Source: Protoeuglena noctilucae (Eukaryota). From it: a stretch of 64,000 bases of DNA. The notes under the pieces were generated by a model. That model was not told where the DNA came from. It was given only the letters and a program-made list of their open reading frames with translations, and did no database searches. This document shows, piece after piece, positions 1 to 64,000 of this stretch. The stretch is taken from the NCBI GenBank assembly GCA_958009085.1, contig OY253670.1, positions 1,426,001 to 1,490,000 of the forward strand, in the 5' to 3' direction. The position numbers were made by a program, and so were the translations under genes. Each line of letters opens with the position of its first letter. The stretch's first letter is position 1.

Positions 1-257
1 GGCTGACCTGCGGAGGGACACCGCGCACACAAGCACGTCAGCAAAATGTGGGCCGCCATTCATCGGTGACAATGGAGTCGCGTGCATGCCCGCTGCACAC
101 AGATTAGGCTGAGGGGCAGTCATGCGCGTGGATCGCCGGCGTGGATTACCCCATCGCGTCCGCGGCCACGCACCGTCACGGTGAAGGCGTCCTCACTCGT
201 CCCCGGCGCTTCCGGAGGAGCCGCTTCTCCAGCCAGCGAGCTCAGTGATTGACCCAT
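1..257 (-). CDS. 5' end of a gene running off the window; N-myristoylation-type start (MGQSLSSLAGEAAPPEAPGTSEDAFTVT|VS...)
   Basis: ATG at 257 opens an 84-nt exon (257-174) followed by a GTGCGT donor. A CCGCAG acceptor at 10-8 continues the frame. The start fits the MGxxxS motif. Family not determinable. Confidence 0.55.
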
Positions 258-668
258 TTCCCGGGTGCGTCTTTAAACTCACGCAGGCGCAGACAAATAT
301 GCTCTTGACACCGCGGCCCCTGGCCGAACTCTCAGGACTGCCGGCTTAGATGCTAGCGGTCTGCAGGCCACACGACCTAGGACTAAAGACACAGTACGGT
401 GGCCACCCACGACTGACGCCGCCCACGCAGCCACTGGCGCTTTCGTGCCAGGTTCCCCGCCGTGGAATCCCATTCGTTTTCCCGCGCACCTACGAGGTCG
501 TCCAAACGCGAGGCTCTGTGCGTTCACCGACTCCCAATCCGCCTCCCCTCTGTCCGTGCGGCTCGACCTTTAGAATACAGGGGTCCTCGCAGGGCGAACA
601 GCGCCTAACCCTAGCCGCTTCGCGCGACAGGGGTCGCTGTACTGGGGCTGATGGCGAGCTGGGGGAGG

Positions 669-1953
669 ATGGCCGCGGCGGGCTCTTCTGCCGCGGCAAG
701 GGCCTCCTCCGCGCCGCTGGGAGGGCGAGGGTGAGGGTCTGTGCATCGTTCGCGCGACCGTGGCCGCGCGAGTGGCTTTCTTCTGTGGCTGTGTCCGCGC
801 CCATGTGCCCGTTTCGAGCAACGCGCGGCCGGCACCTGCGCCTTCATCGACGCGGTGTTGCTCGACCGAGATAGCTCTCATCGCCGCCGCCGGCGGGCCC
901 ACGCCATGTCGCAGGCGCATCTCATGGGCGGGACGGTTCACCGCGCCGCTCCCGCGGAGGGCGGCGGCTGGTGCCGCTGACTTCTCCATGGATCGCGTGC
1001 AGCAGATGGAGGCTGAGCCGCCGAAGGTTTTTCCGCGCGCCCGGGTTGCGGACCCCTATAAGGTGACCGTCGTAACGCAACCGTCGCGTCCTAGGCTTGG
1101 GCCGGGCCCACGCTGCGGCTCGAGTCTCGTGCGCGCCATCTGCATCCGGCGGCTCCCCGTGCCTGGTGCAGCGGCTGGGTGTCGAGCGCGAGGCGGACTT
1201 CGAGGAGGTGGAGAGCGCGAGGACGTTTCTGCTGGAAGAGTACGGGGCGCACCGGGCGTCGCGGGAGGCCGTCGAGCTCGCGTACGACCGGATCCTGAAG
1301 GAGAAGTATGACATCCGGAAGAAGACCGGCTACCGCTCCGTGAACAAGAAGACGGGCCGGCGGGAGAGGGGGCGCAGCGAGTCGCTTTTGCAGAAGCTGC
1401 AGCGAAGCTTGGACCACGAAGTGACACGGTGGGTGGCGCCGCGCTTGGGGCCCCTGGGCGCGGCGTGCGCCTAGAGAGAGTCTTCCCCGCTGAGCAGTGA
1501 CTGCTTCTTGCGGCGCAGGAACAAGATCATCAACGAGGCGGTCGTGTACGGGCTCATGATTGTGGCAACCTTCGCGGACGATGTGGGAGGCCTCCTGGCC
1601 TTCACCGCCGTCTTCGTATCGATGCTGATGACCACCTTCAAGCTCTACAAGAAACGACTTGCCCAGAACCCTGATGGCCCGTATTTCATGGAGACCCCTG
1701 TGGTGAGGACCCTTGCTTCGTCGGCGAGCGCATGGCGTCTCGGCAGCAGCGCCTGAAGCGGCTGAGAACCGCGCCTGCGTCCATCTGCCTGCAGCCGGGG
1801 GCATTCCGGGACACGATGCTGGGTCTGCTGGCCGGCGCCGGGCTGGGGTCGGCCCTGGGCCAGATGGGCCTGATTAGCACGGCAGTGCAGGGGTCGTTCA
1901 CGATCGCCCTCGGTCTCTTGGCCAACTTCGTGTGGGTCACCTTCTTAAAGTAA
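669..1953 (+). CDS. CPP1: Chaperone-like protein of POR1 (CPP1/DUF3353 family), plastid membrane protein
   Basis: Exons 669-730, 915-1062, 1172-1428, 1519-1702 and 1795-1953 join in phase. There is an Ala/Ser/Arg-rich transit peptide, a J-like region (PKVFPR...DPYKRLGV...A.FEEVESARTFL...AYDRIL) and C-terminal TM helices ending VTFLK*. Confidence 0.85.
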
Positions 1954-2078
1954 ACGGTGCGTTGCCACTAGTCGACTTATCTCGCGGCCCATGCACTTAG
2001 CGTCGCGTTGAAACGCGCCCATGCTGCCGGCCAGCAATGCGCGCCTCATCATGGCGACGACGACGACGCGCCACCCCC

Positions 2079-3761
2079 CTACTCCAGGAACATGCGGAAG
2101 CGGCTTGCCAAGAGGGCAGTCCCAGGAAGGGGTCCGGGCCGCGGGCAGAGGAGCGTGGCCATCAGCTCCCCCTCGCGCTCGTGCAGAGCCGTGACGTACA
2201 CGAACCCTGCCACGTTCCTGCGGGGCAACGGCAGAACTCCCGACAATGTCCAGCTAATCCTGGGATTGAGCAGAGCAGCGAGTACACGAAAAGTTCGCCA
2301 CTCGCCTGAAGAGCAAGTCGCTCTCGTCCGCAGCGTAGGTGACGGCCAAGACGCGCTTGTCGAGGTCCTGGGGAGCGACGCGGGTCACCTTCATCGGGTC
2401 GCTCACGGGGCGAGCACCGATGGGGAGAGCCGTGGTGGGGAGGTTCGCCGTGGGGTTCGTGACCTGGAACACAGTGAGGCTGGCAGCCGGCACCACCTGC
2501 GGGGGGAGCAGAACAGATCGGCGGTGCCCTCGCAAACACAGCGCACGGGACGCGCACTGCGATGTCGCTCGCACCTGGGAGTGGGGCTGCAGGTCACCGC
2601 GGTGGCCATAGAAGTAATCGCGCAGCCGACCCTGGCGGGCTGCCCGGCGGTAGTCCTTGTCCCTCGTCACCACCCCGCCGCTCCTCGGGAGCGCCAGTAC
2701 CTCCACGTTGGACCCCCTGAGCAGCTGCGTCAGCTGGGCATACAGTCGGTCCTGCCCCACCACGCAGACGACATCCGCCTCGAAGGTGCGGACCGTGTGC
2801 AGGAGGAGCTCGAGACCGAGGCCCTCGACCCAGCCCATGGTGTTGATGATGTGGCCGGCAGCGTTGGCACGCGGGTCGAGCTCGGCACGCTTGGCCAAAA
2901 CAACAGCCAGCTGCTCCACCAGGTGCCGATACAGCTGTGGGTTGTCCGATGGGCTGATGTCGCCGTAGTAGAAGACTGCGCGACGGGGCCAGGGTGGGCG
3001 GACCGGACTGGGAGGCGGGGTCAAAAGAGCGTGCCAGGCGACAGGCGCATCTCTGGTCGCAACTCTGGTCCCCTGTGACCGTGAGTCCTCCTCCCTCGTC
3101 GCCTCTACCATCCCTCCACTCACCGAGAGGCGCTTCCAATGGAATGCCTTCCTCGATGTCGACAGGCGCCTCGAGGACCGCGGCGCTGACCGACCCTGGG
3201 ATGGTGATGGACCCCTGCCCCACGTCCACGTCCACCAGCGCCGGCTGCCACGCGCCCCTCGCAGCCCACGATCCCAACATGCGTGTGATGGTCGACTTGC
3301 CCGCGTCCATGGGGCCCGCCACCACCACGCAAGGACCCCGCGACTGCGCCTCAAAGGCACGCTGCCGGCGCGCATCCAGCGCCGCGTGGAGTTGGAGGTA
3401 CATGGGCATCGGAGTGTCGTCACTGACATACGCCATGGTCCCAGGCCCGCCGCTCGCGGGGGCTGGCTCCGCCGCCACCTCCACGTGCCCGCCTTCCCAC
3501 GAGTAGATGGCCACGTTGGTGCCGCGAAGCTGGACGCGCTCACCCAGACGCAACTGCAGAGAGATGCCAACATCTGAATCCATTCACCGCGGGTCCGCAC
3601 GCGCGCGATAAGCGCCGGAACCACGGGCCCGCTCTCGCCTCGGTCCCAAAGACCTCCGCCGTCCCCTCCTTCAACATGATTTCCGCCTCAGAGCCCGAGA
3701 GTACCTCCACGCGAAGCTCGCTCCGGGGCCGGATCTCGTAGCTGGTCACCGTCCGCGCCAT
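2079..3761 (-). CDS. CLP1: Clp1 polyribonucleotide 5'-hydroxyl kinase / mRNA cleavage factor II subunit
   Basis: Motifs are SELRVEV, GTAEVFGTE, P-loop GPMDAGKST, DVDVGQG, IINTMGWV, RSGGVV, DYFYG and NVAGFVYV. There are 4 introns, two with GC donors (3638, 2305). Stop is TAG at 2081-2079. Confidence 0.93.
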
Positions 3762-4163
3762 CGCAGCCCCGTCCCACGGCCCCCGCGGTGCAGCCTCGTT
3801 CCGCAGCCAGGCGCGGCACGCTGGGGGAGACCTGAGACCTGCTCGGGCGTTCACGTCGACTGACAGCGATGCCGTGATGGGCGGCAGCCAGGGCGTGGCC
3901 AGGCCAAATGCACAGCCGCCCCTGCGTCGGGGCGTCGGACATGGGTTAAACCAGGGTTTGCCACGGCAGCTGAAGCAGCACTGGCGCGAGCAACTCCCGC
4001 GCACTCTGCTATGAATGCCATCGCTGAGCTACAGCTGCAGTCCGCGTCCATCTCCGATTCTTGTCTGCAACGAGCGCGTGCGCATCCACTGTGGCGAGAG
4101 CACGGCTACAGTCCACCCGCCGCTGTCTCGCCGTCCCCAAGCAGTGACGTTCACAGCGCGGAG

Positions 4164-5190
4164 ATGGCCAGGACGCTGGGGCTCCTCGCCCTGCTAGGAG
4201 CAGCGGTTTGCGTCGCCTCGGGGGAGCGCGGGCCTCTCTTTGCATGGAGTTCAGTCCCGAGCGACATTAGCGAGGGATTGCGGCTGTCCTCGCGCGCGGT
4301 GAGAGCCTCCCTGGCGCGCATCGGGACGACTGGTTCGCTCCCCGCGCCGTCCAGCTGCGTTTGCCGCCTAATGCCCACGCATCTCAGCTCTACTGCTTAT
4401 TCGGAAGCGGCTGCTGTGCTGCTTTTGGCCCATCACCCAGCGCGGGCACGGAAAACCGCCCCGTTCCTCTGAGTGTCCTTCCCCCCGCTTTCGCTCAGGG
4501 CGCGACACGGGATGCGGTGACGGAGGCCATAGATGCGCTCGTAGGGGACGCGGAGGCCGTCGTGGTCTTCCTTGGCCACGCGGCTTCCGCGCGGGACCTG
4601 AGGGGCTCGGCCGTGGAGGTGCGTTGTCGAGCGGTCCCCGCGCGGTGGCTCGCAGGCCTGGCCAAGCGTGATCGCACGGAGCTGAGACCTCCCGTTCGCG
4701 CGCGCAGGAAGCGATGGAGGGATCCAGCGCGAGCGCCGCGTTCGCTGCCCTGGACGCTCCCAGGGATGTCGCGCTGGCCCTCGTGGAGCGCCTGCCGGCC
4801 GTCGTGGACGCCAGCTGCGGGGTCTTCGGGGGCCCGCGCAGGGGGGCGTCGGTCGACCTCGCTGGCCCCGCGGTGCTCGTGGCCTGCGGGCGAGGCCCCC
4901 TGGCAGAGGAGGACGCGCAGCTGCGGGCCCTCCTGGACGCCGTCGCTGCCGAGACACCTGGCGGCTTCGTGACCGTGTATGTGGGAGGCGGCGAGCAGCC
5001 ACGCGTGGCCGAGCGCCGCAGGCTGGTGGTCTACACGTCGGACTGTGGGGCCAAGTGCCGGGCACAGGTGGCGGCCGTGGAGGCCTTCGTGGTGCTCGTC
5101 GTTCTTGCCGTCTTCATGCTGCCGGCCTTTGGCCTGCTGGGCCGGCTTCAGAGCCCGACCAAGCTTGAGAAGGCCGAGGAGCAGGATTGA
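4164..5190 (+). CDS. Type I membrane protein resembling V-ATPase accessory subunit Ac45/Voa1 (ATP6AP1-like)
   Basis: Signal peptide MARTLGLLALLGAAVCVASG is followed by PLFAWS. The C-terminus is CGAKC-[TM]-LQSPTKLE, matching the TM + (T/S)PT(R/K)(F/L)(E/D) tail pattern of this family. Two GT-AG introns. Confidence 0.6.
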
Positions 5191-5329
5191 GGGAGTGGCA
5201 GGCGACGCTTCGGTTGAAAATGCGTGGCAGGCACGGATCCTAAAGGCAGGATGGGATGGTTGCAACTTAGTCTGCAAGACGACAAAGCCTAGATCATCGT
5301 GGCATTTTTTTCCCTACCGTGCACCGGCA

Positions 5330-6065
5330 TCACCGCCCCGAGGCCTGAGCTGCCACCCGCACGCGGCGGCGCAGGACGACGTCCTCCGGCCAGTCGGCCT
5401 CTCGAAGGCCGCTGTAGTCCATGGCTCTCACCACGGGAAGGGCGATGCCTTTCCGGCGCGCCAAGGTCGCCTGCAGGGGCGACGGGGTGACGGTGTGCTT
5501 TTGTCGCTGCGCTCGTGACGCCATCTCGCATCTCGACACATTTCTTGTACCCTCTTGTATCAATCGCGTCCAAGTGGGGATGAAGAGGGTGCTATGCGAC
5601 TTGCGCCGCCGCGGTCCAGGGATGGATACACTTCGGGCTCTGTGCGCGCCTGAACAGCGTCCGAAACCGTGTTTGCGTCACCGCTACAATCTCTTACCTC
5701 GACATGACTGAAGGCGTGAAAGGCGGCGTGCGATAAGGCTGCCATGCTCGTCAAGCCCCCGCCTGCGTAACAGGGCATCACAGCAGGCTCGGAACCAGAT
5801 GCAAGCGTCTGAGCGTATGTGAGCCACCACGTCTGCTGTTTCCGACACCAACGCTCCTACACCTGCCCTGCGGTAGGCCAACGACTCACAGAAGAACGGC
5901 AAATCTCGGGTGGCGTCCATGGTCACGTCGAGGGCTTTGGAGACCAGTGAGGGGCTCGGGGGTGTCGGAAGGCTGAAATCATGCCCCGCTCGATTTCATT
6001 CGACGGCAGAAGATGCCTTGCCGCGAAAATCGCGTTGTCAGAACCTACGTCCTGGCTCCTTTCAT
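5330..6065 (-). CDS. Small hypothetical protein (~101 aa, 4 exons)
   Basis: Exons 6065-6049, 5972-5890, 5762-5698 and 5470-5330 total 306 nt in frame. Donors are GTAGGT, GTGAGT and GTAAGA, and all acceptors are CAG. The start could extend upstream in frame. Confidence 0.55.
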
Positions 6066-6416
6066 CGAGGCCGGAAATCCAATGGCAATTTGTCGATTTC
6101 GGGAGCTGGAGGATACGATCGCCGAGTCCCAGACGAGCACGCCCGGGGTCGCGCGACACCTCGGTGAGATTTGCGTGGCATGCAGGGCCCACGGTCCGCG
6201 CGGCATTCGATTCGTGACGTACGTGCCGGACAGTGCTAGGTCACCGTCCCGCGCAATCCCTGGATATCTGCTCAACCTTCTATTGCTCACGCACACATCG
6301 CGCTCCTCGCAGCGTCACTGTAGCGGTCGTCGCTGAGAACCGCGCGGCATTTGGCGTCCATCGATACCACCGATCGCTGTTGTCCATCCGGACGGCTTCG
6401 CCATTTCTCGCTGGAG

Positions 6417-9251
6417 ATGCAGCGCTCGACGCGCCTGCTCGGCCGGCTCCGTGGCGACGCGAAGGTGGGTGCGGGCCCGTCGTCAAGGGAACATAAGGGG
6501 TGACAGATCTGCTGGTCCAGAGCATCGGCAAGGCTGGCGCTGTGCCCGACCTGGGTCCGTTGGTGAGCCCGCGCTCCTCCACCGTCGCGCAGTGGCTCGG
6601 CGCGCCGACCCGCTTCGAGGCTGCGGTCTTCGCCACGAATGGCACACACGAGCCTCTCGCCGGGGCGCTGCCTAACGCGTCGGCGGCGAGCCCTACCTTC
6701 CCCGTGTTGCTGGCCCGTGCGCACAGCACAACTCCCCGGGCAGGTGTGAGGGGACGCGTCGGCGTGGCAAAGAGTGAATCTCGACATCTGCTAGCGCGCT
6801 GCTGGTCCTGGGCCCTGCATGTCATGTTTCGAACCCCATACGCACCGGCCTGTACGACTCGACGTGGCCCCGCATCCCTCGCAGGCCCTGCCGCGTCCGA
6901 CTATCAGATCGTGTGTCCCCAGTGCAGCGCTGAGGTGGCGCCTCTCCCGCGCCCCGTCCCCGGGGACGCAGCCCGGGCCCGCCTGGGACTCTTCTGGTGC
7001 CCCCAGTGCCAGGCAGGCGTGCGCCGCGAAGCACTGCGGTGGGTGCCACGGGGCGAGGCCACCGCGTGGGCGTCGGAGCCGGGCAGGGAGACGCTGCACC
7101 CGCACGCGCCCCCGTGGCCGGCGCGGGAGGGCTGGGCAGGCCAGAGGGGGGTTGCGGCGGAGGCTACGAGGTCCGTTGGGGAGGGACCCTGGGGCGGACC
7201 CAGCTCGGGTGAGCGTGGCTAGTGCTGTCGCGAAGGGCGTGGGGTGGCTGCCGGGGAGACGCGCGGCATGCGCCCGCGGGCACGGATCCAGGCCACTGCG
7301 CACCCCCCCAGGCTCAGAGAGCGCTTCCCTGAAGGAGGAGCCGCAGCACCCGCACAACCCCGTTCCTGGCCCGCCCGAGGCGAACGTCAGCCACGGCGGC
7401 TACGGCCACACGGCGCGGCGCGTGTCCCATGACGCTGTCGCCAGCATCCTCTCTGGGGACATCCCCGACCCCCAGATGATGAAGGCTTACCTGGACAAGT
7501 ACGTCATCGGGCAGGAGCAGGCCAAGATCACGCTCTCGGGTGCGAGGTCGCGGGCGAGGCGGGCTGGCCTCACGCGCGATGCGTGCGCCCCCTCGGCAGC
7601 CCCGGTCCCGCTTCCCTCGCAGTGGCCGTGTACAACCACTACCGCCGCATCCAGATCTCGGCCCAGCACCGGCGGAACGAGATGCAGAGGGCCGCGCGGG
7701 CGCAGCAGTCGGCGGTGCTGCGCGCGTCGGGCTTCCACCACCCCGGCGTGCCTGCGCCCGGACTGGGGACCCCGTTCAGCGGGGGCGTGTCCCCCTCCCT
7801 GTCCCCCGGCCAGGGCCTCGTCGACATGCCCGGCATCGTCAAGTTCCCGGACGGCACCCCGTGGGGCGCGGCGCCGGGGGCGGGGCGGGAGCGGGGCCGC
7901 GCCGGGTCGCCGTGGGAGGAGCGCGAGCACGAGGCGGACGACGTCGCCGTGCACAAGTCGAACGTGATGCTGCTGGGGCCCACCGCGTCGGGCAAGACGC
8001 TCATGCTCGAGACGCTGGCGCGGTATGTGGGCGTGCCCTTTGCGCAGGCCGACGCCACGTCCATGACCCAGGTGGGCCTGCGCCGGGCAGGGGCATGCGG
8101 GCAGGGGCGCCGAGGTGCCCGCGTCTCATCCCCGCCTCTCCTTCCCGGCCCTGCAGGCGGGCTACGTCGGCGACGATGCCGAGATCGTGCTGCAGAAGCT
8201 CCTGGCCAAGGCGGACAACGACCCGCAGCTGGCGCAGATGGGCATCGCCTACATCGACGAGATCGACAAGATTGCGAAGAAGTGGGGATCGAGCACGTCG
8301 TCGGCGCGGGACGTGGGCGGGGAGGGCGTGCAGCAGGCCCTGCTCAAGGCGAGGGGCAAGGGTGGGCGGTGGAAACGCACACACAGGTGCTGGCGTCAGG
8401 ACGGATGACACGCTCCCCCCCTTCGCGCCCGCAGATCGTCGAGGGGTCCGAGGTCAACATCCCCATGAGCCGGCAGCAGGGCATGGGCCGCTCGGTCACC
8501 GTCTCCATCGACACGTCCCAGATCCTCTTCATCGCGGGCGGCGCCTTCGTCGGCCTCGACAACATCGTCAAGGCGCGGTCCGCCCGGAGCACCTTTGGAT
8601 TCAACGCCAAGGCCCCCCGTGCCGCGGGCCCCGAGGCCCCCGACCAGGACTGGCTGCGGGAGGTTGAGCACCGGGACCTGGTGTCGTTCGGGATGATTCC
8701 CGAGTTCACGGGGCGCTTCCCCGTGCTGAGCGTGCTGGGGGCCCTGTCCGAGGACGACCTGGTCCGCGTGCTGACGGAGCCCCGGGACGCCCTCTGCAAG
8801 CAGTACCAGGCGAGGGGTGCCGGGGGCCAGGCCGCGCCCCACGCCCCACCGCTGCTCGCCCCCCACTGGCTGGGATCGACAGCCCTCAGAGCCCCCCTGC
8901 CCGCAGCGTCTGTTCCAGATGGAGGGCGTGCCGCTCCACTTTGAGCCCGACGCCCTCCGCGCCATCGCCCGGGAGGCCATCAAGAAGGGGACGGGGGCGC
9001 GGTCGCTGCGGTCCATCGTGGACAAGCTGCTGACGCCCGCCATGTTCGAGGTGCCGTCGCTGGTGCGGTCGGGGAAGCCGGTGGCGGGGGTGCTGGTGAC
9101 GCGGGACGCGGTGCGGCGGGAGCGGCGCGCGCGGGTGGTGGAGGGGCCGGAGGAGTGGGAGGCGCTGGTGCCGGGGGCGGGGCGCGAGGACAGCAAGGGG
9201 GGGGCGATGGAGGGGGGGGAGGAGGAGGGGAGGGAGAGGGCGACAGTGTGA
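6417..9251 (+). CDS. CLPX: ATP-dependent Clp protease ATP-binding subunit ClpX, probably mitochondrial
   Basis: The N-terminus is presequence-like ([13 protein letters not shown]...ARAHST), followed by a CPQC...CPQC Zn motif. AAA+ motifs are [12 protein letters not shown], Walker [48 protein letters not shown] and TGARSLRSI. There are 7 introns, with GC donors at 8349 and 8810. Confidence 0.93.
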
Positions 9252-9699
9252 GGGCGGAGGAAGACGGGGACGAGGGCGACGCCGGGGACGAGGGGTGGGG
9301 GGAGGTGGACGAGTGGGTGCCAGGCACCTGAGGGCATACCTACCAACTCCCTGTATTTGCGTCGTCTGGCCCTCATTCCTTTGCATCCCGCCTCTCACAC
9401 CACGCATGCCACTTCCCGCCGCGCCCGTTGCACCTCTTATGCACTCAAGCCATGCGCTCTCCAGTCCTTGGCTCCGGCTGGATGACTGACCGCCGCGTTT
9501 GCGCTTTGTGCCCTCCCTCCCCTGGTGTAGGAACGTCTGGCATTGGCCTTCAATCCACGGATCGAACAAACGAGCTCCTATACAGTGGGCTGCACCTAGA
9601 ATCGTGCCTTGATGTCACATGCAAGTTTAAGGCCGTGCGGCGCCAGGGCAGGGGCATGTGCACACCGATTCCTTGACCTGCACTTCTAACTAGTCGCCC

Positions 9700-12600
9700 T
9701 CAGTCTTGGCTGATCGCCCTCTCCACGACGAACCCTGCCGATGCCATGGCGTCCGCCAGGGCACGCCCATCCCCGTCAGCCACGGCTGCCCGCACTTCCA
9801 CGACACTGGCGACGGGGAACGCGCCTGCAACTCGGGCGGCGCTGGCGGGGGCCCGCAGCGTCAGCTGCACACGCCCCGGGACGGTCGCAACCTCGCTCCC
9901 CGTGATCGCGACGCCGGGGCCCAGAGGAACCAGCAGGCTCGCCCATGCCACGCCGGTCGCGCCCTCGGTGCTCTCATCGTTTGCATCCTCGCTACCGGCG
10001 GCAGCGACCGGCCCGACCAGGGCCAGCGCGCATGCGCCGCCCTCGCCCACGACGACACAGGCGACGCCCGGTCCTGTCCGGAGCACAGGCTCCCATCGAG
10101 ACCATGCAGGGAGCTCCAGGGTCCCCGATGACACGCCGCCACCCTCCCCCTCGACAGGCCGGCTGTCCGTCGCTTGGCCAAAGCGCAGGGCACCAACCAG
10201 GGCCACCGCGCACGCCCTGAGCAGGGCCTCGCCCAGCGCCGCAGATGCAGCGGCCACCGCAGCGTTGACGACCCACTGGGGCAACAAAGGCGACCCCAGG
10301 GCCGCCGAAGCCGCGGCACTGCGCCTGGGTGAGGGCGGCCCAGCCTCGGCAGTCCGCAGGGAGGGGGGCGTGCCGTTGGATGCGGCCCAGGCGTCGACAG
10401 CCGCGGAGGCGGGCACCCACCGCCCCATGGCAGCCCGCCTCGCGTCGTCGTCGTCCCCCCCTCCCACCGGCCTGGCCCAGTCCACCCCGTCCCCCCCCGC
10501 CACGTCGCGCACGGAGGCCCCGAGTGCCTGGGACACGGAGCCCATCAAAGAGAGGGTGCCGGAGATGGGGGTCGCGAGGGCGCTGGCGAGGGAGAAGAAG
10601 GACGGAGCCGCGGGTGCAGAGGGCGGTGCAGCGGCGGGGATGGGTGCGAGCCCGGGAGACGGGCGGGGCGGGGCTTGGCCGGGGGCGGCGGCGAGCGCGT
10701 CGGCGGAAGCAGCGGCGCGGTGGATGACGCGGCCGACGGCGGAGGAGAATCCCCCGAAGGAGGTGAAGGTGGAGGCGGTGACGTGGGAGACGAGGGAGAG
10801 GGAGCCTTGGCCGAGGCCGGAGACGAACCCCATCATGCTGCCGCCGACGAGGCCGCGCATGGGGAGCGCCACCATGTCTGACACGCCGCGCGTGAGGCCG
10901 GCGACGAGGCCGGCGGGGTTGAGGATGAGGTCCGCGGAGCCGAGGACGCGGGGGGCCTGGAGCACGGCCTGGGACGTGTAGTGCGCGACGAGGGCGCGGA
11001 GGAGGGCCTCCTGCGAGGGCGGGGGGCGATGACGTGGGCCGAGGGGCAGGGAAGCAAGCAGGGCGCGCGAGGGGCAGCCGTCTCCGCACCTGGGGTGCCG
11101 CGACGCGGCCAAGGCGCACGGGGCCAAAGGACAGGGGGGCGTCAGCCACGTCCACGGGGAAGCGGGGCCCTAGGGGGAGCCTGGACAGGTGCACAGACAC
11201 AAGGGCGCTGATCGGGGCCACGTCGAGGCTCTCAATCGTCAGCGGGGCCTTGAAGGCCTCGCCCAGAGCGGCCCACGCCTCCCTCACCCACTCCGCCGCC
11301 ACCTCCGCTTGCGGGGGCAGCCGCGGGGCTAAGACAGGGCTTTTCGCGGCCGGAGCAGCGGCGCTGTTCTGCCTGAAAGCGGCGAGGCAGCGCATGGCCA
11401 GCGCCAGCGCCGAGTCGTCGGCGTGGATTGTCAGGGGCGGCACCTGCAGTGACGCCCGCGACACCACCAGTCCAGCAGCCGCACGATCCCCTGGCCTCTG
11501 CGGGACCCGGACGGTGGCCGCCAGGGAATGCGGGGGCGAGGAACTCCCTTCCCCACTCGTGGCGAGGGGGGCCGCCCCGCTCCGCCCCGCGCCGGGGCCG
11601 GCCCGCCGCGTGTGAAGCAGCACGTGAGCGCCCGCGTCAGGCGCGTACGAGTCGAGCTGCAACCGCCAGGCGCGCGCCGCCAGGGCCACCACCCGCGCCT
11701 CCCCCGAGGCCTCGTGCCACTGCGCCAGCCCCAGCCGCACCGCCCCCACTGAGAGACACGCGGCCTCCCGCGGATCTGCGCCGGGGAGCGACGCCCCCCG
11801 CCCCTCCGCCGGGCCCAGCAGCACCACGGCGCGGATGCCGAGCGGCGCGTCCACCACCAGGCTGGCCGGCACGTGCTGCGCGCCCCGGACCTCCGCCTCC
11901 CGCCGGGCGTCCTCCGCGACCGCCCGCCAGGCCTTGCCCCACGCCGACCGCGACCTCTCCTCCGCAGTGCGGGACGCCCCGCGGCTCTGTGATCCCCGGG
12001 CCCCCACGGCCGGCTCCAGCACCACGCACAGGGTGGGCCCGCGCCTCCACACGTGCGCCGCCGCGCTGCCCATCGCGTACGTCCCCGGCACGCACGAGAA
12101 GCCAGCGGCGGCCTCCCAGTCGACCGCCGCGTCGAGGGCCGCGAGCTGTGCCGTCTCCCTCCACTTGGCGGGGGGCGCGGGGTAAGGGGCGCCGGGGAGG
12201 GGGTGGAAGCGGACCAGGGCCGCGGCGGGCGTGGAGGCGGCTGGGACGCCCCGCGGGGCCGACAGCGCCCCGAGGATGGCCTCGTGGCCGCCCGCGTGCC
12301 AGAGCCCCGTCTGCGGGGACACGCCCGGCGGGACGGCCGCGCACTGAGCCCAGTCCACGCGCCCCGCTGACGCGCGCTGCCCCGTCCCTGCCACCCCGAG
12401 CAAGCCTGCCGCAGCGGCGCCCTCCGCGCGCCCCTGCCCTGGCTGCCCGGCCAGCGCGGCAAGCTCGGCGAGCGAGCAGAAGTCGAGGGGCGTGGCGGAG
12501 GACGCAGCCACGACGGCGATGCACTGGGGGGGGCCGAAGGTGAAGGCACCCGGGGCGGGGGAGCCCCTGAGGCCCTGCGCCTGCCCTCCCTGGGGCAGGC

Positions 12601-15600
12601 AGAGGCCCAGCATGGCCGGGTGCTGGAGCTTGTTGATGACCAGGAGCGGCGGGCGAGGGTCGAGGGTCACCGCCACGAGCAGCTGCCCGTGAGCGGCGAC
12701 GGTGCGCACCACCGCCACGGTCGGGGGCGCGGCAGGGCGGCGCAGCGACACGCGGACGGGGTGGGCGGGGTCGAGGCGCACGGGGACGGACCACAGCGCA
12801 GTGGAGGAGCTGTGCGGGGCTACGTCCCCACCCACGGCGACCTGGATGAGGAGATCCCAGGGGGCTGCAGCCACGGAGCGCGGGGAGGGTCGCGGCCACA
12901 CCAGGAGAGGCTGTGGGGCTTCACCGAGGGGGAGGGCGACGGATGCGCCTGCCACGAAGGACCCCCCGAGGACGCGGATGGGCCCGGGGGCGGCTGCGGG
13001 GCTGCCGGGGGAGAAGACCTCCGACGCCGATCGCAGGAGGGGAGCCATGCCACCTGGGCCGCTCTTCTCAGAAGCCGACCGGGGGTGGACGCCGCCCTCT
13101 CCCGGCAACTCTGAGGTGCTGGCAGCGGAGCGTTGCGGCGGCTGCACCGCGCTGCCGGACGCAAGCTGGGCGTGCAGGCCCGCACTCACGCTCGCCGGCC
13201 GCGCCATGTTCGCGGGAGCACTTTCCACAGCGCGCACCAGGGGCCGGACGCGCAGCCGGACGTTGCCAGAGTGCCCGCTGGATCGGTCCGTGGTGTCCGC
13301 GCACGACACCCGGGGGCCCAAGACGACCGTCCGCCTGCTCGGCACAGCGCCGCTTGCAGGGGAGCCTTGGCCTGCATCGTCGGTGGTCGACGCAGCGCGC
13401 CCGAGCGAGTCCGGGTCCAGCTGAGCCGCCGCTGCTGCGTGACGCCAAGCATCTCTGGTGTCCGCCACCTCCGTCAGCCCCAGCAGCACGGCCTCCCCGT
13501 TAACGGCCGCCGCAAACGCAATCCCCGCCTCATCCTGCTCGGCGAGGCTGAGCCCGTATCGACCCCCCAGTGCATCGGCCCACTCCCTAGCCGGCACCAG
13601 TGCGGCGAACCGCCGGGCGCGGCCGGCATCCGCCCCATCGGGCGTGGATATCTCCAGCATCACATGCGGGGCCGTAGCGGCACCGAGAGCAGGGAGCGCC
13701 TTCTGGCATGGGGCCCCTGCCAGCAGCACCGAAGCTCCGGTGGCCATCCCTCTCCCTCCTCCGTCGCCTTGCCCGGTCTGCCCCGCGCCCATGAGCGTCA
13801 CCCTCATGGGCAGGCCCGTCTGATTGAGGGCGGTGAGTGACGGGGTGACGCTGAGGACCCACGGAGAGGGACCCTGGGCCATCATGGCACGCAACTCCAG
13901 CATTGCCAGCACGTGTCTGTCGATGCCGTCGCTGCCCTCTCGCGACACGGGCACGACGACTTCGGACCAGCGCACGCACGCCCCCTGCGCCCGCGGCTGC
14001 AGGGCCCCCACGCCAACGTCCTCGGACCACACCCCCGCCGCTCCCCCGGGCGCCCCCCTGCCATCGCCTTCCCAGAAGCTGACCGCGACACGCATAGTCT
14101 CGTTGGCAAGGCTGATGCCGGGCGGCAGAGCCAGGGCAGCACCCGGCTGCACCCACACCTCGCTTGGCTCGCATGTGCCAGGCCCCTCGCCCGTTGAGGT
14201 CCGCAGGCCCAGCCAGGAGGGGCCCGCGTTCACTGCCCAGGCCATGCCCGTCACGGCCACCAGGGCCTCCACCTGCTCTGCTGCGGTGTCGCAGGCGCGC
14301 GGGTCTGGCCTGTTCGCCGCACCAAGGATGCCCTGCCCTTTCCCCGGGGGGTAGACAAAGCACAGGGCCGGTCCCAGGCCGTGCGCCCACGCGCGCCCTC
14401 CCCCGATCGCCTGCACCCAGTCCAGCTCTTGTGGCTGCGACCCCTCCACCGCGACGCCGATCCTCGTCGCCTCCACAGCCCCGCCCGCCACCAAACGCAG
14501 CGCCGCCGCCGCCATCCCCAGCAGTGCCGGACCATCCTCCCCAGGGCCATCCCGGGTGCGGCTCCCCGCCCTGCGCCGCTGGGTCTCCAGCCATGGGCAC
14601 TGCCCCGGCCTCGCGGGGTCGCCGCGCCACCCGGGCAACACGCCGACAGACTCGCCCGGTGCCAATGCCACAACGGTGCCATCGCCCTGTCCCTCGCCCT
14701 CCAAGCAGGCAGGGTCCCCGTTCTGCACCCCACGGGTCAGATAGCCCAGCAACCCACGCATGTGGACCGCCACGCTCCCCGCCGTGGTGTTGCTGACCCT
14801 CAGGCCACCGCCCACCGTGACGGTCACGCAGGGCCCCTGTCCCCCGCTCGTGGCAATGGACGCCATCACCCAGTGCCCCTGCCCGCAGTAGATGGACGTC
14901 AGCGTCACGCCATCCACGTCACAGGGCTCCACGGCTTCCCCTGCCAGCTCCCAGGCATCCGCCACGCGAGCGGTGGCCCCCGGCGCCCCACCGGCCCCCA
15001 GTCCCACGACGCGCAGTCGCCGGGAGCAGGGCTCGTCGGCGAGTGACCAGTGGAAGTCGATGGCCTGCCGGGGGCGCACGACGCGGCTGAGGTGCGTGGC
15101 GCCCTCCTGGGCCACCGCCACGGCGACCGGCAGCGCATTGACGACGCGGACGGGGGCGGGGACCAGGGGCGACACGCACCCGTCCGCAGAAGAGTCCGCC
15201 GAGAGGTGAGGGCTCGTGGCGGTGTGCGACGGCGGTGGCGCCCCGAACGCAGCCAGGACCGACACAGCCCTGCGCAGAGCGTCGACGTGGCGCGTGCCCA
15301 CCAGCACGGTCAGGGGGTGGCCGGGCAGGCCCACGCGCACCGCCCACCCGAGCTGGGACGGGGGCGGCCGCGGGGCCAGGACGGCCGCGGGCGTCGGAGG
15401 GTAGTACCCAAAGCCGGCGTCCCCTTGGGGTGCATCCGTGGTGGCCGGGTCGTGGGCGCTGGCCACGGCGGCGGTGGCTGGGGAGGGGCCCTTGAGGGGG
15501 GCGTCGATGGCGCAGTAGGGGGGGTTGTTGAGCTCCGCGGAGAGGCCGAGCGTGAAGGGGCGGGTGAGGGTGGTGGCGGCCACGCAGCCCGGAGGCAGGG

Positions 15601-18600
15601 CGTGGGCGCACGTGTCCGCGCTGGCTGACAGGGTCACGCGGCCGGTCCCCCAGTGAGTGAACTCGAACCCCATGGACGCGCCCTGCAGCGAAACGGCATC
15701 GTGCAGGACAGTCCCGGTGCCGGGGACGCCGGGGACAGGAAGAGGCGCCGTCATGCGCAACGTGTGCCGGTCGCAGAGGGCCGTCATGGCGAAGTTGGGG
15801 GAGATGCGGCCCAGGCGCGCCACCTGCCCGGGGTTGACGAGCGTGGCGGGCAGCAGCTCCTCGGGCGCCACGTCTGCGCTGCCGGGCCAGGCCAGGCACC
15901 AGGAGAGCGCGGGGAGGGGCGAGGCGTGGACCGGCAGCGGGTAGGGTGCAGCGCTGGCGGAGGGGTCCGGGGAGGCGAGGGGCGATGGGAGGAAGATGTC
16001 GTAGGGAGGGGCGGCGTCTCCTGCCAGGGGCAGGGACCGCGCCACACGTACAAGCTGGAACTCTGCGGGGGACAGAGATTGAAAGTTTGAGAGCGCTGCA
16101 GGGACAGCAGACCACGGGGGGTGCAGGCGGGCGCAGGGCATCCCATCACCTTCCCACCCCGCATGCCAGCCACGCAGTGTCGCTGCCAGTGCCGGGGCAT
16201 TCCTTGGGCCACTCGTTTGCAGCAGCCTCGCTGCCACGTCCGCCCGCACGGCCACGACGCATACGGGGCGCTCGGTGACGTAACTCCACGCCAGCCGGCA
16301 TAACCCGCGGGCCTCACGGGACCGGTGCATGATCACGCGCAATGGCGGGGCTCGGCCCCCGGGCCACGCCGCCCCTCCGCGGCCTTCGTCTTCGCCACCA
16401 GCCCCGTCCGCTCCACGCAGCAAGTCGCTCCTTTCCGCAAAGTCCCCGCCCTCTGCCCTTCCCTGGGGGGTGTCACTTCCGAGCGAGAACACCCCCGCCC
16501 TCAGGTCGTCCTCCGCCCCCTCCCCCGTTATCAGCTCCGACACCCACAGCAGCTGCCGTGCCCCCAGCGCCACGCCGTTCGCCCCCGCCTCCGCCCGCAC
16601 CTCCTGCAGCCTCGCGAGCTCCACGTCCGTGCGCGCCAGGCCGTAGATCGTGGGCGCCACGAACAAGGAGCCCGCGGGGTCCCGTGCATGGCTGAGGCGC
16701 TTGGTCACGTTGATTGCCGTGTAGCACGCCTCTGTCACGGTCGGGACCACATCCGGCGACACCCCCAGGCGCACGGCGGGGGCGTGGATCGCCAGGTGCG
16801 TCTGCCGGGGCGCGCCGTGCAGGCGCACCGTCGCCGAGACGCGGCTGGGCTCCACAAAGAGCTCCCCGTGCCGTGGGGACCGTGCCGCGCGCACCACCGC
16901 CCACAGCGCCTCGGCATCCACCCGGGCCCACACTCCGGGGTCGCCCTCCAGCACCCCCGCCAGCCACGCGCGCATCTCGCGATCGGAACAGGAGGCGCTT
17001 TCTTGCTCCGGCCTGGCCGGCGCGGGGGGCGAGGGCACCTGGCGCACGGACAGCGACCGCGCGTGCAGGGAGAGCGACCGGGCAGGGGTCAGCAGCGGGC
17101 ACGCGCGCAGCTCCTCGTTGCTGGCTGCTGCGTCCCGGATCTGCGCCGCCGTCATGCCCTCGTACCGCCCCTCGTCCTCCGGTAAAGCGCGCAGGCACAT
17201 GTCCAGCTGCCCCACGTTTACGCAGGCAGTGAGGGCGAGGGGGGTGGGGCGCGGCGGGGCCGGCCCAACCACAGGTCTGGGGGGCGGGAGGAGCAGCCCG
17301 AGGGACAGCAGGACGTGGTCGTCGATGGTCGCAGCCACGTGACCCGCACGCATGTCGACGGTCCCGGATGCGCGGGGGGCGGACGCGGCAGGTTGGGCTG
17401 GACGCGGGAGGTAGTGCCGAGTCACGTCTTGGCTGGAGCGGAACGACCACTCGAGGCCCGGGGAGAGCGAGGTAGGGGTAGTCTTGGACGTTTCTGGAGA
17501 CACCCCCACCCGCAGCAGCCCCACCTCGCCCAGGGCGGGGTCCGCAGCGCACACCGCCACGGCCTCCACGCCGCCCACCGCAGCCTGGTGGGTGCTCTCC
17601 TCGTGCACCACCCCGCACGCGGCGCATGCAGGACAGCATTGGCAGGGCGCTCCCAGCGATGGGGCCCTCGTTTGGCGGAACGTGACGTCCGACACGCGCA
17701 CCCTGACGCAGTCCGCCAGGCCCCACCGGCTGCCGACCGCCCCTGCTGCCAGCCCCGTCGCGCGCTTGGGCGACATGACGGCTAACGCCCCGTGGATGTC
17801 TGCCGCCGGCCCCATGTGGATGCGCGCCTCCACGACAGCCACGGCCAGGGAGAGGCGGGACGTGCAGGATTCCCCAGATGCGAGGGTGGCAGCGTGGGTG
17901 ACGTCCAGGGGTCTCAGGGACCCAACGTGCTCAGCAAGGGTGGCCGCGTGTGGGTGCGCCTGCAACTCTGCAGTGAGAGGCCCAGGGCCACCCTTGCTGG
18001 GCAGGCAGCGGGTCAGGGTCTCGACGGCACTGGACTGGGCGCGCCCGTACTCGAGCAGCACTTGCTCGGCGGTCCAGGACTGGACGCTCGTGGCCACGCG
18101 TGGGGATGCGGGGGAGGACTCGGAGAATGAGCTGCCGGAGAGGCCCTTGGCGGTCACCAGAGGGAGCCAGTTGGACTCTGCAGATGCGGCAACAAGCATC
18201 GCGTCCCATGATGCATGTGGCAATGGCCAAGGCACTGATTGCGGTGCGCCCCGCTCACCCTGCGCCCCGTTCCCGACATCCACGCGAACGCTCTGCACTG
18301 CGAAGTCCACGGAGCCCGGCTGGTCCCCCGCGGCCAGGGTCAGCCCGGCGAGCTCCACACGCGTCTGGGCGACCCCCGGATCCGCAGCGACCTCGACCGG
18401 CGCCGGCACCATGAGCTTCAGCGATGAATGGTCGTTGGACTGGTGTCGGACTGCAAAGCCGCCCCCTGCCGTCCCCTTCCTTGACAGAGCGACGCCTAGG
18501 GCCGGGGCACTCGCAGGCTCGCTGGGGGCCACTCCGTTTCCACCCCCTGCCACGCTGGGACGGGGGGGGGCTGTCACTGGCTCAGTCACCGCCTCGATGC

Positions 18601-21600
18601 TCAGCCGGTCCAGCGCCCCGCTCCATCCGGTTCCCTCTCCCCCCACACGGCCCGTCACCCGCAGAGGGCCCAGGCGGACAGCCACACGGCCACCCGTGCC
18701 CTGGGACCCCTCTGGCCCCTCCTGGCGCGGCCCATGCCGCGGACCCTGTTGCTGGCATGCCTCCACAAACAGAGCCCTCCTCGAGCCCCTCACGGCTCGC
18801 AGCGCCCCCAGGCCCGCCACGACCGCGCCGAACTGCGCCCCTCCTAACGCCCCTTCCCCAACGAAGAGCTCCCACCGCCCCACCTGCGCTTCGACATGTA
18901 CAGCCGGCGCGCCCGGTACCCTCCGCGCCTTGACGACCAGCGAGGTCTCGCCGGACAGGGGCACGGAGGCGGCTGGCACCGCACTCGCAAGAGGGTCTCC
19001 GGGAACCCAGTGGGGCGGCAGAGCGGGCCACATGGCCAGGGCCACCCCCGCCGCTTGCAGGGACGACGCCATGGGCCGCGCGGGGCCGTCCGAGTCGAGG
19101 TACCATGACAGGCCGTGGGTGACGAGGGCCGCAGCGGGGGTGGCGGCCGTGTGCCTGGCGGCCACGCAGACCTCAAAAGAAGCGACGCGCACGTCCGCAG
19201 AGAGGGCCCCCGACAGCGCGGCCGACAGCGGCGAGGGGGCCGGGGGGTTCGGGGCATGCGGATGCCGAGGGGGCGCGGGCAGCCCGGCAGGCCCGGCAGG
19301 CCCTATACCCTCAGCAGCGCCGGGCCACGCGCCGCGCCCCGCCCCGCCAGGCACGGGCGATGGCAAGCCTGCGTCCTGAGTCGCCACGTCGCTGCGCCAC
19401 GTGCACACGTCGCTCCATGCGTCTGCAAGCGCATCTGTAGCCCCCGGGCGGCAGTGCAGGGCCACTCGCCCCAGGCGCACGCCCGCCGTGGCACGAGACC
19501 CGGGCGACGCACGGAGCGACACCTCGGCGGCCCAGGCGCCCGGGGGGTGCTCGGAGGGCGCGCCGTGCCCCGAGCGTGGCTCTTCGGGGGTCGCGGTCTC
19601 CGCACCCTGCGCCACGCCACCCCCTCCACCCCCCGTGTCGTCTGCTGCGCTCAGGACCAGCAGAGGCCGCAGGGCCCTCCTCGACGAGGGGTCCTCCAGC
19701 ACATGCACCAGCCGCACCACGCCGCCGCTCGACACCACGCACGGCAGCGGAGAGTCCTCCAGCCACACCACTTCGTCCACATCCCCAGGGTCGGATCCCG
19801 CCTGCGCCTGTGTGCCCTCTCCACCGCTGTCCTCGCCCTGCATGCATGTGGCGCCTGCTCCGCCACCCCCCGTGCAGAAGGGGAGCGACAGGACGGCCAG
19901 GTGCCCCAATCGCGCCGACACCGCCTCCAGGCCCTGAGGAGGCACGTCGACTGCACACGACAGCTCCGATGCCTCGACAGCCGCGGCCAGCACGTAGCGG
20001 GGGGTGCTGACATCGCTGCGCGGGGATGCCCCGGTGGGTGAGGGCGCCCCGCTGCTGGCCGGAGAAGCAAGGAGCACCGAGAGCTGGGCGATGCGCAGGG
20101 ACCCCCGGTAGTGCTGGGGGGGTGGAGGCTCCTTGGCCGAGGGCAGAGGCGGGTCTGGGAGCGAGAGCTCGAGGTACATTGTGGCTCGGCTTGTGCAAAG
20201 GCGCGCATCGCCCGCAGCCGCCATGCCCACCCCTCACCTTCGGCTTGCAGGTAGCTTGTCCACAGAGACCAGTAGCTGGCAGCGTCGGAGGGAAGCCTCA
20301 CCCCTCCAACCTTTCGCTCCTCTCTCTTCCCCTCTCCGCTCCTCCGGAACCACCCCCCCTCCCGCTTCGGCTCGTCCCCACTCCGGCGCATCGCCCAGCC
20401 GCCCTCCCCGCGGCCACCCACCATTTTCTTGAACCATCCGCCAGCCCCCCCAGGAGTGCCCACGCCCACCCCCGCTGCCTCCCCCATGGCATCATCCACG
20501 CCAGCGACGGCCCCCCTCTGCACTCCCTCCCCCAAGGCATCGAGGGCAGCGGCCGTGACCCCGTCCCCCGCAGCCTCGCCAGCCCGGCCAGGCGGGGACG
20601 TAAGCCCCGTATCCCCCGCCTCAGATTGCCTGCCCGTCCCCCCATCGGTCGCTGCCACGAGCAGCAGCCACAGTGCCTGCGCCTGGTCGGTGGTGGCGCA
20701 GAGGGACAGGCGGTCCAGCGCGACGTCCACGACCGTGCAGGCATCACCAGACACCTGAGGGGCGAGCGGGAGACACGGAATGAGGCGACAACGCTGCGGA
20801 ACATTCGCGGTTTCCCACAAACACACGGCCGCTCGCCTTCTTCCCGGGCAAGGCCAGCTGCAGCGTGAGCTCCCCCAAGGCGAGGACATGCCCACCCATG
20901 CGCGAGGCCCGCAGCAGGCGGTCGGGGGCCAGCCCCGGCAGGCGCGGCGCCCTGGCCAGCGACAGTGGGTCCACTTGCAGGCTGCGGGAAGAGAAGGGGC
21001 GCAACCTCAGCGACCCACGCCATCGCCTCCGCCCCTGCGCAGCGGCTTTGCCCGACCGAGACGCACCTGACCGTGGCTTCCGCGACGCGCACAGCCTTGT
21101 GGAGTCCCTCCCCCGCCCCCGCGTTGTCCACCGCGAGCTGCGGCACCAGCACCACCACGCTCAGCCCCTGGTGGACGATCCGGAGCACCAGGTTGCTCAC
21201 GGACACCTCCATGCGCCGCACGACGCTCGCGACGGCGTCCGCGATGCCGAACCAGGACAGCGACGAGGACCCCGCGGCCGGTGGGACCGGGGGGCGCGGG
21301 GGAGGGTCCTCAAACAGTGGGGCAGGGGCTCCGTCTGCGGGCTCGGAGTGGCGCCGCTCGCCCTGCCCATCTGGCCCCCGGGTGGTCTCGAGCACCACCT
21401 CGACGTTCTCCAGGTGCACGCGCGTGGGCTGCGTGGTGACGGCCGTCCAGGGGATGTCCAGGCGCAGCGTCCCCGCGAATGCGCGGACGGGGGCCAGGGG
21501 CAGGCCGTGCAGGAGGCTCTCGACATCCAGCTCGAGGTTCTGGAGCACGAGGTGACCCCCACGCAGCGACGCTTTCAGGTTGGCCGCGCTGGTGCCTGCG

Positions 21601-21756
21601 GTCAGCGGGGGAGGGCGTGACACGGGCCAGCAGAGGCAGGGGCGGTGTGCCCGGTGGGGTGCAGCTCACACCTGAGGACCCGCCAACCCGCTTGACGTAC
21701 TTCGACAGCGCCCGCTGGATAGCGAACGTCAATGCTGCACGGGCAACGAGAGGCAT
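9700..21756 (-). CDS. VPS13: VPS13 family bridge-like lipid transfer protein (VPS13B-like)
   Basis: Chorein-N domain (LSKYVK...GHLVLQNLEL...GTLRLDIPWT...VHLENVEVV), VAB-like repeats (VVNALP, VSNTT, ALNQTG, VINKL) and an ATG2_C-like end (VLGSADLILNPAGLVAGLTRGVSDMVALP). It has ~5 introns and one ~9-kb exon. Confidence 0.88.
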
Positions 21757-22339
21757 CTCACATCGCCCCGCGCACGCTGGGCTCGCTCGCATCCATGTCG
21801 CACCCATGCGCCTCCCGCCCTTACCCGTTGTCACGATCGACTCCATGTTTCGTATGTACGAGAACTGCGACTATTGCAACGGCCCTGTCAAAGGGCGACC
21901 CCCCGAACCAAGACCCAACGCTGGTCCAGCACCCATGGGGCGTTGCAGGCGAGGAAAACCTAAGTCGCTGGCAACATTGGCCACAAAGACGCGATTGCGC
22001 GACGCGAGGCGCGGTGTGCCTTCAAGGCGTCATGAATTTGCTTCGCGAAAACACGGTACAGGGCGCAGAGGGCCGGGACGACGGGAAATGCGCGCCCACT
22101 TCCAGGGCCGCTCGCCTCGCTCTAGGTAGAAGCACCCTGCGTCCCGAGAGGGCCATTATCTGCGACGTTCGAGCAATTCCTGGCGAAGTTCTGGCGACAG
22201 AACGCGGGGCAGCGACTCCTGGAGGCTTTTTGGTGCAACTTGGCTAGGCACGGCGTGCCATCGAACTAGAGCACGCATCAGCTCGCGCTCGCGAACATCG
22301 ATGGCGGCCTCAGGTCCGCAGAGCTTATCGCGCGTCCCG

Positions 22340-23349
22340 ATGGGTTCCTCTCCACGCGTGCTCACGCTGGTGAGGGCAGGCCTCGCGGAGTTGCTCTGTT
22401 CCTCGCCATCTGCGCGTTCTAACGGTTTGCGCTCGGATTGTGCTCTGCAGGTACGCCACGGACAAGGCTTCCACAACGTTGCTGGGTGAGATGCGCTCCA
22501 GAGCCTCGAGTCGACCATCGAGCGGGTCGCTCTGCCGCGGATTGATCGATGCGGCAGGGTGGCCCTGCCCGCAGGGAGCAGAACTACGCGAACTACAAGT
22601 TAGAGGCGTATGCGGATGCGCACCTGACGCCAAAAGGCTGGGCGCAAAGCCTGGCGCTGCGGGACCACATCCGCACGACCGGGAGCATCCCGGACGCAGT
22701 AGTCGTGAGCCCACTCACTCGGACCCTGGAGACGGCGGCGGGGGCATTCGGTGGGCCAGCGCTGGGCGACGATGTCTCCGCCGCCGTCCTCATGCGGGGC
22801 CAGAGCGCTCTGGAGGGCCGGCGGTCGCGCTGCCCCGGGTTCGTCCTGGCGCCCGACGGCCCCCGCCGCTTCGTGGCCCAGGAGCTGTGCCGGGAGGGCT
22901 ACGGCCTTCACCCGTGCGACCGCCGGAGCCCGGCGTCGGAAGTGAAGAGGGCGTTCCCGGGAGTCGCAGACTGGATGTCCGGTTCCGAGGCGCTGCCGGA
23001 GGAGGATCTCCTGTGGTCAGCGGAGTCGCGCGAGTCCCCCGACAGCGTGGAGGACCGTGCCCGCCGCTTCTTGGCGTGGCTGGGGTCGGTGGAAGGCAGC
23101 CACGTGGCGGTGGTCAGCCATGCAGAATTTTTGGGCACCCTCTGCTACGTGCTTGCGCGGCACGCGTCTGACGCGCGGCACGTGGAGGCGCTCACGCGGG
23201 AGTTCCGCAACTGCGAGATGCGCCGGGTCGTGGTGGAGGGACTCGGGGGGGGCGGGGGTGAGATGCTCGTCAGGTGGGCAGACGCGGCTGGCAGAGCTGC
23301 GATGGCCACCCCGGCAGACGGGAGAGGCACACGATCTGTTCATGGGTAA
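22340..23349 (+). CDS. Phosphoglycerate mutase-like histidine phosphatase
   Basis: Motifs are L|VRHGQGFHN, DAHLTPKGWAQ, VVSPLTRTLET, HPCDRR, VAVVSHAEFL and FRNCEMR. Two GT-AG introns near the start. Confidence 0.9.
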
Positions 23350-23507
23350 GCGTCGCTCCTCACGCCCCACCCCGCTCGGCGCAGGGTGTTGGAAGAGGGC
23401 TTCCCCGGGGGACTCGAGTGCGTCAAGGAGGGGAGGGCCATGGAGATGGAGTGGGAGGTTGCGTGCTAGTGTCACTTGCGTCACTTCAATCTCCGACCGT
23501 GTGAGTC

Positions 23508-25790
23508 TCACAAGATGGGCTCTGCGCCGTTCCAGTCCACCTGGGCGTCCGGCCACCGGGTCTCGATGACGAACTCGAGCGGCGGCGCCCCCCACGCCTC
23601 GCTGGCCGACCGCCCCTCGGCCGTGTTGCCCGACCGCGCGCTGTGCCCGCCGCCGGGGCTGGCGCTGAGCGTCAGGCGGATGGCCGCGTCCTGCCGGGCC
23701 AGCTGGTCGTAGTACCACAGGCTGAAGGGCAGTGCCCCCGCTATGGCGCGGTCCCGGTCGTCCGAGAAGAGGACCGTGTAGTGGGACTCGGCGCACACGA
23801 CCCACACGGGGCACTGGGGCCTCTTGAGGAACGACCCCACCTCGGCGTTCATGTACCACTCGTAGAGCATGAGGAAGCCCACGCGGCTCTGCCTGGGGCG
23901 CAGGCACCGCATGGGGCGGCGTGAGCGCGTGGGCGGGTGGCAGCATGGCATGGAGGCTGGGCTCTTCAGGGCCCCGGACGGCGGCGCCCCTCGCCTGCCG
24001 ACGCCATGCAGCGCCATCCCGTCGAGGTCGCGGTCGCCGTCGAAGCAGTTGGTGACCGCCTTGCCCACCAGCAGCAGGTTGACCAGGTCTTGCGCGCAGT
24101 AGTTGTGCCGTGTGGACAGACCCGACGAGGGGTCGTCCATGTCCCGGAACAGAGCCGACAGGCCGCGGGACAGGACCTGAGGGCGCGGCGTGCGGGGCAG
24201 GGGGTGGGCTGCGGCAGCTAATAGAGTCGCCCAGGTGTCATGCGGACGGGGCACCGCACGCACCGCAGACATGACGACAAGCACGACCCCGTGCCCTCTC
24301 GGCTCCATGACCTGGTCCATCCACTGCACCACAGCGGCGTCCAGCGCCGCTCGCGTCGGGCATGCCACCTTGCGGGCGCTGGCGAGAAGGGCGGGGAACG
24401 ACAGGCCGGCCGTCGATGCGGCCGTCGACAGCACCACTGCGAGAGAAAGTGACAGTTCCAATTTTCGGCTCAAAAAAGCATCCAACCCATGCCGCGCCGT
24501 GCCCGGCTTGGGGTCCCACCTGTGGCGCGGCGTCCCGACCCCGCCTGCCACAGCACGTACGACAGGGCCGCCGCCAGCAGCTCGCGCCGTGTTTCGTCGG
24601 AGGGATCCAGGTCGAAGCGGCCGTCCCGGTCAAACATGCCGGCCAGGAGGTGCGCTTGCAGGGCCGCCAGCACCCCGCACGGCCCGCCCTCCTGCTGCTC
24701 GAGCCCAAAGCGCAGCGTGGGGCGGTCGCAGAAATAGACGCCCTGGACCCAGGAGGCTGGCGGCTCCCCCCCGCTCACGCCAAACACCGTCTCCCGGATC
24801 CCCGCCACCTCCTCCGGAGCGAGTGGGGAGGCGTCCGGCATGGCAGGGGGTCGAGCCCGGGCGGCGTCCGGCATGGCCCCAGGGACGCGGCGCTGAGGCA
24901 TCGTGGCTGCTGCGAGCGGGAGGGGGGATGCAGTCAAAGCCGGATATCAGCAGCAAAGTGCCCGAGGGAGTGGCCCGGCACCAGCCCACCTGCCGAGCGT
25001 TGCGACGGGCCCAGGCTGAAGCTATCCAGCGCATCGTCCACGTCCTCAAGCTGCAAGTCCCCACCCAGCACCGCGCCCCTGGGCGCCTGGGCTGGGGCGT
25101 GAGGGCGCATGAACGGGGCTGGGGCCCCCGCAGGTGGCGCGCGGGAGCCGACACGGTCCGTCACCCGCGCCGCATGCCGTGGCCCCGTCGGAGCACCACT
25201 GGCTGCAGCGCGCCTGGCCCCTGCCGGGTCATCAAATCCGTCCATGACCACCTGCACACCAGGCGCGCGGGCGGTCCCAGCAGCCGGCTGGTCAGGCCCC
25301 GCGCCGTCCGCCATCGATACCCATGGATCCGCCTGTGCACCCGACTGCGCCCGCGCGCGGATGTCGTCCAGCCGCGACCTCCCTGGCATGCCAGCGCGTG
25401 GCAGCACCGCGTCGTCGCCCTTGCGATCCGAACTTCGCGAAGCACTCTCCTGTAACTCGGTTGCACGCCGGGCGAGCAGCTCCAGGCAACAGGGAACGCT
25501 CCGCTGGTCGCGTTTCAGCACGCGGGCAATGTCCGCGAGGCCCAGCGCTGCGCGGAGGACCTTGGTATCGGAGATGCAATCAGACGAGCGCGGGTTCTCC
25601 GTATCAAATGCTTGGAGCGTGCTCCTGCGGCGCAGAACTGCTAAAAGTGTGGTCCGGGGCGGCACACAATGCTATGGCGCAGATCCGCCACAGCTTGCGC
25701 CGCGATGCCAGGGCAGTCCACGCACCGAAAGCCAGACTTGTGAAGGTATTCGCGGACCAGCGCCTCCACCAGCAGGTGCACCTCAGCCAT
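23508..25790 (-). CDS. MINDY-3/4 family deubiquitinase (FAM188/DUF4205), MINDY4-like
   Basis: N-terminus LVREYLHKSG..TLQAFDTENPR, catalytic-region motifs QQEGGPCGVLA and VCAESHYTVLF, plus QDLVNLLLVGKAV, YYDQLARQ and a C-terminus PPLE.VI.TRWP...VDWNG.EPIL. One GC donor (23994). Confidence 0.88.
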
Positions 25791-26019
25791 GGCGCGTGTG
25801 ACAACTCAATGCCATGCCACGCCTGGCTAAAAGGCCGGAATGTCGTGGAGCGTCGTGTATGGAATGCGGTGAGAGGAATTGCGTGCAAAGGCCAGTATGC
25901 GTCAGAATGCATGTGCTCACTCACTGGCGCACTCGTGCTCGGGTGTGTTTTCAATCGTGGATGGGATATCTCAGCATACTGCATAGCGACATGGCCGGAG
26001 AAATTCGGCCAAAGCACCC

Positions 26020-29000
26020 TCATCCCCTCTTGCCCTTCTTCTGATGGACCTGGCTTGTCTTCTTGCCCTTCGTCACGCCACCCCGGGCGGCGGACACCAC
26101 CCGCGCGAGCCCCTCCTTGCCCGTCTTGGCCTTGCTGCGCCGCCGGTTGAGCAGCTTGCGGTCCAGGGGCCAGTACGCGTATGGCTCCAGCTTGGACTTG
26201 CCCTTGACGTCTGCAAGCAAAGCAACGGCGGAGTCCGTGAGGCGGCACTCGGCACTCGGCCCAAGCAGGTCGGCGCAGCGCGGCCGCGACGCCCTCACCG
26301 CCCTCCGCCGATTTGGACTGGTACTGCTTCCCGCTGTGCTGCTGGAACTTGCGCTTGCCCTGCTGGGCCTGCCTGCGGGCAAAGGCGAGCGCCCCGCATC
26401 GCCCATCCGCCGGGTGGCCGCATATCTGCCGCAGACCCAGCGTCCCTCCGCCGCCCCCGCGCACCTCTTCTCGGCGAGGCTCTTGGCCACCGACACGGCG
26501 CTGACCGTGCGCCCCCCCACCGACATCATCCCCACCGACGGCGCACCTCCCGCCGACCGCGCGCCCCGGCCCCTCCGCCCCCACCGCCGCATGTCCGCGT
26601 CGTCCTCCGAGCCGCTCTCGTCGCTGTCCTCGCCCCCTCGGCCGCGCCTCACGCCGTCCTCCTCGAAGAACACGGGCTTGCCCTCCGCATCGAGGGGGAC
26701 CGGCTGCGGGAGGAGGGGCACGGGTCAAGTAGGCACGCTGTGGCAGCGCACACGAGCCATCCTGAACACCCGCAGCCCCTGTCCATTCAAGATCCACCCA
26801 CCTCGTCGTCGCCCTGTGCGTCTTCCCGCGCCCTTGCCCCCCGCACCCGCCGCCCGGAACCCCCCGCCAGCAGATCCGTGGGATCCTCCGACTCGCGCAC
26901 CCGCCCCGCCACGGCGCGCCCTGACGCCCCCGGCGCAGACGACGCCCCCGCCCCCGACAGCCCCCCCGCCCCCGTCTTCCCCGTCTCTGAGAAGATGCGT
27001 GTGGCGTTCCACTCGGAGGCACGCGCCGTGCGTGCCATGGTGGAACGCGTCTGCCGCGACGACAGGGACTGCGCGAGGGTGCGTGATTCCGCGTCTCGCC
27101 CCCGCGATCGCTGGCGCCGGCGACCTAGGCAAAATAAAAGACAGCCAGCCCCCGCCCCTCACCGCGTCGTCGTCCCCGTCCCTCCTCTTCTGCTTGCGCC
27201 CCTGCTCCTTGCGGATGTGCGCCAGCAGTCGCGCGTCTGAGGCGGGGAAGGCGGCCGCCACGGCGTCGAACCCGCACCGACGCGCCATGCGCTCCACCAC
27301 GGCGCGGACCTTGAGCTTGAAGCGGTTCTTCGAGTCGCTGGCCCACAAAAGCATCCCCTCCAGCATGGGGGCCACGTAGGGGGTTAGGTCCTCCACGGGG
27401 AGCCTGGGGGCACGGGGTGACACGGGCGTCCAGCGGCAGCCACTTAAGCAGACGGGACCTCGCACGACCGCCGTCAATGGTGGTCATCATGCGCAATGCC
27501 TCGCTGCGGCCCCCGCATGGCTCGCCTCATGACGACGACCTTGCAGAACCCCAGGACGGACTTGACGACCTCGCGGGCCTTGGAGCGCAGGAGCATGAGC
27601 ACGGCGGGCATCAGCTGGCCCAGGAGCGGGCGCATCTGCGGCGCGAACTCGTACAGCAGGCGCGCCAGGGCCATCACGGCCGCCGACATCATGTGCGGGG
27701 TCTGCCCCACCAGCCCCGCCAGCACCACGCGCACCAGGTCGAACAGGCCCCCGCTCTGGGCGTCCCCCGACGAGCCCTCCCCCATGTCCGCGTCCCCCTC
27801 CCCCCGCTCCCTCTCCCTCGCCGCCCCCTCCATCTCGTTCCCCAGCTCCACCAGCAGGTCGTACGCGGCGGCCCGGGTCTTCTTGTTCGCCTCCTTCAGG
27901 CTCAGCACCACCTCCGTCACCAGCCCCGCCAGCACCCGCGCCCGCGCGTCCTCCCCGTCCCCCTCCTCCTCCCCCTCCCCCACGGGCACCAGGCGCGCCC
28001 CGGGGCGGCTGGCCTCCATCACCAGCGCCTTGACGCACCGCAGCCGGAAGCGCCGCGCCGCCGAGTTGCAGGCCGGCAGCGCTTCGGCCAGCAGCCCCAG
28101 CACCTCCTGCGCCCGCGGCCGCAGGAACCCTCGCCCGTGCTCGCACAGGTACCCCAGCACCTTGTAGGACTTCTTCTGCACCGACGCCTCCGCGTCCGAC
28201 ACCCCCGGCCGCGCCACAGCGTACAGCGCCGCCAGCTCCTCGGCGCCCAGCCCCCCGGCCAGGCACAGTGCCAGCTCCGTGAAGGCGCACCGCCGCTCCA
28301 CGGGCGTGTCGCCCCCCTCCGTCACGGGGTCGCGGGGGGGCGCGTCTGCCTGGGCGTCCGACACGACCTTGAGCAGCTTCTGCAGCACCACGCGGAAGAG
28401 CCCCGCCAGCACGGGGCGCGCGCACACGAGCGCGTAGGCCGACACGCAACGGGCAAGGGGGCCGCGGTGCTCGCGGGGGGTGGCCAGGAAGGCGTTGAAG
28501 AGGAGCGGGAGGAACTTGTCCGCCACGGAGCGCAGGGCGGACAGGGAACGCTCGCAGTCGGACGCTGCGGGCAGGGAGGGGAGGGTCAGATGGGGTCACC
28601 AGGGCCCCGAGCTGTGGCACGGCACCCGCCCGCCAGCCATCACACCCTCGTCACCCCCTCGCCCGTGAGCAACCCGCGCCGTGCTTCCTCACCCGAGAAG
28701 TCCCCCGGCACTGTCAGGTGCGCCTCGCTCCCCGCGGCCGCCGCGTACCCCGCCTCGGACGCCTCGTCCCCGGGGTCCGCTGCCACATGGTGCATGTCCG
28801 AGGGGTTGTGGCCAATGTCCTCGGCCGTGCCGTGTTCCCGGAGGAACTCCACCTGCTGCAGGCACATGCGCTCCAGAGCGTGGCAAATGGCCGGGCGCAG
28901 GTCGGGACGGTTGGCGAACGCCGCGCCCAGGTCATGGGCAAACTTGGGGATGGCCGTGTCCAGGTCCTTGGCCCAGGAGGCAAAGGAGCCCTGCGGAGAG

Positions 29001-31677
29001 CGGCAAGGGAGCGGATGCACGCGAGCCGCCCGCGCGGCCATGCCCCGAACAAAGCGCCTGAGAGCCGGCCAGCCAGCCCAAGCGTGCGCAGGTCCCACCA
29101 GCAGCTGGAAGATCTGCAGCTCGAGGACACGCAGAGTAGCTGCACGCTTCTTGGCCCCTGCCTTCTCACACCGCGCCGCTTCGGCGCCCACAGCGCGGGC
29201 GGCGGGGAGCAGGTCAGTGCCCCTGCGAGGATGAGGGAAACGTCACCGATTCGCTTCCCGACCAGCCACGGTGCAGAGGGAGCGCCGCTGGCAACACTTC
29301 CACCCCTCCGACCCTGCACCCACCAGAAGGTCATCCCGCATCCCTTGGCGGCCGTCTTCATGATGGGGAGCAGCCAGGTGCGCGCCTGCCCCGCCCCGAC
29401 CAGCCCCTTCTGCGGGCACCGACCGAGGCTCATGCACACGTCATCCGCAACACCTGCACAGAGTGTCCCTCGGATTCCGCCCACTTCTTAGCACACCAGG
29501 ACGCATTCCATGCAACGCGGCATGCAACTCGACCCCCACCCCACTCGGCCTCACCTGCAGGTCGAGCGGCACTGCGGCCAGCGTGGCTGCGGGTCCCAGG
29601 TGCTGCAGGGCCTTCCCCATGGCCGCCTCTGCCTGCTTCGCGGCCTCCACGCATGCCTGGGCTGTGGTCTCATCTGCCGACGAGGGGTCGAACGCCACCT
29701 CAAGCACCCGGGCCACTGCAGACGAGACGCACGGGCAGTTGCTTCATGCCACGGACAGGAGAGGTGCATGAAGCAGCCCCGGCCCAGACGCATCGCATCA
29801 CCTGACTGCAGCAGCCCCGTGCACAGGGGCGCCCCCCTGACCCCCATCCTCTCAAAGATAGTCCCCGCCATGTCGCAGGCGAAACCGTACCCGTCGAGGC
29901 CGCCGGGTCCAAACGCGCCCACCACGGCCATCAGCGCGCTGTGCAGCGGCGTGGGTGGCGAGCCCCTGGGGGATCAACGAACGGGCGCAGCTTCGTCCCT
30001 GATGGTCACATCTCACACATCCTTCGCCAACCCCGGCCACGCCAAAGCACTCGCCGATACGCACCTGGACGCCAGCGCCTCGTCCACTGCCTCGTCCGGC
30101 ACGCACGCCCCCAGCGCCCCCGAGAGGCAGTTAGCTGCCGCGTACCGCAGCGCCTCGTCCCCCGCCGCCAGCTGCCCGGCCAGGGCGTGCGCCAGCCGCG
30201 GCAGACCCCGGGACGCAGCGGCGGGGTCCTCGGCCGCCAGGCGCAGGAACCCCGTCTCCAGGAGCCGTGCAACGGCGCAGGCCACCTCGCTCGGCAGGGC
30301 CGCCACGTCCAGCTCCAGCACGGAGGCCTGCGTCGCGACGGCGGGCGGAGGGTAAGGGTGAGCCAGGGGCACCGCGGTTGGACGTGTCCCCCACGCGACA
30401 GTGCCGACGTCCGGACTCACCAGCACTGCGGCTACGGTCTTGGTCCCCAAAACGGAGGCCGTGGAGCGCATCGTGGACTGGAGCACTTCCGTCACATGGC
30501 TGGAAAGCAGAGGCTGCCGAAGGGCGTAGAGCTGGAGGAGCTCTTCGCTGCCAGGGCAGGAGGGGGGCAGGGAGCTCGAGCGAGCGGGGGCCACGCGTCG
30601 CGATGCGCAGCCAGCGCTCCCGCTCCACCTCACCACAGGGATGCCAGATCTGCCACGGCCAGCAGAGGGGCGGCCTGCCGCAGCGTGCCCAGCCAGTGCA
30701 GCGCGTCCGCGACAGCGGCCTGGATCGCGCTCTCGGCGTCCTTGCGATGCTTGTTGGATGCCTGCGCAGTGGAACGCGCACACTATCTCGCGGCGCGACG
30801 CGAGAGGTCCATAGAGCGCCCAAGGCAACGATGGTCCCCGGCGCGGGTCGCACCTGGGCGGCCTCCAAGGCCTTGCGCTGCGGCTCGGCCAGCAGGCGCC
30901 GGCTGAGCGTCGCGACGGCCCGAGAGTGCTCCGCGCCCACGCCCGTGCCCCGCGTCGCGGCCAGGACCTCTGTCACGCCGCCCTGGGCTGCGCGCCGGAC
31001 CTTGGGCCGCGGGTCCAGCGACAGGCGCAAGAGGCCGTCGAAGTGCTCCCGAACCGGCCCGGCATCTTGCCGACACGCTCGCAAGAGGTGCACCGTGCAG
31101 TCGACGAGGTGGCGCATCGCGGACGGCTTGTCGGCCGCCTCGTGCAGAGCCGCCGAGATGGACGGCAGCGCCTGGGCCGCCTTCGAGGCCAGCGCGGCCT
31201 CCGGCATCTGCGCCATGGCGCTGCTCAACAAATGGCTCATCGCGCTTAGCACCTCGGGCACCACGCGCGCCTGCGGACACGGGCGCAGGGCCGTCAGTGG
31301 GGGGGAGGACCTCGTGAGGCGCGCGGCGGGGCGCGACGCCGGAAACTCACCTCCGGCGCTTCAAACGACATCATGGTGGCGGCGAATATAGCCGTCGGCG
31401 TGGGCTCGAGGCCCTGCGCGCGGACCACCTCCAAGACGGCTCCCAGGACGGCGAGCAGCTGCTTGCTCTCGCCCTGCTGGCTGTTCCGGTGCCTGCGCGG
31501 ACGACGGGCAGGAAAGCATGGCGACGCGATCATCACCACCGCCAGGTGAGGAACGCGCGCGACACTCGCTGCCTTTCGCCACCGCCCGCCGTAGGGTTAC
31601 GCGCAGGGTTGCACGCACCGGTTGTATATCGCGGCGACGAGGCCCCCGGCCTCAGCATCAGAGAGGGGCGCCACCAT
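26020..31677 (-). CDS. RRP12: RRP12-like HEAT-repeat ribosome biogenesis protein
   Basis: Motifs are DPRPKVRRAAQ, RTWLLP, VQKKSYKVL, KEANKKTRAAAY, REVVKSVLGF, RFKLKVRAVVERMARR and C-terminal GDVKGKSKLEPYAYWPLD. About 15 introns, with GC donors at 28662 and 27525. Confidence 0.92.
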
Positions 31678-31966
31678 CGCTTCGCCGCTGGCTCTACCCC
31701 GCGCTCACGGCTCCGGCGCGTCAGCAGCGAAGGCCCGGGCCAGCAAATCTGACGTGTAATCACAGCTCTCGGCGCCGTTCCTCCAATTCCCTGCCCCCGT
31801 AGCCCTAATAAATGCGCCATTTAAGGCGATGGGGCAAGAGGCCGGAGGTCAACCGGCAGCACCGCCAGACTCTGGTGTTTGGCAAGGCCCTTTTTGAAGC
31901 CCAGGGGCGGTCTGGGGCCGGTAACTCTCGAGACCTCGACGAGGACTGAGTGAACTGCGAGCAGCC

Positions 31967-33842
31967 ATGCACATCCGCTCAATCGCCGACGTGATCGACC
32001 TGGTCGTCTGGCCCGTAGAGCGCATCGTGTACTACGTGCCCTCCTACCTCTACTATGCGAGTGAGTTTCGAAAGCTGAGCTCCGGGAGCGGTGGGCAGGC
32101 TGCGGTTTCAGGGCAGGCAGCGTTGTTGACTTGAGCAGGGGCGGGAACGCCCGCTAACGCCGCCCGCACGCGCCCAGAGCGCTCCCCTGCCCCGATATTT
32201 GCACGATGACTTGCGATCGTCGTGTTTCGACCCCGACAGGCTCTCCCGCCTTCCCCCCCAGGCCACACGCTGACCTGCGCCATCGCCGCTCAGGAGATGG
32301 CTGGCGGGTCCTTCTCCAACTGGCTCTCCGCCGTGGCCATCACCACGCTCGTCGCTTACGGTGGGCAGGTCGTCTTGCCGATGGCTGGCGTTGCCGGGGT
32401 GAGCGTCTTTGTTGTTTGTCTGTGTCCTCTCAGTTTGCGTCCGGGGTGAGCCTCTTAGTTTGCGTCGGTGGATGAGCCTCTTAATTTGCGTCCATGCCGT
32501 CGCTGGGTGGGCCCTGGCGCGTGCTCAGGGCCCCGATCGTCGTCCCGGGACTTCCGCATGTTGCGCACTTCTGCAGCGGCCCGCGCGTGCCGCGGGCCCC
32601 GGGTTTCCTCCAGAGGGGCCGATCCTGTCTTGTTACGCTTGCATGTGCCGTGGAGCGCGTGTCAGGCCGCCGTGCGCGAGCAATCGGGGCGTTTCCCCTC
32701 CCGAGTCCACTTGGGCCCGGGCGGCCCCCGCGCTGGCCCCCGCGCCTGTTTTCTTCCGCTTAACCGCGGATTGTCGCACGGTTTTGCCAGGGAACTAGCG
32801 GAGGGGGCCCGTAACCGACTCGCGGGCCAAGCTGGTCAACGACAGTTAGTTAAGAGCAAGGGGGCCGATCGCGGACGCTTGCGACATGGGGGGTAGCCGA
32901 TCCCGGGCGTGATGCGTGTCTCGATCTTCACTCTATGCCTCAACCCCGCGACGACGCAGGACAACATCTTCCGCGGCTACGAAGGCTCGATGATGCTCCT
33001 GTCCGCCATCGTCGCCACGTGGATCATGAACTTCAGCCCCAAGGTCGTCAAGGACAACCTCAAGACCAAGTACGCGCGCATGGCCATGGCCGTCCTCCAC
33101 AGGCAAGACCAGCTGCCCAGATTGTCCGCCTTCGTCGCCCACCCCTCAACCACGCCTTGGCTGCCGCTCGTGCCATCGGGCGCGACGGGGCTCCGCGGTG
33201 CGCGCGAGCTTCCTTGCATGAGCCTCTTCCGACTCTTGCACCCCCGCAGCATGCTGGTGGCCAAGCTTATCGCTCTGGCCGGCAACACGAGCATCGGCGC
33301 CTTCGGCCACGCCGGCGTCATGCCCTCGTTCCGCGGCAAGGCCGCGATGCTCGACAAGCTCAAGGCCTTCGTGAACTACCTGGTCCAGTCCGCGAACCCC
33401 GGCATGTACCTGATGGCCGCGGCCCTGGCGTCGGCCCTCGTGTACGGCGGCTCCATCATCGCGGCCGTGCTCCTCAAGAAGGACAGCGTGCTGGACAAGC
33501 CCGACGTGACCGTGTACCGCGTGGCCATCGACGCCATCGGCTACTCCCTCCTCGTCCGCTTCGGTGGCGCTGTCATCTCGGCCCGCACGGCGGAGCTTCT
33601 GCTCATGGTGCGGCGAGCGGTAGCCTCGTGCGGAGTACGGCAGCCCCAGCCGCGCCGTGTGGCCGGCAAGGACGCGCCCCGGCCCCGCTGTGCCCTCGCA
33701 GGTGCTCTACACGCTCGGCAACATCGGCCACACCATCGTGCCCTGGTGGGTGCACTACGAGGTCGTGCTGGCCAAGCTGCTGCACCCCATCTGCGGCGTG
33801 CCGATGCCCAAGATCGACGAGAAGCCCGCCAAGAAGGACTAA
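31967..33842 (+). CDS. Multi-pass membrane protein, TRIC/TMEM38-like cation channel
   Basis: Five exons encode several TM helices with a repeated helix motif (VAYGGQVV / LVYGGSII), plus SNWLS, ATWIMNFSP and a Lys-rich tail KPAKKD*. Codons end strongly in C/G. Family assigned by recalled motif resemblance only. Confidence 0.6.
32426..32492. repeat. Three imperfect direct repeats (CCTCTYARTTTGCGTC core) at the start of intron 2 of the TRIC-like gene
   Basis: The copies read cctctcagtttgcgtc, cctcttagtttgcgtc and cctcttaatttgcgtc, spaced about 25 nt apart. Confidence 0.8.
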
Positions 33843-34179
33843 GTGCGGTCGCCTTTTCTCAAACGTGTTGCGCCGCCCCTGCCGATCGGCTTGCGCCGAT
33901 TGAAGCAACGCTGCCAGACTAGGGCGAGAGGGATAATCAACGATGAGTGCGGGAGCCAGCACTTAGAGCTAACATGCGAACCGCTGGGGGGGTGGCCCCT
34001 CCCGGAATTCATCACAGCTTCCCGGCAAGGCGGGGGTCAGGCGTCAGAAGACGTGTCCCTTCACATGCTCACACCAACCGGGGCATGAGCTCCAGAGTAC
34101 GATTGCGGGTGTTGAGACGGAGATACCAGCTCGTATCGCAGACGGGGTGGCCAGCGCAGCGGGCTACAGCGTGTTCAGG

Positions 34180-34866
34180 ATGCGGTTTCGCGCCCCGCTT
34201 CCCCTGCTCATGGTGTTCGCACCGCCGGTGATGCTTTTCATATCGGCGCTTTCGCTGATGCAGTTCGCCGCGCTGTACAGGGGTGAGTGAGGCATTTCGG
34301 GGGGGCTTTCGAACCAATGTCGCGAATTCTGTCCCATCGCGCCATGTGGACCCACCTGGAAGATGACTGGTGGTGCGCCACGCGGATCTGGCGGCACGAA
34401 GACGCGGCAGCTGCGCCGGGAGGGGACCGCTCCCTCGCTGTCCGGGGACCCGTGCCGCGGCGACCTGGCGCTCCCGATCCGCAGGCTTCGTGGAGTTCGC
34501 GCATGCGGAGGAATTCCCTAAGTGGCTGGTTACGGTTCAGCCGGGTGAGATGCAGCGCTTCGAGAAACTGGGGACCCGGTTTGGGGCAGCGCTTTTCCGA
34601 CCTGTGCGTCGAGCGGCAGCAGCGTCAGACCCATCCATACTGACCTCCTGTTTGCAGCCCTCAAACGCTTCGCGGACGTGCTGGAGGCTTACCTGGGGCA
34701 CGCCAACACGTTCAAGGCGAGCTCGCAGCGTATGCACACGCTGTGATGGGGGCTGGCTCGCCGGTCCGCCGCCAACCGCGGCTCCCTCCCCGCTGTGATG
34801 CAGCCGGAACTGACCCATTTCCTCCTCTGCTCCATTCTCCTCGCGCTGCTCATGGGCCGCGACTGA
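34180..34866 (+). CDS. Small hypothetical two-TM membrane protein (94 aa, 4 exons)
   Basis: Exons 34180-34282, 34485-34544, 34658-34716 and 34804-34866 total 285 nt in frame. Donors are GTGAGT, GTGAGA and GCGAGC, and all acceptors are GCAG. Confidence 0.65.
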
Positions 34867-35654
34867 AGCGCCTCCGATGCTTGCGTGGGCAAGCAAGGCG
34901 GGCTGAGGGGATGCCGCGGCCGGCACGTAGGCGCAGCCGCTGTGCTGTGCTTCTAAGACTAGGTCCCACCCAAAGTGAACGGCATGCATGGTCTGGAGAA
35001 CTTGCCAGCAAACCAAGCACTTTAAGCGTGCTCGTTTCCCTCCGGGCTTCTCAGAATTCGAGGCTGGGAGAAAGTGGGGCCTACAAAGGTTTACCCGCCA
35101 GGAAAGGCACGATGGCCAATCTGCAAGGCCATTAATAAGCTAAATGTGGGGAAACAAAGGAGCCGCCGTGCAACCAGGTGGACCTATCCAATCCAACCCA
35201 ACCCAGCCCCGTGGCCCGGATCAGTCGCAATACCACGTGCCTGCTCGCGACCTGCACCGTCCATGTGTGCTTGCAAAAGGTCCTGGTGGAGGACCTGGAG
35301 TGGGCGTCTGACGGCCCGCTTCCAATGCAGGTGCTGAGCGCCTCACCGATGGGTCTGACGTGCTCCTCGCCCCACAGAGCGCTTCCAGCCCTGACCAGCG
35401 CGCAGATGCTGGAGGATAAGCGAGGAGGAGGGCACGGTCGTGGACCGTGCTCCCTCTGGCACGCCGTGGCTGGAGTCTGACGGGGCATTCCCCGCCCGGG
35501 ACGGGCTTTTGAGGCCCCCAATCCAGCAAAAACAGTCATAATTCTCATCGGCAACCTCCACAGCCTCCGAGCTAAGCAGTCAGCCTCCTCGAGAAGCCGC
35601 AGTCTCGCCGCCCAGACCCTCGCGCCACCGCGCAACTCCCGACCCCCGGGCACT

Positions 35655-37217
35655 ATGCCGGAGGGCGGACGCGGGCAGGTGAGACACCCGCCGGTTGGCT
35701 CAGGGATGTTTGCGAGTCGCAGCATCGGTGGCGACCCGTGGGCGTGTGTCGTGGCTCGCCGCGCGGGTGGTGCACGTTAGCATTGTGCTCCCACCGACCG
35801 GAGCGCGGTCACCGCCGCGGGGGCCGATGCTGCGATCCAATGCGCGCGTGTTTGAGTCAATGCGTACGATGCGCGCTACTCTCGGCGACGTGGCGCAGCG
35901 CAGCCGCGACGCGATGTGATCGATGGAGCACCGTGCTGCCGATGTCTCCCGACCCCCAGCCCGTCGTTCCATGACCCTAGCGCACCGCGGTTCCTTCCGC
36001 AGGGCAGAAACCATCGGGTGGCCGAGGCCACCAGGACTCCGGTCGCGGCCACAGGAGCCCCAGCAAGACCAGCCATGGCAGTCGGGCCAGCACGTCGGCC
36101 GTGTCCGCCCCCACCAACGCCGCCGTGGAAGGCGTCAACTTCACCGTCACTGATACGCGGGGCGGCGCAAACAAGACGATCGATGCCAGCTTCGACCAGA
36201 AGGTCACTACCAAGTTTCACAACAGCTTCACCATCCTCATCGACCGAAGTGCATCGATGGGCACCAATGCGGGGGGCGGGAAGACGCGCATGGAGGTGGC
36301 GCATGAGGCCTTCGAGACGTTCGTGAACGAGGTTGCTGAGAAGTGAGCCCTCGAGCCCGTGATCGCAGCACGGTTGATGCATGGGGCATTGCATTCTGGA
36401 GTCTTCGGCCAACTGGCCATAGGCTGAGACCGCGCCCGCGTCGAGTGTCAGTAATACGAAACGCTCCCAACGATTCCCATCCCCCGGATCGACAGCGCGC
36501 ACGCCAAGTCCCTGCCTCCCGCACCGCCCCTGCAGGCGGCGCAACGAGCCGAGCGACCTCATCTGCGTGTGGACCTTCAACCACGAGGCCCGCCGCGCCA
36601 TGGTCGGTCCTGCCCACAACTTTAACCTCAAGCACCGCGGGCTGCAGGGAGACTTCCGGCCATCCGGCGGCACCGACCTGCCCCACGCCATGCAGACGGC
36701 CCTTGCCGGGATGAAGGAGTACAACGAGAAGGTTAAGCAGAAGCACAAGAACGCCGTGGTACAGTGGCTGGTCGTTCTGACGGATGGCGACACCAGCAGC
36801 CTCCGCCTGACGCGGGAGCAGACCATCGCCATGCTGCAAGAGGCCTCACACTCGGTCTGGAACTTCAAGGTCTGCTTCATCGGCATCGGCCAGAGCGCCA
36901 GCGAGACGGCCGTCCTGCAGGAGATGGCCGCGGCCGTCAAGGACCGCCTCCGCACCCCCGGGGGCATCGTGTGCGCCACGCAGGGCACGGACATCGCGTC
37001 CATGCGCAAGGTCTTCCAGGAGGCCAGCACCATGGTGCGCAAGATCCAGGACAAGCTCGTGGTCGAGAAGGGCAACGAGAAGATCATCTTCCGGGGGCAG
37101 GCCGCGCAGCAGGCACTGCAGGCCGTGCTGAGTGGTAGTGCTCTGGGCCAGCTGAGCCTCGGCAGTGGCAGCGGTAGTGGCAGCAGCAGGGGCGGCAACA
37201 AGAGGCTTCTCAAGTAG
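35655..37217 (+). CDS. von Willebrand factor A (vWA) domain protein
   Basis: MIDAS residues lie in ILIDRSASM, GGT and VVLTDGD, with VCFIGIG. The N-terminus is Gly/Arg-rich and the tail is Gly/Ser-rich. The first exon (35655-35678) is tentative. Confidence 0.8.
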
Positions 37218-37985
37218 ATGGCCAATGACGCCGACGCATGGTGTTGCCCCGTGAGACGCTCAGCGGTTGAAGTGAAGCAACGCAATGGTGATGCACTATA
37301 CCCATACCTGGTCACAATGCCATGGTGGCTTACCAGGCAGGCGACGAGGGCCATTGCGTGGAACGCAAATGGACCCTGCTGCCTCTGCCACCCCTGGACT
37401 GCCACTGGCTTGCCGTCCCAGGTCATCTGTAGGTCCAATCGCCTTGCCCGAGTTGGTATTGCAGCACAGCTGAGGCATCGTCGGGGTCCCGAAGCGGACA
37501 CGTGCAGCCATTTGGAAGCGGAGGGCCGGTCGGTGGGAAGGCATGTGCCGGGGTGTCTGGAGATCGACCGCCCCAGAGCTGAGTGCCCTTGTCATTGTCA
37601 GGGCGGGTCCGAAACGTTTAAAGGATGCCATGAGCACGTAGCGTTGGATGCTGAGGAAAAGCGACGCGCCCAGGCCAGCCGGTGGTGTAGGGGGCAGTGC
37701 GATGGAGGTGCTGCTGGGACCTGACTCCCAGCGGAAATGGCGGCGATCGTCGGTGGCATGGCATGGCGGGCAATCTGCCACACCCCTGGCGAAGGAGCCT
37801 TGTAATCGTCTTCCGTTGCCACCTTTTTCCTTGTGTACCGGCGTAGGAACCCTATCTCGTCCAGGATTCCCTGCCCGAGCGATTCGCGTCGTGCGTGCAT
37901 TGCTCCTCAACACTACGCCGTGCGTCACGACGGCCGAGCAGCGTAGGAATCGGGCTGCAGAGGGAGCGTGGTTGGCGGTAGCGCG

Positions 37986-40255
37986 ATGGCGACAGGCGGC
38001 ACGCCGCCCGGCATGATGCCGATCGCTCATTCCCCTGCGGCGCACGCCTCTTCGAATCTGCTGTGCGTCTCCATCCCCGCGGAGCGACAACCGTGTGGCC
38101 CGCCCAGCTCCCGGGCACCCCTGGCGCCTGTGCTGCTGCCCAAGGCGCAGTGGGAGCTGCAGCGAAGAGTGGCGGAGTTGACGCGGCTGATTGACGGGCT
38201 GAACTCTTTTCTCGTCTTCCTCCTGGAGGACTACAACGCTCGGGTCGACGATGTCCACGCCAATGCGTCCATCGCGCAGCTGACGGACGAGGACCGCGTG
38301 CGTCTCCAGGTGCGCGAGGATGCTTGACTTGTGACCACGATTGCGGCCCTGGAATGTGATTGGACGCTTCCTTCAGGGCGAGGGACCCAAAAACTGTCCT
38401 TCCCTGCTGCAGGCGTCCCATCGGCAGCGTCAGGCGGACATTCTCAGCAAGCTGTGCTTGCAAGTGGTCCGAAGCCTCATGTCGCACAAGTGGTCGTGGC
38501 CATTCAACGCGCCCGTCGACACCCAGCGGTATCCCGACTACACGCGCGTCATCACAGGTGCCGCACGTCGCCGCGGACCCCGCGTTTCCGCTGCTCCCCG
38601 CGTCATTCGCTCAGGGAATGCGGTAAGTACCCTTCACAAACGCGAGGAGTCGTCGTCCGCCTCTCACCCGGAGGCTACGCCCTGTGTTCCCAGACCCGAT
38701 CGACCTGGGGACCATCAAGACGCGGATTGAGAAGGGCGGCCACTACAAAGGCCCTCTGGAGGTCCGAGTGGACACGCAGCGCGTCTTCTCCAACGCGAAG
38801 GAGTACAACCCCCCTGGCTCGGACGTCCACATCATGGCCAGCACGCTTGCGGACCGCTTCAGGCAAGCGGGCGGTGGGCGCCGCGGCGGGCCTTTGAGAG
38901 ACCCGCGTGCGCACGACAGGCTTTCCCCTCCAACCCTGCGCCCTGTGTGTCCCCTCGGTTCAGTGAGCGCTGGCGGGAGCAAGTGCAGCCGCGCCTGGAC
39001 GACGAGAAGAGCGTGCTGGTGCAGGAGAAGGTGTCGGCCATACTGCGCCGGGCGCAGACGGCCATCGAGGGGAAGCTCATGGGCCTGGACGAGGCCGTGG
39101 CCGCCGCCCTCGCCCTCGTCGATGCTCTGGAGGCGATGGTCGTGGCGGCGCGGTGCGAGGTGCGGGGGAAGGGGACGTGTGGGTGGCAGAGGCACTCCCT
39201 GTCATGGCACGTGCCCCTCCCTTGCGGTGGTCAATGACGTGCCTATCATGGCAAATGCTTCCCACTCCTGCCATCCTCCCTCCGACCCCACGCGCGCAGG
39301 CGGCCGCGATGTGCACAGCCATGAGTGCGGCCCAGCAGGAGGTGGTCGCCAAGGCATACGCCGCCCTCCCCAGCGAACACAAGTCCATCGTGGGGTCCTT
39401 GCTGCCGCCAGGCGACCTGACCGCCCTCTTAGGCAGCCCCGGCTGCCCTCGCTCTTTGCGACCCCCCCGACGCAATCGTCGCGTGTCCATATGCGCGCCC
39501 GTGGCTCCCAACCTGTTCGCCCTGACGCACCTCGCAGGGCCCATGGGCGAGGTGCCGCAAGAGGTCGACCCCAAGTCGGTGGATGCCCTGGTGCTCCATG
39601 AGATGCTCGTGGCCATGACGGAGCTCTCCGGTGGGGCCCATGCCCCTGAGGCTGGCGCCGGGGATGCGTGCGCGGACCAGGGAGGGCCAAGCGTGGCGGG
39701 CCAGGGGCCAGCAGGCGAAGGGGGGGCGCAGGGGCCTGATGCCGGAGGGGTCAAGGCGGGGGGTCCCAAGAGCGCCGAGGGGGCAGCGGTCGCGCGGGCG
39801 TGGCAGGTTTTGGGGGAGAAGAGGCGGGCGGTGTTTGATCTGAGCGGGGTCGCCGTGGCGCGAGGAGCCGTGATGCGGGGGCGTGACGGGCGCAAGGCGC
39901 GGCGGAGGGAAGTGTCGTGGGGCCAGCAAGGTGCTTCGGGCTGGCTTTCCGCACAGTCCTCGACGATTGCCGTGGTGGACCCTTGCTTTTTTGTGGCACC
40001 CACGTGTATCCTCTGCGCCCCGTCCCCACAGCTCCGGCGGCGGCGCTGCTGGCCCTCGACCTGCCGTCCCACGTCCGCGAAGCCCTGCATAAGGCACTGG
40101 AGGACGAGGAGAGGCTCTCGAGGGCGCGGGAGGCTGAGCGGGTGGGGGCGTCGACCGAGGAGGCTGGGCCGGACGGAGAGGACGGAGCTGGCGACGGGGG
40201 GGGCGGGGATGGCGTGGAGAGTGGCATGGCGGAAGAGCCGCCGAACGGGGAATGA
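37986..40255 (+). CDS. Bromodomain protein, GTE/BET-like
   Basis: Bromodomain HKWSWPFNAPVD...YPDY...PIDLGTIK...VFSNAKEYNPPGSDVHIMA is followed by a coiled coil and a degenerate ET-like region. GC donor at 38863. Confidence 0.85.
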
Positions 40256-40636
40256 GGACTAGGCGCAGCGGGGGAGGCCTGGCTTTGGGGCGTGGCCGTC
40301 GCATTCAATCGTGTGCGGCCATGCGGGACCGCGGCCCACGCAAGCGCGGCCTTGGGCTGCGGCGGACGTGTGCAGAGCGCTGCCGCTTCCTTGGGCGCGC
40401 GCTGTGCTATGGGGCAGCTTTGCTAGCAGTAATCGTGGCAAGCTTGTGCATGGCGGGTTAAGCCATCAATCAAGGGTCCTAAATGCAGGGGAGGTATATG
40501 GCCTGACCCGCAAAGCCCTCTGGGCGACGTAAAGACGTGAGGCAGCGGGAGGCGGGGTCGAAACGGGGACGTGGGTGCGGAGTGACTGGCCGCTCGGAAA
40601 GCCGCCACCGCGCGACTCGGGGGTCGCGACGCGGCC

Positions 40637-42461
40637 TCAGTCCCCGAGCCCCTGTCGGGGTGCGACACGGAGGCCCCCGTCTGCCATGGCGCCGTTGGGA
40701 CCCAGGTGTGCAGCGCCGTTCATCAACTGCGAGGGCCAAGACAAAGGCGGAAGTTGGCGCGCAGGCGATGCAGTGGACACTCTTGGACGGGGCAGCAGAG
40801 AAGGGCGAGCCGGCAAAGTTGCAGAAGCGCTCACCTTGTGCACCAGCGGTGGGCCCCCGCCCGCGCCATTCAGCGGCATGATGGGTGGCGGCATGAGGGC
40901 GTCCGACACCCCCCCGTTGCGCTGACCACCTGCGTCTGGTGGCGACACGCCGTTGGCGAGCGGGCCGTACGCGTCGGGAGGCGGAGCTTTCCCCAAAAAC
41001 GCGCCCGCCTGCGCGTCATGCAGGCCCGCAGCGAGCGACCCAGGGTCCCCTGCACACAGGGCAGGGGAAGCAAGGTGTTCCCTGGTCATGTCACCCCGAT
41101 GCTTGCAGGCACGGCACCCTGCGGCTGGACGGCCCCGCACCTGCGCGATATCCCCCGCGGGGCAGCATCCCCGCCGCCGACCACGCCCCCGCTGCCGCCG
41201 CCGCCCCATACATGAGCTGCTCTGCCAGCCCCGCCTGCATCGCCTTGCTCAGAGGGCCCAGCTGGGCCAGCTGGGCCAGCTGTGCGCCCCGCATCTCCAG
41301 CAGCTGCTGGTACGCCTGCTTGTGCACCCCGTGCCCCAGCTGCGCCTCCCGCACCAGGAGGGCCTGCTGGTACTGCTGCAGGTGCTGCTTGGCGTGGATC
41401 AGGCTGGCGATGTACACGTGCCGCGCGCAGGGGCGGCCCCGTAAGCGCTGCAGGTTGGCCACCATGGCCGGCGGCAGGCCCATCGCCAGCCCTGGGTAGG
41501 GGAAGCCCGGGCCGGCCCCCGCCGGGGCGGGGGCCAGCATCCCCGGGGGGACCGCGAAGCCTGCGCTGGGGCCCGGGCCCGCCGCCGCGTGCGACTCGAT
41601 CCGCGAGCGCAGCCCGCCGCGCCCGCCGCCGTGCGGGTGCCCCGGCACGCCGGGAGTGTGGGCTGACGTGGACCGGGGCCCCCGCCCCCCGCCCCTCGCC
41701 GCACCGCCCCGCGTCACGGCGCCGCCCCTCGGCGGCACCGGCGGGCCCTCCGCCGCCCCGTTCGTCCCGGCCGCGGTCTGGGCAAGCTCGAAGAGCGCCA
41801 GCAGCGCGTCCTCCTCCGGGCTCTCAGCCTCCTGCGAGACCAGGGAGAGCGGACGCGGGTCCGTTCGGGGGCGCGTCGCCCGGTTACGCGGCGCGAAATA
41901 GCCCAAGAAGAGCGGCGGCGCAGGACGCGGGGCGTCTCGGGGCCCAGGCGGTCGCGGCCAGGCGATGCAGCACAGGCCGGCAGGCAAGGTGCCCCCCCGC
42001 GCACCACTGCGGCCTGCGCGTTCTCCGTGATAAAGACGACCGTCCGGGTGAGCGCCGCGCAGTCGGTGGGCGTCCTGCAGGGACGCACGGCGGGCGCGGG
42101 GTCGAAAAGCGTCCCGAGGAGACTCCTCGGCGACCGGGCGCCTCCCCGCCGGGCCCGGGCCCTACGCGCGACCGCGGCGACTCCATCGACCGGTTCGACC
42201 CCTCCCGCGCAAACCTTTTCCGCAGGGAGCGACGGCGCCTGGGGATCGAGGGTTGGGGCTCCTCCCCGTCCAGCCACGACCGCCCGCCCGGGTCGAGGTC
42301 GGTGCCCCGCCTCCTCATGACGACTCCTTGACGCAAGCTCCCCCCAACTGCGGGAAGGACAGGCGCCGGGAGCTGCGGGCTCGGGGGTCGCGTCCCGACT
42401 TCGGGACCGGGCGCTCCCGCCGCTGGCCGATGGAGCCAGCGGCAAACCCATTGGAATCCAT
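40637..42461 (-). CDS. Low-complexity protein with TIME FOR COFFEE-like motifs; N-terminal exons unresolved
   Basis: RPCARHVYIASLI..KQ resembles the plant TIC motif KRCATHxYIAxxI. There is an upstream EEDALLALFELA helix and a Q/A/G/P-rich C-terminal half. Start uncertain (42318-42461). Confidence 0.55.
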
Positions 42462-42785
42462 TGCATCTGGGGGTGCGAGGGTCGCGCCTGGCCTGCAGGG
42501 GAGGCCGCAGGTCAACGTATTGGCCCACCCACGCCCCGCACCTCACCCGAAGCCCGACGCTGCCGACGTCAATCGATAATGCAGCGATTGATGGCGCGTC
42601 GGGGCAGCGCGGGGACTCTCGAATCCCCCGAGTTTTCTGGCGCCAAGGGGAACACGAGTCGAGGCCAGTCCACCTCGACCTCGCGTATTTCGTCGCTTCG
42701 TCCACGCGACCGCGCTGCATCGCTGCATTCCCCACTCCGAGGCCGAGTTCTCGCATCCCACAACAGTGCAGCGGGCCCGCCGACC

Positions 42786-44221
42786 ATGATCGCGGCTTCG
42801 TGCATCGCCGCGACCCCGCGCGCCGCGTGCGCTGCGGCTCCGCGCCCGGCGCGCTCGATGCGGGCAGCTGCCGCGCGCTCCGGACAGGTGGGGGCCCCTG
42901 CATCCGCTCCCCGCACGTCCATGCGCAAAAACGACCACCAGGATGCCATCCGTGCCGGGGCTGGCGAGCATCCGCGGCCCTCGACGCGCCCGCGACGGGC
43001 CCTGGGTTCGTGGCTGAAGGTTCTCGCCCTCGCCGCGCCGGGCGAGAGCGCTGTCGTTCCCGCTTCCGTGGACGTCCCCTTTGCCGATGGGCGAGGAATC
43101 CGCCGCTCGAATATCTCAGCGTCTCGAGAGCCCGGTGGACCCAGCTGGCCTTTTCCGTCTGGGCACGCCTCTGCGCGCTTCCACCCTCCGCCAGCTGGCG
43201 CCCGTCGCCCTGTCATCGCATGGGATGGTCTCCATGCGCTCGTCCGCCAAGCGGGGCAGCCATCCGACGCGCCATCGCGCGCGTGCAGACCATCGCACGC
43301 GACGCGACCCCCCCTCACCCTCGCGCGCAGGAAGGCTCCGTCGCGGTCGCTGAGCGCCTCGCCGCGTCGTCGGTGATGATCGCTGCGGCTCTGTCCATGG
43401 CCGAGCCCGCCCAGGCTGCGGGGGGGGCGTACGGCATCCTGGAGGGTCGGACGGCGGCACTGGTTCATCCGGCGGTGATGGGGACGCTGTTTGTCGGGTG
43501 CGCGCTTGGCCGCCCGTCCACGACATTGACACGCATCCCGGGTGCATGGAGCTAGGTGGGATCGGTGCCAAGCGCCCAGCCACCCCCAACGCAGGATGCT
43601 CTTCTCTGCGTACACGGGGTTCCAGTGGCGGCGAGCGCGCACCATCGCGCAGGAGATCAAGGAGAAGAAGGCGCAGCTGCCGGCCCCCGACGCTGAGGGC
43701 AACACCCCGCCCTCCCCGGCCGCCGACGAGGTCAGGGCGCTGGAAGAGGAGCGGAAGAAGATCCTCGCGGGGGGGTTCCGGGACAAGCACTGGGACATGG
43801 GCAACATCCTGCTCGCGGGGGGCGTGGGGCTGGCCATCGAGGGGTGCGTCAACACCTACATGCGCACGGAGCGGCTCTTCCCGGGGCCGCACCTGTTCGC
43901 CGGGGCCACCATCGTCGCTCTGTGGGCGGCAGCCGCTGCCCTGGTCCCCGCCATGCAGGTGATCTAGCCTGAGGGGGTTCGCACCCACCCACGCGTCATT
44001 CTTGCCTCATTCTTGTTCCTGTTCGCTCCATGCATACTAGCCCCAGAGCCTGCACCCAGGCCAGCGATGTTGCCTGCCCCCCGCCTCCGCAGAAGGGCAA
44101 CGACGCTGCCCGGACGGCCCACATCTCCCTCAACGTGCTCAACCTGGCGCTCTTTACGTGGCAGGTGCCCACGGGGCTCGAGATCGTCGGCAAGGTGTTC
44201 CAGTTCACCCAGTGGCCCTGA
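42786..44221 (+). CDS. DUF4079 family plastid membrane protein
   Basis: Transit peptide followed by GILEGRTAALVHP, GFQWRRARTI, RDKHWDMG, LFPGPHLFAG, ARTAHISLN and WQVPTGLEIV. Three GT-AG introns. Confidence 0.9.
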
Positions 44222-44405
44222 TGCAGTAACGCCGCCCTTGGATGCCACGCCAGGCGTGCCACGGCCGCAGCATGCGCCCGCATAAGCATGCAATGCTGAG
44301 CTGCTGCCGCGCGTGGGGAGCCCGGGCATCCACACGAATCCCACCTAGTTTCACCGAACACCTCCCAGCCCGCGTGCGCTGGAGTCGCAATTCAAACGAT
44401 TCAAG

Positions 44406-47400
44406 TCAATAGAAGCTCCAGTCGGAGCAGTGGGTCAGATAGCCGTCGGCAATGACGGTGGCGGCCTGCATGCCCCGCGTCTGGCGGCGGCAGTGGAATA
44501 GGGACACCGACTCAGGGACGGCGGGCGTGGACGCCCCGCTCCCCCGCGTCAGCGCCAATGCCGTGGCGCACGCGCCCGGCGGCCCGTTGGCGCTCCCGCC
44601 AGCGGAGGCCGCGCCCGCCTCCTCGCGTGCCCGCGACGCCCTCGCACTCGCCACCGTGCACGCCCCCATGGGGTCTGCCACGCTCGACCGCACGCTGTCG
44701 CCCGGGGCGCCCCCCCACTGCGCCGCGAGCCCGTACCCAATCGTCGCGTGGGAGAGGACCCGCGACAGCTCCCGCCCCCACGCTGGGTCGTCCGCCCCGC
44801 ATCGCCCGGGTGACAGCGCGCCTGTCCACAGGCCCGCCGGCCCCTCGAGCGTCGGGCAGTCGTCCCCGAACCTCTCGCCGGGCGGCACGAGGGGCGCCAC
44901 GCCCCCGGGGGCCGAGAGCGTGGATGACGGCGGGGCTTGGTCCCCTCCCTGGGGGCCAGCCACGCCTGGGTTGCCGGGGGCCTCATCCACGGCAGAGTGG
45001 CACGCGTGGGAGCTGAGGAGACGCAGGCGGATGTTGTGGGCCCGCAGGACGGACATCATCGCGGCATCGAGGGCAGGGCTGCAGTGCTTGTGAGCCACGA
45101 TCAGGTCGGCGTCGGGGGCGGCGGCCAGCACGGCGTCCAGGGCGCGCCCGAGGGGCATGACGTCCCCGTCGCGGGCGACGAGGCCCGACACGAGGACCAG
45201 GTCCACCGATGGGGCGGCGGCGAGCGCCCAGGACGACGGGTCCGCCCAGTCGGCCGCAGCGACGACCGCCGAGCCCCCCGCCTTGGTGATGAGGGCCCGG
45301 TTCTGAGGGCAGGGACGGAGGTGGCACGATCAGCAACTGTCCAGGCTCAGGAACGCTGACCGATCGCCGACGACCCCACGCCCCTCGCCTTCTCCAGGTT
45401 GGCGGCCACGACACGCCTGGCGTCGGTGTCTGCTTCGGCGAGGACCACCGTCGCACCCATGACGGCGCACGTGAGGCCCACGACCCCTGTGCCTGCACCA
45501 CTCTCCAGGACGCGCAGACCCTTGCATTGGAGGTAGGGCCTGGAGAGGGGCGGGACCCAGGGCCGGTCAGGCCGCACTCTGCCAGCAGCTGTTGAGCTGT
45601 TCTGCCACCCCGCCACGGCGCTCACCTCAGGAAATTGGCGTCTTCTTCCGCGTCCCTCTCCAGGCGCTCAGCCACGTCTGCCGTGAGCCACGACTGGCGG
45701 CGGGAACGGGGACAGCGGTGATCGGGGCCTTCGTTGATGCCCTTGGGTGCGCCGTCCGCCTGAGTGGGCGCGGCCAGGTGCGCAGGCACCGCAGCAGGCA
45801 ACTCCGCGTGCACAGCGCCGCGCGACGCCGGCGGGGACGTCGGAGATGGCGTGGCCTGCGAGGGGTGGCCCGCACCCACGACGGAGAGCGACAGCCGGGC
45901 CGTGCTGGCATCATCCCCAGCCACCGTGACGCCGCACAGCTCTGTGGCACTCGTCTCAGGACCCGCAGGCGCGGCCGGCGAGGGGGGGGCAAGGGCCGGT
46001 GACGGTGTCGAGCTGGCCAACGCGACCGGCGCAGGGAGCAGTCGGAAGCACTTGAGAGGGGGGGGCGGGAAAGGAGCGGCATCCGCAGACGAGCGGCGCT
46101 CGGACCTGGGGGGCCGGGCACCCGTCCCCTGGGCTGCTGCCCCCGCCTGGGCCCACGGAGCCCCTCCCTTGCCGCCGTTTGGCCCTGCTTCCGGGACCGA
46201 GACATCACCGCAGTCGATGCCACCCCTGAAGGCGACGTCTGCGCCGTCCCCGTACAGCCCAGAGAGCCGGTAGTCCACCTGCTGGGTCACGGGCCGAGTT
46301 ACGGGACGGTCTCCCACGCTGCCCCGCCTCGGCGTGCCACTGGACCGACGCGCGGTGTTGGGGGGGCGAACGACGCTGGTGCGGCGTGAGCTCCTCGTCC
46401 TGCGATGACGGCGGGCATAGGTAGCTCGTCTTCGCTGTCGAAGCACGTAAGAGCATGAGCATGGGCATATGGGCACATCTCCCGCCGCGGCGTCCGCACC
46501 TCAGGCAGAGGAAGTCCTCGCTTCCGAGGGCGACGGCGTTGGCGCCCGGGGTCGTCGCGGCTGGCGTGAAGAGCTCCTCCAGCAAGAAAGGGTCCTTATG
46601 GTCCGCGGATCGGGGGACCGAGGAGGTCGTCCGGGACACGGACGTCGTCAGGCCCGGGCCCCACGGGGACGGGCGGGAGGTGGGCGCGCTCCCCAGGCTC
46701 CCTAGGTCCGTTGAGGGCCACGCCCCCAGGCGCGCACTCCCCGCCCGAAGTCGCCCAAGTCCGGGGGTGCTCGGGGTCCCTGGAACGCCCGTGTCGGCAT
46801 TATGCCGGCCTTCTTTTGCTGAAGATCCTCGCCGCGTGGGGCGCCGGGGGTCGCCGCCTTCGCACGCAGGGCCCGCACCGTTGAGCTCTGGTGGCTGCAC
46901 CCCCGCCCCTTCTCTCCCCACTGTCCCCACCGCAACCTCACTCGACCCCGCAGTACCCACCCCCACCTCCTCCAGCCCCGCCGCCACTGCCCCCGGCCCC
47001 AGCCGCGCATCACACGACCCGTGCCGCCCCAGCGCCGAGAGGGCGGCCTCGCTTTGGCCCCGTCCGGAGCGGCCCTCCCCTGGCTCCGGCAGAGCCTCTT
47101 TGGCGGAGGAAGACTTGCCGGCGTTCCGCGCTGTCCCCACGGCCACAGCGCCGCTCGACTCGACCCGCCGCAGCTCACGCGTCAGGTTGCTGGCCACCCG
47201 CGGGAGCCTCGCCACGGGCTGGGGACTGAGGGAGCTGATGGGGCTCGAGTGCCCCAGGCTGGAGCGCGGCACACTCTCTGGGCAGCCAGGCACCCCACCG
47301 GCGCGCTCGGGGGTGGGAAGGGCGGCCCCTGCTGCGCTGGGCGCCACGGTGCTCAGAGAGTGCGGCGTATTTGCTGCAGGCGTCGCGCAACCCCAGGACG

Positions 47401-49558
47401 CCGTACCCCGCCGCATCCCGGCGGGGGAGGTGACGGACGGGGCCGGAGTGTTCGGGGGGGTGCTCACGGCTGCGTGGAAGGTTGCCGTGGAGCGATGGGA
47501 GCCCAGGGGGTCCGGCGCATGGGCATGGCTGCCTTGGTGGCGCGTTTCCCAGAACCCTTGGTGGCGGGTGGGGGTGACGTGCATGGGCGGATGGTGTTGC
47601 GCGCGAGGGTGGAGGGCGTGGTGGCGCAGGTGGTGGGGGTGAGGTTGTGACGAGGGGTGTCCATTGCTTTTGCTGTGGCCGTGCCGGGCAGGGTTGTGGC
47701 TGGCTGAGCTGGCCAGGGTCCCCTCCGCACGTGGATGCGAGCGAGAGGAGCTTGAGCCGAAGGCCTCGCGCATGGCTGCGGGAAAACGCGGATGTGGCGA
47801 TTCACTTGCATGCACCACCATGGAATGGCGCCTCACGCTTCTGTGCCATGTGCACGCACCCCATCCATGGGTCACCTGAGCACATGAGACGCAGCTTGCG
47901 GGACAGGTCCGACGGGAAGCCTTCCGTGCCCTCCACGACCTCGTCCCAGCTGCCCTCGTCTGACGCGTCAACACCTGATTCGGACCCCGACTCAGCTTCC
48001 ACTCTTTGCCCCCCGCCTGTCCCCACGGCCCCTTCTGCTTTCCCCGTCCCCCACGCCACCGCCGCCGCCGCAGCTTCTCTGCCCTGCACCTCGGCGCTCT
48101 GCTTCCGGAAACCGAGCGCGGTCCCCCCCTCGACCACCTCCCCAAACGCCCACACCGCCTGCCGGTTCGTGTCCCACACCACACGGCCAGGCTCACCACC
48201 GCCCCTCGTCCCGTCCTCGTCCTCCGTCGACGATCGCATGCCTGGCATCGACGCGACCCGAGTCCCACCGCCCGTCCCCTGCCGCGCGAGTGCGGCATCG
48301 CGCCCCTCCTGGTTGCCGCCCACCACCCCGGGCGCCACTGCCTGGTCCGCGACGGCGAGGCCCGACCCCTGCGTAGCCGAGCTCTGCCGGTAACGGGCCC
48401 GGGAAGGCAGCGGGAGGGAGGCGCGCGCACGTGGCCCTGTCGACCCGCAGAGCTGCGAGTGGGACGCGCTGGCCCTGCGGCAAGCGGGAGACCGGCTGCC
48501 TCTGCTGAGGCCTGGGGCGGCGAAGGCGGCAGCGTTCGAGCGGGTCGCGTGTCTCGCCTGAGCTTCTCCAGGACGCTGCCCGTGATGCGGGGGTCGTTCT
48601 GTACGCTGAGCATCACGTCCCCAGACATGCGCCGCCGGCAAACACCCGCATCCTCCGACAAGGACGTGGAGCACGAGCTTGAGGGCCAGTCCGGATCCTG
48701 ATTGACGATGCCCTCGAGACGCCCCTCGTCACGGCGCCACGGACGTCGCCGCGTCGCGCCTGCCAGGTCGCTGCTCGCGGGGGCGTTGGCGTCCACGATG
48801 GCGCGCGCCAGCAGCACGCTGCAGTCGAAGTCCTCTGTGACGACTCCAGGCGCCTCTCCAGCGTCGATCGAGAGGCCCCGGACGCCGATCTGCGCGGGAA
48901 CTTGCTGGATGGTATCAGCGCAGACATGCGGAGCCAAGTTTCTGCCACAAAGCAGCCCGTGCGGCTCGCCTGGAGGCCCACATCAACTTCGTACTCTGCC
49001 GCGAGCGATTCCGCCTGCTTGAGGAGCAGCAGGGCGTCCCGTCGCGTTGTTGCCACGTCTCCTCCAGCGGCCTTCTGTGAGCGCGACTCGCGGCGACTCG
49101 CGTGAGGGAATAAACACGCACTCAATGCAGTCATTCGTCGTTTTTGGCGGCACGACTGCAAAACACACCTCGGCAGCGCGGGCCAGCGCCCGCGCGCCGT
49201 CGTGAACGCGCCCGAGCCTGAGCAGAGCCCGGCCCAGCGCCAGCCACGAATCGGCGTCGTCCGGGTTGCGCGTGGTTTTCAATTGCGTCTGCTCTCCGTG
49301 TCGAAAACCTGCCGGAAGCGGGTGCAGCGCCGGATTTCGCACGGACATCGCATCATACTTACCCACTCGAGCGCGGCTGCAGCGACATAAAAACGCCCCT
49401 CGCATGCTCAAGGTGCGACATCGAGCGATCATTGTTTCGGTCGGAGTTTCCCTGGGCGGGAGCTCCCTCACCTCGGCCGGGATGGCTGTTGCCCCCCGGG
49501 CCAGGAAGGGAAAGCAAAGCCTGGAGCCGAGGCATAGCCACCCGCACGGGGTCTCCAA
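44406..49558 (-). CDS. Large protein with N-terminal TPR-like repeat, long disordered middle and C-terminal class I SAM-dependent (METTL21/Methyltransf_16-like) methyltransferase; start uncertain
   Basis: TPR-like NPDDADSWLALGRALLRLGR, and methyltransferase motif I GLRVLESGAGTGVVGL followed by GATVVLAE and VVAANLEKN. About 9 introns join in phase, with GC donors at 48969, 48557 and 45388. Confidence 0.7.
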
Positions 49559-49849
49559 GACGAGGCAAGATATGGAGTCCGTTCTCGGCCCGCCAACTTA
49601 GCAGACACACGTGCAGATTACGCAGTGCAGCCCAGGCCCACTACACACTATAGAGGGCATTTCATGGTGCCCAGGGACACGAGATAAGACGAACACCAGC
49701 ATGGAAGCGCGTGCGGGGAACGGAGCTGATGCAAGTCGCGACGTGGTTGCCTGCGCGCCGAGTGCCAGAGATGACTCCACCAGTTGCAAGGGATCGGACG
49801 CCTTCCGGCTCTGCCATTCCTCATCCCTCTGTCGTGCAAGGGAGGCGTC

Positions 49850-52459
49850 ATGCAGGCCCTAAAGGACCGACTGCAGGGCTACTGGGACCGTGCGGACCCG
49901 AAGGTCCGCGCGGCGGCAGGCGAGAGGGACGCGCGGATCACCGCTATCGTGTCGACGGGCCGGATTCAGAGTCCCAGTGCCTTTTCACCGCTTCGCCGAT
50001 CCAGGGCAGAGGCCCGCGGCCTCACAAGCATCGCATCGACGACGCCCGCGCATTCCAGCGCTTAATTTGCTCCTCGTTTGTCACGGGACACGACGGCCTC
50101 TCCTCTCGTCTCGTCGCGTGGCGGCTGGCGCCGGGGACCCAGGTTGTGATCGCTCCGCCGGGCGATCCTGCTGGGTCCCGGGCGCGCGCCTTTTTTATTC
50201 CGGTGACGCGCAACCGGGGGGACGCCGTCCCGCGGCGTCCCTCGGGGGCGACGTTCTCCGCACGCCGAGCCCTTTCACTGGCTGGCCGCGGCGCGCCGGG
50301 ACCCATCTCCGGTTCGCGAGAGCGCGTGACCGCTGCCCGAGCTCGTCTCGATCGATTCCAGCTGCCCTCCGCCTCCGTGGGATTTCCGGGAGCGCGCGTG
50401 AGGCCGGGTCTGTTCGCGGCCCAAATTTGAGCCCCAGCATCAGCCTGCGCCGCGCCCTCGCCGGGCGCCCGGACCGTGCGAGCCGTCTCGCTCCGTGACC
50501 CGGAGCATGGCCCCGTGGCCTCCCCGACGGCCCCAGGCCTGGGGCCCGTGCCGTCCATCACCGCTCGCCATCCTTCCGCGCCCCCAGTTGGTGCTGCCGT
50601 CGCGACCGTGGGGTACGCCGCGTACAGCTATGCGACGCGCGTGCCCTCGTCGGGGAAGTACCCGATTGGCACGCTCCCCGCGGACGCCTACGACGTCGTC
50701 ATCGTGGGCGGTGAGGGCGACATGCTGTGGCGCGCCTGGTTCAGTCGTGACGCGACTCGGCGGGGGCCCTTGGCGACGCCGGTGAATCCGCCTTCTCCCC
50801 GCAGCTGGGCCGTCGGGGTCTACGTGCGGGTACTATGCGGCGAAGGGGGGGGCCAAGGTGGCGCTGCTCGGTGAGGGCTGGGCCCCAGCGTGGTACATGC
50901 GGCGGTGTCGCTAGCCACGCGCGGGGCCACGCACGGCCATCGCAGCCGATCCCCCGGCGCCGCGCGGTCGCAGATAAGGAGCACTTCCCCCGCGACAAGT
51001 ACTGCGGGGACGCCGTGTGTGCGCTGGCCATCAAGGTGCTGGAGGAGATGGGCGTGATGGACGAGCTCAAGGCGAACGGGGAGGCGCACTTCGCCGACGC
51101 CGGCGGTTTCGTGTCGCCGTCGGGGATCTGCTACATCGGGAGGTGAGGCGGCAGGTCTTATCCAAGCGGTGTGAGCCCGTCCAACGCGACACACAGCACC
51201 CGAGACGCAGAGGGCTGGCTCGCTCCGCTGCAGGTCGGAGCAGAAGCTGGGCGAGGCGGCGGCGTGCGCCGTGAAGCGCATCAACCTGGACAAGCGCATC
51301 GCGTGGAAGGCGCGGGACACGGGCGCCAAGCTAATGGAGGGGTTCGAGGTCACGGAGGCGAAGTTCAGCGCCGAGACGGGGCTGTGGACGGTGTGGAACA
51401 CGAAGGGGGAGACGGTGCGCGGGCGCGTGCTCGTGTGCGCCGACGGGGCCACGTCGCGGCTGGCGACCAAGCTGGGCTACTGCACGGAGGCGCCGCGGGG
51501 GGTGTGCTCCCGGGCGTTCGTCAAGGGCGGCACCCACAACACGGGCTTTGACGGGGTGTGCTTCTACCAGCGCGAGTCCCTCCCCGGCTACTCGGCCATC
51601 TTCAAGCACCCGAACGACGAGCTCAACTACTGCTACTACCTCATCCCCACGGACGGCAAGGGCAACTGCGGCAAGGTGAAGGAGTCGGACCTGGCGCGCC
51701 TCCACAACGACGCCATCAAGAACGACCCCTTCATCTCCCGCGCCCTCGGGCCCAACGCCGAGATCGGTGAGCAGGCCCCGACCGTGAGCGTTGCCACAGC
51801 AGCCGGGCTTGGTTCCCCTGGGCCGCGTGCGACGCTTCGACCCCCTCCCCCTCTCGCAGAGCGCATGAAGGCCGCCCCGCTGCGGCTGGGCGGGCAGGGC
51901 CTGCGCACCAACCACGACGACCACCTGGTCATCATCGGCGACGCCGCCGGGCACATCGACCCGCTGACGGGCGAGGGCATCCACACGGCCATCCTGGGGG
52001 GCCGCGCGGCGGCGGAGACGGTGCTGGCGATGCGCAAGACCGGCGACTTCTCCAAGCGCTCTACGGCGCAGTACAACCGCAAGGTCCAGAAGCTCTTCGC
52101 CCACGACTTCGGGGCGTCGGTGCTCATGGCGCAGGCGGTGTACAGGCGAGCAAGCAGGGTTGCCGCCGGGCGGGAGCGGACCGTCCCTGTCGCCACCTCA
52201 GCCGACCGCCTCCGCCTCTCGCTCCAGGTTCCCCATCCTGATGGACGCGGTGGCTTCGGAGACGCAGCGCCAGGGTGACGTGATGATGGCCAAGTGGGCG
52301 GAGGTGATGACCAACATGCGCCCCAAGACGTTCTTCCTGCGCCCCGACATCGCCATCAACCTCGGCATCGCCATCACCCGCGAGCTGTGGGATCAGTACG
52401 TGATGGGCAAGCCCGACAGGTACGCGTCGGGGGGCAGCACGGTCGCCAACTACAAATAA
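49850..52459 (+). CDS. Geranylgeranyl reductase-family FAD-dependent oxidoreductase with N-terminal membrane anchor
   Basis: Motifs are YDVVIVGAGPSG, FPRDKYCGDAV, RINLD, VCADGATS and IIGDAAGHIDPLTGEGIH. There are 6 introns, with GC donors at 49920 and 52146. Confidence 0.88.
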
Positions 52460-52694
52460 TGCGCCAATCGAGGGGATGGCGCAAGGGCGCCATGCGGCTG
52501 GACGGCTGGTGGTGCGGTGTAGGTGGGGCTGCGATGACCTATTCAGGAGCATAGAGTTGAACAGCTCTCGTGGACTAAGGTCGGGTCACGGAGGACGGCA
52601 GGTTGTGCACTCTTTGTTTGTGAGGCAATGGCCTGGACAGGATGGAACCTGGGATCGCCACTTTCCCCTCGCCGAGCCTCGTGCAGAAGACCAG

Positions 52695-53310
52695 TTTTTT
52701 TTTTTTTTGCCAGTGAGGATTCAAAGAGATGACGGCTAGGGCACCCTCAAAACCCTACCCGCTAGAAAACCCCGAAGGGAAGAAGAAGAAAAGAAAACGT
52801 GGAGACACAGAGGTCGGTGTAAGCCGCCAAGCTAGCAAACGCGGAGAAGAAACCACTCCCCCCCTAGCCCCCCCATCCCGGCTCCAGCGGAACACGGCGA
52901 AGGGGTGGCGGCTGCGGGGGAGGCAGAGGTGGGAAAGAAGAAAAGAGGTTTTGAGTGACAGGGATGGCCTTGAAGAAGACCCCATGGGAAAGGGAAGGAT
53001 CATGGAGGTTCTGGAACAGCGGGGCCGTGACCGGGGAAGCGAGGCGGGCGTGAGAGGCAAGGGCAGAGGAGATCCTGTGGCCGGCGTAGGAGACAATGCG
53101 AGCGGCCCCTGCCCACGCTGGGGCATCAGGTGGGTCGAGGAGCAGCATGGGGGGTGCACCGGGGAGCGGGTGGCCCGTGCGCCAGTAGCGGCGCGCAGTG
53201 ACGATGGCATGAAGAGTCTCAGACCAGACAAGACGCCAAGCGGGGGACCTGAGAAGGTCGGAGCTGGCATGGGTAGCGCCAAACCGGAAGAGGAGCGCGG
53301 TGGGAGTGCG
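52695..53310 (-). mobile_element. Probable 5'-truncated non-LTR retrotransposon or retrocopy ending in poly(A)
   Basis: T14 at 52695-52708 is an A14 tail on the minus strand. It is preceded by a pyrimidine-rich 3'UTR and an intronless ORF end (stop 52864) containing WRLVWSETLHAIVTARR, reminiscent of LINE ORF2 C-termini. No TSD found, and the 5' boundary is approximate. Confidence 0.45.
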
Positions 53311-53679
53311 ACATTGTCGAAAGAGCGCGGCGCGCAGATCTCGCAGCGCCGCTGCGAGCGGACGACAGAACCGGGTCTGTTTCTGACTGGCACGAGCAAC
53401 CAACAGCACCGCCGCTGCCTGCTCAGACAACAGTTCGCGGTCCTGGGGTGCACAACGTGTCGCATTAATACATACGCTTCGTCTGCGATCGCCAGCACCG
53501 AGCGCGGCTGGTGCGTCCGCGTCTGCTTTTCAAAATCGGCTCGATCAGTTTATGGGGGACTGCCGCGGTCGCCGAGCCCTGCATCCTTGCCACAGTAGAA
53601 CTGGTGAAAAAATGCATCTCATGAGCTTACTCGCTTTGCGTCAAACACCGCAGGGAGAACTGCCAGGCGGGGGAGGGTC

Positions 53680-55962
53680 ATGCGGGCCAAAACCCTGCAA
53701 ATCCATTGGCACGCCGAGCAGCCGGTGCTGTCCGTGGACTTCAGCAACGATGGCGTACTGGCCACGGCCGGCGCAGACAAGACCGTCAAGCTGTGGGCTC
53801 TGCGGGAAGATGCAGGGGGGCGCCTTTCAGGTGAAGCGCAGCCAGTTCCTAGCCGGTCAGCCCTTCGTCGCTCCCTCGCCCTGGTTCAACTCCGACGGCC
53901 CTCCCTCGCGTGCCCCTCGCGTGTCACGCGGCACCTGCCACCGCTTGCCCCCCCTCCGCAGCGGCTTTCCTCTCAGAGCTTCCCCGCCACACCACTGCGG
54001 TCAATGTTGTGCGCTTCTCGCCCGCCGGCGATCGCCTGGTGACGGGGGCAGACGGCGGCGATATCTTCGTGTGGCGCCCGGCGCCGCACGAGCACGCGGA
54101 GACGCTTGGGGGCGAGGATGCCGTGGCGGGCGACCCTGCGCACTGCTGGAAGCCCGTCAAGATGGAGCGAGCCGTGGGATCGGATGTCATGGACGTCGCG
54201 TGGTCCCCGGACGGCACCGCGGGTGAGGCATCGCCGTGGGCAGGCCGAGGCACTGGGACGGTGCCCAGCCCTGCCCTCGGCACCAATCGCGCTCGCTCCC
54301 GCAGTCGCGGCCGGGTCCATTGAGAACGAGACGGTCATCCTCGACTCGTCGCCTGGATCCCACGTCCTCGCTCGCTACCGGGACCATCGGCACTTCGTCC
54401 AGGGCGTCGCCTGGGACCCCTGGGGCGTCATGCTGGCCACGGCGGGGGGCGACCGCACCGTCCGCGTGTACTCGCTCAAGCAGGCCGCGGGGGGAAAGAA
54501 GGCCGCGGAGAAGCGCACCAGTGCTCAGCGCGCCCGCAATTTCGCCCTGCGCCACACCCTGCGCAGCCGCGCCTCCCAGGCCGCAGCCGAAGGGGCATCC
54601 GGCTCGGCTGCCCCCACGAACCAGGTGCTCGGTCGGTGCCAGAGATCGTCGCCGCCGCTCCGCCGCTCCGGCCTGCCCCTGTCGACGCCCTGCCGCGTGC
54701 CCCTACCTTGCAGGCTGCTGCCGATGCCCCCCCACGCAAGCTGCCCATGTGGCAGGACGACTCATCCTGCGCCTTCTTCCGCCGCCTGTCCTGGTCTCCG
54801 GACGGTGCCTTCCTCCTCGCCCCGTCCGGCCTCTTCCAGGACGGACCCGACGCGCCCACGCGCAACGCCTGCTTCCTCCTCCCCCGGGGGGACGCCGCCC
54901 GCCCGGCCGTGGTGCTGCCCGGGCTCGGCACGCCCTCCGTGGCCGCACGCTTTTGTCCCAAAGCCTTCCGGCTGCCGGTGAGCGCGGCTTGTGCCTGCTC
55001 GTCAATCACCCACACGCATTCGTACGAAGTAACAGGCACACCCACCGTCGGCGCCCATGGACCTCCCGACTCGCAGCAGCAGCCAACGTCGTCTCTCTCA
55101 TCCCACAACCACTCCCTGCATGCCTTACCCCGACTCCATGCTCTTCCCATTGACCCCAGGACCCTGCGCCGGCCAGCCCCATGACCGGCCTCCCCTACAA
55201 GCTGGTCTTCGCCGTGGCGTCCAAGGACTCCGTCGCCATCTACGACACGGCGCACACGTCCCCCATCGCCGTCGTCGGGGCCCTCCACCTGGCGGAGATC
55301 ACTGACCTGGCCTGGTCGCCCTGTGGGCGGCGGCTGGCCGTGTCGAGCCGCGATGGCTTCTGCTCCGTCGTGGCCTTCGATAAGGGGGAGCTCGGGGAGC
55401 CGCTGGGAGAGGTGGGGGCCGGGCGTGGGATGGGGGAGCAGCTGTGCATGCTCCGTGCAGGGTGGGGTGGTGAAATGACGCCCTTTCGCCCCCACAGGAC
55501 GACTTCCCCGCGTCCATTCGGCACCTCTTCGCGCCCAGGGAGGCGCCTGCCCCAAGCACCCCGCCTGCCTGCCCCCCCCGCACTACGCCGACCGCCACGC
55601 CCTCGCCCGCCCGAGGCGCCGGTAGCGAGCGCCCGTGCGCGCAAGCGGACGGAGAGGAGGGGCCAGGTCCTGCCGCGGCGGGCAGCGCGGCAGGTGAGTC
55701 AAGGAGGTGCATCCAGCCTGCCCCTGTGGGGCGCAAACGCGTGGCACCGGTGGCGGTGAAGGGGGGGTCCGGAGCGGCGGGAGACCCGTCGGGCGGTGAC
55801 GAGACGGCGGGGAGTGTGAGGGCGAAGAGGCAGAGAGGGGCAGAGAGCGGGGGCGACGGCGCTGACAAAGGGGCCGAGGGGGCTTCCGGTAGCGAGGCGG
55901 ATGGGGGGGGCATTGCGGCGGCGGCCATTGCGGCAGCCATGCAAGCCGCACGGCGCGGATGA
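53680..55962 (+). CDS. FAS2: Chromatin assembly factor 1 p60 subunit (CAC2/FAS2/CHAF1B), WD40
   Basis: Motifs are MRAKTLQIHWH...VLSVDF, HTTAVNVVRFSP, DHRHFVQGVAWDP, FFRRLSWSPDG, LPYKLVFAVAS, LHLAEITDLAWS and SSRDGFCS. C-terminal B-domain-like motifs RRCIQP and RKRVAP. Confidence 0.92.
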
Positions 55963-55976
55963 GCAGCATTGACGCG

Positions 55977-56010
55977 GCGGGCTCTTCACGCGCAGCGGGC
56001 TCTTCACGCG
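55977..56010. repeat. Two exact copies of GCGGGCTCTTCACGCG (period 18) between convergent stops
   Basis: Copies at 55977-55992 and 55995-56010. Confidence 0.85.
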
Positions 56011-56124
56011 ACGCACGGTATGCGATTGAAGTGTAGCCGGCCAGCAGGGACAAAGACAGGATACGTGTTTTTGTCCCTATACAAGCGCACAATGCGACGC
56101 CTACCCAGCAAGGGCAGACCCTCC

Positions 56125-57879
56125 TCACTTCTTCCCCTTCTTCTTCCCCTTCTTGCCTTTCCGGCTGTCCAGCACCGTCCGCCACCACGCCTGCACCACA
56201 TCCACCGCCATGTCTGCGTGACGGGGCAGCCCCTGGCCAGTGAGGGTGCGTGCCCTGGTGGACCCGCCCCCGGCCCACCCAACCCCCGCGTCCCTCCCCC
56301 GCCTCACCCTGTCGGATTTTGCGCATGGCCAGCTTGAGCTCCTCTTTCATGCGGTCCCTCTCCGCCTTCTCGAACTTGACGCGCTCGTCCCGCATCAGCT
56401 CCGTCATGGTGGTCATGTCCTGCACCAGCTGCGCCTCCTTGTCGCTCGCCTGGGGAAACACGGGGAGTGGGGGTCAATAAGCTTTGACGAAACGTCGCTG
56501 GCCCCAAGAGGTGGCCGCGGTGGCTGCGTCATCTCTGGTGACAGGCAGGGCCCGACCGCCCACCCCCCGTCACCAGCTGGTGCTCCTCGTACTGCCCCTG
56601 CTTCTCTGTCATGAGCGCGTCGTAGTCCTTCAACGCGTCCTGCAGGTAGTTCATGGCCTGCCCCTTCTTGGTCTTCTCCTGCAGCTCCAGGTTGGCGTGC
56701 CGCTCCCGCGTGGCGCGCAGGCGCCGCAGTAGGTCGTCGCGCTCCTTCTCCAAGCGCTCCTTCTCCATGCGGCAGTGCACCGCGTCCTCCTCCCGCTCCC
56801 GCGCCTCCACCTCGTCCGTGTCCACCATGGCGCGGCGGAAGCGGTCCGTCACCACCTGCGGGCGACCTGATGCAGATGTCGCACCGTGCCGGGCAGCGTC
56901 TTTCCATCACCCCGCGACGCCCCCTGCCTCGCCTTCGTGTCCGCCTTGAGCCTCTCCTCCAGGCGGTCCAGCTCCGCCGACTCGCGCTCCCGCTCCTCGC
57001 GCTCCATCTTCAGGGCCGCCATCAGGGAACTGCGCTCCTTCTCGTTGCGCTCCAGGCGCTCCTTGGTCTCCATGCTCTGCTCGTTCCGGCTCCGCTCCTC
57101 CTCCACCGTCATGTCCAGGCTGCGGGGGCCAGGAGGGAGCGCTAGGAATGTCGCATGGCCGCGGCTTCCCGCAAGCCCCACGCGGCCAGCGGCGCCCGCG
57201 CGCCGCACCTCTGCTTCATGATCTCCCGCAGACGCATGAAGAGGTTTACGACGTCCTGCATCGCCTCGCTGGGCTCGAGCACGGGGCCCGTGAAGAGGGC
57301 ACGCTCGCGCGGTGACGCATGGATCGCCCGCAGCACGTCCGTGGTGGACTTGAACACCTGCTCGCTCTGGATGTCCGAGCGGTTCGCCTGGATAATGGAA
57401 CGGTGCGTGTCTGCGGCGGGGCGTCGCGGGTACGGGTTGGCAGGGCGGCAATGGATGCACCCGCAGCTGTCGCGGCCTCCGATCGCCGAGCGGCGCCGTC
57501 ATGGCGGCGCACCGAGCAAGTCGAGAAACTCGTCCGGAAAGCCCGCGTTCTCGAAGTCGCCCCGGTCGAAAACAGCCTCGGTGACCCGGGAGAGGATCCT
57601 GCACGACACAGCGGGATGGAGGCTCCAGCGCTCAACGGGGTGGAGCGCTTCGCACGCGAACGAGTATCGCATGACGCACACCGCGGTATCCACCTATTCA
57701 GCATGTCGGCTCGGGTCAAGGCGCGCCCGGCGCGGCGCGGCGTGACGCTGCGAGACCATGTACTCGGCGGATGACCGCGGGCGAGCCGACGACCGCATCC
57801 GCCGCCCACCCGCGCACCTGAGGTTCACGATGGCATCATCCAGGACGTTGATAATCCTGTTGCCTTCCAAACTGTTCAT
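56125..57879 (-). CDS. DRC10: Dynein regulatory complex subunit DRC10 / IQCD-like coiled-coil IQ protein
   Basis: N-terminus EGNRIINVLDDAI and FKSTTDVLRAI, a long coiled coil, and a C-terminal IQ-like VVQAWWR followed by KGKKGKKKGKK*. GC donor at 56932. Confidence 0.75.
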
Positions 57880-58404
57880 CTCAGCCCGCTCCCCGCGTGG
57901 TTTGCGGGGACACCCGCGCCGCCTGCCGACGGCCCGTCAGGCCCCAGCCCCCGCTGCCTCTGTCACTCGCAGCAGCTAGCCGCAACACTGAGCTGCTGGA
58001 TTGGGCAGAAGCCGTATGTAGTGAAATGGGAAGGTCTTCGAGCAAAGCCCAGTGCAAAAGCTCAGTGCAGAGGCTATAAGCGCGGCAAGTGACGCAAGCG
58101 TGCCTGTTGGCGGATCCTGCCGACGCGGCGCTGCCGCGTCCGGGAAACACTGCCCCGGAAACGTTTCTCTGACTGGGGCATTCCCCATCCCCCGGATCTC
58201 GAACGATGCGAAGTTGCGGCGTGGTTGACATTTGGCGCGAACAACGCATAGTCAGCACTGATGCCTGCTGCAGCTTGCTGCATCCTTTCAGCAGCGCATT
58301 GAGATCTGCACCGCGTGAAGGCGCCCGCATCGCTCTCTGTCCGCTGGTGCAATAAGACAGAGAGAACTGCAGCTTCCTGCGTGGGGAGAGGCCGGGGAGG
58401 CAGG

Positions 58405-59991
58405 ATGAGCACGCCTGCAGAGCGTGTGCAACGGGCCATGGAGTCTGGTGCGGGCCGCGGCGCGATCCTCAGAGCGGATCGCTCTCTCACTTGACAGGGC
58501 AAAGATGCTTTTGTTCGGGGGCACTCGTGGGCTGGCTTAGCGGGGCTGGGCCAGCAGCGCGAGGGGACCTCGCAACCCGGGCGCAGGCAACCCCTACGAG
58601 GCCCACGAGATGATGAAGACGGCGTTCTACCGGATGCGAAGCAAGGGGGACAACAGTGGGGCGTACGATCTTTGTCAGGAGGGGGCCGTCGCGCAGCTGC
58701 AGGCGGGGGAGATCAAGGTGACGGCGCTGGCGCCCCCTGTTCCCCGTCCGCTCCGATGGCCCGCGGCCCCGCCGAGCGTCGCGTTCCGCTCTCGCGTCGC
58801 AGTGTGGCACGGACATGGGCAAGCTGATGCTCGACGCGTACGTGTCGGATGACGTCACCCCAGACGAGCAGTCGGGTGAGGCGCGCTGAGCTCTCCACGA
58901 GTCCCCTCGCTCCGTCCCTTGCCTGGCTGCCACGGACGCTTCAGCCCTCAACCTCCACGCTCCCCTGGCCTCCCAGTCTCCCGCGTCCTCGCCATCCTGC
59001 GGTCGTTCCCCAAGGGCCTCGCGTCCCTGGCAACCCTGGACGTGGCGGCCATCTTCAAGGACGACACCTTCCCGTCCCCGCTGTCGGAGCTGACGCAGCT
59101 GGCGTCCCAGGCGGCCAAGTGGGCCAGGAAGAAGGCCCCTTTTGAACTCGTGCGGAAGATCCTCACGTGCGTACTGCTTAACAGCCCCTGTCCATGTCCG
59201 TGCTTGACGCGCAGCGCCGACCCTCCGGCTGGCACCGGGCCCATTGCTCACCACACTACCACCTCCCTCGCAGGGCTGAGGTGGACTGGCTCATCCCCGA
59301 GCTCGGCTGGCGGGGCTGCAACCTCGTCTCCACGCTGCTCATCCAGGCCAAGGAGCCCAAGCGGCTGGGGGAGTACCTGGTGGACTGCGCGGCGGAGGGG
59401 CGGGCGGAGGAGCGGGACCTGTTCGGGGCGCGGGCCGTGCTGCAGACGCTGGCGGCAGCGAAGGTGCGCGAGTGGGGTGCCGCTCCATGGGCCGTCGGGT
59501 CTGGGCTGGCAGACCTTGATGTTCTGCAAGTATGCTGCCTGCTGGAGCGGAGCTTCCCCGCTCGCCGCAGACCCAGCAGGAGGGGCGCCAGATGGCCGTG
59601 CATGCCAGGGAGCTCGTGGAGGCGTTTGACGGGGCGGGGAAGCAGCGGTTCGGCACGGCGCCCATGGACTCGCCCCTGGGCCGATTCTGCGCGCTGTTCC
59701 TCGAGGTGCGCGCGAGGACTGGAGGCTGTCCTACTGGCCGCAGCGATGCGGGGACCGGTGTGGGGCGGCACGGGACGCGGTGTCACTGCCCCGCTTCTGT
59801 GGTGATCGCAGGCGATTGAGCGGGAGAAGCCCGAGCTGGGCAAGATGCTCCTGCAGGCGTACCGGGCGAGTCTGCTGCGGGACCCGAACCTGCACGCCAT
59901 GGCCCAGCAGGCCCAGGGGACGGTGCTGGAGGGGCAGGACAGGGGCGCAGGGGGGCTGCTGGGGGACATCATGAAGATGTTCATGAGCTGA
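58405..59991 (+). CDS. GET4: Golgi to ER traffic protein 4 (GET4/TRC35)
   Basis: Motifs are GNPYEAHEMMKTAFYR, CGTDMG, EERDLFGARAVLQTL, SPLGRF..LFL and YRASLLRDP, with a C-terminus GGLLGDIMKMF. Six GT-AG introns. Confidence 0.88.
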
Positions 59992-60075
59992 AGGGCACGC
60001 GTGGGTGGTGCGGCACGGGCGAGGGCAAGCTGCATGTTGAAATCTCGCCCACTACACGTGCCCGCTGGCCACCCG

Positions 60076-63000
60076 TCACAATCGGTCGAACAGGGGCAGG
60101 GCATCCGACGCGCGCCCCGCCGCCTCCGACCCCGACTGCGCCAGGGCTGCCACGAGCGACGCCAGCTCCACGAACCCGCCCCGGGCACGCAGCAGCCGGT
60201 CCCGCCGCTCCTCGCCTGCGAGCGCGACTCGTGTGTGCCCTTTGCTCTCATTACAACCGAACCTCAACAGCTGCGGGCCCATGGGCTGGCAGGGGACGGA
60301 TGCAGAGAGACAAGACAACGTCGATGCATGCATGAGTATCGCCCGTCCCCTTAGCGGCCGCGCACCGGAGAGGTCGACGCCGGCGGCCAGGGGTGAGGCG
60401 TGGACGGCGCGCATGTGGTCGCCCAGTGGGGAGGCCAGGACAGCCATGGAGAAGTCGAGGGCTATGTTGGCGAAGCGGACGTGGGGACTGCGGAGCAAGC
60501 CCTGCGAGGGAGGGGCGGGTGGAGAGGAGTGGAGTGAGCAGCGTCGATCGACAGAGAGGCCTTGGTGACAGGCGAGGGCCCTGCGTGCAACGGCACCTGC
60601 AGCAGGGGGATGGCCTCCAGCACCACGTCCAGCGATATGGCGCTCTTCCGCGCACCGGCCATCACGCTGAGGAGGTCCGCACCCACCGACAAGTCCCCCG
60701 CTCGCTGCGAGTGCGAGGGCCAATGAGAGGTGACAAGCACGGCGCCGATGCGTTGCACGTGGAACAAAAGCTCAGGCGCGACTTCGTAAAGCCCTCCAGC
60801 GGCCACCTGGCGCCCTGCCCAGCACTCGCATCCCCACCCTCACCCGCGCCGCCTGCACGGCCCCCCGCGCGTCCCCGCGCTGCCAAAAGCCCCGCACCAC
60901 CTCCAGGTGCCCCAGGCGCGACGCCAGGATGCTCTTGACGGTCGCGTGCTTGTCCATCAGCGCCCGCAGCGAGGCCTTCAGCTCCTCGCTCGCACTTCGG
61001 GGGCCTGACCCAGGCATCCCAGGGTTCCAGGGCTCGCCCAGCCCTGCACCGTCCCCTACAGGGACCCCCGCAGCTGCCCCGCCGCGGACCAAGTCATCCA
61101 CTCCGTCCCACAGCCCCGCGCCCTGCGGCATTGCCCCCCGGGGAAGCGCTGGCCCGCCCTGCACCCCCATCCCAGGGTAGCGCACCTCTACCGTGGGGCT
61201 GCGGGGGCCACTAAGCGAGCGGCGGGGGCGGGCAGGCGGCGGGGACGCGCTCAGGTCGTGCGCGGGCGCGGCTGCAACTGCACTGCCGCCACGGCTGAGA
61301 TGGGACGAGGGGTCTGCGTAACCTGCAGACAAGGGGTGGCGCTGCAATGACATGCGGGGCGAGCAAAGGCACGCCACGATACCATCAACAATGCCTGCCG
61401 TTGCCAAACTCCTTGCCTGCGCTCCCCGCCAATCCCGCCGCCCTCCGCCCCGCACTCGGCGCACGCGGCCGGGACCCCGAAATCGACCGGGGCACCAGTC
61501 CCAGGTCATCGTCCCCTGCGCCTGGGCCACCAGCCGCGGTTCCCGGGTCCCCGGGGGGCCGGAAGGCCTCCTCGCCCAGGGGCCAGGGGCCGTGTGCCCC
61601 ATCATGTGACGTGGCAGGCCCCTGCGCCTGTCCCTGCACCGCCGCGTCCCCCGCCCGCCCCTCCATCCACTTGCGCCCGTCCCTGCCCCGCGGCCCGGCC
61701 GAGGCCGCCTCCGCCGCCAAACGCGCGAGCACCGGCCCCGCGCTCCCATTCGCCATCAGGGAGTCCCCCGGAGCGCCAATCCCCACAGACACCATCTCCA
61801 CTGCGGACCGGGCCACTTGACTCTGGGTCACCTCCGCCCTCTCCCCACCCCTTCGGTTCCCCCCCACTTCGTCCACGACCCCGGCCCCCGTCGTCCGGGG
61901 TCGGTCCGTTGCCCCTTCGTCCCCACGACCAGCCCCCACGCCCCCACCGAGCCCCCAGCCCCCATCTCCCCGCCCGCCGCCGTCCGCCCCAACCTCGCCA
62001 CGCGGCCCCGGCAACGGCGCAGACAGGCGAGGGCCGATCCGCGTGGCCGCCACCCCTGCCATCACCTGCCCTAGCTCCCCGCCCTCCCCATCCGCGACGT
62101 CCCCCGCCCGGCCCGGCCCCGACCGTCGCCCGGCCACCGCCCCGCCCGCGCGCCCCTCTGGCGGTGTGGTCGTGCGGACCGACGACGTCCTCCCCGAACC
62201 CTCCCGGGAAGCGAGGCCCTCTGCCCCGCCCTCCGCGGCGCGGGACGCGGGCCGGGATCCTTGACTCTGGCTGCGGCTCGTACGCCGGTCCTCCGCGGCC
62301 CCCAGGTCCGCTGCTGCCGCGTCGATGTCAGAGTCCCGTGACGGTGGCGCATAGCCCGCGTACCCTCGCGCAGACAGCTGCCGTCCCCAAGGTCGATGTC
62401 CGCTCTCTCGTAGGTGAGAAGCATGTGCCGGCGCCTCCGGCCGCGTGTGGGGCTGCGGGTGAGCGAGAGGCCATGTAGGAGGGTTGCAGCATGCGGGTGG
62501 CTGCCCACGTCGCCCCGTGGTCACTCGGCATTCCACCGCACCTGCGCCGCTCTCGTCTGCGGGGCCACCCCAGGCATCACGTAAAAGGACTCGGAGGGCA
62601 TCGACTCCCCCGGGGGTCCCACCTCGGCCTGGCCACGGCCGCTGGGGAGGGCGCCAGGGTGGCCCGACGGTGCAGGGGCAGCGGCGAGCTTCGGAGTGCC
62701 CGCGTGGTCCCTTCCTGACGGGCCCGCACCGCCGTGTGCGCTGAGTGGCCCCGCGCCCTGCGCCCGTTGCGGCCGCCCCGGCGACCCCGCACTGGCGTCC
62801 CCCGCTCCTGGCGCAAAGCCCCCGAGCCCAGCCACGTCCAAGGCCCAGAGCCCCACGGAGCCGTGGCGCGCGGCGCATGCGATGACGCGGCTGTTGCGCA
62901 GGACCATGTCACGCACGTTGCCCCACGGAGCGTCCACAATGCCCAGCTGCGTGGAGGGCTCCCAAGCCCACGAGCGGCACCCCTCGGACGTGGCGCCGAG

Positions 63001-64000
63001 CACAGCGTCGCCTGGAGGGACGAGAGGGCAGATGCGTGGGAGCGCCAACGTCAGGGCGCTGTGAGGGGAAAAGCACGCTCCCCGCTGGCTCACCGTCCGG
63101 AGAGAAGACGAGCGCGCGCACGGGGAGCGTGTCCGGCCCGCAGACGTCCACCGGCCCTGCGTGCGGCGACTCCGGGTCGACGTCCCACAGGCGCACCGTG
63201 CGGTCTTGGCTGCCCGACGCGAGGAGGATGTCTGCGCGGGAGGGACCGTCGAGCGTATACATGCGGAGTCGATGCACACGTGGCTTCCCTCCAACCGCAG
63301 ATCCATGCACCGGGGCGCGCGGCGCGGGGGCACCTGTCGGATGGAACTCCAGGGCATGGACTGCCCCGCGGTGCGCAGTGAACTCGCGCCAGAGGCGTCC
63401 CGCGGTGAGATCCCATACGTGGATCGCTCCCGAGTCGGAGCCGGTGGCCACCCAGCGCCCGTCGGGGGAGAAGCGGACCTGGTTGATGGCACCCGCGTGC
63501 GCTTTGTACGTGTGGATGCATCCCCTGCGCCGGAGGTCCCACAACTTCACCTGCGTGTCTTGGGAACCCGACGCGACGAACTCCCTGGAAGCGAGGGGCG
63601 GAGAAGCGTCTGACGACGGCGAAGGAGGCGAGAGTGGCGCCGGGTATCGTCGGCAAGGCTACAGCGGTCACCCGAAGGGATGGAAGTCAATGGCGCAGCA
63701 CGAGGTGCGATGACCCGTCAGCGTGCGCACGGCGCGCGCCTCCTCCAGATCCCAGAGCTTCACGGTCCCGCCCTGGGACCCGGCCACGACGACCTCCTCG
63801 GCGCGGTCCAAGGTCACGCATTCCACGCGGCTCTGGTGTCCCTGAAGGGACAGCAGTGGCTGTGGCTTGCCGATAAGCCACACGTTGACCTGGGAGGAAG
63901 GGGACGGCGGGGCAAGGTGTGGTTGAGTGGCCCAGTGGGACGCCTCTCTGTGATGGGACGACCCGGCGGGACTGGACTCGCTGCCACATGTGAAGGATGA
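60076..64000 (-). CDS. KATNB1: Katanin p80 WD40 subunit B1; 5' end outside the window
   Basis: WD40 repeats (IGKPQPLLSLQGH, VRTLTGHR...DFHPFG, WDLRRRGCIHTYK, RFSPDGRWVA, LEFHP), a low-complexity linker, and a con80 domain (ILASRL..L.VVRGFW, SPL.AGVDL..EERR). Confidence 0.92.

Follow-up and report, generated by a model that had tools for sequence, protein, structure and literature searches.

UUGAA as a probable new polyadenylation signal in a chlorophyte alga

The window, a stretch of 64,000 nt, contains 19 gene ends and a truncated LINE copy. Gene ends throughout this work are ab initio predictions from a self-trained gene finder that carries no term for the strand or position of TTGAA. Within the window it returns the same genes as an earlier note made from the letters alone, and predicted introns agree with spliced RNA contigs at the joints inspected. 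Pfam backs the labels CLP1, MINDY, CAF1B and His_Phos_1, and weakly vWA; the remaining gene labels are those of the earlier note or were read off the translations. That note had proposed TTGAA, found shortly after many stop codons, as a non-canonical polyadenylation signal, and all 14 copies that it cited are present on the strand that it gave:

2008..2012, plus: TTGAA, 54 nt past stop 1953 of a CPP1-like gene, in a convergent spacer with CLP1
5214..5218, plus: TTGAA, 23 nt past stop 5190 (Ac45-like per the earlier note), tandem end
9549..9553, minus: TTGAA, 146 nt past stop 9700 of a VPS13-like gene, convergent with a ClpX-like gene
23485..23489, minus: TTGAA, 18 nt past stop 23508 of MINDY, in a 38-nt convergent spacer
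25950..25954, minus: TTGAA, 65 nt past stop 26020 of an RRP12-like gene, tandem end
33900..33904, plus: TTGAA, 57 nt past stop 33842 (TRIC-like per the earlier note), tandem end
37267..37271, plus: TTGAA, 49 nt past stop 37217 of a vWA-like gene, tandem end
40304..40308, minus: TTGAA, 328 nt past stop 40637 (TIC-like per the earlier note)
44391..44404, minus: two TTGAA copies, 1 and 10 nt past stop 44406 (MTase per the earlier note)
52557..52561, plus: TTGAA, 97 nt past stop 52459 of a GGR-family gene
52695..53312, minus: 5'-truncated LINE copy with the end of ORF2, a 3' UTR with TTGAA at 52724-52720, and an A14 tail 11 nt further on
56026..56030, plus: TTGAA, 63 nt past stop 55962 of CAF1B, in a convergent spacer
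60037..60041, plus: TTGAA, 45 nt past stop 59991 of a GET4-like gene, convergent with a katanin p80-like gene

Within 250 nt after the predicted stop, the distance also used for the 800-kb counts below, sense TTGAA occurs at 11 of the 19 ends, whereas 200 dinucleotide shuffles of the flanks gave 1.64 on average and never more than 5. The six genes reported earlier to have no nearby copy (CLP1, ClpX, PGM, GTE, DUF4079 and katanin) indeed have none, nor has a seventh, with its stop at 56125 on the minus strand; these seven are partners in the seven convergent pairs of the window, one in each. TGTAA and AATAAA are absent from every convergent spacer of the window, as had also been stated.

We extended the survey to 800 kb (80 stretches of 10 kb on 23 contigs) of the 26-Mb genome, comprising 274 predicted gene ends. 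TTGAA ranks first among the 1024 pentamers after stops, with 123 matches against 34.7 expected, and again in the held-out set of 40 stretches outside the gene-finder training (51 against 17.3). It is present at 118 of 272 ends (~43%; shuffle mean 32.3, maximum 48), usually in one copy, at a broad range of distances from the stop (median 112 nt). The only other pentamer far above background in this sample is its own reverse complement. TGTAA is not enriched (14/272 ends, 18.1 by chance), and AATAA, at 0.18 per kb after stops, is rarer there than in introns (0.35), with no enrichment of the AAUAAA type. Among the 154 ends lacking TTGAA within 250 nt, no single-base variant is clearly enriched.

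The motif is strict and oriented. At tandem ends, sense and antisense copies number 38 and 6 (p=9e-7), and density falls from 2.2-2.3 per kb after stops to 0.51 before divergent starts (~4x rarer), 0.26 in introns and 0.15 in CDS. TTGAA thus clusters downstream of stop codons on the sense strand and does not do so ahead of starts; the original observation withstood controls for strand asymmetry and base composition on this independent 800-kb sample. The shorter core UGAA, which the earlier note had left as an option, is rejected, since CTGAA, GTGAA and ATGAA are at or under expectation; the motif is UUGAA. Overlap with the stop codon itself (T|TGA|A) is likewise rejected, as it occurs at 7 of 189 TGA stops, about as often as the margins predict (5.5).

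These controls bear on the explanation that base composition, repeats or misplaced gene ends simulate the enrichment. In its favour, exons are less AT-rich than the 3' flanks and the gene models are ab initio. Nevertheless, Markov expectations and dinucleotide shuffles were computed on the flanks themselves, and the strand asymmetry and held-out replication speak against it. A repeat origin is rejected: the 123 matches fall in 119 distinct contexts and only 2 are LINE ends. Wrongly called TGA stops would favour CTGAA and GTGAA, neither of which is enriched. We consider an artefact largely refuted and very improbable.

As only one orientation of TTGAA is found in each of the seven window pairs, we also considered a bidirectional TTSAA site. 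In 74 sampled convergent spacers, 17 have both orientations, 42 have one and 15 have none, the orientations being independent. Antisense copies at tandem ends stay at background, which excludes a palindromic DNA site.

Two 3' ends allow the spacing between TTGAA and the end of the RNA to be estimated. At the GGR-family gene, RNA contigs stop 9-13 nt past TTGAA in three of four runs, at 52570 (run X3, seen directly) and ~52574 (X1 and X2, inferred from record offsets); this RNA support comes from one gene in one study and consists of contigs only. The second end is that of the LINE, whose family A-tail begins 11 nt past TTGAA. The minus-strand TTGAA at 52724-52720 does lie 11 nt before the T14 tract (52695-52708), as the earlier note described, but the tract is the tail of the LINE and not a separate host-gene site, and therefore counts once, as the end of one retroelement family. 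Together, the two spacings place the start of the motif 14-18 nt before the RNA end, consistent with a near-upstream element; UGUAA peaks near -17 (PMC1868727).

Dispersed copies (21 matches) with a common A-tailed 3' end and 5' truncation identify the element as a LINE, and reverse-transcriptase matches lie upstream of copies on contigs C5, C8, C1 and C16. The copy at 52695-53312 is tentatively L1/Tx1-like; with poly(A)-tailed LINEs it shares the reverse-transcriptase ORF in longer copies, the variable 5' truncation and the A-tail. In a third LINE family, TTGAA and an A-tract are both missing from the 770 nt after the ORF, and the 3' end of another was not reached within 3.5 kb. Genomic A-tracts were rejected as stand-ins for poly(A) sites: TTGAA lies upstream in 11 of the 66 nuclear rows listed, and 10 of these are the same LINE end.

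At the gene with stop 40637 the RNA ends do not fit: contigs end at 40271, 40338 and 40493, with one run-through, so that none of the four runs ends at the expected distance from TTGAA. RNA contigs of the convergent partner of the gene with stop 44406 end at ~44346-44357, before both TTGAA copies. No poly(A) tail was seen in the 24 of 66 loose contig ends inspected. In favour of cleavage shortly past the motif, the frequency of A is 0.236 at 5-17 nt past TTGAA against a background of 0.184, for an interval picked after viewing the profile.

The mismatch at the gene with stop 40637 would be expected if UUGAA were a 3' UTR element bound by an RNA-binding protein acting in stability, export or translation, at no set distance from the cleavage site. 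Its presence at less than half of the ends, its broad distance from the stop and the absence of depletion within genes (61 against 63.8 in CDS after synonymous shuffling, 53 against 57.7 in introns) agree with that role, although avoidance inside transcription units is common, not universal, for near-upstream polyadenylation elements. On the other side, no rival poly(A) word rises above background, the one enriched pentamer is mostly single-copy, and the GGR and LINE spacings concur and both fit the -17 rule, which makes this explanation unlikely. Slightly less likely still is that TTGAA is an auxiliary upstream enhancer of the CFIm type, or a site of pausing or termination at the DNA level, beside a degenerate core signal. 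The lack of avoidance, the ends without a copy and an altered CFIm25 pocket (see below) favour it, whereas both measured spacings are 9-13 nt and not 40-100 nt, and the strand asymmetry at tandem ends excludes a palindromic TTSAA site.

We therefore favour UUGAA as the main near-upstream polyadenylation element of this small marine green alga, the counterpart of chlorophyte UGUAA and most likely a new chlorophyte signal, with a probability of roughly 80%. We hold this functional role to be probable, not proven. On this view, the 3'-end machinery would bind UUGAA in nascent RNA, with cleavage and poly(A) addition ~9-13 nt downstream, often at an A. Genes without UUGAA (~55%) may use weaker or context-dependent signals, like 30-50% of ends in UGUAA algae. 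Our literature search found no earlier report of a UUGAA signal.

Genes for CPSF30, Fip1, a CPSF73/100-type subunit, CFIm25 and CLP1 are present; a search with two short motifs gave no convincing WDR33 locus. CPSF30 carries rare changes at base-contact positions (H70Y, K77V, K78L, F98E), and CFIm25 shows E55N, Q98E, F103Q, K105M and a one-residue deletion, with conserved pocket residues lost here and likewise in the pedinophyte YPF-701. In line with the altered signal recognition suggested in the earlier note, residues of both proteins are changed; their tie to UUGAA is something we only infer. The reader could be a remodelled CPSF30 zinc-finger pair and/or, as tentatively, a remodelled CFIm25 pocket.

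The host is probably a pedinophyte (Pedinophyceae), judging from two nuclear markers and one named pedinophyte, with which it groups in the RCC2 tree (99/97, no long branches) and in the CFIm25 tree (99/96, long-branched). It is possible, if doubtful, that pedinophytes switched from UGUAA to UUGAA by jointly remodelling the CFIm25 RNA-binding pocket and CPSF30 ZF2-ZF3. If true, nature would have performed a swap experiment that reveals which protein reads the chlorophyte signal, and a few residues would suffice to re-specify a core eukaryotic processing signal.

For comparison, we turned to metagenome loci around CPSF30 genes of other algae, using 30 of 80 and leaving out the other 50, mostly redundant or short. 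As a positive control, four groups show enrichment of TGTAA (9 vs 1.5, 12 vs 4.4, 5 vs 1.2 and 9 vs 2.8), where TTGAA is near expectation. Groups C, F and G show enrichment of neither word, and H and I are too small. In an initial control run, TTGAA reached 12 vs 4.5, strand-symmetrically, in one group; weak use in other algae may occur.

A passage of a 2026 survey (PMC13130582) calls the UGUAA reader in green algae unclear and gives CFIm25 as one candidate. This question becomes testable with a lineage that branches near the base of core Chlorophyta and has another pentamer and altered CFIm25 and CPSF30. Few eukaryotic poly(A) signals are on record, and UUGAA adds one; it has a bearing on the time of origin of UGUAA, and annotation and transgene terminators in these algae need it to be correct.

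In metazoans and land plants, AAUAAA is read by CPSF30 ZF2-ZF3 and WDR33, and UGUA by CFIm25. The alga encodes the same machinery as listed above; it differs in having AATAA at background after stops and changed CPSF30 and CFIm25 residues. A close counterpart is chlorophyte UGUAA, the word that most green algae use (Chlamydomonas, Scenedesmus, Ulva, Prototheca, Helicosporidium, Scherffelia, Acetabularia; Ostreococcus), found within 50 nt of the cleavage site at 47-71% of ends (PMC1868727, table 2). Both are single strict pentamers ending in AA, on the sense strand, at roughly half of ends; UGUAA starts ~17 nt before the end, as UUGAA may. Nevertheless, positions 2 and 3 are swapped in UUGAA, UGUAA is at background here, and the position relative to cleavage, mapped for UGUAA in chlorophytes, is only hinted at for UUGAA. 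Giardia WGURAA (PMC11529991) is another motif in another lineage, a hexamer with flank effects that was mapped by long reads; like UUGAA, it appears to have replaced the ancestral signal in one lineage, and here too the CPSF30 zinc fingers carry substitutions.

TTGAA follows the stop in the sense orientation within 250 nt at 11 of the 19 gene ends in the window, whereas 200 shuffles gave a mean of 1.64 and a maximum of 5. Gene ends were predicted ab initio by a purpose-written self-training gene finder, which settled on GTGAG as donor and CAG as acceptor, recovered the genes listed in the earlier note and placed introns that agree with spliced RNA contigs at the joints displayed. All 14 positions at which that note had reported TTGAA carry it on the strand given, and, as it claimed for the short ones, no convergent spacer in the window contains TGTAA or AATAAA. 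The six genes it described as having no nearby copy indeed have none, nor does a seventh (stop 56125, minus strand); together they are the seven partners in the window's seven convergent pairs. In all seven spacers TTGAA occurs on one strand only, though in the wider sample the two orientations occur independently of each other. For the gene ending at 23469, the first sense TTGAA comes at 27317, and CLP1, a 3'-processing factor encoded inside the window (2079-3761, minus strand), has none nearby.

The pattern is genuine and holds throughout the part of the genome sampled, where TTGAA is enriched in a strand-specific and 3'-specific manner. In 80 stretches of 10 kb taken outside the window from 23 contigs (about 3% of the genome, 274 predicted ends), it heads the list of 1024 pentamers for the 250 nt after stops (123 copies, 34.7 expected), with its reverse complement, which comes from convergent partners, in second place; in the 40 stretches kept out of training it is again at the top (51 vs 17.3). 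The strand asymmetry expected of a signal in RNA is present at tandem ends of the 80-stretch sample (sense:antisense 38:6, p=9e-7), and the excess survives control of base composition (118 of 272 ends, compared with a mean of 32.3 and a maximum of 48 in shuffles), while TGTAA occurs at 14 of 272 ends, against 18.1 by shuffle. Per kb, TTGAA occurs 2.2-2.3 times after stops, 0.51 times ahead of divergent starts, 0.26 times within introns and 0.15 times within coding sequence; its distance from the stop has a median of 112 nt, and repeat ends account for only 2 of the 123 matches. More than half of the predicted ends have no TTGAA, and a search among them found no clear substitute word.

Of the 15 words that differ from TTGAA by one base, the reverse complement alone shows clear enrichment, with TTAAA and TTTAA marginal; the word is thus TTGAA and not TGAA; of the two forms first proposed, UUGAA stands and UGAA does not. 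A palindromic TTSAA reading was rejected, the orientations being independent across 74 convergent spacers. Neither coding sequence (61 copies, against 63.8 under synonymous shuffling) nor introns (53 vs 57.7 expected) avoid TTGAA, so its context must play a part, or else copies inside genes are tolerated.

RNA ends were read from contigs assembled from four marine metatranscriptome runs, X1 to X4 (three samples, one study). At the GGR-family gene (TTGAA 52557-52561), the X3 contig ends at 52570, those of X1 and X2 stop at about 52574 (from record offsets), on an A, and that of X4 ends earlier, at about 52427. At the gene ending at 40637, the contigs of all four runs end at distances from TTGAA other than the expected one, and at the gene ending at 44221, highly covered and without TTGAA, contigs end at about 44346-44357, short of the partner's TTGAA sites. 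No poly(A) tail was found among the 24 displayed of 66 loose contig ends. The earlier note had also counted a genomic A14 tract as independent support. TTGAA does lie 11 nt ahead of the tail in most tailed copies, but the tract forms the tail of a LINE, not an independent host-gene site, and this evidence counts once because all copies belong to one family:

window 52695-53312, minus strand: LINE copy with the A14 tail
assembly contig C5:895874-898980: LINE family
assembly contig C8:121712-124644: LINE family
assembly contig C1:779898-782967: LINE family

The window copy has 21 genomic matches, the longer copies have more than 2 kb in common, and reverse-transcriptase (RT) matches lie upstream of four of these. 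Going by the GGR contig ends and the LINE tail, the two usable cases, the end lies 14-18 nt from the start of TTGAA, which hints at the spacing; UGUAA peaks near -17 (PMC1868727). The frequency of A at 5-17 nt after TTGAA, a range picked after the profile was seen, is raised to 0.236 from a background of 0.184, and is 0.199 for the variants.

The LINE family includes long copies that bear RT, together with numerous very short ones truncated at the 5' end, some of which are the last 10-45 nt plus A-tail only. A LINE copy at locus L221 1765-3001 (C19:145180-146416) is split by an AT-richer insertion. For a related variant of the family, contig depth is close to 800 in two of the RNA runs, and a third LINE family has neither TTGAA nor a tail in the 770 nt after its ORF.

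A scan based on a CPSF30 alignment gave 80 metagenome loci, of which 30 were used, in nine groups whose identities were assigned from CPSF30 sequence and GC. Four groups have an excess of TGTAA after stops (9 vs 1.5, 12 vs 4.4, 5 vs 1.2 and 9 vs 2.8), with TTGAA near expectation; three show enrichment of neither word, and the remaining two were of insufficient size. In a mixed version of the first group, a previous run that used retrained models counted TTGAA at 12 vs 4.5, with strand symmetry. In the closest relative (CPSF30 66% identical; loci L138/L139; 75% GC), TTGAA lies about 40 nt after the convergent neighbour's stop, a single case. At seven algal loci that otherwise use TGTAA (L158, L167, L170, L173, L184, L209 and L211; 58-66% GC), TTGAA lies 4-91 nt 3' of the CPSF30 stop, which could reflect a minor signal or common ancestry of one 3' UTR.

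The genome encodes CPSF30 (C1), CFIm25, Fip1, a CPSF73/100-type subunit and, in the window, CLP1. Altered signal recognition had been proposed, and some residues at base-contact positions of CPSF30 and in the CFIm25 pocket are changed; WDR33, sought in the genome with two short motifs, was not located. CPSF30 is of the three-finger type, its spliced model agreeing with the stored protein P0001; at L116/L117 (C1:581.4-582.1 kb) it is just 136 aa long, has three zinc fingers and lacks a long tail. TTGAA occurs at +81 in its own 3' flank and at +30 in that of CFIm25. In human CPSF30, K69 and F84 contact A1, and H70, K77 and K78 contact A2 (bioRxiv 10.1101/209809). Here K69 and F84 are retained, with H70 replaced by Y, K77 by V, K78 by L and F98 by E. 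The comparison pattern caught 77 of 151 sequences, the query among them; of the 76 others, 15 have Y70, Volvox and Micractinium included, which makes it a core-chlorophyte trait, not a specific one. L78, S75 and E98 occur in none of the 76. The closest relative, which the pattern did not catch, has E98 too, and M78. F98 has a role in ZF3. The CFIm25 gene is located as follows:

assembly contig C5:560994-561728 (loci L126-L128): CFIm25, without E55, Q98, F103 and K105, nearly invariant in 100-110 homologues

This protein keeps R63, lacks one residue through a deletion and bears four substitutions: E55N (92 of 102 homologues have E, and none has N), Q98E (110 of 111 have Q), F103Q (94 of 111 have F) and K105M (109 of 111 have K or R). 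E55 and F103 have roles in UGUA recognition. F103 forms a stack with an adenine base in the Ap4A complex (PMC2425470), and an RNA-binding mutant carries R63S (PMC8139829). The loop is similarly rebuilt in Pedinophyceae sp. YPF-701, while Volvox, Chlorella and Bryopsis retain the canonical one. Such changes could either re-specify the pocket or just relax it, and CPSF30 and CFIm25, one or both, are candidate readers of UUGAA.

The assembly (26.33 Mb, 27 contigs) has nuclear rRNA genes on C12 and two organelle-like contigs, C26 and C27; the window, at C3:1,426,001-1,490,000, has 70% GC. The organism groups with YPF-701, the sole named pedinophyte among the hits in both protein trees, for RCC2 (support 99/97, long branches absent; best named orthologue, 54% identity) and CFIm25 (99/96, branches long), and by these two markers probably belongs with the pedinophytes. 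Identity to YPF-701 is 54-56%, so it is a different organism. One chromosome end (C20:887034-887078) carries CCCTAA/TTAGGG repeats rather than TTTAGGG, the usual green-plant telomere repeat, and is adjoined by an RT ORF and compound A-tracts. On the small contig C24, a unit recurs every 2.3-3.2 kb, each ending in an A-tract. Some predicted donors among the sampled introns are GC (GCGAGG; 17 of 413 in one training round), and a few long predicted introns are rich in TAA/TAG/TAC repeats.

We consider it probable (about 0.8) that the 3'-end machinery recognises UUGAA in nascent RNA, in which case cleavage would fall about 9-13 nt downstream. Among the papers that the searches listed, mostly from non-subscription literature, no title or abstract opening reported UUGAA as a poly(A) signal, or any poly(A) signal for Pedinophyceae. 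The main text of PMC1868727 mentions neither UUGAA nor Pedinomonas, and its supplementary word lists may bear on UUGAA; the main texts of PMC11529991 and PMC13130582 do not mention UUGAA, nor do the available parts of PMC7896298 and bioRxiv 10.1101/2021.10.04.463119 mention polyadenylation. According to table 2 of PMC1868727, UGUAA is the top word in 6 of 8 chlorophytes, second in Scenedesmus and absent in Pyramimonas. UUGAA is not a member of the AAUAAA signals; it would work like the chlorophyte near-upstream element, yet it is not a UGUAA member.

Follow-up and report, generated by a model that had tools for sequence, protein, structure and literature searches.

In plants and animals, GC-AG introns reportedly make up about 1% of introns and have an enhanced donor consensus, as Burset in 2000 and Thanaraj and Clark in 2001 are said to have described. 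A baseline of about 1% was also taken for granted in an earlier sequence-only reading of the DNA analysed here, and it agrees with the figure given by Iwata and Gotoh for 61 species, 1.3% of 2.46 million introns (PMC3033335). In the same survey, much higher shares are listed for Aureococcus anophagefferens (39.6%), Micromonas pusilla CCMP1545 (22.2%) and Chlorella (7.7%) and are tied to a high GC content, given as 69.5% for Aureococcus and 65.9% for M. pusilla CCMP1545; the 5′ end of U1 reported for Aureococcus and M. pusilla is the ordinary AUACUUACCUG (PMC3033335). Another estimate puts GC-AG introns at about 14–17% in Aureococcus and about 14% in Pelagomonas (bioRxiv 10.1101/2024.10.30.620910). 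In Emiliania huxleyi, GC donors are given as 56% (56–60%); they were verified with transcripts, and GT-biased models are described as having mis-predicted genes (Feldmesser et al. 2014, PMC4028052). The literature has documented GC-AG introns as abundant in GC-rich algae since 2011, the published cases being Aureococcus, M. pusilla, Emiliania, Pelagomonas and Chlorella.

The window, the 64-kb stretch of DNA analysed here, has a G+C content of about 70% (0.65–0.75 along its whole length), and the GC at codon position 3 of its genes is 0.907 (about 91%). Its proteins are green-algal, with a pedinophyte as the nearest relative, and in a one-gene tree the window sequence clusters with a pedinophyte; two proteins of the window have their closest named relative in the pedinophyte YPF701, at 78% and 52% identity. 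YPF701 shares the GC content of about 70% and is a different species from the source of the window; the preprint on it describes a nuclear genome of 27.9 Mb with 70% GC and strong codon bias, and the word "splice" is absent from its main text, so donor types are not treated there (bioRxiv 10.1101/2021.10.04.463119). Prasinoderma coloniale (69.8% GC) and Chloropicon (0.5–0.7 introns per gene) were weighed as possible sources, but neither is found among the named hits; Pelagomonas and Aureococcus were discarded for their low number of introns per gene and because the proteins of the window are green-algal.

Like Aureococcus and M. pusilla CCMP1545, the window combines very GC-rich DNA with an estimated GC-AG share far over the usual one; their shares of 39.6% and 22.2%, however, are genome-wide, whereas that estimated here is about 10–17% in one window, and they have few introns per gene, as against about five in the window, whose host is neither of the two, its proteins being nearest a pedinophyte. 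E. huxleyi is GC-rich as well, but GC is the majority donor there, whereas here it is a minority donor with a consensus stricter than that of GT. In common with the GC-AG introns of plants and animals (about 1%), those of the window are U2-type, with AG before the donor, RAG after it and the mismatch at +2 offset by the other pairs with U1, but they are about ten times more frequent. The window extends the established association of a GC-rich genome with plentiful GC-AG introns by one more independent green-algal lineage, and nothing is overturned.

GC-AG introns in RNA contigs and conserved genes

The sequence-only reading had named 19 donor coordinates, nearly all said to have the motif AG|GCRAG. 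All 19 donors are G-C in the sequence and 17 have the full motif, the exceptions being 28662 (CGG|GCGAG) and 39412 (CAG|GCGAC); GC..AG termini are present in every GC-AG intron listed below. Eleven of the 19 sites were verified independently, four by spliced metatranscriptome contigs, one by a contig overhang and six by gap-free collinearity with orthologues or with the MINDY-3 structure. The core observation that GC-AG introns are frequent in the window is confirmed, and by their termini and donor match, and in five cases by removal from RNA, the verified introns are U2-type GC-AG introns.

RNA joints were analysed at positions 33001–53000 with metatranscriptome contigs of four runs; among the 15 joints listed, of 34 found, 11 are GT-AG and four are GC-AG. 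The four are an intron of a small gene at 34717..34803 (plus strand; AAG|GCGAGC), spliced in contigs of all four runs, with GC..AG as its sole canonical placement; an intron of a methyltransferase gene at 45303..45388 (minus strand; AAG|GCGAGG), spliced in contigs of three runs; and the first and last introns of an FAD-dependent reductase-like gene (GGR), at 49920..50587 (plus strand; 668 nt; CAG|GCGAGA) and 52146..52227 (plus strand; CAG|GCGAGC), spliced in three and in all four runs, respectively. None of these joints has a GT placement inside the allowed shifts. The junction at 52146–52227 is gap-free in 7/7 orthologues, and a relative's contig (L002) is collinear across that at 45303–45388; an unspliced contig spanning 45303–45388 is present in run X2. 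In a bromodomain gene (GTE), the intron at 38863..38963 (plus strand; CAG|GCAAGC) is seen in a contig overhang of run X4, in which 11 + 5 letters equal window positions 38847–38857 followed by the shared TTCAG, giving the junction 38862|38964; with 16 letters on the upstream side, this support is a hint. By the spliced contigs four GC-AG introns, and by the overhang a fifth, are missing from mature RNA.

Comparison with orthologues revealed six further junctions that are continuous to the residue once a GC-AG intron is removed. In CLP1, the junction of the intron at 2218..2305 (minus strand; donor 2305, CAG|GCGAGT; 11.6 bits lost by the gene model when this donor is forbidden) is gap-free in 6/6 orthologues, as is that of the intron at 3554..3638 (minus strand; donor 3638, GAG|GCGAGA; AEVFGTE|LRLGERV), directly after which the Pfam profile CLP1_N picks up again at its position 34. 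In ClpX, the introns at 8349..8434 (plus strand; AAG|GCGAGG), compared with intron-free bacterial ClpX and a relative 71% identical, and at 8810..8906 (plus strand; CAG|GCGAGG; CKQYQ|RLFQ) both give gap-free junctions (five references listed; 6/6 in a second test). The RRP12 intron at 27404..27525 (minus strand; GAG|GCGAGC) joins LGFCKVVVM|RLPVEDL gap-free (eight references listed; 7/7 in a second test). The intron of a MINDY-3/4 gene at 23893..23994 (minus strand; CAG|GCGAGG) is 102 nt long, in frame and stop-free; the spliced product is collinear with PDB 9rmd_A, and the read-through ORF matches this structure in two pieces (chain 191–253 and 252–298) with 32 unmatched residues between them. 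Pfam searches with single exons were too coarse for placing the MINDY junction.

One of the named donors, 28662 in RRP12, was rejected: it would add 10 residues absent from 8/8 orthologues, and with a GT donor lying 30 nt further upstream all eight align gap-free, without this insertion, the intron being GT-AG at 28565..28692 (minus strand; CGG|GTGAGG). The use of nearby GT donors, which the reading had named as a way in which its sites could fail, therefore applies to this site (donor 28692, by orthologues), whereas the four RNA joints allow none. For the katanin p80 intron at 61323..61416 (minus strand), the GC donor 61416 (CAG|GCAAGG) has an in-frame rival in the GT donor 61455 (CGA|GTGCGG); the two lie 39 nt apart, both keep the frame, and the final gene model uses GT, with an A at −1 that occurs in 0/22 verified GT donors.

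At the six remaining sites (20836, 48557, 48969, 56932, 33103 and 39412), the support is the gene model built here; 33103, 39412, 48557 and 48969 do not figure among the 15 listed joints of 34, a listing that speaks neither for nor against them. GC-AG introns are probable in VPS13 at 20755..20836 (minus strand; AAG|GCGAGC; 20.1 bits lost if forbidden), in a coiled-coil (DRC10-like) gene at 56856..56932 (minus strand; AAG|GCGAGG; 17.1 bits), where reading on through the intron runs into a stop after 24 or 81 nt, and in the methyltransferase gene at 48890..48969 (minus strand; CAG|GCGAGC; 10.7 bits) and 48475..48557 (minus strand; CAG|GCGAGA; 8.4 bits); a search for related loci with the exon between the latter two (48560–48889) found none. 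They are possible in the "TRIC-like" ORF at 33103..33249 (plus strand; CAG|GCAAGA; 147 nt; 3.3 bits) and, off the AG|GCRAG motif, at 39412..39537 (plus strand; CAG|GCGACC; 126 nt; 3.0 bits), both in frame and stop-free. The "TRIC-like" ORF has no relative in Pfam or PDB, the coiled-coil gene gives a weak match to DRC10 in PDB (E = 0.3), and single-exon Pfam searches returned no match for the "TRIC-like", DRC10-like or TPR exons. GC donors had been deemed necessary for keeping conserved proteins in frame. In the gene model the 82 nt at 20836 shift the frame; the introns at 23994, 33103 and 39412, being stop-free and with lengths that are multiples of three, are not demanded by it.

Donor consensus and C at +2

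The claim that GT donors are looser than GC donors is borne out by the verified introns, as the full consensus is found in 11/11 GC donors (AG|GCRAG) and in 3/22 GT donors (AG|GTRAG; Fisher p = 1.9e-6), the GC candidates having come from a consensus-guided reader that weak GC donors may have escaped. For RNA-defined introns alone the counts are 4/4 and 2/11 (p = 0.011); matches to the U1-pairing consensus number 5–7 of 7 in GC donors and 4–6 of 7 in GT donors (p = 8e-4). All 11 verified GC donors have G or A at +3, A at +4 and G at +5, and RTATCCTT is not present, so they are not U12-type by donor. In four genes compared with orthologues, none of the verifiable junctions (21 of 32) called for a weak GC donor.

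The suggestion that C at +2 is nearly equivalent to T is not supported by the modelled exons. GGCRAG occurs in them at 60 sites, as against 62 ± 7 expected, with no predicted donor among the 60, whereas GGTRAG is depleted (8 vs. 15.9 expected). The longer AGGCRAG occurs once in exon interiors, as against 4.6 ± 2.1 expected, with 30 of 500 shuffles as low; this depletion is a hint, partly circular as the exons are derived from the model.

Frequency and gene prediction

With the gene finder confined to strand territories, the gene model of the window contains 109 introns, 84 GT and 25 GC, and about eight of the 25 are doubtful. Roughly 11–17 credible GC introns remain in a total of about 100, a share of between 1 in 9 and 1 in 6 (about 10–17%); the share of about 1 in 6 put forward earlier is the upper end of a range that reaches down to 1 in 9. 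The shares seen in RNA (4/15) and by homology (6/21) are overestimates, because the RNA stretch and the three homology genes were picked for their many claimed sites.

Counting the motif on both strands of the window did not reveal an enrichment of AGGCRAG (33 vs. 26.2 ± 5.8 in 100 shuffles, 13 of which reach 33), so the proof of GC introns must rest on RNA and homology. The 25 modelled GC introns are not, by themselves, evidence either, since 26 decoy GG donors were accepted when GG replaced GC (13 for GA). In terms of score, the GT-only model reaches 3130 with 88 introns and the model admitting GC donors 3600 with 109; the gain from GC donors is 470 bits, and only 32 are gained when GG and GA are added on top. 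The expectation that GT-only predictors mis-model these genes is upheld, as the GT-only run drops 470 bits and 21 of the 109 introns. Gene prediction in GC-rich algae such as the host must admit GC donors, the GT-only alternative losing about one-fifth of introns, and the strictness of AG|GCRAG is a simple prior usable by annotators.

Origin of the GC-AG share

The GC-AG introns are ordinary U2-type introns with C for T at +2, spliced out like the others. Strong pressure towards G and C (about 70% GC; 91% at position 3) probably converts the donor T to C repeatedly, and the C would persist only where all the other U1-pairing positions match (AG in the exon, GCRAG in the intron), a full match elsewhere making one mismatch with U1 snRNA tolerable; the result would be a steady GC-AG share of about 10–17% with near-perfect donors, alongside GT introns with looser ones. 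A presumed GC pressure and a presumably unchanged spliceosome are, together, the probable explanation of the share. Iwata and Gotoh point out that GC content by itself is no sufficient explanation, Micromonas RCC299 having 64% GC and only 2.7% GC-AG introns (PMC3033335).

That contrast (22% in M. pusilla vs. 2.7% in RCC299), by which GC content does not predict the share across the species listed, and the share itself, about ten times the usual 1.3%, can be read in favour of an adapted spliceosome, the idea of the sequence-only reading, which would take +2C more readily by way of an altered U1 or U6 snRNA, a modified base, U1C or some other protein of the U1 snRNP; RNA modification or U1 snRNP proteins were proposed by Iwata and Gotoh (PMC3033335). 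Such an adaptation seems unlikely here, as the verified GC donors are still fully matched elsewhere (11/11) and the 60 exonic GGCRAG sites without a predicted donor are what is expected of unchanged machinery. Two GC-AG-rich algae, Aureococcus and M. pusilla, have a canonical U1 5′ end (PMC3033335), so a variant one is not needed as an explanation; an Rfam scan of the window gave no matches and no snRNA. It is far less probable still that the sites are a modelling artefact, in which AG|GCRAG arose by chance at high GC and the RNA is really spliced at neighbouring GT donors or retains the introns. The unenriched motif, the decoy GG donors accepted as often as GC, the error at 28662 and the unspliced X2 contig across 45303–45388 would fit such an artefact, but four RNA joints leave no possible GT placement and six junctions align residue for residue without a gap; for 11 sites the artefact is refuted.

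An equally remote prospect is that a transposon which generates introns (an introner) and carries a GC donor is spreading, with the GC-AG introns as its copies. Introners are reported in the GC-AG-rich Aureococcus and Micromonas (PMC9481584), and five of six introns of one window gene are missing in a relative, which points to a fast-changing intron number in the group. All-against-all BLASTN of the 109 modelled introns, however, revealed no similarity between different introns, the sole matches being a chance one of 21 nt and one between two models that overlap, and the introns have a median length of 100 nt rather than about 200. In the gene with the missing introns, at least two intron positions (residues ~86 and ~320) recur in more distant relatives, an indication of intron loss in the relative.

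Besides the favoured combination of GC pressure and unchanged machinery, there is a small chance either of a natural experiment, with T and C swapped at +2 among close relatives under GC pressure, or of a real change in the U1 snRNP or U6 that widens the tolerance of +2C; either, if true, would be a tractable system for the in vivo cost of a +2 mismatch in U1 pairing. A direct GT/GC difference is supplied at one orthologous intron, the first of the reductase-like gene, which has CAG|GCGAGA here and a GT donor (CCG|GTGAGT) in a relative with 83% protein identity (relative contigs L001/L002).

GC donors defined by RNA and homology

The sequence-only reading named 19 coordinates as GC donors, and all 19 carry G-C at the proposed position; 17 of them also fit the pattern AG|GCRAG (exonic AG, then GCRAG), the exceptions being 28662 (CGG|GCGAG) and 39412 (CAG|GCGAC). 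The G+C content is 65–75% across the entire 64 kb window, with 90.7% GC at third codon positions, and AGGCRAG occurs 33 times on the two strands (26.2 ± 5.8 in shuffles, 13 of 100 of which reached 33), while AGGTRAG occurs 15 times (9.2 ± 2.7 expected). The occurrence of AGGCRAG by itself proves nothing in such DNA, and RNA and homology were therefore needed to test the claim.

Contigs of four marine metatranscriptomes, all sequencing runs of a single study and containing 42–65% of the sampled words of 44000–53500, were aligned to positions 33001–53000 only (20 kb); any share obtained there is biased because the stretch was picked for having the largest number of claimed sites. Among the 15 of 34 joints listed, each slid within its permitted ambiguity, 11 were GT-AG and four exclusively GC-AG: 34717–34803 (+), 45303–45388 (−), 49920–50587 (+, 668 nt) and 52146–52227 (+), none of which permits a GT placement. 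These 15 joints leave out sites 33103, 39412, 48557 and 48969 and are uninformative for or against them. A contig of run X4 has an overhang at 38959 that corresponds to 38847–38857 plus the shared TTCAG, i.e., a spliced junction 38862|38964, with one side comprising only 16 letters.

Comparison with orthologues supports further GC donors. In ClpX, splicing at 8349 and 8810 leaves no gap relative to bacterial ClpX, which lacks introns, or to a relative of 71% identity (6/6 references). The CLP1 junctions at 3638 and 2305 are likewise gap-free against full-length orthologues (6/6), as is that of RRP12 at 27525 in every orthologue used (eight in one alignment, 7/7 in another). The other GC donor proposed for RRP12, 28662, is refuted, since it inserts ten residues absent from 8/8 orthologues; the GT donor 28692 (CGG|GTGAGG), gap-free against orthologues, replaces it. 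The MINDY read-through frame aligns with 9rmd_A, a chain of the solved MINDY-3 structure, as two segments (chain residues 191–253 and 252–298) separated by 32 residues without a counterpart in that chain; after splicing, exact collinearity is obtained, which supports the candidate intron 23893–23994 (in frame, stop-free) as real. GC donors make up 6/21 verified junctions across the four genes, a share inflated by the choice of ClpX, CLP1 and RRP12 for their two claimed sites each. The observation of GC donors in the sequence was real, with one site wrong (28662) and several lying outside the verified set.

Donor consensus and share of GC introns

Among donors backed by spliced RNA contigs or homology, the full consensus AG|GCRAG was present in 11/11 GC donors, and its counterpart AG|GTRAG in 3/22 GT donors (Fisher p = 1.9e-6); for RNA-defined introns only, the counts were 4/4 and 2/11 (p = 0.011). 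The verified GT donors were variable, with A at −2 in 10/22 and A at +4 in 12/22. The proposal that strong flanks offset the C at +2 is supported by this difference; GC donors in plants and animals, too, reportedly follow a stricter consensus (Burset 2000; Thanaraj and Clark 2001). In modelled exon interiors, where motif counts are partly circular because the exons derive from the same gene model, GGTRAG was depleted (8 vs. 15.9 ± 3.8 expected), GGCRAG was not (60 vs. 62.4 ± 6.6), and AGGCRAG occurred once (4.6 ± 2.1 expected; equally low in 30/500 shuffles). A C at +2 that would function only given a full match at the other donor positions fits this picture.

A small Viterbi gene finder, which scored codons by log-odds and splice sites by an acceptor matrix and a donor matrix with only GT donors in its training set, was run on strand territories; it yielded 109 introns (84 GT, 25 GC) and recovered 14/15 RNA introns. 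When GC was replaced by GG or GA as a decoy, 26 and 13 such donors were taken, respectively, and the count of GC introns alone is therefore no evidence. Within this model, the total scores, unlike the counts, do discriminate GC from decoys: 3130 for GT only, 3600 with GC, 3322 with GG, 3308 with GA and 3632 with all four, the decoys adding only 32 bits after GC was permitted. Forbidding candidate donors one at a time cost 20.1 bits at 20836, 17.1 at 56932, 10.7 at 48969, 8.4 at 48557, 3.3 at 33103 and 3.0 at 39412, the last two introns being in frame and stop-free. Instead of 61416, the final model favours a GT donor (CGA|GTGCGG) located 39 nt upstream, whose A at −1 is found in 0/22 verified GT donors. 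About eight more GC introns of the model appear spurious (1360, 12948, 35420, 42487, 42754, 42964, 47771 and 63981), and 42964 is contradicted by RNA. The GC-AG share of the window is estimated at 11–17 of ~100 introns; at its upper end, this agrees with the suggested one in six.

Relatives and precedents

The reductase-like protein and RRP12 are 78% and 52% identical, respectively, to those of Pedinophyceae sp. YPF-701, with other core green algae next, and a one-gene tree (topology only, support values not considered) placed the window and three relatives beside this pedinophyte. The YPF701 genome has 27.9 Mb and 70% GC, and the word "splice" is absent from the main text of the preprint (bioRxiv 10.1101/2021.10.04.463119). 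The literature searched, of limited coverage, yielded no report of pedinophyte GC-AG introns.

A published survey of 61 species and 2.46 million introns puts the GC-AG share at 1.3%, rising to 39.6% (Aureococcus), 22.2% (Micromonas pusilla) and 7.7% (Chlorella); its authors linked high GC to an elevated GC-AG share, and the U1 5′ end is canonical in Aureococcus and the two Micromonas species (PMC3033335). Other works give ~14–17% for Aureococcus and ~14% for Pelagomonas (bioRxiv 10.1101/2024.10.30.620910), and 56% GC donors for E. huxleyi, where GT-biased gene models were mis-predicted (PMC4028052). Because of this precedent in other algae, a variant U1, U6 or U1C, as had been envisaged, would not be needed as an explanation. 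Abundant GC-AG introns are already known in kind, and the window adds a further case, the main use of which lies in annotation.

In two metagenome contigs of a relative, L001 and L002 (72–74% GC, 83% protein identity to the window), the reductase-like gene has its first intron, orthologous to that of the window and in the same place, with a GT donor (CCG|GTGAGT) instead of the GC donor of the window (CAG|GCGAGA); exonic AG accompanies only the latter. Compared with 49850–52459 (+), the relative (L001:1633–3602, L002:3144–5113) retains this intron only, the other five being absent; the relative has probably lost introns, since breaks near residues 86 and 320 occur in more distant relatives. No sequence is shared among the modelled introns, and there is therefore no sign of an introner family. 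The first intron (49920–50587, 668 nt) is the longest RNA-verified intron here and its L001/L002 orthologue is also long (~520 nt); a first intron that stays long in genomes of mostly short introns may contain a regulatory element.

Neighbouring gene structures

The reductase-like ("GGR") gene, a putative rather than proven chlorophyll-pathway geranylgeranyl reductase, carries FAD_binding_3; its relatives go by "conditioned medium factor receptor 1" in several sources. Its transcript ends at a poly(A) overhang at 52574, and a T-run overhang at 52695 marks the end of a minus-strand transcript of a small gene (~52695–53600). The "TRIC-like" label at 31967–33842 (+) is unsupported, its exons giving no Pfam family at E ≤ 1 and no PDB relative.

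VPS13 contains one open frame of 3413 codons (9995–20233, −), split in the gene model by a few short, model-only introns. At 35932–37230, a plus-strand model overlaps a 571-codon minus-strand ORF, and contigs of run X2 show nine single-letter differences and one inserted C relative to the window, pointing to another strain or allele in the sea sample. At 44406–44420, the 3′ ends of convergent genes overlap, with the poly(A) overhang of the plus-strand gene at 44420 and the stop of the minus-strand methyltransferase gene at 44406. A single RNA contig of 3094 nt fuses both transcripts there. The "methyltransferase" model may represent two genes, one with the TPR part and one with the methyltransferase part, or another structure. 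At 48071, 48516 and 48534, several RNA contigs diverge from the window and continue in unlike letters.
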